From NCBI GenBank assembly GCA_963822945.1, contig CAWGJO010000020.1, positions 704,001-768,000 of the forward strand: a stretch of 64,000 nucleotides of DNA, read 5' to 3'. Every line of letters begins with the position of its first letter. Position 1 is the first letter of the stretch. Source of the stretch: an uncultured Gemmatimonadaceae bacterium. Its GTDB lineage: Bacteria > Gemmatimonadota > Gemmatimonadetes > Gemmatimonadales > Gemmatimonadaceae. The notes beneath the pieces were generated by a model that saw nothing but the letters and a program-made list of their open reading frames with translations, did no database searches and was not told the DNA's origin. Made by a program: the position numbers and the translations under genes. Shown here one piece after another: positions 1-64,000 of the stretch.

Positions 1-1
1 C

Positions 2-151
2 GGCGCGCTGACCGAGCAAGCCACGTTCTGTACGACCACCGTGGCCGATGCCATGGCGGCGGTGCGCGCGGCCTCCGACGCACTGGAACTCGCCGTGGGC
101 GACCAGAATTGGCCGCTGCCCAAGTACCGCGAGATGCTCTTCCCCGTCTGA
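2..151 (+). CDS. Glutamine synthetase type III, C-terminal end (gene starts before the window)
   Basis: Frame from nt 2 reads ...DAMAAVRAASDALELAVGDQNWPLPKYREMLFPV*; WPLPKYRExLF is the characteristic GSIII C-terminus; TGA at 149-151. Confidence 0.8.
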   Translation, partial: GALTEQATFCTTTVADAMAAVRAASDALELAVGDQNWPLPKYREMLFPV

Positions 152-260
152 CGGTTCGGCGCTGGCGGACGCGGAACGGGAGGCACATTCTTGTGTGCCT
201 CCCGTTTTCATTCCTCCCCACCGGAGCGTCCACGCTCCGACTGCCCCCACAGGAGTCCCC

Positions 261-1553
261 ATGAAACGCCGCCATTTCATCGCCACGTCCGCCGGCGCCG
301 TGGGCGCGCTCGCCATCGGGTGCACGCCAACCGGCGCGGTGGCATCGTCGCAGCGCGATGGCGATGACGGCATGGCTCCGGTGCCGGCGTCCATCCGGGA
401 TCTCCAGCCCCTGGGGCCAGCGCCGGTGCCGATTGCCAGAGCCGAACGCGAAGCCCGTATCGAGAAGGCCCGGGAGCTCATGGCCGCGAACCATCTCGAC
501 GCGATCTTCATGGAGGGCGGCACCAGTCTGTTCTACTACACCGGTGTCCGCTGGGGGCTGAGCGAGCGCACCTTCGGCATCGTCATTCCGCGCAAGGGCG
601 AGATCGCCTGGGTCACGCCCGCGTTCGAGGAGGCGCGGGCCAAGGAGCTCATTCAGTTCGGCACCGACATCCGTACCTGGCAGGAGGACGAGAGCCCCTT
701 CGCGCTGGTGGCCGGCATTCTCCGGGATCGCGGTGTGGCTACGGGACGCGTGGGAATGGAGGAGCGGGTCCGCTTCTTCGTCGCGGATGGGATTCACCTC
801 GAGGCCCCGCACCTGCAGGTTGCCAGCGCCACGCCGGTGACTGCCGGGTGCCGCATGATCAAGTCGCCGGCCGAGATTGCGCTCATGCAGCACGCCAACG
901 ACATCACGATCACCGCCTACAAGGCGGCCTGGCAGACGCTGCGCGAGGGGATGTCACAGGATGAGCTCGCGCGCAACATCACCACGGCATTCAACAAGCT
1001 GGGCGCGGACGGCGACGTGAGCGTGCAGTTCGGCAAGTACACGGCGTTCCCCCACGGCAGCGCGACGCCGCAGCACCTGAAGGAAGGCGACGTGGTGATG
1101 ATCGACGACGGCGTGAAGGTCGAGGGGTACACCTCGGACATCACTCGCACGGGCGTATTCGGCACACCCACGCAGCGACAGCGCGACATCTGGGATCTCG
1201 AACGACACGCTCAGGACGCGGGGTTCAGGGCGGCGCAGGTCGGCGTGCCATGCGAAGACGTGGACGCGGCCGCCCGGAAAGTGATCACCGACGCCGGTTT
1301 CGGGCCCGGCTACAAGGTGCCCGGCCTGCCGCACCGCACGGGCCACGGCATCGGCCTCGACGGGCACGAGTGGACCTACTTCGTGAAGGGCAACAAGACG
1401 GCGATCCAGCCTGGCATGTGCTTCAGCGACGAACCCACGATCGCGATCTACGGCGAATTCGGGATCCGGCTGGAAGACTGCCTCCACATCACGGAAGACG
1501 GCCCCAAGTTCTTCACGGCGCAGGCGCCGTCGCTTGATCAGCTGTTCGTCTGA
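261..1553 (+). CDS. Xaa-Pro peptidase family (M24) protein with Tat signal, possibly a lipoprotein
   Basis: AGGAG at 251-255; MKRRHFI twin-arginine motif followed by AIGC; creatinase-type N-domain; metal ligands in DDG..GYTSDITRT, HRTGHGIGLDGHE, SDEP, GIRLED. Confidence 0.9.
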   Translation: MKRRHFIATSAGAVGALAIGCTPTGAVASSQRDGDDGMAPVPASIRDLQPLGPAPVPIARAEREARIEKARELMAANHLDAIFMEGGTSLFYYTGVRWGLSERTFGIVIPRKGEIAWVTPAFEEARAKELIQFGTDIRTWQEDESPFALVAGILRDRGVATGRVGMEERVRFFVADGIHLEAPHLQVASATPVTAGCRMIKSPAEIALMQHANDITITAYKAAWQTLREGMSQDELARNITTAFNKLGADGDVSVQFGKYTAFPHGSATPQHLKEGDVVMIDDGVKVEGYTSDITRTGVFGTPTQRQRDIWDLERHAQDAGFRAAQVGVPCEDVDAAARKVITDAGFGPGYKVPGLPHRTGHGIGLDGHEWTYFVKGNKTAIQPGMCFSDEPTIAIYGEFGIRLEDCLHITEDGPKFFTAQAPSLDQLFV

Positions 1554-1649
1554 CCGGGGAGCCGGGCCGATCGGCGCCCCGCGGCACACGCCCGCCTGTC
1601 GCGATACGCCCCGGCATGATAGTTTCGCGATTCCAACCCATATGCGGAG

Positions 1650-2336
1650 TTGAATGTCGTGCACACACGAATCTCTCTCATGCTGGCAACCGTGGCCGGC
1701 GTGGCGGCTCTGGCAGCCTCGCCGGCCCGCGCCACGGCGCAGGGCACGTTCGAAGGCGTCGTGACCTTTCAGATGCACGCTGGGCCGGACGGCCAGCAGA
1801 CCATGCAGTACTCCGTCAAAGGCGACAAGGTGCGGATGGACGTCTCGGCGCGGGGAATGCAGATGTTCGCGCTCTTCGACGGCGCGACGAAGACGATGGA
1901 CATGGTCATCCCCATGCGGCAGATGTACATGGAACGCAGTGCCGCAGACGCCCAGGCGATGGTCGACTCCGCGGTCGCCGCGAGCAAGATCCACTGGACG
2001 GGCCGGAAGGAGACCATTGCCGGCTACGAATGCGAGCACGCCACCTTCACCGACCAGAAGGGTCAGGCCACCGATGTGTGTCTCGCCAAGGGGCTCGGGA
2101 CATTCGTCCCGATGGGTGGAGGCCCCGGCGGACGCGGCCGCGGCGCCATGAGCGGCGGCTGGGAAAGCCGTATCGGTCAGCAGTTTCCGCTCAAGGTCGT
2201 GCAGGACGGCAATGTGGAGCTACTGGTCACGAGCGTCGAGAAGAAGCCGCTCGACGATTCGCTCTTCACCATCCCCGCTGGCTATCAGAAGATGGAGATG
2301 CCGATGGGGGGCCGGCGGGGTCGCGGCGGGCGCTGA
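1650..2336 (+). CDS. Secreted DUF4412-like protein
   Basis: Signal peptide then TFEGVVTF, VKGDKVRMD, TGRKETIAGYECEH, C-terminal SLFTIPAGY; start may be GTG 1659 (GGAG upstream). Confidence 0.75.
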   Translation: MNVVHTRISLMLATVAGVAALAASPARATAQGTFEGVVTFQMHAGPDGQQTMQYSVKGDKVRMDVSARGMQMFALFDGATKTMDMVIPMRQMYMERSAADAQAMVDSAVAASKIHWTGRKETIAGYECEHATFTDQKGQATDVCLAKGLGTFVPMGGGPGGRGRGAMSGGWESRIGQQFPLKVVQDGNVELLVTSVEKKPLDDSLFTIPAGYQKMEMPMGGRRGRGGR

Positions 2337-2432
2337 CCGCCACGACGTCGCGGCAGCCGCCGCGGCCGGTGGGCCCGGCGAGCGTCGCCCCCGCGGCGGC
2401 GCTCGCCCCCCGGGGCCGTCACCGAAACGGGG

Positions 2433-3794
2433 TCAGTACTTGCCGAGGTACTCGTCCACTTCCCAGCGGCTCACCTGCGAGATGTAGTGCCGCCATTCGA
2501 GCCGCTTGGCGGCCAGGAAGTGCTGCGTGACGTGATCGCCGAGCGCATCGCGGATCACCTGACTCTTTTCCAGTTCGTTGCACGCCTCATTGAGATCATG
2601 CGGCAGATCGTCGATCCGCAGACGTCGCTTCTCGCGGTGCGACATCTCCCAGATGTTCTCGTTCACCGGCTCGCGCCAATCCGCCTCGGTCTCGATGCCG
2701 TCCAGCCCGGCGGCGAGCATCGCGGCGAGCGCCAGGTAGGGATTTGCCGACGGATCGGGAACGCGATGTTCCACCCGCGTCCCCGATCCACGACGCTCCG
2801 GAATGCGCAGCATCGGGGAGCGGTTGCGCATCGACCAGGCCACGTTCACCGGAGCCTCGTATCCCGGCACCAGCCGCTTGTAGGAGTTCACCAACGGATT
2901 GGTGATGGCGCAGTACGCGCGTGCGTGCTTCAGCAGTCCGCCGATGTAGTGGAGCCCCGTTTTCGAGAGCTCCCACTCGGCCTTCGGATCCCAGAACGCG
3001 TTGTCGGCGCCCCGGAACAGCGATTGATGCGTATGCATGCCGCTGCCGTTCTGTCCGAAGATCGGCTTCGGCATGAACGACGCGAACAATCCGAACTGCT
3101 GGGCCACGTACTTCACCACGAATCGGAACGTCGCGATGTTGTCGGCCGTCGTCAGCGCGTCGGCATAGCGGAAGTCGATTTCATGTTGGCCGTGCGCTAC
3201 CTCGTGATGCGCCGCCTCGACCTCGAAGCCCATGCGTTCGAGCGTGTCCACGATCGCACGGCGCGCATCCTCGCCCAGATCCACGGGGGCCAGGTCGAAG
3301 TAGCTGCCCACGTCGTGCGTGCGCGTGGTCGCTTCCCCATCGGGGCCCCGCTTGAACATGAAGAACTCGGCCTCCATGCCCGCATTCATCGACAGACCCA
3401 TGTCCGCGGCGCGCGCCAACTGTCGCTTGAGCACGCCGCGGGGATCGCCGGGAAAGGGCGTTCCGTCGGGGCGGTTGATGTCACAGATCACGCGACAGAC
3501 GCGGCTCTCGCCGTCGGTCCACGGGAAGACCACGAACGTGGACAGGTCGGGCGCCAGCAGCATGTCCGATTCCTCGATCCGCACGAATCCCTCGATCGAG
3601 GAGCCGTCGAACATTATGTCGCCCGCCAGAGCCTTCTCGAACTGCGACGACGGGATCTCGACGTTCTTGTTCACCCCCAGAATGTCGGTGAACTGGAGGC
3701 GCATGAACCGTACATTGAGCTTCTCGGCCAGCGCGAGAACGTCCTTCGCGGCAGCACCTGTCAGGTTGGGCGTCAACGAACGGGAAGCGGACAT
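2433..3794 (-). CDS. glnA: Type I glutamine synthetase
   Basis: FDGSSIEGF, HHEVAHGQHEIDF, FMPKPIFGQNGSGMHTHQSL, NSYKRLVPGYEAP, RVPDPSANPYL; 453 aa from ATG 3794. Confidence 0.95.
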   Translation of the reverse strand: MSASRSLTPNLTGAAAKDVLALAEKLNVRFMRLQFTDILGVNKNVEIPSSQFEKALAGDIMFDGSSIEGFVRIEESDMLLAPDLSTFVVFPWTDGESRVCRVICDINRPDGTPFPGDPRGVLKRQLARAADMGLSMNAGMEAEFFMFKRGPDGEATTRTHDVGSYFDLAPVDLGEDARRAIVDTLERMGFEVEAAHHEVAHGQHEIDFRYADALTTADNIATFRFVVKYVAQQFGLFASFMPKPIFGQNGSGMHTHQSLFRGADNAFWDPKAEWELSKTGLHYIGGLLKHARAYCAITNPLVNSYKRLVPGYEAPVNVAWSMRNRSPMLRIPERRGSGTRVEHRVPDPSANPYLALAAMLAAGLDGIETEADWREPVNENIWEMSHREKRRLRIDDLPHDLNEACNELEKSQVIRDALGDHVTQHFLAAKRLEWRHYISQVSRWEVDEYLGKY

Positions 3795-3944
3795 GCGAGG
3801 CGATGAGGGTCTGGGTCCGACGCCGGGCCCACACCCGGCGTCTCGTGTGCGCTTGAAGCTCCGTTGCGCACCCCGGAATGTCAAAGGGCGGCCGGCGCAA
3901 AACGACCCTCCCCTCGGCTTCTTCAGTCGCTAACTTTCCACCCC

Positions 3945-4775
3945 ATGAACGAACCTACATCGGCAAAGACCAGCCCTTGTCCGAACTGCGGAGAGCCGGC
4001 CAGCGGTCGGTTCTGTTCCAGTTGTGGCACGCCGCTCGGGGGTGTGGCCTGCGGCGCCTGCGGTGCGGAGCTCGCGGCGGGCGCCAAGTTCTGCCACAAG
4101 TGCGGAACGCCCGTCGCGCTTCCGGGCGCCCCATCCGGCGCCGCGGCAACTCCACCACCTCCCGGCGGCGCCACACCGGGCAAGAGCGGCGGCGACGCAC
4201 TGCCGTGGGCGGTGGCGGCCATCGCATTCCTGGCACTGATCGCCATGTTCGCCGGCCAGCGCTTCGCGCGGGCCGGATCCAATCCCGGTGGAAGCGGGGG
4301 CGGCACCCCTGCTGCAGGCGCCGCGTTGGGCCCCATGGGGCCGGCCCCTGACATCAGCCAGATGACCCCACAAGAACAGGCGAGCCGGCTCTACGACCGC
4401 ATCATCAGCGCCTATGAAGCCGGACACATGGATACCGTCCAGATGTTCGCGCCGATGGCGGTCGGAGCCTATCAGAATCTCGGCCAGTTGACGCTCGACG
4501 AGCGGTACGACCTGGGCCGCGTCGCTGAGGTCACCGGGGCCTATCCCCTCGCCGCAGCCGAGGCCGACACGATTCTCCAGAAGAATCCCAACCACCTGCT
4601 CGGCCTCATCCTCGCCGCTCAGGCCGCGCAGTCGTTGAATCAGCCTGCCGCCGAGAAGAAGTATCTCGATCGACTGGTCAAGGCGGCGCCGGCGGAACAG
4701 GCCAAGAAGCGTCCCGAGTACCAGCAGCACGAAAACGACATCAAGGCCGCACTCGCGCAAGCAAAGAAGCGCTGA
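3945..4775 (+). CDS. Double zinc-ribbon membrane protein with C-terminal helical/TPR-like domain
   Basis: CPNC..CSSC..CGAC..CHKC, Pro/Gly linker, one TM segment (LPWAVAAIAFLALIAMFAG), TPR-like ILQKNPNHLLGL. Confidence 0.75.
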   Translation: MNEPTSAKTSPCPNCGEPASGRFCSSCGTPLGGVACGACGAELAAGAKFCHKCGTPVALPGAPSGAAATPPPPGGATPGKSGGDALPWAVAAIAFLALIAMFAGQRFARAGSNPGGSGGGTPAAGAALGPMGPAPDISQMTPQEQASRLYDRIISAYEAGHMDTVQMFAPMAVGAYQNLGQLTLDERYDLGRVAEVTGAYPLAAAEADTILQKNPNHLLGLILAAQAAQSLNQPAAEKKYLDRLVKAAPAEQAKKRPEYQQHENDIKAALAQAKKR

Positions 4776-4796
4776 TTTCCGGCCACTTCAATCAAG

Positions 4797-5636
4797 GTGA
4801 TGACCCGTACCATTCACGTTGCCCACAGCCCCGACTCGGACGACGCGTTCATGTTCTACGCGCTGGCCGAGGGCAAGATCGATACCGAAGGGCTGCGCTA
4901 CGTCCACGAGCTCCAGGACATCGAGTCGTTGAACCAGCGCGCGCTGAAAGCCGAGCTCGAGGTAACGGCGGTCTCCATCCACGCCTACGCCTATCTCGCC
5001 GATCGCTACGCGCTCCTTCCGCACGGCGCTTCCATTGGTGACCGCTACGGTCCCCGCCTCGTGGCCCGACAGCCGATGACCCGGGACGACCTGCGCGGGA
5101 AGCGCATCGCCATTCCCGGCTACAAGACAACGGCGTATCTCGCACTTCGCCTCTTCCAACCTGAGTTCGAGCCTCTCCCCACGCCGTTCGATCAGATCGA
5201 AGACGTCGTGCTTGAAGGCAAGGCCGATGTGGGGCTGTTGATCCACGAGGGACAGCTCACCTTCGGCGACCGCGGCCTTCATCTGATACAGGACCTCGGA
5301 GAATGGTGGTTCCAGGAGACAGGACTGCCGCTCCCATTGGGCGGAAACGTCGTGAGAAAGGACCTCGGGGATGAACTTATCGCGAAAGTATCGCGACACC
5401 TACGCGCCAGTATAGCCTATGCGCTCGACCATAGAGCCGGAGCGCTGGACCACGCAATGAAATTCGCGCGCGGGCTCGATCGGTCCAAGGCAGATGCCTT
5501 TGTCGGGATGTACGTCAACGATTGGACCCTCGACTATGGAGATCGGGGCCGCGAGGCGGTTCGGCTCCTGCTGGAGCGGGGCGCCGAGGCCGGGGTCATT
5601 CCGCACCGCGTCAACGTCGAGTTCGTCGCCGAATAG
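4797..5636 (+). CDS. mqnD: 1,4-dihydroxy-6-naphthoate synthase (futalosine menaquinone pathway)
   Basis: HSPDSDDAFMFYAL, DIESLN, YGPRLVA, GLLIHEGQLT, DLGEWW..TGLPLPLG, MYVND. Confidence 0.9.
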   Translation: MMTRTIHVAHSPDSDDAFMFYALAEGKIDTEGLRYVHELQDIESLNQRALKAELEVTAVSIHAYAYLADRYALLPHGASIGDRYGPRLVARQPMTRDDLRGKRIAIPGYKTTAYLALRLFQPEFEPLPTPFDQIEDVVLEGKADVGLLIHEGQLTFGDRGLHLIQDLGEWWFQETGLPLPLGGNVVRKDLGDELIAKVSRHLRASIAYALDHRAGALDHAMKFARGLDRSKADAFVGMYVNDWTLDYGDRGREAVRLLLERGAEAGVIPHRVNVEFVAE

Positions 5637-5761
5637 GAGCGGCCGGACCGCCGTGCCACCTGTTGGCGATCCGGGCGTGGATCCGGTGGCGACCTTGTGG
5701 TCGTCGTCAACGTCCGGGCATTCCAGTTCGTTCAGCTTTCAAGAACCTGATTTGCGGCCGC

Positions 5762-5790
5762 TTGACGGAACGACTCCCGGATTGTACTAG
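5762..5790 (+). promoter_or_regulatory. Candidate sigma70 promoter of the histone-like gene
   Basis: TTGACG (5762-5767), 17 bp, TACTAG (5785-5790) preceded by TG. Confidence 0.5.
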
Positions 5791-5925
5791 GGAGTTGTCG
5801 CGCCGGCGGTTGCCGAGCGACTCGGTGCAGGCGCCGGCGCGCAATCGCTCGGTTGTTTGCCGAATCAAACTGAAAACGACTGCGCATGCGCAGGAAATCT
5901 CTAGACCAAACTGAGGAGGCAGGCA

Positions 5926-6588
5926 ATGCCGCGGGGTGACGAGCTGCACGACGGGTTCGGGTTTTCCGACCGCGACGATGATTCGGAAGACCTGGGCTAT
6001 AGCGGTGGAGCGTCGTACGACGACGACGAGGAGGAGGACGGCGGCTGGATGACCCACAAGGACGACAGCGACGATCTGTGGGACAGCACCGAGGACGCCG
6101 AGGAAGAGGAGGAGGAGGCCGAGGTGTTCGCCGAATCCGGTGAGGAAGAGGAAGATGCGTTCGGCAGCCGGTCAGCATCGGCGGTCAAGCCGGCCGCCGC
6201 CGAAGCGCCGGCCAAGTCGGTAGCCCCGCCGGCGAAACCTGCCAAGGCTCCCGCGGCGGTCAAAGCCCCGGCGAAGCCAGCAGTCAAGAAGGCGCCGGTC
6301 AAGAAAGCAGTGAAGAAGGCGGCGAAGAAGAAGGTCGCCAAGAAGCCGGTGAAGAAGAAGCTGGCGAAGAAGGCCGCCAAAAAAGCGGTGAAGCGGAAGC
6401 CGGCGAAGAAGGCCGCCAAAAAGACGGTGAAGCGGAAGGCCCTCCGCAAACCGGCACGCAAGGCACCAAAGAAGAAGGCCGCCAAAAAGACGGCGAAGAA
6501 GAAGGTGGCCCGCAAGCCGGCCAGAAAACCGGCGCGCAAGGCGGCGAAGAAGGCCGCTCGGAAGCCGGCGAAGAAACGCCGCCGTTAG
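5926..6588 (+). CDS. Low-complexity protein with an acidic N-terminus and a Lys/Ala/Pro-rich histone-H1-like C-terminus
   Basis: GAGGAGG RBS; D/E-rich first ~80 aa then KKAAKK/RKPARK repeats. Confidence 0.8.
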   Translation: MPRGDELHDGFGFSDRDDDSEDLGYSGGASYDDDEEEDGGWMTHKDDSDDLWDSTEDAEEEEEEAEVFAESGEEEEDAFGSRSASAVKPAAAEAPAKSVAPPAKPAKAPAAVKAPAKPAVKKAPVKKAVKKAAKKKVAKKPVKKKLAKKAAKKAVKRKPAKKAAKKTVKRKALRKPARKAPKKKAAKKTAKKKVARKPARKPARKAAKKAARKPAKKRRR

Positions 6589-6620
6589 ACGGCGGTTCGC
6601 CCGCCTCCACGGTGCGAGAG

Positions 6621-6660
6621 AGCAGCAGGAACCCGCCACACTCGGTTCCTGCTGCTTTCC
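6621..6660 (+). terminator. Intrinsic terminator candidate
   Basis: 13-bp stem AGCAGCAGGAACC / GGTTCCTGCTGCT followed by TTCC, just after the histone-like gene. Confidence 0.6.
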
Positions 6661-6794
6661 TGTCTCCGCGCCATGGCGCCATACCGCACCGCCCAACGTA
6701 CGGTTGGCGTGGATGACGGCACCCCTCACCGCCACCTTCGGCGCTCGTTATTGTTGTCCCATGCCCACCGTCCGCCGCCCCCCTCGCCCGCTCG

Positions 6795-7343
6795 ATGTCT
6801 GACACCCCGGTGAACATGCTGCGTGCGCACTCTCGCCATGCGCCGTGGAACGCGCGCGGCCTGGCCGCGCACGCCACGGCGCTGGTCGACGCGGCGGGGA
6901 TGCGCCCCACCAACGCATCGGCCCGGGCAGCCCCGAGTGCCCGCGCCATTCGCTTCTACGTCGCGAGCGGCCTGCTCGATCATCCACAGGGCGCGGGCAC
7001 CGCCGCGACCTACGGCTACCGTCACCTGCTGCAACTCCTGGCCATCAAGATCCGGCAGCGCGAGGGGGCGACGCTCGAGACGATCAAGCAGGAAATGCAG
7101 GACGTCACGGGTGATGCCCTCGAGCGTCGCGTCGCCGCGTCGTTGGCGCCGGCGCTCGCCGTCGGGGCCGATGCGGCCGCGCAGACGCACGACGACGCGC
7201 CTGCCGCGGCCTGGCATCGCGTCGTGGTCGGCGACGGCATCGAGTTGCACGTCCGCGGAGACTCGCCCGCCGCCGATGCCGACGCACTCGTCGCGATGCG
7301 CGAGGCGGTGCGGGCTGCGCTGGGACGCGAGGAGTTCCGGTAG
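6795..7343 (+). CDS. MerR-like helix-turn-helix regulator
   Basis: SARAIRFYVASGLLDHP..ATYGYRHLLQLLAIKIRQREGATLETI; C-terminal WHRVVVGDGIELHV. Confidence 0.8.
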   Translation: MSDTPVNMLRAHSRHAPWNARGLAAHATALVDAAGMRPTNASARAAPSARAIRFYVASGLLDHPQGAGTAATYGYRHLLQLLAIKIRQREGATLETIKQEMQDVTGDALERRVAASLAPALAVGADAAAQTHDDAPAAAWHRVVVGDGIELHVRGDSPAADADALVAMREAVRAALGREEFR

Positions 7344-7344
7344 G

Positions 7345-8049
7345 ATGCCCGAGGGCCTGACGCTGATCACCGGTGTCGGTCGCGCGGGACAGGTGGGAGA
7401 GGTGGTGGCCCGCACCTTCGCCGCCCGCGGGCATCACGTGCTGTTGGTGAGCCGCAAGGCCGACGAGGTCGAGGCGCGCGCCGACGCGATTCGCGCCGAG
7501 GGATTCGCCGCCAGTGCGTACGCCTGCGACCTCGCCGATGCCGCACAGGTGGACACGCTCACCCAACGCGTGGCCGCGGAGCACGGCCCCCGGCTCGACG
7601 CGCTCGTGAATCTCGCGGGAGGGTTCGCCAGTTCCGGGCCGGTTGCCGACAGCACGCCCGAGACGTGGGACCACCTCAGCCGGATCAATCTGCTCACCGC
7701 GTACACCACAACGCGCGCCTGCCTGCCGCTCCTCCGCCGCGGCCGGGGATCCGTCGTCTTCTTCGCCTCCGAAGCAGTGCTTCCCGGCGCAAAGGTGTCG
7801 GGCGTCTGGGCGTACGCCGCGGCGAAGACGGCCGTGGTCACCCTCATGCGGGCCGTGGCGCGCGAGGAGCAGGGAACCGGTGTTCGCGCCAATGCCGTGG
7901 CGCCGGCCGCCATTCGCACCGCTTCCAACCTCGACAGCATGGGCGACGCTGCTCGCTACGTCGAACGCGAGGACGTCGCCGACGCCGTCTGGTTCCTCTG
8001 CTCCGATGCGGCCCGGGCCGTCACCGGTCAGGTGATTCGGCTTGCCTGA
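7345..8049 (+). CDS. SDR family oxidoreductase
   Basis: LITGVGRAGQVG, LVNLAGGF, YAAAK catalytic motif, VRANAVAP, VTGQVI; ATG 1 nt after the upstream stop. Confidence 0.9.
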   Translation: MPEGLTLITGVGRAGQVGEVVARTFAARGHHVLLVSRKADEVEARADAIRAEGFAASAYACDLADAAQVDTLTQRVAAEHGPRLDALVNLAGGFASSGPVADSTPETWDHLSRINLLTAYTTTRACLPLLRRGRGSVVFFASEAVLPGAKVSGVWAYAAAKTAVVTLMRAVAREEQGTGVRANAVAPAAIRTASNLDSMGDAARYVEREDVADAVWFLCSDAARAVTGQVIRLA

Positions 8050-8094
8050 CCGCAAGCGCCCCCGGGTCGCTCCGCACCGGCCTCACCCCGTGCC

Positions 8095-8991
8095 ATGACC
8101 CCTCAGCCGCGTCGCCGTATCGCCCCCCGCAAGGTGACGCTCGACCGGTCGCTCGAAGAGATCCCGCTCTTCCGGCTCAGCGACACGCCGGAGGACGCGC
8201 CCGTGGTGTTCACCAGCCAGACCGGCGGGCGGTGGCGCGTGCTGCCCAATCCCGGAGACCGGCTGCCCGGCACGTTCGATCAGGACGTGTATATCGAGAT
8301 CATGCGTCGCTACCAGGAGGCGGGAAGCCCCGCTGACGGCGCCATCGGCTTCACGCTTCATGCGTTTCTGCACTCCATGGGACGCCAGGTGGATGGCCGT
8401 ACGTACGAACAACTTCGCTCGGCGCTCGTACGCCTCGAACGCACCATCCTCGAATCCACCTCGGCCTACTGGTTGGCAGCACGTGGCGCGACGCTCGACG
8501 GACAGTTCACCCTTCTGAGTTCGGTGTCCATCGAGCGCCGGCGGGCTGCGGATCGAAGCCAGTTGGCGCTCTTCGACACGATGATGGCGCCGGAGCCCGG
8601 CGAAGCCCGGGCGGTGATCGCTCCGGCGATCCGGGAGAATCTGGCCGCCCACCACACGGTGACGCTGTCGCTTCCCCGATATCTGGCCCTGAGATCCCCG
8701 GTGGCCCGCCGGCTATACCGGCTGCTGGAGCTGGCCCGCTCTGAGGGGCGCCTGGCGTGGCGGGTTTCGTTGGAGCGGCTCAAGGAACTGCTGCCGCTCG
8801 TCCAACGCTACCCGTCCCATCTGCAACGAGTGCTGCAGCCGGCCCACGACCTGCTGCTGGAATCCGGGGTTCTCCGGAGCGCCACCATTCAGCAGGAACA
8901 TCGGACCTGGTACGTGGGGTATGTACTCGGAAGCCGGATGCCGGCCCACGGGCCGGGGGACCGGGAGCAGCCCCCGGAAGCGCCAAAATGA
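8095..8991 (+). CDS. Plasmid-type replication initiator protein A-like (winged-helix) protein
   Basis: PLFRLS, LPGTFDQDVY, FTLHAFL..MGR..DGRTYEQLRSALVRL, YLALRSPVARRLYRLLE resemble RepA/RPA initiators. Confidence 0.65.
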   Translation: MTPQPRRRIAPRKVTLDRSLEEIPLFRLSDTPEDAPVVFTSQTGGRWRVLPNPGDRLPGTFDQDVYIEIMRRYQEAGSPADGAIGFTLHAFLHSMGRQVDGRTYEQLRSALVRLERTILESTSAYWLAARGATLDGQFTLLSSVSIERRRAADRSQLALFDTMMAPEPGEARAVIAPAIRENLAAHHTVTLSLPRYLALRSPVARRLYRLLELARSEGRLAWRVSLERLKELLPLVQRYPSHLQRVLQPAHDLLLESGVLRSATIQQEHRTWYVGYVLGSRMPAHGPGDREQPPEAPK

Positions 8992-9022
8992 ACGCCGGGG
9001 CGGGATCGGAGTACAACACGAC

Positions 9023-9244
9023 ATGGCTACCAAACTCACCCACGAAATCCGCCGCGAAATCACCATCGGCGACGAACCGTTCACTGTCGTCATCTCGCCG
9101 CAGGGCTTGCGGTTATCGCGCAAACGTTTCCGCTCCGGGCGCCAGCTGAGTTGGGAGGCGCTCTGGCGCGAGGGGACCCTGGAAGAAAGCAACGGATCGC
9201 AACCGGCGGACGCACCCGTGCCGGGAGGCGCCTCAACGGTATAG
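9023..9244 (+). CDS. Small hypothetical protein (73 aa)
   Basis: GGAG RBS at 9008-9011; MATKLTHEIRREITIGDEPFTVVISPQGLRLSRKRFRSGRQLSWEAL; fills the gap between two genes. Confidence 0.65.
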   Translation: MATKLTHEIRREITIGDEPFTVVISPQGLRLSRKRFRSGRQLSWEALWREGTLEESNGSQPADAPVPGGASTV

Positions 9245-9277
9245 TTTTCGAGAGCTTTCTTCACGGATCTACCGTTC

Positions 9278-10873
9278 ATGAGCCGCTCCCGAAAATTCGC
9301 CGTCGCAGCCGCCCTCCTCATTCCGGCCCTCGCCGGGGGATTCGTTCTGGAATCCCACGCCAAAGGCGGCGGTGCGCTGTTACTGGACCAGGTGCTCTCA
9401 CTGGTTTCGGACCGCTACGTGGATTCGCTCCCCCCGGGGAACGTCTACGAGAAGGCGGCCACGGGCCTCGTGCGTGAGCTGAACGATCCATACAGCCAGC
9501 TCTTCACGCCCGAAGAGATGAAGAACTTCACCACCAATACCAGCGGCCACTACGGTGGTATTGGGATGCAGATCGAGAGCCAGAACGGGATCGTCACCGT
9601 CAGCAAGGTTTTCCCCAACACCCCCGCCGAGGCCGCCGGTGTGATCGAGGGCGATCAGATTCTCGGCGTGGACACGCTGTCCGCGCGCGGCTGGTCGCTC
9701 ACCCAGACCTCGGACTACCTCACCGGCACACCGGGCACCAAGGTGAAGGTCCGGTTCGGACGTCCCGGGGTGTCGCAGCCGATCACGATCGAATTCACCC
9801 GCGCAGTGATTCACGTGCCGGCCGTGCCGTACTCGCTCATGCTGGCCGGCAACATCGGGTACATCCCACTCCAACAGTTCAATGAGACGGCGGCCCGCGA
9901 CGTGGCCGAGGCCGCGCGCGCGCTGAAGAAGCAGGGTGCGCGCGGCATCATCCTCGACGAGCGCGGCAATCCCGGCGGGTACGTGGACCAGAGTCTCCAT
10001 CTGAGCGAGCTCTTCCTGAAGCCCGGCAAGGAGATTCTTTCCGTGCGGACTCGCACAGGGCCGCCGCAGGTGGACTCGACAGAGGGCACGCCCGAGTTCG
10101 GCTCGGTGCCACTGATCGTGCTCACCGACGGGTCCACCGCGTCCGCTGCGGAGATCGTCGCCGGCGCGTTGCAGGACCACGATCGCGCGCTGATCGTCGG
10201 ACAGACCTCGTTCGGCAAGGGACTGGTGCAGTCGGTGTTCCCGCTGGACGACGGGTACGCGCTCAAGCTGACGACCGGCAAATGGTACACGCCGAGCGGT
10301 CGTTCCATTCAGCGGGAGCGGAAGTTCGTGAACGGGCACTTCGTCCCGACTCCACCGGATTCGGCGGAGAGCGACCAGTCCAAGAAGAAGCGCCCGGCGT
10401 TCAAGTCGGACGATGGGCGCGTCGTCTACGGAGGCGGCGGGATCACGCCCGACGTCATCGTGCCCGACGACACACTGACCACGCCGGAGCAGCGGCTTGC
10501 CCGGGCGCTGGCGCCGAAGTCACAGGTCGTCTACGTCACCCTGTATGCGTTCGCGCTCGACCTGTCGCACCACCTGGAGCGCGGCTTCACGTACCAGCCG
10601 GCGTGGCGCGCCGATTTCATCAAGCGGCTGACCGCCAAGGGAGTGGACGTCGACCCCAAGCTGTACGCCGCCGCCCCGCAGTACCTGGACCGGCTGATCG
10701 AAGATCGCGTATCGCGATTCGTGGAAGGCGATTCCACGGCGAAGCGGCGCGAACTGCGGTACGACGCACCGCTCGAACGTGCCATTCAGTTGATGGAGAA
10801 GGCCCGGAACCAGCAGGATCTGTTCAGAGTCGCCGACGTGTTGCCGCCGGCGGCGCCCCCCAAGAAACCCTGA
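9278..10873 (+). CDS. S41 family C-terminal processing protease with PDZ domain
   Basis: LNDPYS, YGGIG, PDZ, ERGNPGG, TASAAEIVAGALQDHDRA, SFGKGLVQ, WYTPSGRSIQ, GGITPD. Confidence 0.95.
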   Translation: MSRSRKFAVAAALLIPALAGGFVLESHAKGGGALLLDQVLSLVSDRYVDSLPPGNVYEKAATGLVRELNDPYSQLFTPEEMKNFTTNTSGHYGGIGMQIESQNGIVTVSKVFPNTPAEAAGVIEGDQILGVDTLSARGWSLTQTSDYLTGTPGTKVKVRFGRPGVSQPITIEFTRAVIHVPAVPYSLMLAGNIGYIPLQQFNETAARDVAEAARALKKQGARGIILDERGNPGGYVDQSLHLSELFLKPGKEILSVRTRTGPPQVDSTEGTPEFGSVPLIVLTDGSTASAAEIVAGALQDHDRALIVGQTSFGKGLVQSVFPLDDGYALKLTTGKWYTPSGRSIQRERKFVNGHFVPTPPDSAESDQSKKKRPAFKSDDGRVVYGGGGITPDVIVPDDTLTTPEQRLARALAPKSQVVYVTLYAFALDLSHHLERGFTYQPAWRADFIKRLTAKGVDVDPKLYAAAPQYLDRLIEDRVSRFVEGDSTAKRRELRYDAPLERAIQLMEKARNQQDLFRVADVLPPAAPPKKP

Positions 10874-10881
10874 GGTCCCCC

Positions 10882-11925
10882 ATGCGGCCGTCCCGGATTG
10901 CCGCCGTCGCGTTGGCGACGGCGGCCCTTGCCTGTGCCCACCAGAACTCAGTCGTCACCGTGGCCCCGTTCCCGGGCGAGCACCACCTGACCAACATCCG
11001 CCAACTCACGTTCGGCGGCGAGAACGCCGAGGCGTATTTCAGCAGCGACGGCCAGCGCCTCATCTTCCAGTCCACGCGCGACGGGCGGACCTGCGACCAG
11101 CAGTTCGTCATGAACGTCGACGGCTCCAACGTCCACCGCGTGTCCACCGGCACCGGCAAGACCACGTGCGGCTACTTCTTCGGTAACGACCGGAAGATCT
11201 TCTTCGCGTCCACCCATGCCGTCGACACGACCTGCCCGCCGCGTCCCGATCCGTCCAAGGGATACGTCTGGCGCCTCGACCCATTCGACATCTACACGGC
11301 CAATGCCGACGGCAGCGGCCTCGAGCGGCTCACCAAGTACGGCGTGTACACCGCCGAGGGGACGCTCTCGCCCGATGGGCAGTCCATCGTCTTCACGTCG
11401 CTCAAGGACGGCGACCTCGATATCTACACGATGAAGATCGACGGGAGCGACGTGAAACGGTTGACGGATACGCCGGGCTATGACGGCGGCCCCTTCTATT
11501 CCCCCGATGGCACCAAGATCGTCTACCGGGCCTGGCATCCGGCGGACACGGCGCTCACCAACTATCAGAAGTTGCTCCACGAAGGTCTGGTGCGGCCCAA
11601 CCGGATGGAGATCTGGGTGATGAACGCCGACGGCAGTGACCAGCACCAGGTGACCTCGCTGGGCGGTGCCAACTTCGCGCCGTACTTCACGCCCGACGGC
11701 AAGCGGATCATCTTCGCGTCGAACTACAAGAACCCGCACAGCCGGAACTTCGATCTATATCTCGTGAACCTCGACGGCTCCGGGCTCGAGCAGGTGACGA
11801 CGCATCCGGAGTTCGACGGTTTTCCGATGTTCAGCCCCGACGGCAGGCAGCTCGTCTGGGCCTCGGACCGGCACGGCGAGAACCTCGGCGAGACCGACAT
11901 CTTCGTCGCCGACTGGGTGCCCTGA
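10882..11925 (+). CDS. TolB-like beta-propeller (PD40 repeats), probable lipoprotein
   Basis: Signal ending ALAC; repeated FS/SPDG..I.F motifs (GENAEAYFS, YDGGPFYSPDG, FDGFPMFSPDG). Confidence 0.85.
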   Translation: MRPSRIAAVALATAALACAHQNSVVTVAPFPGEHHLTNIRQLTFGGENAEAYFSSDGQRLIFQSTRDGRTCDQQFVMNVDGSNVHRVSTGTGKTTCGYFFGNDRKIFFASTHAVDTTCPPRPDPSKGYVWRLDPFDIYTANADGSGLERLTKYGVYTAEGTLSPDGQSIVFTSLKDGDLDIYTMKIDGSDVKRLTDTPGYDGGPFYSPDGTKIVYRAWHPADTALTNYQKLLHEGLVRPNRMEIWVMNADGSDQHQVTSLGGANFAPYFTPDGKRIIFASNYKNPHSRNFDLYLVNLDGSGLEQVTTHPEFDGFPMFSPDGRQLVWASDRHGENLGETDIFVADWVP

Positions 11926-12183
11926 ACGGCCGTCGGGATCCGGAGCGGCCGCCGCCGACTCGTCGGCACCGTTCCGGGACTGTGACGATCCGAACCCGCG
12001 GCGTGTTGGTCGCGCTGAACGGATCGCAAAAACCGGACGGAACGAGACCGCGTGTCGCGTATCTGAACGTTGCCTATAAACTAGACACGCGTCACCTTGT
12101 TGGCTGCCGTTCGACGGATTGCTGAGTCGGCGGCTCGCTCGGTGCGACGCGGCGCCGAGCCTCTTCACACAAGTCCGGCACCG

Positions 12184-13707
12184 ATGGTCTTCGGCATCAG
12201 CGTCGTCGCGGCAATCGTCGCACTTCTCGCCACGCGCTGGCTAGCGCGCATCGCGCCGAGTCAGCGCGAGCCGAGTGTCGTCCCGATCACGTATCGCCCC
12301 GGCTCCGCCCCCCCGGTTCCTCGGGTGGGCGGTGTCGCCGTCTTCGTGGCCGCGCTCGTAGCCCTGGGCATTGCGGCCGCAGTTGGCGTTCCGGGAACGG
12401 GGGCGATACTTCGGCAGCCCGGCCTGTACGGTGGGATATTCGGTGGCGTCTCGCTGTTGCTCGCGGTGGGGCTCGCGGACGATTTCCTCGACCTCTCTCC
12501 CGCCATCAAGCTGCTCGCGCAGGGTCTGGCGGCGATGTTCGCGATTTCGGGCGGCCTCACGCTGCCGTTCGTGCAACTCGGCCCCCACACGACGATCACG
12601 CTCGGATGGGTGGGCATCCCGGTCACGCTGTTCTGGATCATCGCCGTTACCAACGCGTTCAACTTCATCGACGGGCTCGACGGCCTCGCGACGAGCATCG
12701 GCGTCGTCGGGTTCGGCGCGACCCTCGTCTCGGCGGCGATCCTCGGGCACTCGGATATCGTCATTCTCACCGCGGTGCTCATCGGCGCATTGCTGGGGTT
12801 CCTGCGGTACAATTTCGCGCCGGCCCGGATCTACCTGGGTGATTGCGGCAGTCTCCTCATCGGTTATCTGCTCGCCACGCTGTCGGTGGTCGGGGCGACC
12901 TCGAGCGCGAATACCGTGCTCGTTTACGCGCCCCTGTTCACCCTCGCGCTACCGCTCCTCGACGGCACCGTGGCCATCGTCCGCCGCTGGCTGCGGCACA
13001 TGCCCGTCTGGAAGGGCGACCATCGCCATATTCACCACCGTGTGCAGGCGCTGGGGTTGAGCCGCCGGCAGACGGTGGGCGTGCTGGCCGGGACGGCAGT
13101 CATGTTTGCACTCGCCGGGTTGCTCACGTCCTTCGCGGCACCGAAGCTGTTCGAGACGACGGTTCTGCTCACGGTGCTGGTGACCGCCGGCGTCGCGGTG
13201 CTTGGACTCCGCCGGCTCGACTACTACGAATTCCGCGCCGTGCGCACGGCGTGGCGTCACCGGCCCAATTCCTGGCGGCGCTTCGTGCGCGAGGAGATCC
13301 GCATGCGGGACGCCGAACGCGAGTTGGCGACGGCGCGGGATCTGAACGAACTGCGCACCGGTCTCGATCGCTGCGCGCTGGCGTTCGGGCTCGATCGCAT
13401 CGAGATTTCACGACAACGTCCCCGACCTCGCCGGTCCTGGCGAGGGGAGCACCTCGATGTTCCGGCGGGCGTTTTCGATTCCAGTGGCACCGACCCGTGG
13501 ATCCTTCGCGTCTGGCATGGCGAGTATGATTCCCCGCGACCCGACCTCGTACAGCGCGTCGCCCACGTGCTGGCCGGCGCCTGCGGCCTCTGGTTGCGAG
13601 ACTATGGCCTCGCGGGCACGCCGGCGTGGACCGTGGCCGCCGCCCGCCATCCGTCGCACGAGGGGCCGACGCTCCCGCGGGGACGTCGCCAACTCGCCAA
13701 GGCATAA
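12184..13707 (+). CDS. WecA/MraY-family polyprenyl-phosphate N-acetylhexosamine-1-phosphate transferase with C-terminal soluble extension
   Basis: VPRVGGVAVF, GLADD, NAFNFIDGLDGL, GFLRYNFAPARIYLGDCGS, GDHRHIHHR; multiple TM helices. Confidence 0.9.
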   Translation: MVFGISVVAAIVALLATRWLARIAPSQREPSVVPITYRPGSAPPVPRVGGVAVFVAALVALGIAAAVGVPGTGAILRQPGLYGGIFGGVSLLLAVGLADDFLDLSPAIKLLAQGLAAMFAISGGLTLPFVQLGPHTTITLGWVGIPVTLFWIIAVTNAFNFIDGLDGLATSIGVVGFGATLVSAAILGHSDIVILTAVLIGALLGFLRYNFAPARIYLGDCGSLLIGYLLATLSVVGATSSANTVLVYAPLFTLALPLLDGTVAIVRRWLRHMPVWKGDHRHIHHRVQALGLSRRQTVGVLAGTAVMFALAGLLTSFAAPKLFETTVLLTVLVTAGVAVLGLRRLDYYEFRAVRTAWRHRPNSWRRFVREEIRMRDAERELATARDLNELRTGLDRCALAFGLDRIEISRQRPRPRRSWRGEHLDVPAGVFDSSGTDPWILRVWHGEYDSPRPDLVQRVAHVLAGACGLWLRDYGLAGTPAWTVAAARHPSHEGPTLPRGRRQLAKA

Positions 13708-13713
13708 TCCGCC

Positions 13714-14025
13714 ATGTCGCGGGAGCCGGACGTGATCCCGCTCACGCTCGCGTCGCGAGTCTCGGCGGCGCCCGACCTGATGGCCAGTGATCTGGCCGGC
13801 GAAATGGTGCTGCTGAATCTCGCCGACGGCGTATACTACGGTCTGGATGCGGTGGGGGCACACGTCTGGCGATTGCTCGACCAGCCCCGTACCGTGCGCG
13901 CAGTCGTGGACGACGTCGTCGCGCTGTATCACGTGGACCGGACTCGGTGCGAGAATGACGTACTCACATTTCTCGAGGACCTCAGCGCGCACGGTCTGGT
14001 GGTCGTCGCGGCCGACGAGCCGTGA
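13714..14025 (+). CDS. PqqD-family RiPP recognition element (lasso B1)
   Basis: SDLAGEMVLLNLADGVYYGLDAVGAHVWRLL..P.TV..Y.VD...C..DV..FL..L...GL. Confidence 0.92.
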   Translation: MSREPDVIPLTLASRVSAAPDLMASDLAGEMVLLNLADGVYYGLDAVGAHVWRLLDQPRTVRAVVDDVVALYHVDRTRCENDVLTFLEDLSAHGLVVVAADEP

Positions 14026-14052
14026 CGCGACCGCACTCGCGGTGAGTCCGCG

Positions 14053-15942
14053 GTGAGCGGATTCGTCGGACTCCTGGCCGGCGAGGGCGACGCCGTCGAT
14101 CCGCTCCTGCTGCACCGCCTCACCGACGGACTCTCGTACTTCGCGCCGGACGGCACCGCCGCGCGCACCAGCGGTCGCATCGGCCTCGGCTTTGCCGAGA
14201 GCCGGCACACGCCCGCGCACGCCGGCCAGCGTCCCCCACCGGTCTCGATGCCGGCCACCGACGACCGGGGCACGTGGGCCGTGGCCGATGCGAGCTTCAC
14301 CCAGCGCGACCGACTGGTGCGCGAACTCGGTGCCGTAGGACTCCGCCTCGACTCCGATGCCGGTGAGGCACAGCTCCTCCTCGCGGCTTATCGAGCCTGG
14401 GGAACGCGATGCGTCGAACACCTGCACGGCGACTTCGCCTTCGCCCTGTGGGACGACGTCCGCCACCGCCTCGTGCTCGGCCGCGATCGATTCGGCGTCG
14501 CACCGCTCTACTACGCGCACGCCGGCAGCACGCTCCTGTTCTCCAATTCGCTCGACCTCGTCCGCGCGCACCCGCTCGTCTCGTCCGCGTTGGACCCGGC
14601 CGCGATCGGGGACTTTCTCCGCATGGGCTCGAACACCGACCTCGCGACCACGGTCTTCAGCGCCGTCCGCTGCGTGCCGCCGGCCCACGTGCTCGTCGTC
14701 ACCGACGCCGCCACCCGGCTGACCCGCTACTGGGACCTGCCGACCGGTACCGCACTCGCCAACGCGCGCGTGGAGGAGTACGCCGAGCAGTTCTTCACCG
14801 TGCTTCAGGACGCCGTGGCCGATCGGCTTCTCGGACTCGACGATGCCGTGTTGTTCATGAGCGGCGGGCGTGACTCGACCGCCATCGCCGCCGCGGCGCG
14901 GTCGATCGTTCGCGGCCACCCCCCCGAACTGCACGCGGTGACGGCCGTATTCGACTATGCCCTGCCGGATCAGGAGCGGGAATACGCCGCCCTCGCCGCC
15001 GGTGCGCTGGACCTTCCGGTGGAGTTCGTGGCCCAGGATGAGTACCGGTGGTTCGAGGAGTGGGAGCGCGACGACCTCTGGCGTCCGGAACCGGTCGAGG
15101 CCCCGCTCCTGGCAGCCGAAACCGATTTCACCGCGCTCGCCGCGACCCGCGCCCGGGTGGCGCTCACGGGAGAAGGTGGCGACGCGGTGCTTCGCGAGCG
15201 GGAGTCGCATCTCGCGCGTCTGCTCATGGCGGGACGGTGGATCCGGGCCGGCATGGAGTCGCTGACGTACGTGCGCTGGCACCGTCGATTCCCACGGCCA
15301 GGATTCCGGCGGTTGCGCGCCCGCCGGCTGGGACTGGCATCGGTGCACCCCCCCGTTCCGCCCTGGTTGCGCCGGGACCTGATCGCGAGCGCCGGCCTGC
15401 AAGAGCGGTGGGCTGCTCTCGAATTCGAGGAGCGTCGCATCCCCGAGCCCGGCGCGTTGCGACCGGAGGCCTACACCAGACTCCGCTCCGGATTCTGGCC
15501 GCGGGGGTTCGAGGCGGAGCATCCGGCAGCCACCGGAATTCCACTGACCACGCGCCACCCCTATTTCGACGAGCGCGTGGTGGAATTCCTGCTCTCGCTG
15601 CCACCGGTGCAATGGGCCAACGACAAGGGAATTCTCGTGGCCGCGATGCGTGGCCGCCTGCCCGATCGTGTGCGGCTCCGGGGAAAGACACCGCTCGTCG
15701 GCGACGGCTACGAGATCGCGTTTGCTGCCGCCGGTCATGTGCGGCCGACACGTGAGGATTTTTGTGAGGAAGCCCTCGAGTACATCGATCCGGACGCACT
15801 TTTCGATCGGACGGCGGAGATGGACGCGTCCGATTCGTGGGATTGGACTCGGGCCTACAGCCTCTCGCTCTGGCTGTCGCGACGGACCGCGGGACGCGGG
15901 CTTCAACGCGCCGTCGCCGCGGCCCAACCCGATGCCCCGTGA
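14053..15942 (+). CDS. Asparagine-synthetase-like lasso peptide cyclase (C protein)
   Basis: Starts (M)SGFVG, lacking the catalytic Cys of AsnB; LHGDFAFALWD, RDRFGVAPLYY, SGGRDS PP-loop, LTGEGGD, RHPYFDERVVEF; between the RRE and the precursor. Confidence 0.88.
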   Translation: MSGFVGLLAGEGDAVDPLLLHRLTDGLSYFAPDGTAARTSGRIGLGFAESRHTPAHAGQRPPPVSMPATDDRGTWAVADASFTQRDRLVRELGAVGLRLDSDAGEAQLLLAAYRAWGTRCVEHLHGDFAFALWDDVRHRLVLGRDRFGVAPLYYAHAGSTLLFSNSLDLVRAHPLVSSALDPAAIGDFLRMGSNTDLATTVFSAVRCVPPAHVLVVTDAATRLTRYWDLPTGTALANARVEEYAEQFFTVLQDAVADRLLGLDDAVLFMSGGRDSTAIAAAARSIVRGHPPELHAVTAVFDYALPDQEREYAALAAGALDLPVEFVAQDEYRWFEEWERDDLWRPEPVEAPLLAAETDFTALAATRARVALTGEGGDAVLRERESHLARLLMAGRWIRAGMESLTYVRWHRRFPRPGFRRLRARRLGLASVHPPVPPWLRRDLIASAGLQERWAALEFEERRIPEPGALRPEAYTRLRSGFWPRGFEAEHPAATGIPLTTRHPYFDERVVEFLLSLPPVQWANDKGILVAAMRGRLPDRVRLRGKTPLVGDGYEIAFAAAGHVRPTREDFCEEALEYIDPDALFDRTAEMDASDSWDWTRAYSLSLWLSRRTAGRGLQRAVAAAQPDAP

Positions 15943-15983
15943 CCAGGAGCGCGGCATGTGACACCCGTCATGGCACGTATAGG

Positions 15984-16012
15984 GTGCAAAAGTCTATTGG
16001 CATTCATATACT
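15984..16012 (+). promoter_or_regulatory. Candidate internal promoter for the precursor gene
   Basis: GTGCAA (15984-15989), 17 bp, TATACT (16007-16012) in an AT-rich patch. Confidence 0.5.
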
Positions 16013-16072
16013 TGCGCCGTGGCGACCGCACGCCGCCCCCAAGGCCTTCCGCGCTTCTCGATGAGACGCACC

Positions 16073-16279
16073 ATGAAACCGAGTACTGACGATTCGATCA
16101 AACACGCGAATGCGACACAGGCGTCATCACCCGTCGGTCGTCATTCCGTGAGCCCGGACGCCGACACCTATGTGCCGCCGCGTCTGCTCGTCTACGGGGT
16201 GGTCCGCGACCTCACGGCCTCGGGAGGCCGCGTGGGCAAGCACGACAAGGCGGTCAAGCACTCGCGGACCGGCTTCTAG
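16073..16279 (+). CDS. Lasso peptide precursor; predicted core SGGRVGKHDKAVKHSRTGF (16220-16276)
   Basis: Leader YVPPRLLVYGVVRDLTA matches YxxPxL...GxxxxxT(-2); core starts with Ser and has Asp at position 9; alternative in-frame ATG at 16061. Confidence 0.85.
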   Translation: MKPSTDDSIKHANATQASSPVGRHSVSPDADTYVPPRLLVYGVVRDLTASGGRVGKHDKAVKHSRTGF

Positions 16280-16288
16280 CCTGAGCGT

Positions 16289-16308
16289 CGAACGCGCCGT
16301 CGCGTTCG
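16289..16308 (+). other. Stem-loop directly after the precursor stop
   Basis: CGAACGCG-ccgt-CGCGTTCG, perfect 8-bp stem, no U-tract. Confidence 0.45.
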
Positions 16309-16364
16309 CCGGCCCCGGTGCCCTGTCGGGGAAGGAGCACGCAGCGTATCGTGCGCGCATCACC

Positions 16365-17348
16365 ATGGCGTCCTTCCATTCCCGCGCGTTCGGACTGCGC
16401 ATCGAATCCGATGCCCGCATTGCGGGCCTGCCGGCCGCGGCCGATGAAGCGCCGGCTGAGCTCCGGATTCACATGGGATCGTTGCCCGATACCTTCGATC
16501 CGGCCGACCCCGCAATTCGAGAAGTCTGGCATTCGGAGCCGAACGCCGGCGACGACGCGGATGCCGTCGCGCTGTTCGCCACGGACGACGGCGAGTGGCT
16601 GGTCCTGCTGTATGCCGACGGCACGCGTTTCGTGCTCGGGCACGCGGGCACCGAGATCTGGGCGACCTGGCCCGCCACGAGCTCCGAGGCGTCGACGGCG
16701 ACCTACCTGCTCGGGCCCGTCATCGGATTCGTACTCCGGCTGCGCGGACTCACCTGCTTCCACGCCAGCAGTGTCGTCATCGCCGGCCGGGCGATTCTCA
16801 TGCTCGGACCCGCCGGCATCGGCAAGTCGTCGATAGCGGCCGCGCTCGCACTGCGCGGGCATCGCGTGATCGGCGACGACATCGCCGTCGTGCGCCGGCA
16901 GAACGATCAGTGGGTCGTTGCCGCGGCGGTTCCCGGTGTGCGGCTGTGGGACGACATGGTGGAAACACTGCTCGGGCGGGCGGATGCTCTCCCGCTCCTG
17001 ACGCCCGGATGGGAGAAGCGCCAGCTGGACCTTCGCGATGCGCCGGCCGGGTTTGCGTCCGACGCCGCGGTTCCCCTCGGGGCCATCTACGCCCTCTCCA
17101 CGTCCGGCCCGGACGCGGAGCGCCTGCGCGGCCGGGAGGCGCTCCTCGCGCTGGTCGCGAACACGTACGCGAACGTACTGCTGACGCCGCAGATGCGTCG
17201 TGCGGAGTTCGCCGAACTCTCGTCGCTCGTTCAACGGGTGCCGGTGTGGCGGGTCGGCGTTCCCGACAGGTCGCAGGGGCTCGACGCATTCTGTGCATGC
17301 ATCGAGGCCGCGGGCGAGTCCTCGGACTACGGTCCCGGACTGCCATGA
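16365..17348 (+). CDS. HPr-kinase-like P-loop kinase (lasso peptide kinase type)
   Basis: YLLGPVIG, FHASSV, Walker A GPAGIGKS, IGDD, PLGAIYAL. Confidence 0.85.
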   Translation: MASFHSRAFGLRIESDARIAGLPAAADEAPAELRIHMGSLPDTFDPADPAIREVWHSEPNAGDDADAVALFATDDGEWLVLLYADGTRFVLGHAGTEIWATWPATSSEASTATYLLGPVIGFVLRLRGLTCFHASSVVIAGRAILMLGPAGIGKSSIAAALALRGHRVIGDDIAVVRRQNDQWVVAAAVPGVRLWDDMVETLLGRADALPLLTPGWEKRQLDLRDAPAGFASDAAVPLGAIYALSTSGPDAERLRGREALLALVANTYANVLLTPQMRRAEFAELSSLVQRVPVWRVGVPDRSQGLDAFCACIEAAGESSDYGPGLP

Positions 17349-17385
17349 CGCACCCACGGGTCATCGTCTCGGGGTTCGAGAGCAC

Positions 17386-18609
17386 GTGAGCACCGCGCTC
17401 GTCGAGCCTGCCGGCAGGGTGGTGAACCTCTCCGCCACCCACCGCCTGCTTTGCGCGTGCGCGCGTCGCGCCGACGATGCGGACTTCCCACTTCTTGTGG
17501 CGGAAGACTCCTGGGAGTCGGTCGACTGGGGATCGTTCCCGGCGCTCCTCATCCGCCACGGCCTGCAGGCTCTGGCCGGCGCCCATCTGGCCGGCGCGCG
17601 TGACCGCATGCCCGAGTCGGTGTGGCGGGACATTCACGCCAGCGCGATGGCGGCCCGTGCGGAGGCGCTCGCTCTTGCATCCGAGCTGTTCAGAATCCTG
17701 GACTGCCTGGCCGCAGCCGGGGTGGACACGTTGCCTTACAAGGGGCCCCTGCTGGGATGGGAGGCATACGGCGACCTCGGCGCACGGCCATCGGTCGATC
17801 TCGATCTCCTGATATGTCCCGCCGACCTCGAGACCGCGACCGCTGCACTCCACGAGCTCGGCTACCAGCCCGAATATCACTTCTCACCCGCCGAGGAGCG
17901 CTGGTTTCGCCGAGTCGACGGTGACTACCCGTTCGATCACGGCGTCACCGGCCGTCTCGTCGAGCTTCACGTCCGCGCCCTGTCGCGACGGTTCGGGCCC
18001 GGGCCAACGACGCCGGAACTCCTTGCGCGCCGTCGCGTCCTGCCGGTGTCGGGTCTGCCCGTCGCCGTGCCCGACGTGGATGATCTCTTCTACCTGCAGG
18101 TCGTGCACGGCGCCAAGCACCGATGGGAGCGGCTGGAGTGGGTGGCCGCCACCGCCGGACTTCTGCGGCTCCGCGACGGCGACGTATCCGCGCTCCATGG
18201 CAGCCGTTACCCAAACGCGCGCGCCGTGTTGCTCGGATGCCGGCTGGCCCGTGATCTCCTGGGCGCGCCGGTCGACGCCGAAACCCTGGCGCGAATGGGC
18301 AACGACCCTATGATCGAACGACTCGCGGGCGACGCCGTCCGGCGCCTGTTCGACGATGCCCGAACGGCCGACGATGGGCCCGACACCACGGCCGCCAAGC
18401 TGTGGTTCAACTTCCGGCTGCAGCGCGGGGTGGTAGCACGAATCCGGTTCCTGTATCGCTGGGTCTTCTGGCCGTCTCCGGAAGACTGGGAGCGATTCCG
18501 GCTGCCGGACCCCATGTTCTTCGCGTACCGCCTGACACGCCCCCTCCGACTGTTCTGGCGATACGCGCGGCGGATTCCCCGTCACGAGACCCGGACGCGC
18601 CATGTCTGA
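17386..18609 (+). CDS. Nucleotidyltransferase family protein (NTP_transf_5-like)
   Basis: YKGPLLG..AYGD.GARPSVDLDLLI, VELH, VHGAKHRWERLEW; GTG start uncertain. Confidence 0.85.
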   Translation: MSTALVEPAGRVVNLSATHRLLCACARRADDADFPLLVAEDSWESVDWGSFPALLIRHGLQALAGAHLAGARDRMPESVWRDIHASAMAARAEALALASELFRILDCLAAAGVDTLPYKGPLLGWEAYGDLGARPSVDLDLLICPADLETATAALHELGYQPEYHFSPAEERWFRRVDGDYPFDHGVTGRLVELHVRALSRRFGPGPTTPELLARRRVLPVSGLPVAVPDVDDLFYLQVVHGAKHRWERLEWVAATAGLLRLRDGDVSALHGSRYPNARAVLLGCRLARDLLGAPVDAETLARMGNDPMIERLAGDAVRRLFDDARTADDGPDTTAAKLWFNFRLQRGVVARIRFLYRWVFWPSPEDWERFRLPDPMFFAYRLTRPLRLFWRYARRIPRHETRTRHV

Positions 18610-20341
18610 ACGACTCATGCACGACCTCCGGACGCTGGGACGACGGCTGGTGCGCGTACAGGGCGCGCGCACGGCCGGGGTTCTGGCGCTCACCGTCGTC
18701 AACATGGCGGCGCAGGGCGCCACGGTCGCGTTGCTCGTCCCCTTGCTGCGGGTCGCGGGCGTGCCCACGGGAGGCGGCGTCGTGGGCGCGATCGACCGCG
18801 GCATCCAATCGGCCTTCCACCTCGTGGGGCTCACGCCCACGCTGCCCGCGGTCCTGGTGCTCTTCATCGCGATGGCGTGGGCCCAGGCGATGCTCGAGCA
18901 CCTGGAACTGGTCCAGACCACGCGTCTGGAGCAGGCGCTCGTGCGGGAGTTGCGGGAGACGTTGTATCGTCAGCTGTTGGCCGCGCGCTGGCAGTTCTTC
19001 ACCGACCGCCGCGGTTCCGATCTCACCCACGCCGTCACGCGGGATGCCGACCGGGCAGGAGCGGCCGTCGGCTTCCTCTTCCGAGCGGTGGCGCAGTTCG
19101 CGAGCGTGATCATCTACGGTGTGCTCGCGATCGCCATCTCGCCGGCGGCCTCGGGCGTCGCGCTCGCGGGCGGTCTCCTGCTCGCGCTGCTGCTCCGGCC
19201 CGCCTTGCGGAGCGCGCATGCCACCGGCGAGGCCTTGAGTTCGATCTCCGCCGACGCACTGGCGCTGGTCACGCAGCACGTGGACGCGATCAAGCTCGTG
19301 AAGAGCTATGGCGCCGAGTCGCGCACGCTCGCCGCGTTTCAGGCGGTGGCCGCGCAGTCGGCGGGTTCGGCGGTGGACGCCACGCGCGCCCATGCCCGCG
19401 CGCACGTCGCCACGATCGCGGGCTCGGCCACGCTGTTGGGCGCCATTCTGTTCGTGGCGATCGAGACGTTGCACCTCGATGCCGCGACGACGCTGGTGCT
19501 CGCCTTTCTGTTCTGGCGTCTGGTGCCACGGCTGATGGACGTACAGCAGAGCTTGCGGTACGCGGTGCACGAACTTCCGGGATTCCAGGTCGTGCGAAGG
19601 CTGCTCGAGGCATCGGCGGATGCCCGCGAGGTCGGGGCATCCGAACCCACGGCCGCGCCGATGACGGTCCATACCGGAATCGCGTTCGAGAGCGTGTCGT
19701 TCGCGTACGACACCGTGCCCGTGCTGCACCAGGTGTCGTGCGTCATTCCGGCCGGACGCATCACGGCCTTCGCCGGTCCATCCGGTTCAGGAAAGACGAC
19801 GCTCGTCGATCTGGTGTTGGGCCTGGTCACGCCCAGCGCCGGCACCATCCGCATCGACGGCGCGCCATTGACGGCCGAGCAACTCCCGGCGTGGCGTGCC
19901 GCGGTGGCGTACGTCCCGCAGGAATCGCTGCTCTTTCACGACACGATTCTCGCCAACTTGCAGTGGGCCAATCCGCGCGCTGCGGCCTCGGACGTCTGGG
20001 AAGCCCTGCGTGGGGCGGCGGCCGATGACTTCGTTCGCCGGCTGCCGGCCGGGCTCGATACGGTGGTCGGTGATCGCGGCGTGCGTCTCTCGGGGGGAGA
20101 ACGCCAGCGGCTGGCGCTCGCGCGCGCCCTCCTGCGGCGGCCGGCGCTCCTCGTGCTGGACGAGGCGACGAGCGCCGTCGACGCGGAGAGCGAGGGGCGC
20201 ATTCTCGACGCGATCGAGGTGCTTCGCGGATCGATCACGACCATTCTGGTGAGCCACCGTGCGGCCCCGTTGCGGCGGGCCGAGATCGTCTACCAGCTCA
20301 GCGACGGGACGATCGCGCCTCAGCTCTCCGCCGCGGAGTAG
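18602..20341 (+). CDS. ABC exporter, fused permease/ATPase
   Basis: N-terminal TM domain; GPSGSGKT, YVPQE, LSGGERQR, LVLDEATSAVD, VSHR. Confidence 0.95.
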   Translation: MSERLMHDLRTLGRRLVRVQGARTAGVLALTVVNMAAQGATVALLVPLLRVAGVPTGGGVVGAIDRGIQSAFHLVGLTPTLPAVLVLFIAMAWAQAMLEHLELVQTTRLEQALVRELRETLYRQLLAARWQFFTDRRGSDLTHAVTRDADRAGAAVGFLFRAVAQFASVIIYGVLAIAISPAASGVALAGGLLLALLLRPALRSAHATGEALSSISADALALVTQHVDAIKLVKSYGAESRTLAAFQAVAAQSAGSAVDATRAHARAHVATIAGSATLLGAILFVAIETLHLDAATTLVLAFLFWRLVPRLMDVQQSLRYAVHELPGFQVVRRLLEASADAREVGASEPTAAPMTVHTGIAFESVSFAYDTVPVLHQVSCVIPAGRITAFAGPSGSGKTTLVDLVLGLVTPSAGTIRIDGAPLTAEQLPAWRAAVAYVPQESLLFHDTILANLQWANPRAAASDVWEALRGAAADDFVRRLPAGLDTVVGDRGVRLSGGERQRLALARALLRRPALLVLDEATSAVDAESEGRILDAIEVLRGSITTILVSHRAAPLRRAEIVYQLSDGTIAPQLSAAE

Positions 20342-22788
20342 CCATAGCCGTAGTAGGAGTCGCCGTAGCGCCCGTACCGCGGGGTACGGGCGTCGGGATC
20401 GTTGAGCACCGCGCCGAGCATTCGGCCTCCGAGGTGCACGATCTGTTGCACGGCGTGCCGGGCCGCGACGCGCTCCGACTTGCCGGCCCGCACCACGAGC
20501 ACCACGCCATCCGCCTGGACCCCCATCAGCGCGGCATCGGCCGTCACGAGCACCGGCGGTGTGTCGATGAGGACCACGTCGAACTGTTCACGCAGCGTGC
20601 CCAGCAGATCGTGCATCCGTTCGCCGCCCAGGAACTCCAGCGGATTCGGTGGCAGCGTGCCGGCGGGAATAATGCTCAACCCGGCGATGCCCGAAGCCCG
20701 AACCGCCTGCTCGATCGTGGCGTTCCCGACCAGGAGATCGGTGAGCCCGGGTTCGAGTCCCAGGCCGAACACGTCGTGCACGCGGGCACGGCGCAGGTCG
20801 GCATCGACGAGCGCCACCCGGCGTCCCTGCTGCGCGAACGCGACGGCCAGATTCGCGGTGGTGGTGGTCTTCCCCTCTCCGGCCGACGCGCTGGTGACGA
20901 CGACGACGCGCAGTCCCGGCCGCGACGCGGAGTACATCAGGTTCGTCATCAGCTTGCGGTACGACTCGGCGCTGGCGGAGCGCACGTCGTTCACCATCAC
21001 CAGTTCGCTGCCCACTTCATCGCTGATGAGTCCGCGCTGTGGCACCAGACTCGGCAGCAGCCGATGGGCCGTCCCGCGCACCCGGGCCTGCCAGCCATCG
21101 CCTCCGTCGCCGGCGATCTGCGGGATCAGGGCCAGCCCGGGCACGTGCATGATGCTCTCCAGATCCTCCCAGCGGCGCACACTGCTATTCAGACGGTCGA
21201 TCAGCACGGCGAGGCCGAGGCCGAACAACAGGCCGAGGAATGCACCATAGAGCACCTTGCGACGCCGACCGGCGCCGATCGAGCCGTCGGGGTACCGGGC
21301 CAGGTCCACGATATCCACGTCGCCGGCTTCCACGGCTTCGGCGATCTTGGCCAGTTGCAGCTCGTCGTTGAGCTTGTCCGACATCTTGAGAATGTTGTCG
21401 GCATCCCGCTGCAGGCGCTGCTCGGTCTCCTCCACCCCCGGGATGGCCGCGATCTGCCGCAGACGCTCGTCGCGGAGGCTGTCCACCGCCGCGATCTGCC
21501 CGTCGAGCACCGTGATCTGATTCTGCACCGCCGCGCGGAGCTGCGGCTCCGTGCTGGCGATGAGCGCATCCACGCGCTCCACGGCAGGATGTTCCGCAGT
21601 ATGGGCAAATGCACCCGTGGTGAGTGAGTCACGCGCCTGCGCGTACCGGCTCAATTCGCTGAACAGCATGTTGATCGAGGCGTTCCCGGAGGGATCGACC
21701 ACGAACGCGAGCGTGCGCAGCACCGACACGTCCCCATGTTCGTATCGCTGGAGCGCGGTGATGAGGGACTGGTAGCTCGCCCGCGTGTTCCGGAGCGTCT
21801 CGGCTCGCTTGTTGAGGCTCGTCAACTCGGCTTGTTCGGCGTTGTACTTGTCCTGGGCGCTGAACGCCATCGTGTTCTTGCGATACGCCGCGATCTTCGC
21901 CTGCGCCAGCGCCAGCGCGGAGTCGGTGGTCCGCAACTGGCTCTCGATGAACACTCGCCGGCGGTGTGATTCCTGTCGCGCCGATTCGGCATTCTGCGCC
22001 TTGAACACCCGGGCCACCTCGCTCGCCACGTCCTGCGCTCGATACGGATCGAACGACGTGTAGGAGATGTCGATCACCGATGTCATGTCGCGCGGCTTGA
22101 CCACGAGCCCGCCGAGCACCTGATCCACGGCCTGGTCGTGGGCGAGGACGGCGAGCGTCGCCGACGCAAATCCGGGCGGTTGTGGGATCGTGAAGGTGAC
22201 CCCGCCGATGCTCACCGGGCTCCCATACTCACCAACGATGGTATCGTGAACGCCGAAGACCGTGAAGTGCGACTTGGTGAAACGGAACTCCAGCTTCGTG
22301 GGAGGCGCCGTCCGGTCGACGTGCACGTTCGTGAAGAATCCCATGTAGAAGCCGCGAGTCTGGCTCTGCAACTGAAGGCCGAGTGAATCCACCACCTGTT
22401 CGGCAACGATGCGGCTCTTGATGACCTGCACCTGGGTGAGGATCGGGTCCGTGTACCCGCCGAATCCACTGCCGTAATCCTGCACGAGATTCCCGCTCAT
22501 CGTCGCGCCCTGGTCGGTAAGCCGCACGGCACTGGACGAGCGGAACATCGGCAGGTCGTTGCGCGTCACGTATCCCTGGTAGGCGATTCCAATGACCGTC
22601 GTGAGTCCGAGAATCCACCAGAAGCGCCGGAGCACTGACAGGTACTGGCGCAGCGGATTCTGGTCGCCGACCGCCGCCTCCGAACCGAACCCCGGACCAA
22701 ACCCGCCCGGTTGCGGATACGGGATCGCCGGCAGCATTCCGCTTCGGATCTGCCGATTTGCCTCGGCCGGTGTTTTACGTTCCGACAC
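20320..22788 (-). CDS. wzc: Polysaccharide co-polymerase / tyrosine autokinase (Wzc/GumC)
   Basis: Two TM segments around a coiled-coil periplasmic region; SAGEGKTT, DADLRR, LIDTPP; Tyr-rich tail RYGRYGDSYYGYGY. Confidence 0.92.
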   Translation of the reverse strand: MSERKTPAEANRQIRSGMLPAIPYPQPGGFGPGFGSEAAVGDQNPLRQYLSVLRRFWWILGLTTVIGIAYQGYVTRNDLPMFRSSSAVRLTDQGATMSGNLVQDYGSGFGGYTDPILTQVQVIKSRIVAEQVVDSLGLQLQSQTRGFYMGFFTNVHVDRTAPPTKLEFRFTKSHFTVFGVHDTIVGEYGSPVSIGGVTFTIPQPPGFASATLAVLAHDQAVDQVLGGLVVKPRDMTSVIDISYTSFDPYRAQDVASEVARVFKAQNAESARQESHRRRVFIESQLRTTDSALALAQAKIAAYRKNTMAFSAQDKYNAEQAELTSLNKRAETLRNTRASYQSLITALQRYEHGDVSVLRTLAFVVDPSGNASINMLFSELSRYAQARDSLTTGAFAHTAEHPAVERVDALIASTEPQLRAAVQNQITVLDGQIAAVDSLRDERLRQIAAIPGVEETEQRLQRDADNILKMSDKLNDELQLAKIAEAVEAGDVDIVDLARYPDGSIGAGRRRKVLYGAFLGLLFGLGLAVLIDRLNSSVRRWEDLESIMHVPGLALIPQIAGDGGDGWQARVRGTAHRLLPSLVPQRGLISDEVGSELVMVNDVRSASAESYRKLMTNLMYSASRPGLRVVVVTSASAGEGKTTTTANLAVAFAQQGRRVALVDADLRRARVHDVFGLGLEPGLTDLLVGNATIEQAVRASGIAGLSIIPAGTLPPNPLEFLGGERMHDLLGTLREQFDVVLIDTPPVLVTADAALMGVQADGVVLVVRAGKSERVAARHAVQQIVHLGGRMLGAVLNDPDARTPRYGRYGDSYYGYGYSAAES

Positions 22789-23920
22789 GAATCCTCCCTC
22801 GAACGCGCCGACCGCCTTCCGTCATCACGCGGGCGTACACGGCGAGCGTACGCTCGGTCATGCCGCCCAGGCTGTACCGCTCCGCAACCCGGCGCCGCCC
22901 GGCCGCGCCCAGGCGCGCCGCAAGTGCCGGATCGTCCAGCAGGCGATTCACGGCGTCCGCCAGCACCGTCGGATCGCCCGGCGGCACCGTGAGGCCCGTG
23001 ACCCCGTCAACCGACACCCCCGGCACTCCCGACGGAATCCGCATGTTGACCACCGGCAGGCCGGCAGCCATGGCTTCGAGCTGCACGATGCCGAACGCCT
23101 CGCTGCGCAGATGGGAGGGCAGCGCGAAAACGCGCGCCGCATGATAGTACGGCCGCGTGTCGGGCACGTGCCCGAGCAGCGTTATCCGGTCGGAGACCCC
23201 GAGGGCCTCTGCTTCCGCGGCGAGCCGCTCCCGTTCGGGTCCCTGACCGACGATGAGCGCGTGCCCCTGGATCCGCTGCATGGCGCGAATCAGGAATTCG
23301 AGCCCCTTGTAGTACACCAGCCGCCCCACGGCGAGGACGATGCGGTCACCAAAGCGGTTGCGAATCGCCGCCACGGCAACAGCATCGGCGGCGGTGTATC
23401 CGTCGGGATCGATGGCCATCGGAATGACCACGCACCGGTCGCGGTATCGTTCGAGCATGGTCGAGGTGTCGAGATATTCCTGAGAACTGACGATGATGGC
23501 ATCGGCGCGCCGCAGCACGGCGCGTACGATGGGGTCGTACACGATGTTGAGCAGCCGCTGCTGCACGACGTCACTGTGATATGTGACGACCAACCGCCCC
23601 CGATGGCCACTGGCCAGATAGCTCAGGAAGGCCGAAGGATTGGGGTGGTGCAGATGAACCACGTCGGCCTGGCTGTCGCGGATCAGCCGCCGGAGGTCCG
23701 GACACAGCGGTGCACTCCGGACCGTGGCCCAGGTACCCACCCGCGTGACGGAAACACCGTCGACCACTTCGTGTGCGGTTCGCCGCGAACGGGCAGCCAC
23801 CAGCACCTCCACGTGGGCCCGGTCACGCATGTGCCGGCACAGCCCCTCGAGGTGGGTCTCCATGCCGCCCTCCTCGGGCGGGTAGAACTTGCCGACCTGC
23901 AGAACCCGCAGTTCAGGCAC
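22775..23920 (-). CDS. Glycosyltransferase family 4
   Basis: GKFYPPEEGGME, VGRLVYYKGL, SEAFGIVQLEAMAAGLP. Confidence 0.92.
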   Translation of the reverse strand: MPELRVLQVGKFYPPEEGGMETHLEGLCRHMRDRAHVEVLVAARSRRTAHEVVDGVSVTRVGTWATVRSAPLCPDLRRLIRDSQADVVHLHHPNPSAFLSYLASGHRGRLVVTYHSDVVQQRLLNIVYDPIVRAVLRRADAIIVSSQEYLDTSTMLERYRDRCVVIPMAIDPDGYTAADAVAVAAIRNRFGDRIVLAVGRLVYYKGLEFLIRAMQRIQGHALIVGQGPERERLAAEAEALGVSDRITLLGHVPDTRPYYHAARVFALPSHLRSEAFGIVQLEAMAAGLPVVNMRIPSGVPGVSVDGVTGLTVPPGDPTVLADAVNRLLDDPALAARLGAAGRRRVAERYSLGGMTERTLAVYARVMTEGGRRVRGRIRVGT

Positions 23921-25058
23921 GGGCCACCTCGGCGTAGAGGGCGGCCATGCGCCGTGCGCATTCCTCCCACGTAAACCGGCCGGCCTGGGCCGCCGCCGCC
24001 CGGCGACGCTGCTGCCAACGATCGGGGGCCGTCGCCCGCTCGACCAGCAGGCCCCCGATCACCGAGGCCCAGCGGTCCACATCCGCCACCGCCGCGTAGC
24101 TCGCTGCCGTTCCCCCCACCTCCCGGAGCACCGGCAGGTCGCTGGCCACCACCGGCGTGCCGCATGCCATTGCTTCCACCACGGGCAACCCGAATCCCTC
24201 GGCTTCGGACGGCAGGAGCACCAGCGCTGCCCGGCGATAGGCGTCGGCCAGAACCTCCCGCTCTACCCGCGGCATCACCGTGATCGCTCCGTCGACGCCC
24301 AGCCGGCGGGCGAGCGCCCCCTGCGGGGCCGTGAACGCCCCGCCGATTCGGACCAGGCGCGCGTCCGGCACGGCATCGCGCACACGCGCGAACACGGTGA
24401 GCAGCACGTCGATCCGCTTGCGCGGAATCGTGCTGCCAACGTGCAGCAGCATCGGGGCGACGGTGCCGGCGGCCGCGGCTCCACTGATGGCCGGCGTGAA
24501 GGCGGGGTGGACCCCCAGCGGCACCACTTCGAGCCGCGTCGTGCGCAGCCCATGTTGCACCAGGGCGTCGCGTGTCGCCACGCTGTCGCAGGTCACCACG
24601 GCCGCGCGGCGCAGCCCGTCGAGCACGCGCTGTGTCATGCGGCGGAACATGGCGCCACGAGACTCGGTGGCTGGATCGAACAGCGACCGGAACGCGTCCA
24701 CGTCATGACACGTGACGATGGTGTGCGCGGCGGGAAGTTCGTGTACCAGGTGCGCATAGGTATGGTCCACGACGTGATACGCGTCGTGTCGGCCGCGGTG
24801 CCGGCGCAGCCATCGCGGATACCGGCGGTGACGGTCCAGATAGCGATTGGCGTTCACCACGGCCTGCACGTGCGTCATCCGGGCAGTGGTCGCCGGCCAG
24901 CGCGGCATCGCCGGACGGATCCGCACCGGATCGACTGCTGGCGCGGGCACGGCCGGCAGTGTGCGAAGCAACTCGTCGGCCACGAGATCCATGCTCGGCC
25001 AGTGCTCCTCGAGCAGGTCGCAGACGATTCCCACACCCAGCGGCGCGCCGGCGGTCAT
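23913..25058 (-). CDS. Glycosyltransferase family 4
   Basis: HVGSTIPRKR, EGFGLPVVEAMACG; ATG 25058 overlaps the upstream stop (ATGA). Confidence 0.92.
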   Translation of the reverse strand: MTAGAPLGVGIVCDLLEEHWPSMDLVADELLRTLPAVPAPAVDPVRIRPAMPRWPATTARMTHVQAVVNANRYLDRHRRYPRWLRRHRGRHDAYHVVDHTYAHLVHELPAAHTIVTCHDVDAFRSLFDPATESRGAMFRRMTQRVLDGLRRAAVVTCDSVATRDALVQHGLRTTRLEVVPLGVHPAFTPAISGAAAAGTVAPMLLHVGSTIPRKRIDVLLTVFARVRDAVPDARLVRIGGAFTAPQGALARRLGVDGAITVMPRVEREVLADAYRRAALVLLPSEAEGFGLPVVEAMACGTPVVASDLPVLREVGGTAASYAAVADVDRWASVIGGLLVERATAPDRWQQRRRAAAAQAGRFTWEECARRMAALYAEVARA

Positions 25059-25834
25059 CGGGGCCGGCAGACGAACCACGCCTGGCTGGCGAACTGGGGG
25101 CCGAGCCAACTCAGCGGCGAAAATCTGGTATCGATCACGCGAAAGGTTTCGCTCACCCGCTTGCGCATGGCCCGCCAATTGAAGCCTTTGTGTCCGTGAT
25201 ACCGATTCGGGATTCCGCTCTCGAACTCGGTCTCGTATACCGGTCGCTCGACCACGACCCGGTCACCCGGCGCGAGCATGCGGACGAATTCCCGCGTTCG
25301 ATACGTCTCCCGATGTCGATAGTCGCTCGATACACGCCGCGCGGCCACCGCCCGTGCGGCTTGCTTCACGACCAAGGGAAGGCCGGTCTCCACCGGAACG
25401 CTGATGATCACGCGTCCATCGTCCGCGACGAGCCGGCGCATGCGCGCCAGCGCGACATCCACGGCATCGGGCGGGCAGTGCTCCAGCACCTCGGTGCACA
25501 GCACGACGCCGAAGTTCCCCGGCGGAAGGGCGTCGCTCTCCTGGGCGAGCATGAACCGCAGGTCCCCCAGTTGCCCGAACCGTTCCGTGCAGACGCGCAC
25601 GAGCCCCGGGTCCACCTCCAGTCCCACCGATCCGGGAAACCGCTCGTGCGCCAGGGCGAGAAACGTCCCGTCGCCGCACCCGTAATCCACCAGCGGCCGT
25701 CCGCTGCCGGGCGCCACGAGGCTGAGCGCCGTCTCGAATCGACGACGGTGGCTCCACGACAGGATCGAGCACCCGCCGAACAGCTGCTTTCGGGCGTAGG
25801 TCCCTGCCGCGAGTTGTTGATCGTCGGAACGCAT
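25055..25834 (-). CDS. Class I SAM-dependent methyltransferase
   Basis: VDYGCGDG, CTEVLEH. Confidence 0.88.
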   Translation of the reverse strand: MRSDDQQLAAGTYARKQLFGGCSILSWSHRRRFETALSLVAPGSGRPLVDYGCGDGTFLALAHERFPGSVGLEVDPGLVRVCTERFGQLGDLRFMLAQESDALPPGNFGVVLCTEVLEHCPPDAVDVALARMRRLVADDGRVIISVPVETGLPLVVKQAARAVAARRVSSDYRHRETYRTREFVRMLAPGDRVVVERPVYETEFESGIPNRYHGHKGFNWRAMRKRVSETFRVIDTRFSPLSWLGPQFASQAWFVCRPR

Positions 25835-26985
25835 CAGGATGCCACCAGTTGCTGGAAGAACGTCAGGTGTTGTCGTGCGACCACGGACCAGGCGAAGTCG
25901 TGTTCGGCGCGTGCGCGGCCACGGGTACCCAAGTCGCGGCGGAGGCCGGCGTCGCTCAATACGGTTTCCAGCGCCGCGATCCAGCCGTCGCGATCACCCT
26001 CTCCCACGACGAGTCCCGCGTCGCCGATGACATATGGAATCTCGCCGCTGTCACTCCCCACCACGGGCACCGCGCAGGCGAACGCTTCAACGATCATGCG
26101 GCCGAACTGTTCGCGCCAGCCGGGCGTGGTCTGGCTCGGCGCCGCCAGGACGTCCATCGCTTGCAGATACGGCGGCACGTCGTCGTGCGAGATGCCGGTG
26201 GCAATCCGGACCCGGCCATCGTGACGCGTGGCGAACTCGCGCAGCCGGTCCTCCCATGGCCCGCCGCCCACGAACAACGCGCGCCACGCGACCCCGCGAC
26301 GGTGCAACGCCCCCAACGCGTCCAGCAGCATCGGCAGTCCCTTGCTCTCCACGAACCGTCCCAGATACCCGACGACGGGAATACCGTCGGGGTCCCACCC
26401 GAGCTTGTCGAGCAGCGCCGTCCGCGCGGCCGCATCCGGCGCGAACCGGGCCAGGTCCACGCCAAATGGAATCACCGCGTGCGGGCGGGCCGCATACATC
26501 GGCCGGTGCGCCAGCGTTGCCTCGATCGACCTGCCGAACGCGATCCATCCCCGTGCGCGACGCATGCTGTAACGCTCGATCGCGCCGAACGGCGGCGGGT
26601 ACCGCTTCTCGATGTTCTGAAAGCTGGCGAACACCAGTGCGCCCCGGGACCGGTTCGCCCGCGCCACCTGCGCCGCCGACAGCACGTACGGCTCCTCCCA
26701 GCAGTGGATCACGTCCCACGGTTCGTCCATTACGGCTCCCAGCCCCCCATAGGTCATCACGTGCACCTGCGACGCGAGCCTGACCGGAAGCCTCCGGAGG
26801 TCGCATCGTTCGTCCGGATCGTGCGTCGTGACGATCGGTGCGAGGTCACCGGGATAGCGGTTCGGCGCCGCCACCGTGACCGCCCAGCTCCCGCCCGCTT
26901 CCCGGCCAATGGCTTCCGCCAGTTCTCGGTTGCGGCGTACGCAGTACGAGTGACCGATCGTCAGCAGCCGCCGGGGTCCGCTCAT
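25834..26985 (-). CDS. Glycosyltransferase family 4
   Basis: GRFVESKG, WREQFGRMIVEAFACAVPVVGSDSGEIP; ATGA overlap at 26982-26985. Confidence 0.92.
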   Translation of the reverse strand: MSGPRRLLTIGHSYCVRRNRELAEAIGREAGGSWAVTVAAPNRYPGDLAPIVTTHDPDERCDLRRLPVRLASQVHVMTYGGLGAVMDEPWDVIHCWEEPYVLSAAQVARANRSRGALVFASFQNIEKRYPPPFGAIERYSMRRARGWIAFGRSIEATLAHRPMYAARPHAVIPFGVDLARFAPDAAARTALLDKLGWDPDGIPVVGYLGRFVESKGLPMLLDALGALHRRGVAWRALFVGGGPWEDRLREFATRHDGRVRIATGISHDDVPPYLQAMDVLAAPSQTTPGWREQFGRMIVEAFACAVPVVGSDSGEIPYVIGDAGLVVGEGDRDGWIAALETVLSDAGLRRDLGTRGRARAEHDFAWSVVARQHLTFFQQLVAS

Positions 26986-27902
26986 GCCGGTCCCCGGTAG
27001 TGCGGCGACTCCTGCGTCAGCCGGCGCCATTCGCGAATCGTCGCCCAGCGAACGGCGTGACGCTGCGCCAGTGCCTCGCGCAGATCACGCCCGATCCACC
27101 CGAGAATCAGCCGGAAGCCGCCCGGATCGTGCACCTTCCAGCCTCGCCGCATCTGGAAGTATGCGCGCAGTCGCATCGGCACGCGCACCGCGAGCAGGAG
27201 CAGCGGATCGTTGTAGATGGAGGCGAGCACGCCGTTCCGTACGGTGAGGTGCAGGTAGCGGCGGGCGTCGCGTCCCGCCGGGTCGGTCAGGTGGGCGATC
27301 CGCGCCTCGGGCAGATACACCACGTGCCAGCCCGCATCCAGTGCGCGCAGACACAACTCCCGTTCTTCGCCGTTGATGTTCAACTGTCGCCGGAATCCGC
27401 CGAGCGCGATGAACGCCTCCCGCCGCACCAGGTGCGCGAACCCGATGAACGAGGCCACGTAGCAGGAATGAGCCACCGGCGCCGGTTGGGCGCCCGCGGG
27501 CCATGGCTTCCCGTCGGCTTCCGCCTGCGCGAACGCGACGGCCAGGAGCGCCGGATCTCCATCCATCGTCTGCCGGGCACGTCGGATCGCATCGCCGGAC
27601 AGCAAGACGGTATCGTCGTCGAGATTCAGCACGAACGGCGACCGGGCCTGGAACACGGCTTCGGACCGCGCCGCGGCGAGCCCCTGCCCGGAATCGAAGC
27701 GCAGGACGCGCAGCTTCGCCTGTTCGCGCGGACTCAACGCGCTCCGTACGCGCGGTTCCAGCGGCTCCGGGGAGCCATCATCCACGATGATGACTTCGTC
27801 GAGGATATCGTCGATCGCGGCCAGCGACGCGACACACCGTGCAAGCGACTCCGGCCGCCCGCGGCTCGCGATACCGACCGACACCCGGTTCGCTTCGCTC
27901 AT
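26982..27902 (-). CDS. Glycosyltransferase family 2
   Basis: VIIVDDGS, LNLDDD, GEERELCLR. Confidence 0.9.
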   Translation of the reverse strand: MSEANRVSVGIASRGRPESLARCVASLAAIDDILDEVIIVDDGSPEPLEPRVRSALSPREQAKLRVLRFDSGQGLAAARSEAVFQARSPFVLNLDDDTVLLSGDAIRRARQTMDGDPALLAVAFAQAEADGKPWPAGAQPAPVAHSCYVASFIGFAHLVRREAFIALGGFRRQLNINGEERELCLRALDAGWHVVYLPEARIAHLTDPAGRDARRYLHLTVRNGVLASIYNDPLLLLAVRVPMRLRAYFQMRRGWKVHDPGGFRLILGWIGRDLREALAQRHAVRWATIREWRRLTQESPHYRGPA

Positions 27903-29050
27903 GCCGTCCCCCGCCGTACGGCGATCGCCGCCCGATACGACTCCACCGTCCGCTCGGCGGTCCGCGCCCAGCTGTGCGCAGCGGCCAGGGGATACGCCGC
28001 GGCGGCCAGCCGTTCGCGCAGCGCCGGATCGCGCAGCAACCGGCGCATCGCGGCAGCCAGGTCTTGCGACGTGCGCGGCGCCACCAGCAGGCCGGTTTCC
28101 CCGTCACGAATCAGCGCGGGCGCGCATCCGACCGGCGTCGAGACGACCGGCAGCCGCTGGCTCATCGCCTCGACGATCACCATGCCGAACCCTTCATAGG
28201 TGGACGGCAGCACCAGCAGATCGTGCGAGCGATACTGCCGCATGACCTCTTCCTCGCTCACCCGCTGCAGCACCGTCACGGCGCCGCGTGCGTGTGGCGC
28301 GAACTGCGACAGCACGGCCGCTTCCGGCCTCCCGGCGCCGACGATCGTGAGCCGGGCATCCGGCATCGCCGCCGCGACGTCGGAGAACGCCGCGGCCAGG
28401 TAGCGCACGCCCTTCACGTCGTCCCAGGTGCCGCAGAACAGGATGCCCCGGCCCCGCGGCGCGCCGGGCGGTGGCGCGCTGTCGAGGAACCGCGCCGACA
28501 CACCGTGGGGAACGACGTCGATGGCATCGCGCGACTTCCACCGTCGAGTGGCCGCGAAATCGGCATCGGCCGCGTTGAGCACGATCATCCGGTCGGCCAG
28601 CCGCGCCGCCAGCGCCACCTGGGAGAGTCGCGCCGCGGGATACCACCACCGGCGGTACCACCCCTTGCGGGTCAGGCCGGCGGCATCGTCGTCCAGCAGG
28701 CGCTGGTAGTTGCGGTGCTCCAGTCCGTGCGATCGGCTCACCAGGGCCACTCGGGACGACGGGGAGAGCGCCCGCCGGAGCCCCAGCATGCTGCCTTCCG
28801 CGCTCGCCACGTCGATGACGTCGTACGGTGCGGTCGCGCGCGCCACGGCTCGCGCCGCGAGCGCCGGCGCCACCGCCCAGCGGATCTTCGCCTGACCCGG
28901 CCGCACACCGAGTTCCGGGGCCAGCATCAGGTCGCATCGATGACCGAGTTGCTGCAGCTCTTCCTGCAATTTGTAGTACACCTTGCTCGAGCCGAGCCGC
29001 GAGTCGGCGGCATAGTCGCCGAGCAGGAGAATGCGCAGCGGCTCCGTCAC
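27899..29050 (-). CDS. Glycosyltransferase family 4
   Basis: VKGV, PSTYEGFGMVIVEAM; GTGA overlap at 29047-29050. Confidence 0.92.
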   Translation of the reverse strand: MTEPLRILLLGDYAADSRLGSSKVYYKLQEELQQLGHRCDLMLAPELGVRPGQAKIRWAVAPALAARAVARATAPYDVIDVASAEGSMLGLRRALSPSSRVALVSRSHGLEHRNYQRLLDDDAAGLTRKGWYRRWWYPAARLSQVALAARLADRMIVLNAADADFAATRRWKSRDAIDVVPHGVSARFLDSAPPPGAPRGRGILFCGTWDDVKGVRYLAAAFSDVAAAMPDARLTIVGAGRPEAAVLSQFAPHARGAVTVLQRVSEEEVMRQYRSHDLLVLPSTYEGFGMVIVEAMSQRLPVVSTPVGCAPALIRDGETGLLVAPRTSQDLAAAMRRLLRDPALRERLAAAAYPLAAAHSWARTAERTVESYRAAIAVRRGTA

Positions 29051-30219
29051 GGCGCCTGCGACCTGCCGCGGGACGACAGCAACACCTCCACACTGCGTGT
29101 GATGTCGAACCGCCGTGCATAGAGTTCGGCAGCGGCCTCTCCGATGCGCCGACATCGTTCACCGTCCGCCAGTAGCCGCACGACGGCGTCGCTCATGGCG
29201 TCCGGCAGGGCGCGATCCGCGAACACCACCGCCCGGCTCATCTCCCACTCCGCCTCGGTAGCCGAACCACGGTTCGTCACCACCGGCATGCCGTTCACGA
29301 GCGCTGCCATGAGCGTGGTGCGCCGTCCACTCGCCCCATCCGCGTACGGCTGAAGCATGACGTCGCAGGCCCGGATGCACGCCGCCACGTCATCGGCGGG
29401 CAGCGTCTCCGTCACCGTCACCCGGGCCCTCCAGTCGGCAGTGTTCGCGCACAGGTGGCTCGCCAGCGCCTCACCACCGGCGCCGATGAGGCACACCCGC
29501 ACGTGGCGTTGCTCCGCGAGCAGGCGCGCAAGGGTCGGTTCGAGCAGTTGCGTGACCAGCGCACCGTAGGTCCCGAAATGCCCGACGACGCGCGTGTCGG
29601 GCGCCGGCGCGAGCCAGTCCCGCCATTCGGCGATTCTCGTCTCGTCCACGGCCTTCGGCACCGACGATGCGATCGGCAACCACACGAACCGCCGCGCCCG
29701 CGGTGCATACCGCCGCAGGCGGCGCTGCCATGCCTCGGTGGAGACGTACGCCACGCGGATGTCCGACAGCAACAGTACCGCCATCATCCGGTTCACCACG
29801 GCGAGCACGTTACGGTGCAGGGGCCAGGCCGCGAACGGGTAGAAGGGTTCGTGAAACATCACGCGCACGTCGTCGCGATGCTCGCGCGCCCGGTGCTGCA
29901 CCCAGCGGCAGAAGCCCACGTTCATGCCGCGCGCCCCGAACGCCTGGGCTACGTACTGGACGAGGATCGTGTGCGGTCCCGGCAGCTGGTCCAACTCCGC
30001 CGTCAGATATTGCAGCCCCGCATCGCCGAACCCGCCGGCGAGGCGATGGACCTGAACACGGGAGCCGCCGGTCTCCCCACCCTCGACCGCCGGCGCCCAG
30101 ACGTGCACCTCGCATCCGGCGGCCGCGAGCGCACGCGCCAGCACGGCCGTGTAGTCGCTCACCCCGCCGGACTGCGGCGGATATTCGCCGGTGATGAGAT
30201 GCCACGGGCGTTCCGTCAT
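29047..30219 (-). CDS. Glycosyltransferase family 4-like
   Basis: GEYPPQSGGVSDYT, VGHFG, PYADGASGRRTTLMAAL..G.PVV; ATGA overlap at 30216-30219. Confidence 0.85.
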   Translation of the reverse strand: MTERPWHLITGEYPPQSGGVSDYTAVLARALAAAGCEVHVWAPAVEGGETGGSRVQVHRLAGGFGDAGLQYLTAELDQLPGPHTILVQYVAQAFGARGMNVGFCRWVQHRAREHRDDVRVMFHEPFYPFAAWPLHRNVLAVVNRMMAVLLLSDIRVAYVSTEAWQRRLRRYAPRARRFVWLPIASSVPKAVDETRIAEWRDWLAPAPDTRVVGHFGTYGALVTQLLEPTLARLLAEQRHVRVCLIGAGGEALASHLCANTADWRARVTVTETLPADDVAACIRACDVMLQPYADGASGRRTTLMAALVNGMPVVTNRGSATEAEWEMSRAVVFADRALPDAMSDAVVRLLADGERCRRIGEAAAELYARRFDITRSVEVLLSSRGRSQAP

Positions 30220-31400
30220 GCAGGTCCCTGTGATCGTGCGTCCGACAGCACGCGCTCCAGCACGTCCACGTGGCGGGAGAGGTTGAGGCGCTCGGCCATG
30301 CGCCGCGCGCCGACGCGCAGCGCGCGCAGTGTGGCGTCGTGGGCCCGCGCCTCCGCGAGCGCACGGGCCAGTCCGGCCACGCCCTCGTTCGCCTTCACCA
30401 GCCACCCGTTCTCGCCGTCGCGCAGCCAACTCTCGATCCCGCCCACGTTGAATCCGATGGCTGCGGCGCCATAAGCGCCGCCCTCGAGCCCCGTGAGCCC
30501 GAACGGTTCGGGCCATACACTCGGTACGACGACAACGGACGCCGAGCGGAACAACTCCGCGCGCCGCGCACCGTCCACCCATCCGGGGAACTCGGCCGGA
30601 ACATCCAGCGACTCGGCGAGCGATTCCCAGTCCTGACGGGCCGGTCCGTCCCCGGCCAGGGTGAGCGGAATCTTCACCCCGAGCTGGGTCGCCGCCTGCG
30701 CGGCCGCCCGGATCAGGACGTCACCGCCCTTCAGGGACGTCATCCGGCCCACGAACAGTGCGCGAAACTCGCTCGGAAGCGGCGCCGGCCGCACCGGCAT
30801 CTCGGCCGCGAACAGCGGGTTCGCCGTCACGCGCGACGCGGGCACTCCATTGGCCACGTATTCTCGCCGCATGTGTTCGCTCGGCGCCACGATCGCGACA
30901 TACCGGCCAAGAAGCGCGTGCTGCGACCGGGCCCATGTGTACTGCGTCGCCAGCGCCCGCACACTCCACTGGCAGCAGTGCCGGGGCAGGTACAGCGCGG
31001 CGCACGCCACACCGAACCGCCGGCCGCACACCACCGGCTGGGGAAAGGCGTGCATCTTGAACCCGCCGATGCACGTCCCGACGTATCCGTGGACCATTTT
31101 CGCCACCGGCATCCGATCCAGCAGCTTCTTGTCCACGGACAGGGCGCGCATGTTGTGCGAGAACGCGATGTCCGGACGCCACGCCGAGGCGGCGCGGACG
31201 GCCGCGGATACCCCCGCCTCGTCCACGCAGAAATGGGGCGCGGTGGCCCCCGCCGGCGAATCCGATGGCGTGCGCAGCCGGTCGACGTGCAGGAGCGCCA
31301 GCTCGTGGCCCCGTCCGCGGAGCCGGCGCGCGATGGCTGTCAGATACGTCTGCACTCCACCGGCGTCGCCCACGCCATCATTGACCAGAAGAATGCGCAT
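30216..31400 (-). CDS. Glycosyltransferase family 4
   Basis: MRILLV..AGGVQ, GRMTSLKG, PSVWPEPFGLTGLE. Confidence 0.92.
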   Translation of the reverse strand: MRILLVNDGVGDAGGVQTYLTAIARRLRGRGHELALLHVDRLRTPSDSPAGATAPHFCVDEAGVSAAVRAASAWRPDIAFSHNMRALSVDKKLLDRMPVAKMVHGYVGTCIGGFKMHAFPQPVVCGRRFGVACAALYLPRHCCQWSVRALATQYTWARSQHALLGRYVAIVAPSEHMRREYVANGVPASRVTANPLFAAEMPVRPAPLPSEFRALFVGRMTSLKGGDVLIRAAAQAATQLGVKIPLTLAGDGPARQDWESLAESLDVPAEFPGWVDGARRAELFRSASVVVVPSVWPEPFGLTGLEGGAYGAAAIGFNVGGIESWLRDGENGWLVKANEGVAGLARALAEARAHDATLRALRVGARRMAERLNLSRHVDVLERVLSDARSQGPA

Positions 31401-31403
31401 CGT

Positions 31404-32315
31404 TCAGTCGCGCTCCCGCCGGGCGTGAGCCCCCGACCGTGTGACCGTGCGCACCGCTGCCGTCAGCGTTCCGGCCGCCGCCGCGACACTCATGCGGCGG
31501 CGCCAGGTCTGCAGGCGTCGCGCATCCTGGTTCGCGATGGTCGAATCCCAGCGTTCGTGGAACACCATGGCGTTGCGGAGTGCCGCCGCCTGACGCCGCT
31601 CCGACGGCGTCCGGCTGTACGTGGTGCTCAGGAGATGTTCGTACGCGCCGTCGCGTTCGAACCCGTGCGTCGCCACCTTCCATCCCGCCGCCCGAATGCG
31701 AAAACAGAAGTCCGCTTCGTCCCATTCGGTGGGCCGGAACACCTCGTCCAGCGGCCCCACACGATCGATGCATGCCCGCCGCACCGCCCACGGCCGCATC
31801 ACCGCGTCCACCTCGGTCAGCCGCAGCCAGTTGAACGGCCCGCTCCCGATGGTGCTCTCCAGCCGTCGCCAGTCGACCGAGTCGTCGAACGTCCTGATCG
31901 GTTCGTCCACCGGGTGGCAGCGCAGGCCCCGGCTGAGGCTCAGCAGCCCGATGTCGGGGTACGCGTCGAACGTGGCGAGCAACTCCGGCACGAACCACCC
32001 TGCCTGCAGAAACATGTCGTCGTGCCAGCTCAGAATGAGCGGCGCTCGCGCTTCGCGAAACCCGCGATTCGTGCACATCAACTCGTGCACGTTGTCCTCA
32101 TGGAGAGCGCGCATGGTGATCGCGCCCCAACCCTCGGCGGCCGCCGCCTGCAGATAGGCCGGCGTTCCATCCGTGCACCCGTCCTCGACCACGAGCAACT
32201 CCACCGGCTGGTCCGCCGCGTAGCGACGCCACGCATTCAGGCACCGCGTCAGGACCGGCAGGTTGTCGTGGGTCGCGATCACCACCGAGAGGCGCGGGCG
32301 CGGAGCGTCGGTCAT
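31404..32315 (-). CDS. Glycosyltransferase family 2
   Basis: LSVVIATHD, VVEDGCTDGT, WHDD, DEADFCFR; ATGA overlap at 32312-32315. Confidence 0.88.
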   Translation of the reverse strand: MTDAPRPRLSVVIATHDNLPVLTRCLNAWRRYAADQPVELLVVEDGCTDGTPAYLQAAAAEGWGAITMRALHEDNVHELMCTNRGFREARAPLILSWHDDMFLQAGWFVPELLATFDAYPDIGLLSLSRGLRCHPVDEPIRTFDDSVDWRRLESTIGSGPFNWLRLTEVDAVMRPWAVRRACIDRVGPLDEVFRPTEWDEADFCFRIRAAGWKVATHGFERDGAYEHLLSTTYSRTPSERRQAAALRNAMVFHERWDSTIANQDARRLQTWRRRMSVAAAAGTLTAAVRTVTRSGAHARRERD

Positions 32316-33262
32316 TGCGGCACCTGTGCGTACGCCTGCAGGTGAAGCGCCAGCGGCGTGCGCGTGCCGCCCGGCAGCGCGCGGGCCAGCGCATACGTCA
32401 CCCGGCGCGTGGCATTCATGCCCTTCCGCCGCAGGAAGCCCGCGTCCCCCGCTTGGACGATCTCCGGCGCCGCCGGTTCGACCCGGGCGTTCACGAACCC
32501 TGCCTGCTCCATGGCCCGGACCAGCGTACTCGGCGTGAAGTGGTTCACATGCACCAGATTGTCGGCCACGGTCGCCCGGTAGCGCGGAAAGATCCGCGCC
32601 CGCCACAGTTCCTTCTGCAGTTGCACGGGACCGTTCGGCACCTTCACGGCCAGCCAGCCGCCCGGCGCGATCACGCGCCGGATGCCGGACAGGACGGCCA
32701 CCGGATCCGGAATGTGTTCGAGCACGTCGATGAACGTGACGGCGTCGTAGCGATGCCCGGCGTCGGCGAGCGCGGCGGCGTCCGCCCGGTGTATCGGAAG
32801 GCCCGTGGCCGCGGCCGCGAACGCCGCCGTCTGCGGATTCAACTCCACGCCCTCCGTGGTCCATCCCGCGGCGTCGGCCAGGCGGAGGAACCGGCCCACG
32901 TGGGCGCCCAGATCGAGCAGCGTGCGTCGCGATGCCGGCAGCGCCCGCGCCAGCCGCCGCAGCACCGTGTGGAAGATCAGGTCCTTGTACCCACTCTCGT
33001 ACTCCCGCGCCATCCACTCCTCCGACCAGCGCTGGTCGTACATCCGCGCGAAGTACCGATCGAGCGCGGGCAGGGCCTGCGGCTGCGTGAAGCCGCAGTC
33101 GGCGCATCGCACCAGCATCACGCGCTGATCCGTGTACCGCGCAAGCTCCGGGTCCTGCTCGGCGTAGATCGAGAATTCGAAGATGGCTTCGTGCACGGGA
33201 TCGAGGCGCGTCCCGCCGCAGATCCAGCAGGCCGGCACCGGTGCGAACATGTTGTGCGTCAT
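32312..33262 (-). CDS. Class I SAM-dependent methyltransferase with N-terminal CxxC/CxxC
   Basis: CWICG..CADCG, LDLGAHVG, DVLEHIPDP; ATGA overlap at 33259-33262. Confidence 0.88.
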   Translation of the reverse strand: MTHNMFAPVPACWICGGTRLDPVHEAIFEFSIYAEQDPELARYTDQRVMLVRCADCGFTQPQALPALDRYFARMYDQRWSEEWMAREYESGYKDLIFHTVLRRLARALPASRRTLLDLGAHVGRFLRLADAAGWTTEGVELNPQTAAFAAAATGLPIHRADAAALADAGHRYDAVTFIDVLEHIPDPVAVLSGIRRVIAPGGWLAVKVPNGPVQLQKELWRARIFPRYRATVADNLVHVNHFTPSTLVRAMEQAGFVNARVEPAAPEIVQAGDAGFLRRKGMNATRRVTYALARALPGGTRTPLALHLQAYAQVPQ

Positions 33263-34395
33263 GCGGCGCTCTCCATGAGGTTCACGATCCGCGCCGCCAT
33301 GTCGTCCCAACTCCACGCGCGCAGTTCAGCCGACGTCCGCCGCGCCGCACGGGCCCACCGATCGCGGTCGTCATGCCAGCGACGGAGCGCGGCCGCCAGC
33401 GCGGCGGGGTCCTCGCGGTGTTCGGGCTGCAGGCCCTCGAGCCCCGCCAACCGCTCCGCCACGCCAGCGTCGGGATCCGTGATCGCCGCCAGCCCGCAGC
33501 AGACAGCCTCGTGCACCGCCAGCCCGTACGCTTCGTACCGCGCCGGCGCGGCAATGGCATCGCAGGCCCAGAGTACGCGACGCACGTCGCGCGTGAATCC
33601 GAGAAAGTGGATCCGGTCCGCCAGTCCGGCGGCCTCCGCGGCGCGACGCCACACGGGCAGCTCGCTCCCGGCGCCGGCGATCACCAGGCGGGCGTCCCAC
33701 GCGCGATCCTCGCACAGTGCGCGCCACGCGGCGAACAGGACGTCGAAGCCTTTCCGGCGATCCCCGAGCGCGCCCACGAAGGCGACGCCCGGCCGCTCGT
33801 CCCGCCACCCCAGGGCCTTCCGTGCGTCCTCCCGTTCCTCGTCGGAGGGCGGCCGATGATAACCGGCATCGGCACCGTAGTACACCGTGTGCACGCGCTC
33901 CGGCGGTACGCCTGCGCGGGCGACCAACTCCTGTCCCGTAGCGTTCGAGTTGGCGATCACGACGCGGGCCGCGTGCAGCGCCCGTCGTTCCTCGACGACG
34001 TATTGCCGGTGCTTCCACTGCGCCAGCATCCGACGGCCGGCCGACGTGGCGACTTCCGGACGATGGCCGGCGTGCACGTAGTGTACCCAGTTGGTGTCCG
34101 CGCTTACGCAATTGCCGCCGTTCACGATCGTGTGGCCGCCGCGCGCCGCCATCATCCGCCCCCATCGCCGGCCGGCACGGGCCAGCGCTCGAGCGCCGAG
34201 CAGGTAGGAGTCGAGCGGCTTCGCCACCCGGTGCCAGTGCACCCCAGGCATGGTGAGCAGTTTCTCGTCCACGCGGTGCGCCACCAGATGCACCTCGTGC
34301 CCCACGCCGGCCAGGTATCGCGCCAGATGAAGATTGGCCACATCCATGCCGCCCGTTCGGACGAGGTCGCCCGTCACGATCGCGAACGGCCTCAC
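33259..34395 (-). CDS. Glycosyltransferase family 4
   Basis: TGGMDVAN, DRRKGFD, YEAYGLAVHEA; GTGA overlap at 34392-34395. Confidence 0.9.
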   Translation of the reverse strand: MRPFAIVTGDLVRTGGMDVANLHLARYLAGVGHEVHLVAHRVDEKLLTMPGVHWHRVAKPLDSYLLGARALARAGRRWGRMMAARGGHTIVNGGNCVSADTNWVHYVHAGHRPEVATSAGRRMLAQWKHRQYVVEERRALHAARVVIANSNATGQELVARAGVPPERVHTVYYGADAGYHRPPSDEEREDARKALGWRDERPGVAFVGALGDRRKGFDVLFAAWRALCEDRAWDARLVIAGAGSELPVWRRAAEAAGLADRIHFLGFTRDVRRVLWACDAIAAPARYEAYGLAVHEAVCCGLAAITDPDAGVAERLAGLEGLQPEHREDPAALAAALRRWHDDRDRWARAARRTSAELRAWSWDDMAARIVNLMESAA

Positions 34396-35777
34396 GTGCT
34401 CGCCGATTCCGGCCACGTCTCGTGCCACGCCTGGTTCCGTGCTGCCGCAAACAAGGTTGCGTTCAGCAGCCAGAACTCCATGCCCGTCTGCGACAGGAAC
34501 ACCGGATACGAAAACGTGAACGCGCACGTCCCGAGCGAGTATCCGAGAATGACCGTGGCCCAGAGCGACAGGCTCGGATCCGTCGATGATCGCCATCGCG
34601 CGATCCCGAGCGTCGTCAAGAGCGTGATGCCCACGATCCACACGTAGGCAATCATCAGCGGCGCTCCACCATCCAGGATCCAGCCGCTCCACTGAATTTC
34701 CGCCCACAGAGCTTCGTCCGGGTTCGACTTGTCGCCGAAATAGGATTGCATCATCCCCCAACGCCCGATCCCGGCCCCGAGGGGATATTCGGGCAGCATC
34801 TCTTCGAACGCCTGCTTGAGAAATCCCCCGCGATTCTGTTCGTAGATCTGTTGCGGGGTGGCGGCCGTGAGGCTCCGCACCCGGTGCTCCACGCTCTGAC
34901 TTGCCATCGACACCGCGCCGCGGAAGCTCACGACGAGAACCGCAATCAGCACGACGCTGAATCCGGTGAGACGCTTGTAGTCGCGGCGCAGTGCCAGTAC
35001 CGCCGTCACGCCGACGAGGCTGATGGCCGTGACCACCATCAACGCACGGATCTGCGACAGATACAGGCACATCAGACCCAGCAGCACACTGCCGATGGCG
35101 CTGGCCGACAGCCACCGGCGCTCCGTCGTCAGGTACACGCCGATCCCCAGCACCACGGCATAGAGGCCGGAGGTCGCGGCGCCACCCGGCACGTCGGTGA
35201 GCCCCATGGGGCGAAACACCCGCACGCCACCCGTCGTGACGATCTTGAGGCTCTCCGCATATCCCCGCCCCAGCCCCAGGATCACCGGCGAAACGTTCGG
35301 CTGGAAGTGACCCGGGAAATACACCTGCAGCACGCCCACCAGCGAACCGACGGTGTGGAACACCCACATGATCATCAGCAGCGTGCGCAGCGTCTTCGTC
35401 GTCACCCGCAGTCGCGGCACCCAGAACAGAGGGGCCAGAATGGCGACGTACAGGCCGAGCTGCGCCAGGGCCGCCGGCAGAATCGCCGCCGTCGGATTGA
35501 GGACCGACAGGCCGAGTATGACGATCACGACCAACGCCATCGTGCGCGCCGGGTGGAATCCCGCCTTCCCCTGCACGAGCACGAAGAACACGAGACTGCT
35601 CCCGAACGCGGCCATGCGGATCAGCGTGCGCGCGCCGCCCAGCGGACTGATGATCGCGAGCTGGGACACGACTTCAATGATCATGAACCAGCGGATCCAG
35701 AAGTCCGCCGCGCGCTCTTCCAGCACGTACGGGTTCGCCACCACCCCGTCGGCGGCCCCCGGCGCCAGGGTGGTCAC
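34392..35777 (-). CDS. Wzy polymerase / O-antigen-ligase-like integral membrane protein
   Basis: Many TM helices, YLSQIR, large periplasmic loop, PLGAGIG, WILDGG; position in the GT operon; GTGA overlap at 35774-35777. Confidence 0.75.
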   Translation of the reverse strand: MTTLAPGAADGVVANPYVLEERAADFWIRWFMIIEVVSQLAIISPLGGARTLIRMAAFGSSLVFFVLVQGKAGFHPARTMALVVIVILGLSVLNPTAAILPAALAQLGLYVAILAPLFWVPRLRVTTKTLRTLLMIMWVFHTVGSLVGVLQVYFPGHFQPNVSPVILGLGRGYAESLKIVTTGGVRVFRPMGLTDVPGGAATSGLYAVVLGIGVYLTTERRWLSASAIGSVLLGLMCLYLSQIRALMVVTAISLVGVTAVLALRRDYKRLTGFSVVLIAVLVVSFRGAVSMASQSVEHRVRSLTAATPQQIYEQNRGGFLKQAFEEMLPEYPLGAGIGRWGMMQSYFGDKSNPDEALWAEIQWSGWILDGGAPLMIAYVWIVGITLLTTLGIARWRSSTDPSLSLWATVILGYSLGTCAFTFSYPVFLSQTGMEFWLLNATLFAAARNQAWHETWPESAST

Positions 35778-36454
35778 GCGCCCGACTCCGGCTTGCGCGC
35801 CACGATGGCGACGTTGTCCGAGCAACCGCGCGGCGCCAGGCGGCCGAAGGCGCGCGGGTAATGCCCCCCGGTGAACGGCACCCGTCCCCGTCCGCTGTAC
35901 CGCACCTCCGCGTCCACCAGTCCGGCCTCGGCCATGATCCGCCGCAGATCGACCTCGAGTAGCGCCGTACGGTGCGCCGGATACGACGGAGCCTGGAACG
36001 CGTTGAACGCGTTCTTCAGGACCAACGTCGTCTTGCTCAACACGCTCAGCTGATTGGGCGTCGTCACCAGCACCCAGCCGCCCGGCGCGGCCAGGCGCGC
36101 CAATTCGCGCCCGAACGCCCAGGGGTTCTCGAGGTGTTCGATCGTCTCCACGGCAGCCACGACGTTCGCACAGCCATCGGGCAACGGAATGTTCGGGCGA
36201 TCCAGATCGTGCATCACGAATTCAACGGACGCGTCGAGCCCCTCGTAGCGCACCGTATCGATGCCGAGGCAGCGCGCGAATCGCGGTTGCAGCCGGCGGC
36301 ACAGCGCGCCGGTTCCGCATCCCACGTCTGCGAGCACGCCGCCCCCGCGGTGCCGCTCGTCCACCAACGCGCCGACGAGCGCGTAGATCGCCTCCCCACT
36401 CGTGCCGCGCGACTGCCGCGCGCGTGACTCGAGATCGGGCAGCGGCGCCGTCAT
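35774..36454 (-). CDS. Class I SAM-dependent methyltransferase
   Basis: DVGCGTG, ETIEHLENP, PGGWVLVTTPN; ATGA overlap at 36451-36454. Confidence 0.9.
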   Translation of the reverse strand: MTAPLPDLESRARQSRGTSGEAIYALVGALVDERHRGGGVLADVGCGTGALCRRLQPRFARCLGIDTVRYEGLDASVEFVMHDLDRPNIPLPDGCANVVAAVETIEHLENPWAFGRELARLAAPGGWVLVTTPNQLSVLSKTTLVLKNAFNAFQAPSYPAHRTALLEVDLRRIMAEAGLVDAEVRYSGRGRVPFTGGHYPRAFGRLAPRGCSDNVAIVARKPESGA

Positions 36455-37572
36455 CGCTCCGTCCGCTCGGCGATCAATGGCGACAGCACATCGTGCAGCT
36501 GGCGCAGACGCGCGCCGGGGTCGCACAGCGCACGTGCTCGCGCCGGCCCCGCCATCCCCATCTCCTGGCGGCGCGCCGGGTTCTCGATCAGCGAGCGGAG
36601 CGCGTTCGCGAATTCGTCGGGCCGCCGCGGCGGCACCAGAACGCCGCACCCGTGCCCCTTGATGATCTCGGTCGGGCCGCCCATGTCGGTGGCCACGACC
36701 GGCAGCCCGGCGTACAACGCTTCGATGATCGCCACGCCGAACGGCTCGGCCTGGGCATTGGGCTGACAGAAGATGTCGGCACCGGCGAGAACGCTTCCGA
36801 TGTCGTCGCGCTCTCCGAGAAAGCGCACCCGCGTGCGAACGCCGCGGGAGACGACCAGCGTCTTGAGCTGCGCCTCGTACGTCTTCTCCGATGCCCGCTG
36901 CGCGCCTCCCACGATCCAGCACTCCCAACCCGGCAGATCGCCGAGGAAGCCGAGCGCATGCAGGAGCAGCGCATGACCCTTCCACCGCTCCAGCCGGCCT
37001 ACCTGCACGATCACGGCGGTCTCCGGCGGCACGCCGAATTCCCGTCGAACCGCCTCACGCGTGGCGCCGGCCGTCGGAGGAGAGACCGGACAGTGCAGCA
37101 GCTCCGCACGCGCCCGCGGGAAGACACTGCGGACCGTCATGCCGGTGAACTCACTGTTGTAGATGACGATGTCCGGCGTCCGGAGGCGCGCCCAGCGCTC
37201 CGTCCAGTGCGTCCCCCGAACGGCGTCGTGGAGCCAGAATCCGACGGGATAGCCCGCCCGCCGTGCCGTGGCGGCGAACAGGGAGTACGACCACGCGGAA
37301 TGGCACATCACGAAGTCCGGCCTGTGCTCCTTGAGCAGGGCCCGCAATGCACGGCGCGCGCGAATTACCGTCTGTGGCCGGCTCGCGCGGACGCCCCCCA
37401 GGAGGTACACCGGTGTTCCACTTGCCCGGAGTTCGCGGGCCAGCCGCGCGTCGAAGCACAGCGCGAATTCCGGCTCCAGTTTCGCGAACGTCGCCCGCTC
37501 CCGCGCCAGCACCACCAGCGTCGACTCCACGCCGCCGTAGAGGTTCCCGCTGTACACGTGGAGAAGCTTCAT
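36451..37572 (-). CDS. Glycosyltransferase family 4
   Basis: YGGVE, GRLERWKGH, EPFGVAIIEAL. Confidence 0.92.
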   Translation of the reverse strand: MKLLHVYSGNLYGGVESTLVVLARERATFAKLEPEFALCFDARLARELRASGTPVYLLGGVRASRPQTVIRARRALRALLKEHRPDFVMCHSAWSYSLFAATARRAGYPVGFWLHDAVRGTHWTERWARLRTPDIVIYNSEFTGMTVRSVFPRARAELLHCPVSPPTAGATREAVRREFGVPPETAVIVQVGRLERWKGHALLLHALGFLGDLPGWECWIVGGAQRASEKTYEAQLKTLVVSRGVRTRVRFLGERDDIGSVLAGADIFCQPNAQAEPFGVAIIEALYAGLPVVATDMGGPTEIIKGHGCGVLVPPRRPDEFANALRSLIENPARRQEMGMAGPARARALCDPGARLRQLHDVLSPLIAERTER

Positions 37573-38804
37573 GCCATCGCCCGCGTTCCGGTGCCGCCTG
37601 CCGTCATGGACCGGTACACCGCGGCCACCTCCTCACCAACGCGCCGGCGATCGAAGCGGCGTTCCGCGCTCCGCCGCCCCGCGGCGCCAAGCCGGCTTCG
37701 CAGCTCGGGGTGCTCGGCCAACCGGCGCATGGCCGCCGCCAGCCCCGCGATGTCACCGGGTTCGTGTACCAGCGCATCCTCCCCATCCTGCACGATTTCG
37801 CCGGCGCCACCCGCAGCGCTCGTGATCACGGCGCGTCCACATGCCATCCCTTCGGCCACCACCAGCCCGAACGGTTCCGGCACTACCGTGGCATGCACGA
37901 CGACGTCCAGCGCGCGCATGGCGGCCGCCGGGTCCTCCACGAACCCCGTGAACCCGACGTCCGCGCCGACGCCGACGTCCATCGCCAGCGCGCGCAGCCG
38001 TTCCATGGAGATTTCGCTCCCTGGCGTTTCGTAGAGCGCGCCGCCGACCACATAAGCGCGCATCGGCAATTCACGCGGCAGCCGCGCGACCGCCTGCAGA
38101 AAGACGTCGTGTCCTTTGAAACGACCCATCGTCGCCACCAGGCCTACCCGCACCGTGCCGGCCGGTGCAGCCGGCATGCCGGCCAGCGCGTCCAGATCGG
38201 CACGCGGACCCGTGGGACTGAAGACGTCCAGATCCACACCGTTGAGCACCACCTGTACCGCGGTTCGCCCCCGCCACCCGGGCGCGGTGTCCCGGGCCAC
38301 GCTGTGCGATACGGCGATGGCCGCGTCGCACCGGCGGGAGAGTTGTCTGATCACGTGTGCCATCAAGGGGCGGGAGGAGACGTAGTCGTGCAGATGCCAG
38401 ACGAGCGCGGCGCCGGAGGGTCGGCTCCAGGCTCCCATAATGTGCATCTTGAATCCGTTGGTGTGGACGATGTCGGGCGCTCGACGTTTCAGTGCGTCCC
38501 GCAATCGGCGGCGGTACGTCGCGAATCCGCCCAACGCCGCCGCCGCTCGCACGCCGAGCCGCAGCAAATGGCCCGGCCGATCCTGCGCCGCGGAATCACC
38601 CAGCCGCGCCACGGATTCCGGCATCGCCACCACCTCCACGGCGATGCCTAGGGCGCGCGCGCGGTCTACGAGCGGACCGGGGCGCGACGAGAGAAGGGTG
38701 AGTTCCCAGGTGGGCTCCAGGCGATGCACGCTCTGCATGACGTCCAGCAGGCACCGCTCCGCACCACCGAGTTGGCCGCTTCCACTGAGATAGACGATCC
38801 GCAC
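37569..38804 (-). CDS. Glycosyltransferase family 4, first gene of the polysaccharide operon
   Basis: (M)RIVYLSGSGQLGGAE, FKGH, PEPFGLVVAEGMACG; GTG start at 38804 inferred. Confidence 0.9.
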   Translation of the reverse strand: MRIVYLSGSGQLGGAERCLLDVMQSVHRLEPTWELTLLSSRPGPLVDRARALGIAVEVVAMPESVARLGDSAAQDRPGHLLRLGVRAAAALGGFATYRRRLRDALKRRAPDIVHTNGFKMHIMGAWSRPSGAALVWHLHDYVSSRPLMAHVIRQLSRRCDAAIAVSHSVARDTAPGWRGRTAVQVVLNGVDLDVFSPTGPRADLDALAGMPAAPAGTVRVGLVATMGRFKGHDVFLQAVARLPRELPMRAYVVGGALYETPGSEISMERLRALAMDVGVGADVGFTGFVEDPAAAMRALDVVVHATVVPEPFGLVVAEGMACGRAVITSAAGGAGEIVQDGEDALVHEPGDIAGLAAAMRRLAEHPELRSRLGAAGRRSAERRFDRRRVGEEVAAVYRSMTAGGTGTRAMA

Positions 38805-38947
38805 ATGCCCCGGTCCGCTGACTGCGAGGGTCGGCGATTGGCCGGAAACGTAGGGCGTTCGCGCCAAAACAAACGTTTCGAACCGGAGATCGCCAGTTGC
38901 AAACTGCCCGGGTTGGACGTCGTCATCGGCCGGGCGGAGGAGTGAGA

Positions 38948-38953
38948 TATAAT
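38948..38953 (+). promoter_or_regulatory. Consensus -10 hexamer in the divergent intergenic region
   Basis: TATAAT about 70 nt upstream of ATG 39026; no clear -35. Confidence 0.4.
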
Positions 38954-39025
38954 GCCCGCTACCGTTTAGAGCCAATACACCAACCGGCGTTCCAGGCCCC
39001 CTCCAGCCAACTTATCTTGCGGCAG

Positions 39026-39964
39026 ATGGCCCACATAACCGTGTTCAAACCAACTCTGCATTCGCGCTGCCGCCCCTGGTTGGCGTTAGCCCTCGCGGCC
39101 TTCCTCGGTGCGCCGGCGGTCGTCCGGGCCCAACGGCCCGTACTCCAGCGGCCCCCGTCAGGACGACTGGACTCGCTCCGCAAACTGTACCGCGTGGCGC
39201 CCGCTCCCGTTCAGCCGATCGTCGTCGCCACCTTCCTCAGCGCGCCGGGCAGCAGCCTCGGGTCGCCCTCTCCGTCAGGCGTCGGCAGCGGCGACTACTT
39301 CGCCGGCGCCGGCTACCAGGAGCGCACCCGATTCACCTCACGAGCCGATGGCGGCGTCGGGGTGGGCACGGGCTTCGGCGATCCTGCTGCAGGAGTCGCG
39401 CTCGAAGTGGCCGTCTCCTCGTATTCGTCCATCCGCCATTCCTTCGCGTCGATCGGCGGCCTCAGCTTCAAACTCCACCACCGCGATGCGCAGCGCATGC
39501 TGCTGTACGCCCTCGGCGTCGAGAACGCGATTCCGTGGGGGCTCACCGACGGTGGCACCAGCGTCTATGCCACCGCAGGTCGCGTCTTCGTACTGCGTCC
39601 CGATGAGAACGCCCCGTTCGGCGTGCTCACGACATCGCTGGGCCTCGGCACGGGCCGCTTCCGCACCCAGAATGCCGTCCTCACGCACCGGCACACCGTC
39701 GGCATCTTCGGGGGCGCCGGACTGCGGATCGTTCGCGCGCTCGCCATTGCAGCCGACTGGACGGGGCAGGACCTCGATGCCGGACTCACGCTGACCCCGT
39801 TTCGCAATCGCGGGATCGTGGCGTCGTTCGGCTACGCCGACCTGACGCGCACGGCGGGAAATGGCCCGCGTTTCATCATGAGCGTGGGCTATGGCTTCAA
39901 TGCACACCGCGACAATCGACGCCTCTCTCCGGAGGATCTCAATGCTGTCTTCAAGACGCCGTAG
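39026..39964 (+). CDS. Secreted, probable outer-membrane beta-barrel protein of unknown function
   Basis: Signal peptide ending VRAQ; Gly/aromatic-rich alternating strands; last strand FIMSVGYGF. Confidence 0.65.
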   Translation: MAHITVFKPTLHSRCRPWLALALAAFLGAPAVVRAQRPVLQRPPSGRLDSLRKLYRVAPAPVQPIVVATFLSAPGSSLGSPSPSGVGSGDYFAGAGYQERTRFTSRADGGVGVGTGFGDPAAGVALEVAVSSYSSIRHSFASIGGLSFKLHHRDAQRMLLYALGVENAIPWGLTDGGTSVYATAGRVFVLRPDENAPFGVLTTSLGLGTGRFRTQNAVLTHRHTVGIFGGAGLRIVRALAIAADWTGQDLDAGLTLTPFRNRGIVASFGYADLTRTAGNGPRFIMSVGYGFNAHRDNRRLSPEDLNAVFKTP

Positions 39965-40571
39965 CTGGATGCGGGCCGTGCTCGGTGCCGGTGCGATGCT
40001 CCCCATCGCCCTGGCCACGGCCAGCGCCCAGGTCGGCAATCAATCGGACGTGAGCGGTATCCCCATCACGAGCAGCAGTGTCGTGAGCCCGGTATTCGGC
40101 GTCTCGCTTGGCGGCGCCGTCCGCGTGAATACCTTCATCACGCCGCAGGTGGCCGCGTCGTACCAGCAGTCCGCAGCCCGCGTGAACGCCGAGTTGAGCA
40201 GTCAATCCTTCACCGACAGCAGCGGCGTCCGCACGGGCCCCGTCACGCAGAACCTCATCTACGAAGTCGCCTCGGGTGGCAGGTCGAGTGCGCAGGCGGC
40301 CACACAGTTGGTCGGCATCCTCACCCGGAACAACAACGCGCCGGCTACCGTGGCAGACGCCGAGGCGTTCGTGGAATCGTTCCGCAGCCTGCTCGCCAAG
40401 GGAATCGCCATGGACCCGCGGTTCTTCAATTCCCTGACGGCCACGCAGTTGGCGAATGCCGTCGCTGCCTACAATGCGTTCGTCGATTCGAGCACGGAGC
40501 AGTTCCTGTCGTCACCGCCGCCCGAGCTCATCACCATCCGCGGCGTGCTCTCGCAGTTGACGGCCCGGTAG
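39942..40571 (+). CDS. Secreted hypothetical protein, helical C-terminus
   Basis: GGAGG at 39931-39935; signal ending ASAQ; overlaps the upstream gene end. Confidence 0.7.
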   Translation: MLSSRRRSWMRAVLGAGAMLPIALATASAQVGNQSDVSGIPITSSSVVSPVFGVSLGGAVRVNTFITPQVAASYQQSAARVNAELSSQSFTDSSGVRTGPVTQNLIYEVASGGRSSAQAATQLVGILTRNNNAPATVADAEAFVESFRSLLAKGIAMDPRFFNSLTATQLANAVAAYNAFVDSSTEQFLSSPPPELITIRGVLSQLTAR

Positions 40572-40592
40572 TCGCGCCCCGACGCGCCCCGG

Positions 40593-41240
40593 CTACGGGT
40601 GCGTCCGGACCAGCGCGACGATGAGGCCCACCGTCTGGAGTGCGGTCAGCGCATTCTGCCAGGTGAACCAGGTGAACTGCCTGGCCGGCACGACGATGCG
40701 ATCACCGGACTCGAGCAGAATCCCGAGCGTTGGCGCGCCCGTCGCGATGGCCTGCGCCGCGTTCAGTATCACCACATGGTCTCGTCGCAGAAGTCGGATG
40801 TGCGACAGGTCCGCGTTGTTCGTCGGACCGCCGGCCTGGCTGAGCGCATCGAACACCGACTGCGTGGCGTCCACGGGGTAGAGACCCGGTCGTGCGACCT
40901 GGCCCAGAACACTGACCCGGAACTGGAGCGACACGATCGCCACGCCATTCGTCGTGAGCGCCCGATAGTGATCGCGCACCTCCGTTCGGACCTCGCTCAG
41001 TGCCTTGCCCGACACGTTCAGCTCACCGAGCAGCGGGATCGCGACGACTCCCGATGTCTCCACCTGGTAGTCACCCGAGTACTGCTGTTCTGGCCAGAAC
41101 TTGATGCGCAGGAGATCGCCCGGCTGTACGATGACATCGGTCACCGCGTGCGGTTCCGGAGCGGGATTCTGGGCTCGTGCCGCCGATGCGATCATGGCGA
41201 GGCCCACGAACATGGCGAGCAACCGAGACGATCGAGACAT
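40593..41240 (-). CDS. Short polysaccharide export (Wza/OPX-like) protein: Poly_export plus one SLBB domain
   Basis: QPGDLLRI, G.Y.V...G...IPLLG, VSVLGQVARPGLY, ALSQAGG, LESGDRIVVP; 215 aa. Confidence 0.88.
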   Translation of the reverse strand: MSRSSRLLAMFVGLAMIASAARAQNPAPEPHAVTDVIVQPGDLLRIKFWPEQQYSGDYQVETSGVVAIPLLGELNVSGKALSEVRTEVRDHYRALTTNGVAIVSLQFRVSVLGQVARPGLYPVDATQSVFDALSQAGGPTNNADLSHIRLLRRDHVVILNAAQAIATGAPTLGILLESGDRIVVPARQFTWFTWQNALTALQTVGLIVALVRTHP

Positions 41241-41281
41241 GTGCGATCGGGATCGAGGAAATGTTGCCCCAGTATAGCACC

Positions 41282-42283
41282 TCATCCGGCTCTCCCGCGA
41301 CGCCGTGTTGCGCCATGGGCGCCAAGCCACAAGTCCTCGGCAGGTAGGCCCTCCGCCGCCCACAGCCTTCGGGTCAACTCCGGCGGCTCGTGCATCGGCT
41401 CGTCGGTGAGGCGAAACGTGCCCCAGTGAATGGGCAGCATCGGCGGACGCCCGGCGTCGGGATGGGCCGCGCACAGGTCTCGATACGCGCGCAACGCATC
41501 CTCGGGATTCATGTGCACGCCTCCCATGAACCAGCGCGGCTCGTAGGCCCCAACCGGCAGCAGTACGAGATCGAAGGGGCCGTGGTGTTCGGCAATGCGT
41601 GTGAATTCCGGATGATAGGCCGTGTCGCCCGCGAAGAAGACGCGCCAGCCATTGGCGGCAATCGTCCACCCGGACCAGAGCGTGCGTGCCCGATCCCAGG
41701 GCGTACGTCCGCTGAAATGGCGTGCCGGAACGCACGACACGAGGGCGGCGCCCGCCTGGCCGGATCCCCACCAGTCCAGTTCCCGCACATCGCGCACGTG
41801 CCAGCGGCGGAGCAGATGCGCCACCTCCAGCGGCGCGAACCACTGCGCCAATGGATGCGCCTCCGCGAGCGCGCGAACCGTCTGCCGGTCCAGGTGGTCG
41901 TAATGGTTGTGCGAGATCAGCACCAGGTCGATCGGGGGAAGCGCCGATAGGGGGAAGGGTGTCGGCACGAGGCGCGACGGACCCGCCCACGAGACGGGGC
42001 TGGCCCGGCGACTCCACATCGGATCGGTGAGCACGTTCAGCGCTCCCATCTGCAGCAGGACCGTCGCGTGCCCGACCCACGTTGCGGTCAGATTCCCTCC
42101 GGCGGCTCGCGGCACGTCGAACGCACTGGGCGTTAGGGTCGACCAGGCTCCGGGCCGCGGGGGCGCTACCGGCCGGGCACGTCGTTCGCGACGCCAGCGC
42201 AGGAGATCGCGCAACTGGTGCGATCGTTCGCCGGGCCATGGATTGCGGAACCCGCCCTCCGGACGGTGGTGCGGCAGCAGCAT
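41282..42283 (-). CDS. MBL-fold metallo-hydrolase (NAPE-PLD/RomA-like)
   Basis: GFRNPW, TWVGHAT, LTDP, ISHNHYDHLD, HFSGR, AGDT, HMNPE, IHWGTF. Confidence 0.92.
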   Translation of the reverse strand: MLLPHHRPEGGFRNPWPGERSHQLRDLLRWRRERRARPVAPPRPGAWSTLTPSAFDVPRAAGGNLTATWVGHATVLLQMGALNVLTDPMWSRRASPVSWAGPSRLVPTPFPLSALPPIDLVLISHNHYDHLDRQTVRALAEAHPLAQWFAPLEVAHLLRRWHVRDVRELDWWGSGQAGAALVSCVPARHFSGRTPWDRARTLWSGWTIAANGWRVFFAGDTAYHPEFTRIAEHHGPFDLVLLPVGAYEPRWFMGGVHMNPEDALRAYRDLCAAHPDAGRPPMLPIHWGTFRLTDEPMHEPPELTRRLWAAEGLPAEDLWLGAHGATRRRGRAG

Positions 42284-42596
42284 CTGCGAAACATATCCCG
42301 CCATGCCCGGGGCCCTCGCGTCATCGGGGTCCACCTGTGGCCGGAGCCCAACGGACCCGACTGGAATTCAGGCAGCGACGAATGGGGAAATGCGCCTGCA
42401 ATCGACGCCAACTTGGCCTCCACGGGGGACGGATTGACCTTTCCCATCGGGTCCGGGCCGTGACCTCCGCCCGATAGCCGACGTCTATTCGGGGGATTAG
42501 ATTTCAGGGTTGCGTGGGCCGGGCGATATCCCGCCCAGCCACCTCCCCCGGCCCGTGCGCGGGCAGTTCCTGAATCAGAATTCTCCGGAGAGTTGC

Positions 42597-43349
42597 ATGC
42601 CAGGTTTCGGCATTTTGGCCGGCCGCTGGTGGATCCCGCTGTTGTTCGTCATCGTTGCCGGGCACATCACCAACGTCTGCGTGACGTTGTTCCTGCACCG
42701 GGCCCAGACCCACCGTGGCGTCCGCCTGCACTATCTGGCCGCACTCCCGATGCGTCTCTGGCTGTGGCTCACCACGGCCATCGTCACCAAGGAATGGGTG
42801 GCCTGCCACCGGAAGCATCACGCCTTTGCCGACCGTGAAGGCGACCCGCACAGTCCGCTCATCGAAGGACTGCGGAATATCGTGCTCAAGGGAGCCTTCT
42901 ACTATCGAAAGGCGGTTCGCCAACCGGGCATGCTCGACAAGTACGGCAAGGGAACGCCCAACGACTGGATCGAACGCCACCTGCTCTCGCGTCTCAACTG
43001 GCTCGGCATTCTGCTCATGCTGGCCATCGACATCTACCTGTTCAGCTTCATCGTCGGCCCGCTCGTGTGGGCTGTGCAGATGATGTGGATTCCCTTCTGG
43101 GCAGCAGGGGTGATCAACGGCGTGGGCCACGCGCTCGGCTACCGCAACTTCAACGTCAAGGACGAAAGCCGGAACATCGCGCCAATCGCCATCTGGCTTG
43201 GCGGTGAAGAACTGCACAACAATCACCACGCCGATCCGAAGTCCGCCAAGTTCAAGGCCAAATGGTATGAATTCGACATCGGGTGGATGTACATCCGGCT
43301 GCTGCAGCTCGTCGGGCTGGCCAAGGTCGAATACGCGCGCGGCCGGTAG
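42597..43349 (+). CDS. Membrane fatty acid (delta-9 acyl-CoA type) desaturase
   Basis: His boxes HRAQTH, HRKHH, HNNHH; GGAG upstream. Confidence 0.92.
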   Translation: MPGFGILAGRWWIPLLFVIVAGHITNVCVTLFLHRAQTHRGVRLHYLAALPMRLWLWLTTAIVTKEWVACHRKHHAFADREGDPHSPLIEGLRNIVLKGAFYYRKAVRQPGMLDKYGKGTPNDWIERHLLSRLNWLGILLMLAIDIYLFSFIVGPLVWAVQMMWIPFWAAGVINGVGHALGYRNFNVKDESRNIAPIAIWLGGEELHNNHHADPKSAKFKAKWYEFDIGWMYIRLLQLVGLAKVEYARGR

Positions 43350-43376
43350 GCTGGTTGCACCCGTTAGCTTTCCGTC

Positions 43377-43655
43377 ATGGCAGACATCACTTGCACCCGT
43401 TGCGGCCAGACCCGGCCGGCCTTCGAACGCCCGCCCTTTCCGGGCGCCATCGGAGCCCGCATCGTCGCCCAGATCTGCCAGGACTGCTGGGGACTGTGGC
43501 TCAAGCAGCAGACCATGCTCATCAACCACTACGGGTTGAACGTCATGGATCCGCAGGCGCGCAGTTTTCTCACCAAGAATCTCGAAGCGTTTCTGTTCAA
43601 GGCCGGCCAGGAGGAGGACGTCGACACGAGCAAGAAAGGGTCGATTTCCTGGTGA
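43377..43655 (+). CDS. yggX: Fe(II)-trafficking / oxidative damage protection protein
   Basis: PPFPG.IG.RI...IC..CW..W...QTMLIN. Confidence 0.85.
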   Translation: MADITCTRCGQTRPAFERPPFPGAIGARIVAQICQDCWGLWLKQQTMLINHYGLNVMDPQARSFLTKNLEAFLFKAGQEEDVDTSKKGSISW

Positions 43656-43732
43656 CGCTTTAACCGGCGTGCCGACCGATTGACGGTCGGGTGCACGCCC
43701 GCTTACTTGTCTGCGCGCACAAGCAACGCACG

Positions 43733-43758
43733 AAGGGCCCCGCCATGGCGGGGCCCTT
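43733..43758. terminator. Perfect 26-bp palindrome, probable terminator
   Basis: AAGGGCCCCGCCATGGCGGGGCCCTT downstream of yggX. Confidence 0.6.
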
Positions 43759-43762
43759 GACT

Positions 43763-43783
43763 TTAGTGTCGCATTGCTACTAA
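43763..43783. promoter_or_regulatory. Candidate NrtR operator
   Basis: 21-bp imperfect palindrome TTAGTGTC-GCATT-GCTACTAA between TTGACT (43757-43762) and the regulator start. Confidence 0.6.
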
Positions 43784-43790
43784 TTCGCGC

Positions 43791-44495
43791 GTGATGCGCG
43801 ACCGCCCCTCGTCAGACTCCCATCCCTCCGCGCGCCAGACCACGCTGTCCGTCGACGTCGTGGCCATCAGCCCACAGGCCAAGAGTCTCACCGTACTGCT
43901 CGCCAAGTCACCCGACTCGCGCGCCCGCGAGCGCTATATCTTGCCGTGGGATGCCCCCCGCGGTGAGGAATCGCTGGCCGACACGGCCATGCGCATCTCG
44001 CGCGCGACGACGGGGGTGGCGCCGGCAGCGGTCGAGCAGATCCGGGCCTTTGGCGACACCAAACGTCATCCCGGCGATGCCGAAGTTTCCGTCGGCTTCG
44101 TGGCGTTCGTGCCCCTTAGCGGCCACGCATTGTCCGACCCCGGCCTGGGATGGTTCGGTCTTGATGAACTGCCGACGCTGGCGCCCCGGCATCGCGCCAT
44201 TGTCGAAGCGGCATTCGCTATGATCCGCAGCCGAATCGACCAGTCACCGGTCGCCTTCCGGCTGCTGCCGCCGACATTCACGCTCAGCGAACTCCAGTCG
44301 ATCTACGAACGGTTGCTCGGACGGCGTCTGCACAAGGCGAGCTTTCGCCGGGCCCTCCAGGCGGCCTATCTGGTGGAGCCTACCGATGAGTGGCGCAGCG
44401 AAGGACGCGGCCGGCCCGCCCAGCTGTTCCGGTATGCCCCGAAGAAGCGCCGCAACAACCGCCGCGGCGTTCGGTTCGACCTTCTCACGGGCTGA
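43791..44495 (+). CDS. nrtR: NrtR-type regulator (Nudix-like domain plus C-terminal winged helix)
   Basis: LSVDVV, degenerate Nudix box, EQIRAFG..RHP, LLPPTFTLSELQSIYERLLG..LHKASFRR, GRPAQLFR. Confidence 0.8.
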   Translation: MMRDRPSSDSHPSARQTTLSVDVVAISPQAKSLTVLLAKSPDSRARERYILPWDAPRGEESLADTAMRISRATTGVAPAAVEQIRAFGDTKRHPGDAEVSVGFVAFVPLSGHALSDPGLGWFGLDELPTLAPRHRAIVEAAFAMIRSRIDQSPVAFRLLPPTFTLSELQSIYERLLGRRLHKASFRRALQAAYLVEPTDEWRSEGRGRPAQLFRYAPKKRRNNRRGVRFDLLTG

Positions 44496-44576
44496 GTCCG
44501 CCCCCCCCCGTCGCGCGTCCCCGGCTTGACGACGCTCATGATTAGTAGCAAGTTGTATTTAAGGTCGAATACCGCG

Positions 44577-44870
44577 ATGCTCGATTTTCTCGACTCCCTC
44601 TGCCGCGTGCTCGCGGCTCGCGATCAACTGGGCATCCGCCGCCAGCTGCGGCATCCGCTCGCCCGGGCCCTGCCTGTTCCAGTCCGCGTCGAGGTGAATG
44701 CAATCGCCCGGGCCGGCAAGCTCGGCCGTCTCCCGCCGACTCGGACCTTTCACTTCTACTACCAGACACTGCAATTGTTGACGCCGCCAGGCTTCCACGG
44801 CCTCGAGGACACATTCCCCGAGTCCACCGGCGATCATTCCCGAGCGAGGGACTTGGCCGCAACCCGCTGA
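44577..44870 (+). CDS. Hypothetical protein (97 aa)
   Basis: MLDFLDSLCRVLAARD..LRHPLARALP; lies between an AT-rich promoter region and a terminator. Confidence 0.55.
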   Translation: MLDFLDSLCRVLAARDQLGIRRQLRHPLARALPVPVRVEVNAIARAGKLGRLPPTRTFHFYYQTLQLLTPPGFHGLEDTFPESTGDHSRARDLAATR

Positions 44871-44880
44871 TGGCAACGGC

Positions 44881-44911
44881 AAAGCGCCCCGGCTCTCGCC
44901 GGGGCGCTCTT
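44881..44911. terminator. Terminator between convergent genes
   Basis: 11-bp stem AGCGCCCCGGC-tctc-GCCGGGGCGCT. Confidence 0.7.
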
Positions 44912-44931
44912 GTGTGACGGACATCTTCGGG

Positions 44932-45138
44932 TCAGACCTTCGTAACGTCAGCCGCCTGCGGCCCCTTCTGTCCCTCCACGATCTCGAATTCCACCCGATC
45001 GCCCTCGGCAAGCGATTTGAAGCCACTGCCCTGGATGGCACTGTAGTGCACGAAAACGTCGGGGCCGCCTTCACGAGAAATGAATCCGAACCCCTTTGCG
45101 TCGTTGAACCACTTCACGGTGCCGGTAATGCGAGCCAT
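44932..45138 (-). CDS. Cold-shock protein (CspA family)
   Basis: [35 protein letters not shown]. Confidence 0.97.
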
Positions 45139-45197
45139 GAAGACATGCTCCCTAATGGATTGGCGGCTGCGATCCTACGGTTGAAATGTTCGTCGCT

Positions 45198-45419
45198 TCA
45201 CGCCGCTCCGACCACGACGCCGGCTACGTAACGTGCTATCCGACCGCAGTCGCGGCAACGCAGGGTCACCTGGGAGCGGGGAGGGGCCGGGTTGGGGCTG
45301 GGGGTGCGTTCGATTTTTCCGGAGCAGGACGGGCAGCTGAGGGGTTCGCCACTCCGGTCACTTGCGATCAAATGCAGGGCTTGCGCTGGGTTGAAGGTTG
45401 CCGGTCTCGGCTTGCGCAT
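45198..45419 (-). CDS. Small zinc-ribbon protein (73 aa)
   Basis: GGAGG RBS; CPSC..CRDC. Confidence 0.65.
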   Translation of the reverse strand: MRKPRPATFNPAQALHLIASDRSGEPLSCPSCSGKIERTPSPNPAPPRSQVTLRCRDCGRIARYVAGVVVGAA

Positions 45420-45731
45420 GAATCCTCCGTTGGCACTGCAAGGCTCAGAAACGAGTGCATGGACCCGCTTGGCCTGGAAGAGAGGTTGTTGGTAACGGCA
45501 AATCGAAGTTAGCCAATAGCTTCCAGAATCCGAATCACCGACCGGCCTCGCTACCGAACCACTCTTGCGAAATCGGGTCCTTTTGGCATACGCAGCCACG
45601 CTCGCAATCGCTGACCACGCCGGCCCGCTCCCGGATCCGGAATCCGGACCCAAGCGCTCGGCATCGATCCGGCGCAGCAACCAATGTGAGATTTCAGGGC
45701 GGCAGGGCTGCCGTTCTGCGATTTGCGCGGG

Positions 45732-46712
45732 CTACGGCCAGTCGTGCGGCCGCCGCCAGACGCGGTGTCCCACGCGCCAGGGCCGGCGGTCGGAGAACTC
45801 ACCGTCCGTTCCGAATTCTCCGTCGTCGGCGATGGACTCGAGCATGTCGTTCCCCTTCGCCGAGGCCTCGTCGGCCCAGTGCACGATCTCCGCTTCGGCA
45901 GTCATCGGCTGCACCGGACTACCGAACTCCAGGGCCCCGTGGTGCGACAAGAGCATGTGCTGGAGTTCCGTCAACTGCCCTTCGCCGCAGACGGTGGGCG
46001 ACGACCGGCCCACTCGCTCGGTGAGCATCAGGCATCCGAGCACGACGTGTCCGAGCAGGTTGCCCCGCGTGGTGTACGCGAAGGCGCCCCGATCGATGGT
46101 ATAGGCCTCCACCTTCCCGATGTCGTGCAGGAGCGCGCCGGCAACGGTCAGGTCCACGTTGGCCTGCAGCGCGCGAGCCGCGGACTTGGCGATCACCGTC
46201 ACTTCAACGATGTGCTTGAGCAGCCCGCCCATCTGCGCATGGTGCCCGACCACGGATCCCGGCGTCCGTTCGAACTGTTCGCGGAAGTTGTCGTCGCGAA
46301 AGAACAGATCCACCACCCGCCGGATGGTGGCGGACGACATCTCCGAGCGCGTGCGGTCGAGCCAGTCCCACAACCGCTCCGGGTCTTCGGAGATCCGCGC
46401 GACGAAGTCATCGAGCCGCACCTCATCCTGCGGGATCAGCCGCAGCGGGCTCGTCAGTTGAATTTGCCGCTTGCCGCGGAAGGCGCTCACGTCGCCGATC
46501 ACCTGGACTACGCGGCCCCGCTCCGCCCCTTCGGCCCAGGGCAGCTTGTCCGCCCAGATGGGCGCGGATTCGAGGCGACCGCTCGCATTTCCGAACGTGA
46601 GCACCACGAACGGGTCGCCGCTGGCCTGTTTCCGCTCCACGCGATCGAGCACCATCAGCTCATGCTGCACGCGCTGTCCGACGGCGAGTTGGGTCAGATC
46701 GAGAGGGGGCAT
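45732..46712 (-). CDS. yhaM: OB-fold plus HD-domain 3'-5' exoribonuclease (YhaM family)
   Basis: N-terminal OB fold, HHAQMGGLLKH, LLHDIGK, LLGH, LSHHG.LEFGSP..P.T.EA. Confidence 0.88.
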   Translation of the reverse strand: MPPLDLTQLAVGQRVQHELMVLDRVERKQASGDPFVVLTFGNASGRLESAPIWADKLPWAEGAERGRVVQVIGDVSAFRGKRQIQLTSPLRLIPQDEVRLDDFVARISEDPERLWDWLDRTRSEMSSATIRRVVDLFFRDDNFREQFERTPGSVVGHHAQMGGLLKHIVEVTVIAKSAARALQANVDLTVAGALLHDIGKVEAYTIDRGAFAYTTRGNLLGHVVLGCLMLTERVGRSSPTVCGEGQLTELQHMLLSHHGALEFGSPVQPMTAEAEIVHWADEASAKGNDMLESIADDGEFGTDGEFSDRRPWRVGHRVWRRPHDWP

Positions 46713-46760
46713 GCGATCAAGTTAGCGCCCGCACGAAGCCGGGCCGTACCATTCTCCCGC

Positions 46761-46982
46761 CTAGGAGACGTACACGATATCGCCTTCATCACTGATGCCG
46801 AGTTCATGGATGGTTCCGCACACGCCGCACGTCTTCGTCGCCAGCCACGAGACGTTGAGGTTCTTGCGGAGATCGGCATCGGCCGGCTTCACCGCCAACT
46901 TCTTGTAGTTGTACTCGCCGCACACCTCGCAGGCGTGTGACCGTGCAATGCGTTCGGCTCGTTCTTTGGTGATCTTCGCCAC
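46761..46982 (-). CDS. Small putative zinc-binding protein (73 aa)
   Basis: CEVC..CGVC; start abuts the SPFH stop. Confidence 0.75.
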   Translation of the reverse strand: MAKITKERAERIARSHACEVCGEYNYKKLAVKPADADLRKNLNVSWLATKTCGVCGTIHELGISDEGDIVYVS

Positions 46983-47969
46983 TCACTTCTCCGCCGGTGG
47001 CTTCTGCAGCATCTGCCGGAGACCGCCGAGTGCGCTGAGCACACCCGAGGCTTCCGATGGAAGAAACAGCGTCGTGCCCTTGCCCTCACTCAGCTTGGGC
47101 AGTGCTTCGAGGTACTTGAGCCCCAACAGATACGTCGACGCCTGGCCCTCCGGAAGCGCCGCCGCGATGCGCCGGATGGCTTCGGCCTCCGCGTCCGCCA
47201 TTGCCAGTCTGGCCTCGGCGAGGCCCTGGGCCCGCAGCACGGCCGCCTCCTTCTCGCCCTCCGCCTTACGGACCTGCGACTCGCGCGAACCCTCCGCCTC
47301 GAGGATCTGAGCCCGCTTGCTCGCTTCGGCGTTGGTCACGGCCGCCCGGCGCTCGCGCTCCGCGCGCATCTGCAGTTCCATCGACTGCTGAATGTCGCGC
47401 GGCGGCTCGATCGCCTGGAGTTCCACGCGCGTCACATCCACCCCCCAGCCGATCGAGGCCTCTTCGATCACTTCCCGCATCCGCTTGTTGATCTGATCGC
47501 GGCTGGCCAGGGTCTGATCCAGCTCCATCTCGCCGACGATGTTGCGCAACGTGGTTCTGGTGAGGGTCTCGAGTGCATAGGGCAGGTTCTGTACCGCATA
47601 GGTGGCCTTCTGCGGATCCGCCACCCGGTAGTACAGCACCGCGTCGATGTCGATGGTCACGTTGTCCTTGGTGATCACCGGCTGGCTGGGAAAGTTCAGC
47701 ACCTGCTCGCGCAGATCGATGCGGGCCGCCGAGCGCGAAGCGATGCGACGCTGCCCGCCCATGTCGGACTCCAGAAACCGCACGTCGATCGCGCGGGGTC
47801 GCTCGATGAACGGAATCAGGATGTTGAATCCGGAGCGGGCAATCCGATGAAAGCGCCCGAGCCGCTCGACCACCATGACCTCTGCCTGGCCGATGATCTT
47901 GAACGACTTCGACGCAACGAGCACTGCCAGGATGGCAACGACAATGAGGGGGACAAGGGCGTTGTTCAT
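46983..47969 (-). CDS. SPFH/Band 7 family membrane protein (QmcA/paraslipin-like)
   Basis: VVERLGRF, IDLREQV, VITKDNV, TTLRNIVG, QMRAERERRA. Confidence 0.95.
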   Translation of the reverse strand: MNNALVPLIVVAILAVLVASKSFKIIGQAEVMVVERLGRFHRIARSGFNILIPFIERPRAIDVRFLESDMGGQRRIASRSAARIDLREQVLNFPSQPVITKDNVTIDIDAVLYYRVADPQKATYAVQNLPYALETLTRTTLRNIVGEMELDQTLASRDQINKRMREVIEEASIGWGVDVTRVELQAIEPPRDIQQSMELQMRAERERRAAVTNAEASKRAQILEAEGSRESQVRKAEGEKEAAVLRAQGLAEARLAMADAEAEAIRRIAAALPEGQASTYLLGLKYLEALPKLSEGKGTTLFLPSEASGVLSALGGLRQMLQKPPAEK

Positions 47970-48017
47970 AGAATCTCCAGAGCGGGGTGCGCTACACGTA
48001 TGGATTGTACGCCGCGG

Positions 48018-48911
48018 TTACGACGGGAGCAACGAGGCCGCCCCATGCGAGGCCAGCCAATCGTACGTGAGGGCGAAGACGCGCTCCCTGCCGTAGTCCA
48101 CGGTGATTACGTGTCCGCCTTCGGACACCCACTCCAGTCGCTTGTCGGGGGCGGCGATCCGCGCCAGGGCCCTCGTCGCTACCCCCGGAGCTACGCGGTT
48201 GTCCTGGCGTGACTGGATGATCAACGTCGGCGCCCGGATGCCGCCCAGCGCCCGCGCGGCCGCATCCGCCGTGGCACGCAACGCTCGAACCGCTGCCGGC
48301 GTGAATACGCCGTACGCCAGCCCGCGCGCCTCGGCTGCGGGGTCGCGCACCGACCGGACGTCCTGCGACGGGAAGTAGGGCAGGACCACGCCGATCACGC
48401 GAGACAGGCCCGCTACCAGACGGAGCGCACGCGGGAGTTCCACGTATGGCGCAAGCAGCACAAGCGCCTGCGCGCCGGGGCGCTCGGCGGCGGTGAGCGC
48501 CGCCAGAGCGCCTCCCATGGACAGTCCCACCAGCCCCGTCCACGGCCGGCCGTAGGCCACGGTGTCGTACGCCGCCAGCGCGGCGCCCCGCCAGTCCGAC
48601 GATGTGACTCGCCGGAAGTCCCGTACGCCGCGCCCGTGTCCCGGCAACAGCGGCGCCGATACCGCAAACCCGCGGGCGTGGAGAAATTCCCCGAGCTCCC
48701 GCAGGGTCTGCGGCGTATCCCCAGCCCCGTGCAGCAGCAGCACCGCCGGCGCGCCCGGTCGATCCAGCACGAAGCCTTCCGCCCCTACGACGACCCCCGC
48801 CGCATCCCGCCTTCGCCCGGCGTCCGCGGCCTCCGTCCGGCGAGTGATCGTCCAGCGGACGACAGGTACCACGCTCGCCAGTACCACGAGCGCGATCAAC
48901 GTGGGCAGCAT
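48018..48911 (-). CDS. Alpha/beta hydrolase (carboxylesterase-like) with N-terminal anchor
   Basis: LLLHG, LPGHG, GLSMGG nucleophile elbow, QD..V, GHVIT. Confidence 0.9.
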   Translation of the reverse strand: MLPTLIALVVLASVVPVVRWTITRRTEAADAGRRRDAAGVVVGAEGFVLDRPGAPAVLLLHGAGDTPQTLRELGEFLHARGFAVSAPLLPGHGRGVRDFRRVTSSDWRGAALAAYDTVAYGRPWTGLVGLSMGGALAALTAAERPGAQALVLLAPYVELPRALRLVAGLSRVIGVVLPYFPSQDVRSVRDPAAEARGLAYGVFTPAAVRALRATADAAARALGGIRAPTLIIQSRQDNRVAPGVATRALARIAAPDKRLEWVSEGGHVITVDYGRERVFALTYDWLASHGAASLLPS

Positions 48912-48948
48912 ACGACGACGATGAGCCGGAGCGCCGGACCGAAGCCGC

Positions 48949-51072
48949 TCAGTGCCCCGTAGCCTGACGAGCGGCGTTCAGCGCGGCCGTGGCCGCGTCG
49001 AAGTGCGCGGCGAGATCGGCGATCTCCTGCGCCGTCCGATCCGCGTCCCCGGCCCGCACGGCTTCGTTCACCGACGGAAAGACCATGTTCGCATACCCGT
49101 TGTCCTCGTCGGCCACGTAGATCAGGTTCCGGAACCACGTCCGGTTCTTGAGACCCTGCGGACGCGTGAGCGCACGCTCCACGTTTCGGAGCGCCGCGTT
49201 GGTGCTGGCCAGCACCTCCCGCGACGGCTCACCGGTGAGCAGCGCATCGCGCGCCGAGTCGAACGCCGCTGCTGCTGCCGCAAACCGATCCAGCGATGCC
49301 GCTACCGGCGCCATGGTGAACGACCAGTGTTTGGCCGTAAGGGCCCTGTCGATCGCCGGCAGATACGTCTTCATCGTTCGCGCGAACTCCGCGTAGTCGT
49401 ACGGAACGATGGGGGCGTCGGCGAGCCGCAGCACCATCGCGGCGCCGATTCGGCCGGCCGCGGCGTGATACTTGAATCCGGGATCACCGAACTTCGACAT
49501 CCACGTGAAGTCGTCGTACTGCGAGTGGTACACGCCCCCCGGGCCTCCGAATCCCCACTCGGCGATCGGAATGCCCAGATGGTTGTAGAATCCGGCGAAG
49601 TCCGACCCGCCGCCCGGATCGCCCATCGCCGGCTCGGCGGTATCGGCGACGCCCGCCGCCCGCCGCCACTGTTCGTATACGCTTCCCTTGCCGTTCGGAT
49701 CGGGAACTTCGCGAGCCACGTCCCGCAGAGTCGAGCGCAGCGACGGCGATCCGCCGCCGCCGAATGCCACCCCCTGCGCCGCCACGTCCTGATTGAGATA
49801 CGCCACCGCGCCGTGCAGGAGTCGGAGCGAATCGTCCTCCACGTACTCCGTCGACCCGATCAGCCCCCACTCCTCGGCGTCCCAGGTGGCGAAGACGATC
49901 GTGCGCAACGGGCGATGCCCACGCTTCACTTCGTCGGCCACGGCCCGCGCCGCCTCGAGCACGCTCACCGTTCCGCTCACGTTGTCGGCGGTGCCGGGCC
50001 CCCACGCATCGCGATGTCCGCCGATGATCACCATCTCATCGGGGAACTCACTCCCGCGCACGATGCCGAACGTGTCGTAGATCTTCTTGTAACCCCTGGT
50101 CGCGCGGTCGTCGCGCACTTCCACCCGGGCGCGAACGGGCCCCGGCCCCACGTGATAACGGAACGGGAGCCCACCCTGCCACGACTGCTGTGGAATCGTC
50201 GCGCCACGCAGGTCGCGCAGTAACAGCGCCGCATTGCCGTAGCTGATCGGAATCACCGGAATGTGCGGCACGTCCATCTGATCGAGCGGCAGCCGCTTGG
50301 CGCCGGCCACGCTCGGATAGCCGGGCGTCGACGGATCGCCATCCACATTGAGGATGCTCCCGCGCTGCACGCCGGTGGACGCGCGCATCGGTCCGTCCGG
50401 ATACACATCGCCGCGCACGTAGCCGTCGTCCTGCGGATCGCTGTAGATGATCAGCGCGATGGCGCCATGCTTCTCCGCTTCGCGTGCCTTGATCCCGCGA
50501 AAGCTGCGTCCGTATCGCGCAACCGCGATCCGGCCCTTCACCGAGACCCCGATCGAGTCGAGGTGCGCGTAATCCTCGATCAGTCCGTAGTTCACGTACA
50601 CCACGTCGCCGGTCACATCGCCGACGCCGCTGTATCCGTTCACCGTGGGGTACTGGGGAAGCGCCGACGTGGGATCGCCGGGCACCGGCGGCTCCGCGAG
50701 GTGCAGCTCCTTGGCGCCCTGGTCCACACGCCACAGGTGCACCGCCGTCGGGATCGGCATCCAGACCGTGTAGGTCCGCGTCTCCGTGTCGAGCCCCCAC
50801 TTCTTCATCTGCGCGATCACGTAGTCGCGGGTCCGTGCCTGTGCCGGAGTGCCGGACACGTGAATCTCACGGGACAGGTACTTGGAGTGGGCCTCGGCGC
50901 TGGCCGGTGAGGGCACGGCGATGGCGCTCGCCTCGAGCGCACGCTCGCGTTGGGCCGACGTGGCCGTGTAGCCGGACATTTGCTGCGCGGCGGCCGGGAG
51001 TGGGAGCAGGAGGAGGGAACTGACAAGGAAACGCCGAATCGTCACGGAGAACTCGCGGAAAATGGTATCCAC
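48949..51072 (-). CDS. M28 peptidase, glutamate carboxypeptidase II / transferrin-receptor-like
   Basis: Signal peptide, PA domain (YVNYG, IIYSDP), GGHRDAW, ADN.SG, WDAEEWG, GGSD, YHS.YD, TfR dimerisation tail; start may be GTG 51045. Confidence 0.92.
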   Translation of the reverse strand: MDTIFREFSVTIRRFLVSSLLLLPLPAAAQQMSGYTATSAQRERALEASAIAVPSPASAEAHSKYLSREIHVSGTPAQARTRDYVIAQMKKWGLDTETRTYTVWMPIPTAVHLWRVDQGAKELHLAEPPVPGDPTSALPQYPTVNGYSGVGDVTGDVVYVNYGLIEDYAHLDSIGVSVKGRIAVARYGRSFRGIKAREAEKHGAIALIIYSDPQDDGYVRGDVYPDGPMRASTGVQRGSILNVDGDPSTPGYPSVAGAKRLPLDQMDVPHIPVIPISYGNAALLLRDLRGATIPQQSWQGGLPFRYHVGPGPVRARVEVRDDRATRGYKKIYDTFGIVRGSEFPDEMVIIGGHRDAWGPGTADNVSGTVSVLEAARAVADEVKRGHRPLRTIVFATWDAEEWGLIGSTEYVEDDSLRLLHGAVAYLNQDVAAQGVAFGGGGSPSLRSTLRDVAREVPDPNGKGSVYEQWRRAAGVADTAEPAMGDPGGGSDFAGFYNHLGIPIAEWGFGGPGGVYHSQYDDFTWMSKFGDPGFKYHAAAGRIGAAMVLRLADAPIVPYDYAEFARTMKTYLPAIDRALTAKHWSFTMAPVAASLDRFAAAAAAFDSARDALLTGEPSREVLASTNAALRNVERALTRPQGLKNRTWFRNLIYVADEDNGYANMVFPSVNEAVRAGDADRTAQEIADLAAHFDAATAALNAARQATGH

Positions 51073-51153
51073 GAATTAAGCCGTCCCTCGTCCTCGGGCA
51101 ATGGCTGCGCACGGAACCCCCGTGCCGTCAACCCGGTGTCCGCCCCTTCCGTC

Positions 51154-52410
51154 TCAGGCCACCCGGCGTTCGGTGGCGAAGACCATCGCCACGATCAACC
51201 CTCCCAGGAGCACCACCAGCCCGGCCAGTCGCCCGCGCCCCGGCGTCGAGGGCCCGAGTACATCGGGCCCGTAGGTGTGCTGAGCCCATCGCCGGAGCCA
51301 CTCGCCCAGTGGCTCGTCCGTGGCCCGCGCGAAGGCCTCCGCGGGTGTGCCGCTGGCCGTCCAGAACGTTTCGAACCGCTGCCGCCCGAAGTCCCGCACC
51401 ATGTCGGAGAGAATCCAACCCGTGGTCGGGCCGAGGCCCGGCGTCGACATCATCTGTCCGGAGTACCACCACGCCCCCACGTCGATCACGTTGGCGCGCC
51501 AGCTCCGGTCCTGTGCCATGGCGAATGCCGGTTGCATCAGACCGGACACGCAGCGGGTCGTATCCCCGCTCACGCACGCAATTCCGTCGTCGGAAAGCTG
51601 GTTCCGCATTTGCCAGGCCGGGCTCTGGAATCCGGTAAAATCCACCAGGGGTCGTCGAATCCTGTACCGTACGTAGTAGTCGTCGTGCCAGACTGGGGAA
51701 TCCCGGTTCCAGTCGATGGCCTGACCGGCGTTCCACCCGGTTTGCGCCAGCCAGTGCGCGATACCCGTTCCGGGTTGCCCGAACGTCGCATACATGGCGC
51801 AGGGTCCGAGGATCGTCCGCCCCGTGTACGGCGTGACCAGTTGCTGCATCACGATCCTACGCGTGTAGTTCACCGCATCGTTCGCGCGCCGGTGGCTCAG
51901 GGCCACGCGAACGCGTGCCAGGACGCGGCAGACCGACGTCGTGGTGTCCGGCGGGAACACTGCTGCCCCGACGTAATGCGTCATCCCCATCGGAAGCCCT
52001 TCGAACTTCGTCGTCGTGTCTTCGACCAGTGCCACGATGGTCGGAAACCGATCGCCCGGATGGTATGCATCCCACGCAGCTTTCAGCACGCGAGTCATGG
52101 CGAGGCGGACGGAGTCGGGAAGCTGGCGATCAACGATCACCTGCAACTCGGGCTTGGCCTCCGCGAGCAGGCGGGGAGTGAAGACCGAGTCGCGGAGTTC
52201 GAGGAGTCGCAGATGGAGCGTGGCCTGTCCCAGCCGCGCAGCAGCATCGGGCCATCCGTACCGTCGCACATAGCCGTAGAACGGGAGAAACCGCCGCGCG
52301 GCGGCGCTCCGGGTTGGCGGCGCCGAATTTCCGGCTGGCAGCTGCCATACGGCAATCGCCGCGCACACCAACACCGCGACCAGCAACCAGCGTCTTGGCG
52401 TCAACGCCAT
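51154..52410 (-). CDS. Membrane-anchored hypothetical protein, last gene of the GntR/ABC operon
   Basis: N- and C-terminal hydrophobic segments; start overlaps the upstream stop. Confidence 0.7.
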   Translation of the reverse strand: MALTPRRWLLVAVLVCAAIAVWQLPAGNSAPPTRSAAARRFLPFYGYVRRYGWPDAAARLGQATLHLRLLELRDSVFTPRLLAEAKPELQVIVDRQLPDSVRLAMTRVLKAAWDAYHPGDRFPTIVALVEDTTTKFEGLPMGMTHYVGAAVFPPDTTTSVCRVLARVRVALSHRRANDAVNYTRRIVMQQLVTPYTGRTILGPCAMYATFGQPGTGIAHWLAQTGWNAGQAIDWNRDSPVWHDDYYVRYRIRRPLVDFTGFQSPAWQMRNQLSDDGIACVSGDTTRCVSGLMQPAFAMAQDRSWRANVIDVGAWWYSGQMMSTPGLGPTTGWILSDMVRDFGRQRFETFWTASGTPAEAFARATDEPLGEWLRRWAQHTYGPDVLGPSTPGRGRLAGLVVLLGGLIVAMVFATERRVA

Positions 52411-53522
52411 CGCGAACTCCCCAGCGCCAGCGCGCCGCAGGTCGTGACCCAGAACAGCGACATGAACGCAAGTCCCGGCGTCATGGTCGTGTGCGGTGCT
52501 TCCGTCGTGAGCACTGTGGCGCGCCAGCGGCGCACGAGCGAGTCGGTCGAGAGGCCCGAAGCCGCGCGCAGCTGGGCGTCGACGTCGCGGGATGCCGACT
52601 GCATCTGCGAGAAGCTCGCCGGGCCGCCGATCGTCATCGCCAGCCTCGCCAGGCTCTGGCGCGAAGCAGGCCCGAGCGGCGCGGAGAGCTGATTTGGCGG
52701 AATGAGGCTTCCCAGGGCCAGACACGCGGAATCATCATTGTGCGCGAGACACTGCGCGAATTCGCCGGGCCGGGCCCGTCGTATCTGATACCGGTCACGG
52801 TAGAGGATCTCCCGTCGTTCCGATGCGTTGAACCACTCCCGAAACGGATCGGCGGTTTCCGAGACACCCAGAGCCCGTTCGCAGGCGGGGATGTCGCCAT
52901 CGTAGCACTCCCGTGACGCTTGAAACGGTGAGGTCACCAGATCGATCCGAACCCCCGCCCACAGGTCGGCGTCCGCGGGTTCCACGGGGATCGCATTGCT
53001 CAGCCATCGGCCAAACGCGCTCCCCAATCGGTCCGTCAACACCTGCGACCCGCGCATGGCCAGGGACCGACCGACGGCCTCGACCGTCGGCTCCGTTTCG
53101 TCCAGGCGCACCATCCTTCCGGAACTGCTCACTTCCCCGATGTCCACCATGGGGTGGCCGGGTATCGGCGGCTTCGAGCGTCGTAGCGTGAACGCGTGTT
53201 GCTTCAGGTCGTCGATGCTGTTCCCGAATCGGTCCCGCAGCGCAGCGACCGCTCGAGCCGCGGAGCGGTCGGCGAGATCCTGAAGTCCGGTATCCGCCAG
53301 AATGGTGAGTGCGTCGACCCTCACGGTGTCGTGCGGTAACGCTCGAGACTGCAGGGAATCAGCGCGACGCGCGGCCGCCGTGACGGATCTCCAGATCGGC
53401 ACGAGCGCGCGCACCCGCGCGCGGTACTCCGCCTGTGTCTGGGCGCACAGGGGATGCGCGGCAGCCAAGAGGAGCAGCGACACCCACAGCGGAGTTACCC
53501 TGCCCAGGCGTCCGTTATACAT
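52401..53522 (-). CDS. Exported, C-terminally anchored hypothetical protein
   Basis: Signal peptide, CxxxDxxxC-like motifs, C-terminal TM. Confidence 0.7.
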   Translation of the reverse strand: MYNGRLGRVTPLWVSLLLLAAAHPLCAQTQAEYRARVRALVPIWRSVTAAARRADSLQSRALPHDTVRVDALTILADTGLQDLADRSAARAVAALRDRFGNSIDDLKQHAFTLRRSKPPIPGHPMVDIGEVSSSGRMVRLDETEPTVEAVGRSLAMRGSQVLTDRLGSAFGRWLSNAIPVEPADADLWAGVRIDLVTSPFQASRECYDGDIPACERALGVSETADPFREWFNASERREILYRDRYQIRRARPGEFAQCLAHNDDSACLALGSLIPPNQLSAPLGPASRQSLARLAMTIGGPASFSQMQSASRDVDAQLRAASGLSTDSLVRRWRATVLTTEAPHTTMTPGLAFMSLFWVTTCGALALGSSRWR

Positions 53523-54162
53523 CGATGAGTGTCCAACGCCCGCTGAATACCGACAGAATCCCCGGGTACACCATCAGGAAGTCCACGGCATGCGCCCCGA
53601 TGTTGAGATGCAGGCCCATCGCGTCGGTCAGGAACTCCGAAACCAGGACCACGCAGATCGCGCCCAGTACATAGCCGGCCGCGCGGACCGATGCGGCGGA
53701 GATCGCGAAGAAGATGGAAAAGGCCACGAGAGTCGCGAATCCGAACCGCAGGGTGAGCGCGAGAGGGTAGGCGTGCAACCCCTGGGGGACGACGCCACCT
53801 CCGCTCGTGGCGAGCGTCGCCCCGATGGCCAGCGCGACTACCATCGGAAGGAGGAACAACACACCGGCGACGAATCGCATCAGCACGTAATGCCAGCGCG
53901 CCACGGGCAGCGAGAGCGCATACACGTGGTGGCCCCGATGATCGGACGCCCAGGCGAGCCAGGCGACCACGAGCCCTGCCGTTCCCGCCAGAACCGCGTA
54001 GCCGACCCCCCATGTCTGCATGTTGCCGATCAGCGCGCGTGGCGATGTTTCGCCGCGATTCGAGTTGATCGACATCAACGGCAGGGCAAACGCCGCCAGC
54101 ACGCCCAGCAGTACGGCGAGCCGCGTCCATTTCCACTGCGTCCTGAGCATTACGCTGAACAT
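53515..54162 (-). CDS. ABC-2-type permease-like membrane protein
   Basis: GGAGGAGG RBS; several TM helices; YALSLPVAR motif; follows the ABC ATPase. Confidence 0.75.
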   Translation of the reverse strand: MFSVMLRTQWKWTRLAVLLGVLAAFALPLMSINSNRGETSPRALIGNMQTWGVGYAVLAGTAGLVVAWLAWASDHRGHHVYALSLPVARWHYVLMRFVAGVLFLLPMVVALAIGATLATSGGGVVPQGLHAYPLALTLRFGFATLVAFSIFFAISAASVRAAGYVLGAICVVLVSEFLTDAMGLHLNIGAHAVDFLMVYPGILSVFSGRWTLIDV

Positions 54163-54175
54163 CGATTCCTCCTCC

Positions 54176-55069
54176 CTATCGCGTTTCGCGGAATGACCGC
54201 AGCAATTCCACGAACCCGTCTTCCAGGTCGAGATCCACCACATCGGTGATCGCGACACCGATCGACTCGGCGCGGCCGCGCATATCCGGTTCCCACCCGC
54301 GGACCAGCCACTGTTCCGTGGCGCCGTTGGCCGCCCCGCGGCTGAGCACCGTGAACGGCATGTCGGTCAGCAGGGCCGGCGCGCCAGTCACGTGCAGCCG
54401 TTTGATGCCGTCCTTGAATTCACGCATCGGCAACTCTGCCACGAGCCCTCCGCGGTCCATCACGCCGATCCAGTCGCAGATGCGTTCCAGTTCGTGCACC
54501 AGGTGGCTGGATATCAACACGGTGGCGTCATGGTCCGAGACGTAGGCCAACAACGCTTCGAGCACATCTCGGCGCACCACGGGATCGAGACCATCGGTGG
54601 GTTCATCGAGCAGCAGCAACTCCGGCTCCTGCGCCAGGGCCAGGAGCATCATGAGCTTTCCGGTCTCTCCCTTGGACAGCGACGCCACGCGCTGGTCGCC
54701 GCTGAGCCGAAACTGTTGCTGGAGTTCACCCGCCCACCGTGCGTTCCAGCGCCGGTGGAATCCCGCATGCAACGCCATCGATTCCGCCACGGTCAGCGAC
54801 GGATGGATGTGAGGCCGGTCCGGCACGTAGCCCACCCGTGCGAGAACGTTTACGTACGACGCCGGCATCGGTTGGCCCAGCACGGTGATTCGCCCGCCCG
54901 CCGGTTTCAACAGACCGAGCAACAACCGGATCGTCGTCGTCTTTCCCGCCCCGTTCGGCCCCAGGAATCCGTAGATCGATCCTGCAGGTACGTGGAGGTT
55001 CAACTCCGACAGCGTGAAGTTCTTGCCCGCCCGATAACGCAGATGCTCCGTTTCGACCGCGAACGTCAT
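54176..55069 (-). CDS. ABC transporter ATP-binding protein (YtrB-like)
   Basis: GPNGAGKTT, LSKGE, LLLDEPTDGLD, SSH. Confidence 0.95.
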   Translation of the reverse strand: MTFAVETEHLRYRAGKNFTLSELNLHVPAGSIYGFLGPNGAGKTTTIRLLLGLLKPAGGRITVLGQPMPASYVNVLARVGYVPDRPHIHPSLTVAESMALHAGFHRRWNARWAGELQQQFRLSGDQRVASLSKGETGKLMMLLALAQEPELLLLDEPTDGLDPVVRRDVLEALLAYVSDHDATVLISSHLVHELERICDWIGVMDRGGLVAELPMREFKDGIKRLHVTGAPALLTDMPFTVLSRGAANGATEQWLVRGWEPDMRGRAESIGVAITDVVDLDLEDGFVELLRSFRETR

Positions 55070-55446
55070 CGACCGCCTCCATTCAGCTCATGGGCCAGCG
55101 CGTCACGGAGATCCTCCGCCGAAACGCCCAGCCGACGGGCGTCCCGCACCAGATCGCGAATCAGCCGGCGGGCGGCGCTCTGACGCTCTCGCGACCGCCG
55201 CTCCATCGCCACATCCTGCACGAACGTCCCCGCGCCGTGGCGTGTGGCCACGAACCCGTCGTGCTCCAATTCCCGGTACGCCTGGACCACGGTGGCCGGG
55301 TTCACCCGCAGCTCCGCCGACAACTGCCGCACCGAGGGCAGCGCGTCGCCGTGGGCGAGCTCGCCGGACGCGATCGCCAACCGTACGTGATCGGCGATCT
55401 GGGCATACAGCGGCACGGGGCTTCGAGGGTCGAGACGCTCGAACAT
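55066..55446 (-). CDS. GntR family regulator, YtrA subfamily
   Basis: PLYAQI, LPSVRQL...L.VNP.TV..AY.ELE, GTFV; short C-terminus; followed by an ABC ATPase. Confidence 0.92.
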   Translation of the reverse strand: MFERLDPRSPVPLYAQIADHVRLAIASGELAHGDALPSVRQLSAELRVNPATVVQAYRELEHDGFVATRHGAGTFVQDVAMERRSRERQSAARRLIRDLVRDARRLGVSAEDLRDALAHELNGGGR

Positions 55447-55460
55447 GATTCTCCAGACAA

Positions 55461-55507
55461 GTGTATCGTTGTAGCAACACAGTAGGACGGCCGGATCAGT
55501 TCGTCAA
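55461..55507 (-). promoter_or_regulatory. Promoter of the gntR-ABC operon with overlapping YtrA-type operator
   Basis: Minus strand TTGACG (55507-55502), 17 bp, TACTGT (55484-55479); imperfect palindrome GTGTATCG-N6-CAACACAG at 55461-55482. Confidence 0.65.
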
Positions 55508-55538
55508 CCCCGGCGGCAGCATGTGGTGCAGAACACAA

Positions 55539-55564
55539 GAAGGCCGGCTCGGGGGCCGGCCTTC
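55539..55564 (-). terminator. Terminator after the argCBDA operon
   Basis: 10-bp stem GAAGGCCGGC / GCCGGCCTTC. Confidence 0.6.
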
Positions 55565-55587
55565 GTATCTCACGTTCCGACAACACC

Positions 55588-56082
55588 CTATGCCGCGATG
55601 TGCAGGGCCTCGACTCGGAGGTTCTTCGCAAAGCAGTACTCGTCGCACGCAAACCGGCGGGCGCAGGCCAGGCAGTCCCGCCGGATCTTCTCTGGATAGC
55701 GGGCCCGGTCCACCTGCGCGTAGCCACACGCCGCGAAGAACTTGGGCTGCAGCGTGAGCGCGAAGACGTCGTAGATGTCGCGCTTCATCGCCAGTTGCTC
55801 GACCGCCCCGACGATGAGCCGCCCCAGCCCCTGGCCGTGTGCGTCCCGGGAGACCGCGATGGCCGCGACTTCAGCGACCGATGGCGAGTACTCCTTGAGC
55901 GCGCCGCATCCCACCAGTGTTCCCGCGCCATTCACGGCTACCACGAAGTCGTCGATCGCCAGCGCAACCATGGCTGGTGTACGGCGCAACATCAGCATCT
56001 CGTCGGCGAACTGGTTGTTCAGCCGTGAGATCGCCTCTGCTTCGTCGGGTCCCGCCGCACGAATGGTGACGCAGTCGGACAT
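55588..56082 (-). CDS. argA: Short GNAT-type amino-acid N-acetyltransferase (N-acetylglutamate synthase)
   Basis: MLRR, VGCGAL, AEV..IAV, GQGLGR, FALT, PEKI..DC..C.....CDE; TGATG overlap with argD. Confidence 0.75.
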   Translation of the reverse strand: MSDCVTIRAAGPDEAEAISRLNNQFADEMLMLRRTPAMVALAIDDFVVAVNGAGTLVGCGALKEYSPSVAEVAAIAVSRDAHGQGLGRLIVGAVEQLAMKRDIYDVFALTLQPKFFAACGYAQVDRARYPEKIRRDCLACARRFACDEYCFAKNLRVEALHIAA

Positions 56083-57296
56083 CAGAGAACGCTTTCCAGA
56101 ACCGCCAGGCCCTCGGCCAACTCGTCCCTGGTCGCGACCAGCGGCGGCAGCAACCGCACGGTGTACTCGCCGGCCGTGCACACGAGCAGCCCCGCCGCCA
56201 TGGCCTCGCTCACGACGTGCGCCGCCGTGCCCATGATGTCCATCCCCCACATGAATCCCACGCCGCGGACGCCGCGAATCCGGCCCGTCCGCTGGGCAAT
56301 CTCCTGGAGTTGTTCCCCCAACCAGGCACCCGTTTCGCGCACGTGCGCCAGCAACGCGGGATCCGACAGTCGGTCCACCACGTACGACGCAACCGATGCC
56401 ACGAACGGCCCGCCACCGAATGTCGTGCCGTGATCGCCCGGTTTGATGGCGGCCGCGATGGCGTCGGTCATCAGCACGGCGCCCATGGGCAACCCGCCCG
56501 CGAGCGGTTTGGCAATGGTCAGGATGTCGGGCTCGATGCCCGCCTGCTCGTAGGCGAAGAACGTGCCCGTGCGCCCCAGCCCGCACTGGATCTCGTCCAG
56601 AATCAATGCCGCGTTCCGCTCCCTTGTGAGGGCTCGTAGCTCGCGAAGAAATCCGTGGTCGAGCACCCGCACCCCTCCCTCGCCCTGGACCGGCTCCGCG
56701 ATCACCGCCGCTCCCGTTGCCTCGTCGAGCGCCGCTGCCACGTCGTTCAGGTCCCGCTCGACGATCGAGATCCCGCCGGCCAGGGGGCGGAAGGGCAGCC
56801 GGTACGCCGGGCGGTCGGTGGCCGCCAACGATCCGAACAACCGGCCGTGAAATGCCCCGCGCAACGCCACGATGTGCGCCTTGTCGTCGTTGATCGTCCG
56901 GGCCCAGCGTCTGGCGAATTTGAACGCGGCTTCGTTGGCTTCGCCCCCCGAATTGCAGAAGAACACCTGCGACGCAAACGAGTGATCCACCAGCTGCTGG
57001 GCCAACGTCTCGCCGGGCGCGGTGTGATACAGATTCGACGTATGCACCAGGCCGTCCGACGCCGCGTGCAGCGCCGATCGTAGCCCGGCGTCTCCGTAGC
57101 CCAGCGCGTTGACCGCGATGCCGCTCACGAAGTCCAGGTACCGTTTCCCGTCGCGATCGAACAGATACACGCCCTCGCCGCGCACGAGCTCCATGGGAGG
57201 ACGCTTGTAGGTGCCGAGAATCGGATCGTGCGCGGGCGTGGCCGCGCCTCCTGGTGTCGCGGGTCCAGCCGCCGCCGTCGTCGTGGTCGAATTCAC
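56082..57296 (-). CDS. argD: Acetylornithine aminotransferase
   Basis: DFVSGIAVNALG, NSGGEANEAA, FHGR, EPVQGEGG, DEIQCGLGRTG, AKPLAGG, HGTTFGG. Confidence 0.93.
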   Translation of the reverse strand: MNSTTTTAAAGPATPGGAATPAHDPILGTYKRPPMELVRGEGVYLFDRDGKRYLDFVSGIAVNALGYGDAGLRSALHAASDGLVHTSNLYHTAPGETLAQQLVDHSFASQVFFCNSGGEANEAAFKFARRWARTINDDKAHIVALRGAFHGRLFGSLAATDRPAYRLPFRPLAGGISIVERDLNDVAAALDEATGAAVIAEPVQGEGGVRVLDHGFLRELRALTRERNAALILDEIQCGLGRTGTFFAYEQAGIEPDILTIAKPLAGGLPMGAVLMTDAIAAAIKPGDHGTTFGGGPFVASVASYVVDRLSDPALLAHVRETGAWLGEQLQEIAQRTGRIRGVRGVGFMWGMDIMGTAAHVVSEAMAAGLLVCTAGEYTVRLLPPLVATRDELAEGLAVLESVL

Positions 57297-58057
57297 ACCG
57301 CCTCCCCCGTGGTCGTGATCGCCGTGCCGCGCGTCGCGTCGGCCAGCATCGATAGGTCGCCAACGCGTACCCTCTGCACCCCACCGCGCAGTGCCGTCAG
57401 CGCGGCATTCACCTTGGCGGCCATCCCGCCAATCGCCGTCTTTCGTCGGACCAGGTCACGCGCCGCATCCGCACCCACCTCGGCCAGGGTCCGCTCGCCC
57501 TCGAGGATTCCCGGAACGTCGGAGATGAGCAGCAATTCGGTGGCCCCGAGGGCCGCCGCCACCGCCGCCGCCGCGTCGTCGGCGTTGACGTTCAGCGCCG
57601 GGCCGAGTTCGAGCGCGACGTTGCGGCTCACCGGCGAGATCACCGGCAGATAGCCACCGTCGAGCAGATGTCGCAGGAGCGACACGTTGACGCGCTGGAC
57701 TTCGCCGACGTGGCCCAACCGTTCCGGATCGACGGGGATCGCGGCGATGAGCGAAGCATCCTCGCCCGAGAGTCCGAGCGCGCGTACGCCTTCGTGCACC
57801 AGCGCCGAGACGAGCCGCTTGTTGGCGCTGCCCGACAGGCCCATGCGCACGATCTCCATGTCGCGAGCCGAGGTGACCCGCCGGCCATCGACGAATTCCG
57901 AAGTCAGACCGAACGCATCCTGAAGCGCCGTCACCTCGTCCCCTCCGCCGTGCACCAGCACCAGGGACCGCGCTTCCGGATCCCAGACTTCGGCAATCCG
58001 CGCCGCCACGGCGGGGTCGCTCTGCACTCGTCCGCCCACCTTCACCACACGCGTCAC
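57293..58057 (-). CDS. argB: Acetylglutamate kinase
   Basis: VVKVGG, VHGGG, DGRRVT, NVNAD, SDVPG, GGM..K. Confidence 0.93.
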   Translation of the reverse strand: MTRVVKVGGRVQSDPAVAARIAEVWDPEARSLVLVHGGGDEVTALQDAFGLTSEFVDGRRVTSARDMEIVRMGLSGSANKRLVSALVHEGVRALGLSGEDASLIAAIPVDPERLGHVGEVQRVNVSLLRHLLDGGYLPVISPVSRNVALELGPALNVNADDAAAAVAAALGATELLLISDVPGILEGERTLAEVGADAARDLVRRKTAIGGMAAKVNAALTALRGGVQRVRVGDLSMLADATRGTAITTTGEAV

Positions 58058-59013
58058 TACCGGAGCCCCGCGGTTTCGTCGAGGCCGAGCATGAGATTGG
58101 CGTTCTGCACCGCCTGGCCGGCGGCACCCTTCATCAGGTTGTCGATCGCCGAGAGTACCAGCAGCATTGGTTTCGTGGTGCCGGCCAGTGGCTGCGCGAA
58201 GATCTGCACGGCGTTCCGATACGCCACGTCACGCAATCGGGGCGCGCCGTCCACCAGTTCGACGAATGGCTCGCCGGCGTACCGATGCCGCCAGACGTCG
58301 ACCGGGTTGGACAGCGGTTCGCGCAATTCGACGGTAATCGTCGACAGAATGCCCCGCGTGATCGGCAGAAGGTGCGGCGTGAAGACGAGGTCCGATCGGC
58401 TCTCCATGCGCGTCAGCATGGCGCGCATCTCATTCAGATGCCGGTGCGTGTTGCCGATGCCATAGGCGCGATAGTCATCGGCCACTTCGCCGAACATGAG
58501 TTCCCGTTTGGCGGCGTTTCCGGCGCCCGTCACGCCGCTCGCCGAGTTCGCGACGATGGGCGTCCCGTCGGCAATGAGCCCCGCGTCGATCAGCGGAGCA
58601 ATCGCAAACAGAATCGACGTGGGGTAGCAGCCTGGGTTGGCGACGATCGCCGCATCTGCAATTTCGGCGCGGGCGAATTCGGTGAGACCGTACGGCACGT
58701 CATCACGACCGTTGCCGGGACGCAGATCCGCCGAGAGATCGACCACCCGGGCGCCGGCGGCAGCCGCGGCATTCACCCACGTGGCGGATGCGCCGTGCGG
58801 CAGCGCGCTGAACACGAGCCCCACCTGACCGAGGGGCGCGTCTTCGGTGGCCATGAACGTGACCGGACGACCGTGGATGAACACGGTTTGGCCGCGCTGC
58901 TCGTTGGCGGTGGCGAAGGCCAGTTCCAACGCGGGATGACGATGGATGAGTGCGCAAAGCTCGCGACCCGCATATCCGCTGGCCCCGAGCACGCCGACAG
59001 GTATCCTATTCAC
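58057..59013 (-). CDS. argC: N-acetyl-gamma-glutamyl-phosphate reductase
   Basis: GASGYAG, ALPHG, DLSADLR, ANPGCYPT, SGVTGAG, HRH, DNLMKGAAGQAVQN; GTG start at 59013. Confidence 0.95.
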   Translation of the reverse strand: MNRIPVGVLGASGYAGRELCALIHRHPALELAFATANEQRGQTVFIHGRPVTFMATEDAPLGQVGLVFSALPHGASATWVNAAAAAGARVVDLSADLRPGNGRDDVPYGLTEFARAEIADAAIVANPGCYPTSILFAIAPLIDAGLIADGTPIVANSASGVTGAGNAAKRELMFGEVADDYRAYGIGNTHRHLNEMRAMLTRMESRSDLVFTPHLLPITRGILSTITVELREPLSNPVDVWRHRYAGEPFVELVDGAPRLRDVAYRNAVQIFAQPLAGTTKPMLLVLSAIDNLMKGAAGQAVQNANLMLGLDETAGLR

Positions 59014-59035
59014 ACGGAATGCATAATAATGCATA
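58997..59035. promoter_or_regulatory. Tandem ARG boxes over the argC start
   Basis: AATGCATAATAATGCATA (59018-59035) and, 3 bp away, weaker ACAGGTATCCTATTCACA (58997-59014). Confidence 0.75.
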
Positions 59036-59085
59036 TTGTGGACGTCAACTAGCCCGTCCGCTTTCCTTGTCTCCCCGGGTACCCA

Positions 59086-59544
59086 ATGGCGAACAAGTCT
59101 TCGCGCCACGCGGCAATTCTCGAGATCACCGGCTCGCACGCCGTCGGCAGTCAGGAGGAGTTGCGGCACCGGCTCGCCCGGCGCGGCGTCCACGTCACGC
59201 AGGCGACGCTCTCTCGTGACCTCCGGGAGTTGGGGCTGGTGCGCGTTCCCACCGAGGCCGGGGCGCGATACGTGCGACAGGAGGCGCTCGCCGACGAGGC
59301 CAAGCCCTCGCTGGAAGCACTCCTGCCCCAGCTGTTCGCCAGTGTGGCCGGAGTTGGGGAGTTGGTCGTGCTGCACACCGTGGCGTCGGGCGCCCAGCCC
59401 ATCTCCGAGGCCATCGATGCCGAGGGGTGGCCGGAGATCCTGGGAACGATCGCCGGCGAGAACACCATTCTGATCGTGTGCCGTTCGGCAGCCTCCCGTC
59501 AGGGGGTGGTGACCCGGCTCACCGACCTCGCCCGCAAAGGCTGA
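59086..59544 (+). CDS. argR: Arginine repressor
   Basis: SQEEL, VTQATLSRDLRELG, GTIAGENT. Confidence 0.95.
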   Translation: MANKSSRHAAILEITGSHAVGSQEELRHRLARRGVHVTQATLSRDLRELGLVRVPTEAGARYVRQEALADEAKPSLEALLPQLFASVAGVGELVVLHTVASGAQPISEAIDAEGWPEILGTIAGENTILIVCRSAASRQGVVTRLTDLARKG

Positions 59545-59597
59545 GCGGCGGCGCGGCGGCCGGATTCCGGGGCGTCCAGCGGCCTGTGGGCCGCGCA

Positions 59598-59653
59598 TTG
59601 ACGGAGACTCCCTGAATGATTAAATATGCAGATCGTCTGCATAAATAGTTTGC
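59598..59653 (+). promoter_or_regulatory. argG promoter with tandem ARG boxes
   Basis: TTGACG (59598-59603), 17 bp, TAAATA; boxes AATGATTAAATATGCAGA (59615-59632) and TCTGCATAAATAGTTTGC (59636-59653) 3 bp apart. Confidence 0.8.
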
Positions 59654-59668
59654 CTCTCAGGAGCCTTC

Positions 59669-60928
59669 ATGCCGCGCACCATCGCTCTCGCCTATTCCGG
59701 CGGACTCGACACTTCGATCATCGTTCCCTGGCTGCGGGAGCACTACGACGCACGCGTCGTTTGCGTCGCGGCAAACATCGGCCAGGGCGCCGATGAGTTG
59801 CGTGGCGTGCGCGAGAAGGCGCTCGCGTCGGGCGCCGAGGAGTGCTACGTCGAGGATCTGCGGCAGGAGTTCGTGGAGGACTTCATCTTCCCCACCCTGC
59901 GAGCCGGCGCCATCTACAACCGGAAGTACCTCCTGGGGACGTCCATGGCCCGGCCGTTGATCGCCCGGCGCCAGGTCGAGATCGCCCGTCAGGTGGGCGC
60001 CGAGGCCCTGGCCCACGGCTGCACCGGTAAGGGCAACGACCAGGTGCGCTTCGAACTCACGTATGCCAGCTTCGCGCCCGATCTTCCCGTGATCGCTCCG
60101 TGGCGCGAATGGGATATCCGCAGCCGCGAGGACGCCATTGCCTACGCGCAGTCCCGGGGCATCCCGGTGTCCGCGACGAAGGAGAAGATCTATTCGCGCG
60201 ACGCCAACATCTGGCATCTGTCGCACGAGGGCGGAATTCTCGAAGATCCGAATGCGGCGCCGCCGGACGACCTGTTCATGCTCACCACGAATCCGGTCGA
60301 GGCGCCAGACGCCCCGGAAGACGTGGTGATCGGCTTCGAGCAGGGGACGCCGGTGTCCGTCAATGGCATGGTGCTCCCGGCCATCGAGTTGCTCGTCGCG
60401 CTCAACAAGGTTGCGGGCCGGCACGGCGTCGGACGCATCGATCTGGTGGAAGACCGGCTGGTGGGAATGAAGTCGCGCGGCGTGTACGAGACGCCCGGCG
60501 GCACGCTCCTCTACACGGCGCACAGTGAACTGGAGCAGCTGGTGCTCGACCGGCGGACGCTTGCCGCCAAGGACATGGTGGCTCCCCGGTATGCCGACCT
60601 CGTCTACGAAGGTCGCTGGTGGTCCACGGAGCGGGAGGCATACGACGCGTTCGTAACCGTCACCCAGCAGCGGATCACCGGCACCGTCACGCTGCGGCTG
60701 TACAAGGGATCGATGACCGTCGTCGGCCGGCAGAGCGTGCACGCGCTGTACGACGAGCGGTTCGTCACCTTCGGCGAGGATGACGTCTATCAGCAGAGCG
60801 ACGCGGGCGGTTTCATCCGCCTCTTCGCACTGCCGGGTCGCGTGCGCGCGCTCAAGGATCAGGAGATGGGCGCCGAAGCGAAGGCCGCGGACGGCGAGCC
60901 GTCCAAGCCGTCGCTGGCGATCGCGTGA
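59669..60928 (+). CDS. argG: Argininosuccinate synthase
   Basis: [48 protein letters not shown]. Confidence 0.97.
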
Positions 60929-62334
60929 GCGGTCGCCCGGCGCCGACGCCGAGCCCAGCCGGTACGGCCCACAAGCTGTGGGGCGGGCGGTTCGCCAGCG
61001 GGCCCGCTCCCGCGTTCGATGCGCTCAACAACTCCATCGGGATCGACTTTCGGCTCTGGCCCTTCGACATCACGCTGTCCAAGGCCTGGGCCGTCGGGCT
61101 GTGGAACGCCGGGGTGTTGACGCTGGACGAGAGCAAGGCATTGGAGGCTGGTCTCGATGCGGTGGCCGGCCGGTTCGGGGCGGGCGAGACGCCCGCCCCC
61201 TCCGATGAGGACATCCATACCATGATCGACCGGCTGCTGCACGAAGAGGTCGGCGACGTGGCATCGAAGCTTCATACCGGCCGGAGCCGCAACGATCAGG
61301 TGGCAACGGCCACCAGGCTCTGGACCATGGACGCGCTCGCCCACCTGGACCGGGCGGTCCGCGACCTGCAGACGGTCATCGTCGAGCGTGCCGCGGAAGT
61401 CGAGGCAGTGTTGATGCCGGCGTACACGCATCTTCAACGAGCACAACCGGTCTCGGCCGCGCACTGGCTGCTGGCCCACTTCTGGCCGCTCGAACGCGAC
61501 CGCACACGCCTCCGCGCGGCCGGCCGAACCGCAGCCGTCCTCCCGCTGGGCTCGGGCGCCGTCGCCGGCTCGGCGTACCCCATCTCGCGTACGCTGCTGC
61601 AGGGAACACTGGGGTTCGACGCCGTCTCCCCGAATTCCATGGACGCCGTGAGCGACCGCGATTTCGTGGCCGAAGTACTGTTTGCCTGCGCGTTGATGGC
61701 GGCCCACCTCTCCCGGTTCGCCGAGGACCTGATCATCTACGGCACGAGCGAATTCGGGTTCGTTCAGTTCGGCGAGCGCTTCTCGTCGGGATCGAGCATG
61801 ATGCCCCAGAAGCGAAACCCCGACGCGCTCGAGATCACGCGCGGCGCCGGTGCGCACCTGCTCGGCGACCTCACGTCCCTGCTCGCAACCATCAAAGGAT
61901 TGCCCAGCAGCTACAACAAGGACCTGCAGGACGACAAGCGCACTCTGTTCGACGCTGTCGATACGATGGCGTTGGTACTTCCCGCTCTGACCGGTTCGCT
62001 CGCCGAGGTGCAGTTCCGCCCAGAGCGAATGCGCTCCGCCCTGTCCAGCGGGCTCATGGCGACCGATCTGGCGGACTACCTGGTGCGTAAGGGTGCCACC
62101 TTCCGCGAAGCCCATAGCGCAGTGGGCCATCTGGTTCGTGAAGCTGAATCGGCAGGGGTTGAGCTGGACTCGCTTTCCGACGCTTCATTCAGTGCAGCAC
62201 ATCCGCTGCTGGGGCCGGATGCCCGCGATGCGCTCTCCCCCGAGCGCTCGGTTCAGCACCGGGAAGTGGACGGTGGTACGGGGCCTGCCGCCGTGAAGGC
62301 TCAACTGGCCGCCGCGCGCGTCGCACTCGCCTAG
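60925..62334 (+). CDS. argH: Argininosuccinate lyase
   Basis: [47 protein letters not shown]. Confidence 0.97.
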
Positions 62335-62436
62335 AACAACCAGAACTACAGTTTGGGGAGTGATCGGCCTGTGCGCACGTACATTCACTTGGATATAGTT
62401 CCTTTTGGCGGAGGAATTATATGAGAACGTGGCGGT

Positions 62437-62469
62437 TTGCGAGAAATATCCTATTGAGATAGGATATTT
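62437..62469 (+). promoter_or_regulatory. Promoter with a perfect inverted repeat across the spacer and -10
   Basis: TTGCGA (62437-62442), 17 bp, TAGGAT (62460-62465); AAATATCCTAT-tgag-ATAGGATATTT at 62444-62469. Confidence 0.65.
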
Positions 62470-62470
62470 T

Positions 62471-62866
62471 ATGCCTGCTTACGATATCGGAACCGCGGCA
62501 TTCGTGGTCGGAGCCCCAAGAAAGTGGGTCGACAACATTACATCCCACCACACGCTCTCTGGTGTGGAATCCAAACGACGCGGCGTTCGGCGGGAATTCT
62601 CGTTCGATGCCGTCGTTCTGCTCGCCGTCGTCCGGTGGATGGTCGATGAGCTCGGGATTCCCGTACAACGCGCAATCGAGGTGGCCGAAGCAGCCTGCCG
62701 TGACCCCGATGGATCGGTACGTTTTGCCAACGGATTCCGCTTCTCCATAGATCAGGAAGCGGTCACGCGTGAGGTACGGCAGCGGCTGCTCGAAGCGGCG
62801 GAATCGGTACCGAGAATTCGGCGGGGTCGTCCCCCGCGACGCGGGGACCGGCCGTCGCTTTCCTGA
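62471..62866 (+). CDS. Hypothetical protein with MerR-like N-terminal HTH (131 aa)
   Basis: YDIGTAAFVVGAPRKWVDN..RRGVRREFS..LGIPV..A; basic tail RRGRPPRR. Confidence 0.6.
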   Translation: MPAYDIGTAAFVVGAPRKWVDNITSHHTLSGVESKRRGVRREFSFDAVVLLAVVRWMVDELGIPVQRAIEVAEAACRDPDGSVRFANGFRFSIDQEAVTREVRQRLLEAAESVPRIRRGRPPRRGDRPSLS

Positions 62867-62878
62867 TCCCCAGACAGC

Positions 62879-62918
62879 AAAAGAGCCGGGAGATTCGTGT
62901 GGGATCTCCCGGCTCTTC
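62879..62918. terminator. Bidirectional terminator
   Basis: 14-bp stem AAGAGCCGGGAGAT / ATCTCCCGGCTCTT between convergent genes. Confidence 0.75.
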
Positions 62919-62938
62919 GACGCTACAGACTCGCCTTC

Positions 62939-63151
62939 TTACTGAGCCAGGCGGGACACGTTCTCCGCCGCAGGGCCTTTCGCGCCCTGCACGACATCGA
63001 ACTCAACAGCCTCCCCTTCGGCCAGAGTCTTGAAGCCGTTGCCCTGAATCGAGCTGTAGTGGACGAAGCAGTCCTTCTCGCCGCTGTCCGGAGTGATGAA
63101 GCCGAAGCCCTTCGCGTCGTTGAACCACTTCACCTTGCCTGTCGTACGCAT
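62939..63151 (-). CDS. Cold-shock protein (CspA family), second copy
   Basis: [43 protein letters not shown]. Confidence 0.97.
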
Positions 63152-63492
63152 GTCCCACTCCTGAAAGTACCCATTGTCTAGGGAGCGGAACGCGCCGTAC
63201 CCCGACAATTCCTGAAGCCGCAGATCGCCTGAGCGTCGCGGGGCCTATATGAGCCGAGCCAAGACCCTGAGGCCTTGGCTCAGCGCGCGCAAAGGTAGTA
63301 TTCCGGATATATCGGGTCAATACCGGGTTAACGGCCGCCATTTCCGGCAATCTCCCCGATATCGCAGGCTCAGGGTGAGATCGCTGCGACGCCCGAATCC
63401 GCGTATTCGGGTCCCGTCGTCACGCCATTCGCGACTTCTGGCGCCATACCCGGACTGAGTATCTTGGAGCACGCCCTCTTGATGGAGTCCTC

Positions 63493-64000
63493 GTGAGTTT
63501 CGGCAGTCGCAGACAGACGGTGACCACTTGGGTCGGAGAGGTCCCGGTGGGGTCCGAGTACCCCATCGTGGTCCAGTCGATGACCAATACGGATACGGCC
63601 GACCCGGTCACCACGGCTCAACAGGTGGTGGCACTGGCTCGCGCAGGTTCTCAGTTGGTACGCGTGACGGTGAACAACGAGGAGGCCGCTCGAGCCGTCC
63701 CCGAGATTGCCCAGCGCGTGAGCGACGCCGGCGTCAACGTGCCCATTGTGGGAGATTTCCACTACAATGGCCACCTGCTCCTGGCCAAGTACCCGGCCTG
63801 TGCTTCGACCCTGGCCAAGTACCGCATCAATCCGGGCAACGTCGGCGGCAAGCGTCGCGACGAGAATTTCCGGACCATCGTCCAAATTGCCGTGGACAAC
63901 GACCGCCCGGTCCGCATCGGCGTCAACTGGGGCTCCCTTGATCAGGACTTGTTGACGCAGATGATGGACGCCAACGGTCGGGCGGCGGTCCCCCTGGACG
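63493..64000 (+). CDS. ispG: (E)-4-hydroxy-3-methylbut-2-enyl-diphosphate synthase, runs off the window
   Basis: [48 protein letters not shown]. Confidence 0.95.

Follow-up and report, generated by a model that had tools for sequence, protein, structure and literature searches.

A lasso-peptide cassette between wecA and wzc of a Gemmatimonadota polysaccharide locus: two separable, likely co-expressed modules

Comparison of a 64,000-nt stretch of DNA (the window), taken from a metagenome-assembled genome of the Gemmatimonadaceae, with related loci indicates that its lasso-peptide and polysaccharide halves can be separated and do not make up a single pathway. The reading that we favor, and consider reasonably probable, is that a paeninodin/pseudomycoidin-type cassette entered a Wzc/Wzy locus between its wecA and wzc genes, the two units being likely co-expressed and probably not part of one chemical pathway. 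This reading draws on gene content, intact motifs, purifying selection and modular distribution. An earlier note on this DNA had proposed instead that the two operons form a single pathway; profile searches recovered every gene of its inventory, each where it had been placed:

12184-13707, plus strand: WecA-like gene (PF00953, 128 bits; TIGR02380 as top model), with a C-terminal extension
13714-14025, plus strand: RRE, lasso B1/PqqD-type and leader-binding (PF05402, 73 bits; NF033536, 77.2 bits, cut-off 80)
14053-15942, plus strand: lasso cyclase (macrolactam synthetase), with NF033535 as top NCBIfam model (255 bits)
16073..16279, plus strand: lasso precursor ending at 16279, with 16073 and 16148 as alternative starts
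16365-17348, plus strand: HprK-like lasso-tailoring kinase (PF07475)
17419-18609, plus strand: NTP_transf_5 nucleotidyltransferase of the PsmN family (PF14907, 138 bits), the true start perhaps slightly more upstream
18602-20341, plus strand: ABC half-transporter of a PadeD/PsmD-like clade (tree, best plasmid match, structure model)
20320-22737, minus strand: wzc, Wzc co-polymerase/tyrosine kinase (NF008568 top; TIGR01007 above cut-off)
22775..34416, minus strand: glycosyltransferase/methyltransferase block, 11 ORFs called (7 GT4, 2 GT2, 2 methyltransferases, MT); by rising coordinate GT4, GT4, MT, GT4, GT2, GT4, GT4, GT4, GT2, MT, GT4
34392-35777, minus strand: Wzy_C/WaaL-fold GT-C membrane protein (PF04932, 28.7 bits, E 1e-6, below cut-off)
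35774-38804, minus strand: operon-head genes, a methyltransferase and two GT4 (profile matches)
39080-40571, plus strand: X1 and X2, two conserved genes accompanying wza
40593-41213, minus strand: short Wza/OPX-type export protein, 206 aa (PF02563 and SLBB; EpsE/EpsY models below cut-off)

The coordinates confirm that the RRE gene starts 6 nt past the wecA stop, as previously noted, and the two operons converge such that the ABC and wzc stops overlap by 22 nt. The minus-strand operon runs from 38804 to 20320 and comprises 16 genes (nine GT4, two GT2, three methyltransferases, a Wzy_C-like gene and wzc). As had also been observed, it contains neither a Wzx flippase nor a second initiating transferase: profile searches found no Wzx in the operon, and a hydropathy scan of the locus returned WecA, the ABC protein and the Wzy_C protein as the only multi-helix membrane proteins, with no hidden Wzx. 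The arrangement is kept in six of 80 cyclase loci (L013-L018, within each locus's extent) and in genomes G002, G128, G167 and G198, and partly in G020; its retention across relatives is more than chance. X1 and X2 are conserved alongside wza in relatives and gave no Pfam or NCBIfam match in profile searches; X1 is a candidate outer-membrane barrel, a weak atlas lead pointing to a cluster in which 32% of members have YjbH.

Each half of the locus also occurs without the other. In genome G143 the operon has a Wzx and a WecA of its own, and 60 kb around it hold no lasso gene; no NTP_transf_5 gene of that genome exceeds the cut-off, and its sole lasso locus, of YcaO/TfuA type, lies on another contig. 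Conversely, of 17 other family cassettes, 16 are free of polysaccharide markers in the 13-20 kb fetched, and ten of these 16 carry the ABC gene. In G331 and G471 the operon begins with wecA and includes a Wzx homolog, the cassette lying on another contig, while G020 has operon and cassette without Wzx or ABC, and its operon looks intact. Wzx and ABC are both present in G003, are kept together in a close Gemmatimonadaceae relative, and lie on one 38,640-base contig along with Wzy (HUX33205.1, HUX33192.1 and HUX33209.1 for Wzx, ABC and Wzy, respectively); all four combinations of Wzx and ABC presence are found among relatives. The earlier note had itself held that relatives with the operon and without lasso genes would speak against its proposal; G143 is such a relative and, together with the 16 polysaccharide-free cassettes, contradicts an obligate joint pathway. 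The relatives amount to a natural deletion series, in which Wzx, ABC, B2 and methyltransferase are variously present or missing and each module also occurs alone; the series excludes obligate mutual completion, links WecA with the polysaccharide and the ABC protein with the peptide, and indicates which deletions would be informative.

In G143, G003, G331 and G471, the homologous operons themselves contain WecA homologs of similar length (36-42% identity). The gene sits at the operon end in G143 (wza-wzc-epimerase-wecA), after wzc in G003, and at the operon head in G331, G471 and five of 32 metagenome loci; in G003, G331 and G471, homologs of the methyltransferase and two GT4 genes at 35774-38804 follow directly behind it. 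Because homologous operons carry wecA with or without lasso genes, we regard it as a polysaccharide gene, and the WecA-like enzyme almost certainly initiates synthesis for the minus-strand operon. The proposal that the operons complete each other thus holds only for WecA as initiator and is not supported for the ABC protein as flippase; nor is WecA the lasso operon's enzyme, as had been supposed, since the homologous operons carry wecA themselves. Other polysaccharide loci of the genome, which the earlier note did not cover, encode a WcaJ-type transferase and include another wecA-like gene.

A quick tree, built without PglK sequences, places the ABC protein in a 16-row clade (SH-aLRT 100) of lasso-cassette ABCs only, including that of a Priestia paeninodin cluster; this clade adjoins HepA, and the window protein lies outside the HepA clade. 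Ranked by E-value, the first of its plasmid matches is the exporter belonging to an annotated paeninodin cluster. Like PglK and HepA transporters, it is a fused type IV exporter, and HepA is its top NCBIfam model; unlike them, it scores below both cut-offs (HepA 272 bits, cut-off 725; PglK 177 bits, cut-off 1000), belongs to its own lasso-associated clade and is found without polysaccharide genes. A different ABC of the same genome reaches 200.7 bits on the PglK model. Since the clade is lasso-only and the ABC gene occurs in polysaccharide-free cassettes, sequence comparison assigns it to the lasso cassette. Its coexistence with Wzx in relatives, and the lack of both in G020, likewise argue against its being the missing flippase.

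The two chemistries might instead be independent, with the HepA-like ABC taking over repeat-unit flipping after Wzx was deleted in one sub-lineage, a course of events that we regard as quite improbable. Wzx is indeed deleted in G000, G002, G128, G167, G198 and L187, and the ABC gene is kept in G000, G128, G167 and G198; a search of five genomes of the group, run without a positive control, found no ortholog of the lost Wzx. The structure model of the ABC protein also has an external helix (residues 60-74) between TM1 and TM2, which we take to be a PglK feature. However, G020 (100% complete; best ABC match 26 bits) keeps an intact-looking operon with neither gene, the ABC gene of G002 is fragmented (possibly an assembly error), and other Wzx genes exist in five of five genomes tested with PF13440 as well as in G000. 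For the membrane domain, PglK (36-38 bits) ranks under MsbA (62 bits). The HepA glycan-exporter model, by contrast, matches that domain in 17 of 17 members and is the top model for the window protein, which, like the external helix, the position of the clade next to HepA and the unsuccessful search for a Wzx ortholog, weighs against our favored reading. As for PglK and MsbA, a fold search does not separate them, PglK 6hrc (Z 27.9, rmsd 3.7, 546 aligned) being in a near-tie with MsbA and many exporters.

Since Wzx and ABC coexist in a very close relative, we consider that Wzx was simply deleted from the window. It occupies the homologous position in L190, G003, G143, G331, G471 and 12 of 32 metagenome loci, and the 510-aa Wzx of L190 places the ancestral site just downstream of the GT2 gene at 31404-32315. 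The window's genome (88% complete) has two PF01943 Wzx genes in other polysaccharide loci. The Wzy_C protein matches WaaL in fold (Z 19.5, rmsd 4.6, 343 aligned), a WaaL/GT-C fold common to polymerase, ligase and protein O-transferase; since its family, with 968 homologs, is found widely (Cyanobacteriota, Myxococcota and Acidobacteriota among the atlas clusters) and Wzc and Wza lie alongside, it is most likely a polymerase. The locus resembles Wzx/Wzy-dependent exopolysaccharide systems in its WecA, glycosyltransferase series, Wzy_C protein, Wzc and short Wza/OPX, but differs in that Wzx is deleted, wecA has moved to a separate converging unit, and all its genes score below the cut-offs of the named Eps and Hps models.

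Within the cassette, the cyclase scores 255 bits on NF033535 (cut-off 525) versus 152 bits on the EPS amidotransferase model, with intact SGGRDS and GEGGD motifs and Ser rather than Cys as residue 2. The kinase has His133, Walker-A Lys154 and Asp171-Asp172, in agreement with the His-Lys-Asp-Asp motif of HprK-type lasso kinases (PMC9266682), and the nucleotidyltransferase, grouped with PsmN by its protein family, retains its DxD motif. The precursor has a YxxPxL...G...T leader motif, with the penultimate Thr conserved in relatives, and a predicted core, SGGRVGKHDKAVKHSRTGF, that is short (19 residues), basic and ends in RTGF; its acceptor, Asp9, is present in 12 of 12 listed precursors (window, L013-L018, L093, L103, L106, L108 and L109, L014 and L108 being identical). 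Values of dN/dS are 0.05-0.36 across all lasso genes (0.12-0.15 for the cyclase, 0.05 and 0.36 for the conserved part of the precursor), indicating that the cassette is under purifying selection and "alive."

The B2 leader peptidase (PF13471), a gap that the earlier note did not remark on, is absent from the whole window and from the cassette in five of five cassette-bearing genomes of its genus; the cassettes of G020 and G003 carry B2, so the gene was lost in this genus. Without B2, the precursor could remain a linear, LPP-like phosphopeptide, or the cassette could be decaying stepwise (B2, methyltransferase and epimerase lost), so that no lasso is made. The loss of a PRMT-like gene that L017, L018 and G020 retain, and a second lasso locus of the genome that lacks a cyclase, fit such a course, yet we find it very improbable given the intact cyclase motifs, purifying selection, the conserved Asp9 and leader Thr, and two B2 genes (PF13471 above cut-off) on other contigs. 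B-less lasso clusters and B-independent lasso formation have moreover been described (PMC6993621).

Among the closest parallels is pseudomycoidin (psmCAKB1B2ND, Bacillus pseudomycoides; PMC6993621), which shares cyclase, precursor, HprK kinase, RRE, NTP transferase and ABC, along with an Asp9 ring and phospho-glycosyl tailoring (predicted for the window). In that study, the B proteins were dispensable, antibacterial activity was not found, and E. coli carrying PsmK plus PsmN yielded a phospho-hexosyl lasso peptide with no help from cluster glycosyltransferases. The window differs in lacking B2, in its basic 19-residue core ending in RTGF rather than Ser, and in having its cassette placed after wecA, within a Wzc/Wzy/Wza locus of Gram-negative type. 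The C-terminal Ser that serves as phospho-acceptor in the paeninodin/pseudomycoidin type is thus absent from the core, a point that we counted against the favored reading; PMC9266682 and PMC13381572 report that known lasso kinases require it and that LppK rejects Thr. Across 96 related cores, 25 end in Ser and 86 have Ser or Thr among the last four residues. The locus also draws attention to a lasso sub-family that lacks the C-terminal Ser and is frequently accompanied by an arginine-methyltransferase-like enzyme. Taken together, the gene set makes it likely that the peptide is phosphorylated and sugar-decorated.

By homology, the RRE would bind the leader and the kinase would phosphorylate a tail residue, Ser15 or the conserved Thr17; as the cassette lacks B2, leader removal would fall to a peptidase encoded elsewhere. 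The cyclase would close a nine-residue Ser1-Asp9 ring, the nucleotidyltransferase would attach a sugar at the phosphate in PsmN-like fashion, and the ABC protein would export the finished peptide. For the polysaccharide, WecA would prime the lipid carrier, the 11 glycosyltransferases and three methyltransferases would assemble the repeat, and a flippase encoded elsewhere would translocate it, the operon's own Wzx having been deleted; the Wzy_C protein would polymerize the repeat and Wzc/Wza export the product. With the RRE gene 6 nt behind wecA, peptide is likely made whenever polysaccharide is made, a position that points to a matrix or envelope role over an antibiotic one.

Polysaccharide markers lie within ~10 kb of 15 of 44 distant cyclase loci by a loose definition and 9 of 44 by a strict one, above the background in windows of the same genome (108/1598 and 77/1598, the latter ~5%), as the earlier note's pairing would have it for kinase/nucleotidyltransferase cassettes. 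The adjacency recurs across phyla in several different layouts, which, with the enrichment, pure hitch-hiking of separable modules does not predict. It could reflect a true hybrid, in which the phosphopeptide is joined via the nucleotidyltransferase to a sugar or repeat unit, extended or ligated by glycosyltransferases or the WaaL-fold enzyme, and anchors, caps or cross-links the polysaccharide. A Paracoccus plasmid with the same convergent ABC/wzc junction and its cassette interleaved among sugar genes, the HepA-like lineage of the exporter and the ligase-type fold of the Wzy_C protein are consistent with this idea, as are, in PMC13381572, the inactivity of LppN in a heterologous host, native products that were not found and the authors' suspicion of partners beyond the core cluster. 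We nevertheless judge it unlikely, as operon and cassette each occur alone, PsmN functions without cluster glycosyltransferases (PMC6993621), and the widespread Wzy_C family with Wzc/Wza is best taken as a polymerase. Equally doubtful to us is the broader notion that kinase/nucleotidyltransferase lasso peptides are surface-matrix components, phospho-glycosylated with the neighboring locus's sugar and leaving by a HepA-descended ABC and then Wza plus the X1 barrel to anchor or cross-link exopolysaccharide; if true, it would constitute a RiPP-glycan hybrid and explain why cassettes repeatedly land in polysaccharide loci across phyla.

The pairing itself is known from Bacilli, and the Gemmatimonadota locus extends it: PMC13381572 places paeninodin-like/LPP clusters, with RRE, HprK kinase, NTP transferase and MsbA-like transporter, inside capsular polysaccharide loci, and reports joint upregulation of lasso and eps genes in Paenibacillus. 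Compared with those clusters, the window belongs to another phylum, lacks a SipW-like peptidase and has a cyclase, and module separability is demonstrated here by comparison. That text calls the role of phosphorylated lasso peptides unknown and a biofilm link untested, a question on which the present locus bears. Two further patterns weigh against the separable reading. Across 400 genomes of the phylum, the operon GT4 is present in six, all of which have the lasso kinase (17 of the 394 others do), although these six represent just two lineages. The cassette of Longimicrobium loci, moreover, lies beside wza-X1-X2 even without a glycosyltransferase operon nearby.

Genes called by codon usage, together with Pfam and NCBIfam scans, reproduced the gene map of the earlier note, which had set out a lasso-peptide operon and a polysaccharide operon:

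12184-13707, + strand, wecA
13714-14025, + strand, RRE (B1)
14053-15942, + strand, lasso cyclase
ending at 16279, + strand, precursor
16365-17348, + strand, HprK-like kinase
17419-18609, + strand, nucleotidyltransferase (NTP_transf_5)
18602-20341, + strand, ABC half-transporter
minus strand, operon of 16 genes: wzc, nine GT4, two GT2, three methyltransferases and a Wzy_C-like protein
40593-41213, short wza

WecA, the ABC transporter and Wzy_C are the only multi-helix membrane proteins across both operons, so no flippase lies concealed in the polysaccharide operon. The earlier map leaves out two things: the lack of a B2 leader peptidase among the lasso genes, and polysaccharide loci elsewhere in the same genome (G000), where a pair of Wzx genes, a gene for a WcaJ-type transferase and another wecA-like gene lie.

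Homologous operons in other genomes place WecA on the polysaccharide side. In G143, which is 99% complete, the operon ends wza-wzc-epimerase-wecA and has its own Wzx; no lasso gene lies within 60 kb of it, and no NTP_transf_5 exceeds the cut-off genome-wide. G003 has the order wza-wzc-wecA-GT4-GT4 followed by Wzx, with the cassette (the lasso genes from RRE to ABC) transcribed divergently, and in two genomes of family f8 (G331 and G471) wecA heads the operon, a Wzx homolog is present (30% identical to that of G003, and itself without a Pfam match) and the cassette lies on another contig. Of the Wzy loci from metagenomes, 80 in all, the 32 that reach 11 kb or more include 12 with a Wzx homologous to the G003/G331/G471 type and seven with a wecA, at the head in five. 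These 32 show no lasso kinase, RRE, nucleotidyltransferase or ABC within their 10-kb flank, a result that carries no weight here, since in the window layout the lasso genes lie more than 14 kb from wzy. The epimerase is still upstream of wecA in two further loci (L017, L018) and in G002, G020, G128 and G167. WecA does complete the operon, as had been proposed, and since the homologous operons of G143, G003, G331 and G471 hold their own wecA, it is a polysaccharide rather than a lasso gene; gene order indicates that it was displaced from the polysaccharide operon and that the cassette went in behind it. A WecA tree was set aside, its deep nodes being poorly supported and its branches long. The sole lasso locus of G143, on a different contig (C23), is of YcaO/TfuA type: YcaO and TfuA stand directly upstream of an RRE, a B2 leader peptidase and a lasso cyclase (L176:7913-12143), a possible thioamide-lasso hybrid cluster.

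To place the ABC transporter, we used 20 regions around the best cyclase matches outside the genus, one per genome, some of which end at contig ends. Seventeen contain cyclase and kinase, with polysaccharide markers in just one (G003); a window-type ABC is present in 11 of these 17 cassettes, ten of them free of polysaccharide markers and mostly set between housekeeping genes. A quick tree covering 55 exporters (seven loci omitted as duplicates or irrelevant) puts the window ABC in a 16-row clade composed solely of lasso-cassette ABCs, including the exporter of an annotated Priestia paeninodin cluster and one Paracoccus plasmid exporter. The ABC belongs to the peptide side. All four combinations of Wzx and ABC are found in relatives: both in G003 and L190, ABC without Wzx in G000, G128, G167 and G198, Wzx without ABC in G143, and neither in G020, which is 100% complete (best match 26 bits). 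L190, a close relative (63-79% identity, identical gene order), encodes a 510-aa Wzx (HUX33205.1), Wzy (HUX33209.1) and ABC (HUX33192.1) on a 38,640-base contig, the linkage of Wzx and ABC being read from consecutive accession numbers and equal contig size. On this distribution, the missing Wzx of the window operon is a deletion of local extent, and as G020 demonstrates, an operon of this kind can survive with neither Wzx nor ABC; an ortholog of the lost Wzx was not found in five genomes of the window group. The suggestion that the ABC serves as the operon's missing flippase is thus not borne out, given the lasso-only clade, the ten polysaccharide-free cassettes and the absence of both proteins from G020.

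Three observations nevertheless count against reading the ABC as a peptide-side protein. The HepA model is matched by the membrane domains of all 17 aligned ABCs, the ABC clade adjoins HepA, and membrane helices 1 and 2 are separated by an external helix in an AlphaFold model of the ABC (pLDDT 89.7). These features suggest that the clade descended from glycan exporters, and a glycosylated cargo would fit; that the ABC took on the flipping role at a late stage is an improbable rival reading. PglK ranked below MsbA in the membrane-domain ranking, a different G000 ABC outscored the window ABC on the PglK model, and whole-protein PDB, single-sequence membrane-domain and two ABC-model fold searches did not separate PglK from MsbA and peptide exporters. 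The 60 matches listed in the membrane-domain ranking do not include McjD.

The cassette itself is genuine and has been maintained. Its closest cyclase relatives are from Gemmatimonadaceae (57-95% identity), and the precursor has a YxxPxL leader, a penultimate Thr and the predicted core SGGRVGKHDKAVKHSRTGF, whose Asp9 is conserved in 12 of 12 listed precursors of the window locus type (two identical). The cyclase has intact SGGRDS and GEGGD motifs and a Ser instead of Cys as its second residue; His-Lys-Asp-Asp is retained in the kinase and DxD in the nucleotidyltransferase. Compared with G198 and G167, the lasso genes have dN/dS values of 0.05-0.36, and those polysaccharide genes that were tested, 0.06-0.22. 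That the cassette is non-cyclised or decaying, to which its missing B2 would speak, is very unlikely beside these intact motifs; B1 and B2 have been found dispensable, and a cyanobacterial lasso cluster without B proteins exists (PMC6993621). In a search of G000, PF13471 exceeded the cut-off solely on contigs C1 and C35. The C35 gene (L008:9563-9940) is an orphan B2-like peptidase with Cys and His intact, adjoining queC and a radical-SAM gene; it forms a separate clade and has counterparts in G167 and G198 and in G228, a genome without a cassette. C1 holds a second lasso-like cassette (L007:9156-14285), with RRE, B2, a Ser-ending precursor, a kinase-like gene, an ABC-2 pair and NTP_transf_5; lacking a cyclase, it is the mirror image of the B2-less window cassette. 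G002 has a complete version of it, whereas of the cyclase only a fragment is left in G167 and nothing in G198. The two cassettes could complement each other, or the second may yield a linear phosphopeptide.

According to a review, PadeK-type kinases need a C-terminal Ser (PMC9266682), and LppK is reported to act on an internal Ser, not Thr (PMC13381572). The related cores come to 96 distinct sequences: Ser is the final residue of 25, a Ser or Thr lies among the final four of 86, and [KR][ST] falls within the final six of 54. Because the window core does not end in Ser and late Ser/Thr is found in 86 of its 96 relatives, we infer that the phospho-acceptor is Ser15 or Thr17. A protein-arginine-methyltransferase-like gene (PF22528 or PrmA matches) occurs inside the window's lasso clade beside Lys/Arg-rich cores (L017:13359-14558, L018:11836-13029, L093:15759-16922 and others), at 18 of 74 distant loci and in 13 of 17 family cassettes, and has been lost from G000; a literature search, in which subscription journals were mostly uncovered, found no paper on an arginine methyltransferase with lasso peptides.

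The likeliest reading, at moderate probability, is that the window holds two separate modules, probably co-expressed via the wecA unit, each chemical step being drawn from homology. The peptide would be phosphorylated, relieved of its leader by a peptidase encoded elsewhere and then cyclised; a PsmN-family enzyme would attach a sugar, as in E. coli, where PsmK and PsmN have been shown to yield a lasso peptide bearing a phospho-hexosyl group (PMC6993621), and the cassette's own ABC would export the decorated product. WecA would prime the polysaccharide, glycosyltransferases build the unit, a protein encoded elsewhere flip it, Wzy_C polymerise it and Wzc/Wza export it. Of the single RiPP-glycan pathway advanced in the earlier note, WecA's service to the operon stands, whereas the modules prove separable, as the G143 operon without a cassette and the ten polysaccharide-free, ABC-bearing cassettes attest. 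A true glycopeptide-polysaccharide hybrid is accordingly a less likely reading, although Wzy_C adopts a WaaL fold (Z 19.5), with which ligation to an acceptor would be formally compatible; its alignment profile had no match among PDB sequences. A scan of 11700-20500 returned no promoters and two terminator-like sites, where chance alone would give 3.0, and the 13707/13714 junction was not bridged by any of the 8 pieces listed, out of 81, from the contigs of one metatranscriptome, many from relatives, which contained 8% of sampled words.

Adjacency of cassettes and polysaccharide genes exceeds chance. Scored with home-made profiles favouring high-GC sequence, a polysaccharide marker is present at 15 of 44 distant, non-independent cyclase loci that span 15 kb or more (nine by a strict rule), against 108 (strict, 77) of 1598 overlapping windows of G000, the one background genome. 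In a phylum sample of 400 genomes, the lasso kinase occurs in all six carriers of the operon's first GT4, which represent two lineages, versus 17 of 394 others, and a Wzy_C ortholog is found in six of 250 family genomes, with the cyclase about 20 kb away in five, the sixth being G143. The family tallies take in two unpublished genomes, G007 and G034, neither of which carries any claim by itself. Most cassettes have no polysaccharide neighbours, and the layouts of adjacent ones differ among taxa: ABC-wecA-epimerase-UDP-sugar dehydrogenase in Ramlibacter, wzc-RRE in Anaerolineae, wecA converging on the cassette at three Acidobacteriota loci, wza-X1-X2-RRE in Longimicrobium (X1 and X2 being conserved genes without assigned function), and, on a Paracoccus plasmid, a converging ABC/wzc junction as in the window.

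The pairing is already known in Bacilli, where, according to one study, paeninodin-like and LPP clusters are embedded in capsular polysaccharide loci and co-upregulated with an eps gene, their role being untested (PMC13381572). The window holds a variation on this known theme, a kinase/nucleotidyltransferase lasso cassette that lacks B2, has a core not ending in Ser and sits in a Gemmatimonadota polysaccharide locus, and it is this variant that is new here. Our searches, with subscription journals mostly uncovered, brought up PMC13381572 and PMC6993621 as the relevant papers and found no paper combining a lasso peptide, Wzc and a polysaccharide biosynthesis gene cluster, and only survey papers on lasso peptides in the Gemmatimonad literature; the supplements of PMC13381572 and PMC6993621 may list Gram-negative examples.

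Several other arrangements were also seen. On the 42-kb plasmid NZ_CP067230.1 of the cultured Paracoccus sp. MC1862 (L140:426-20680), the cassette is interleaved among sugar transferase, O-antigen-ligase-family, glycosyltransferase and wzc-like genes. In three Acidobacteriota loci (L066:59-9596, L072:101-9619, L076:16-9582), the set RRE-cyclase-precursor-kinase comes after very large ORFs, which in L066 encode SdrD-repeat surface proteins, and runs toward a converging wecA. A replication-initiator-A-like gene (PF10134, 72 bits) lies at 8095-8991 of the window, in a chromosomal setting immediately upstream of an S41 peptidase. X1 and X2 (window 39080-40571) travel with the short wza and stand directly upstream of RRE in Longimicrobium loci; X1, which has a paralog at C21:101174, is outer-membrane-barrel-like, judging from a weak YjbH lead.
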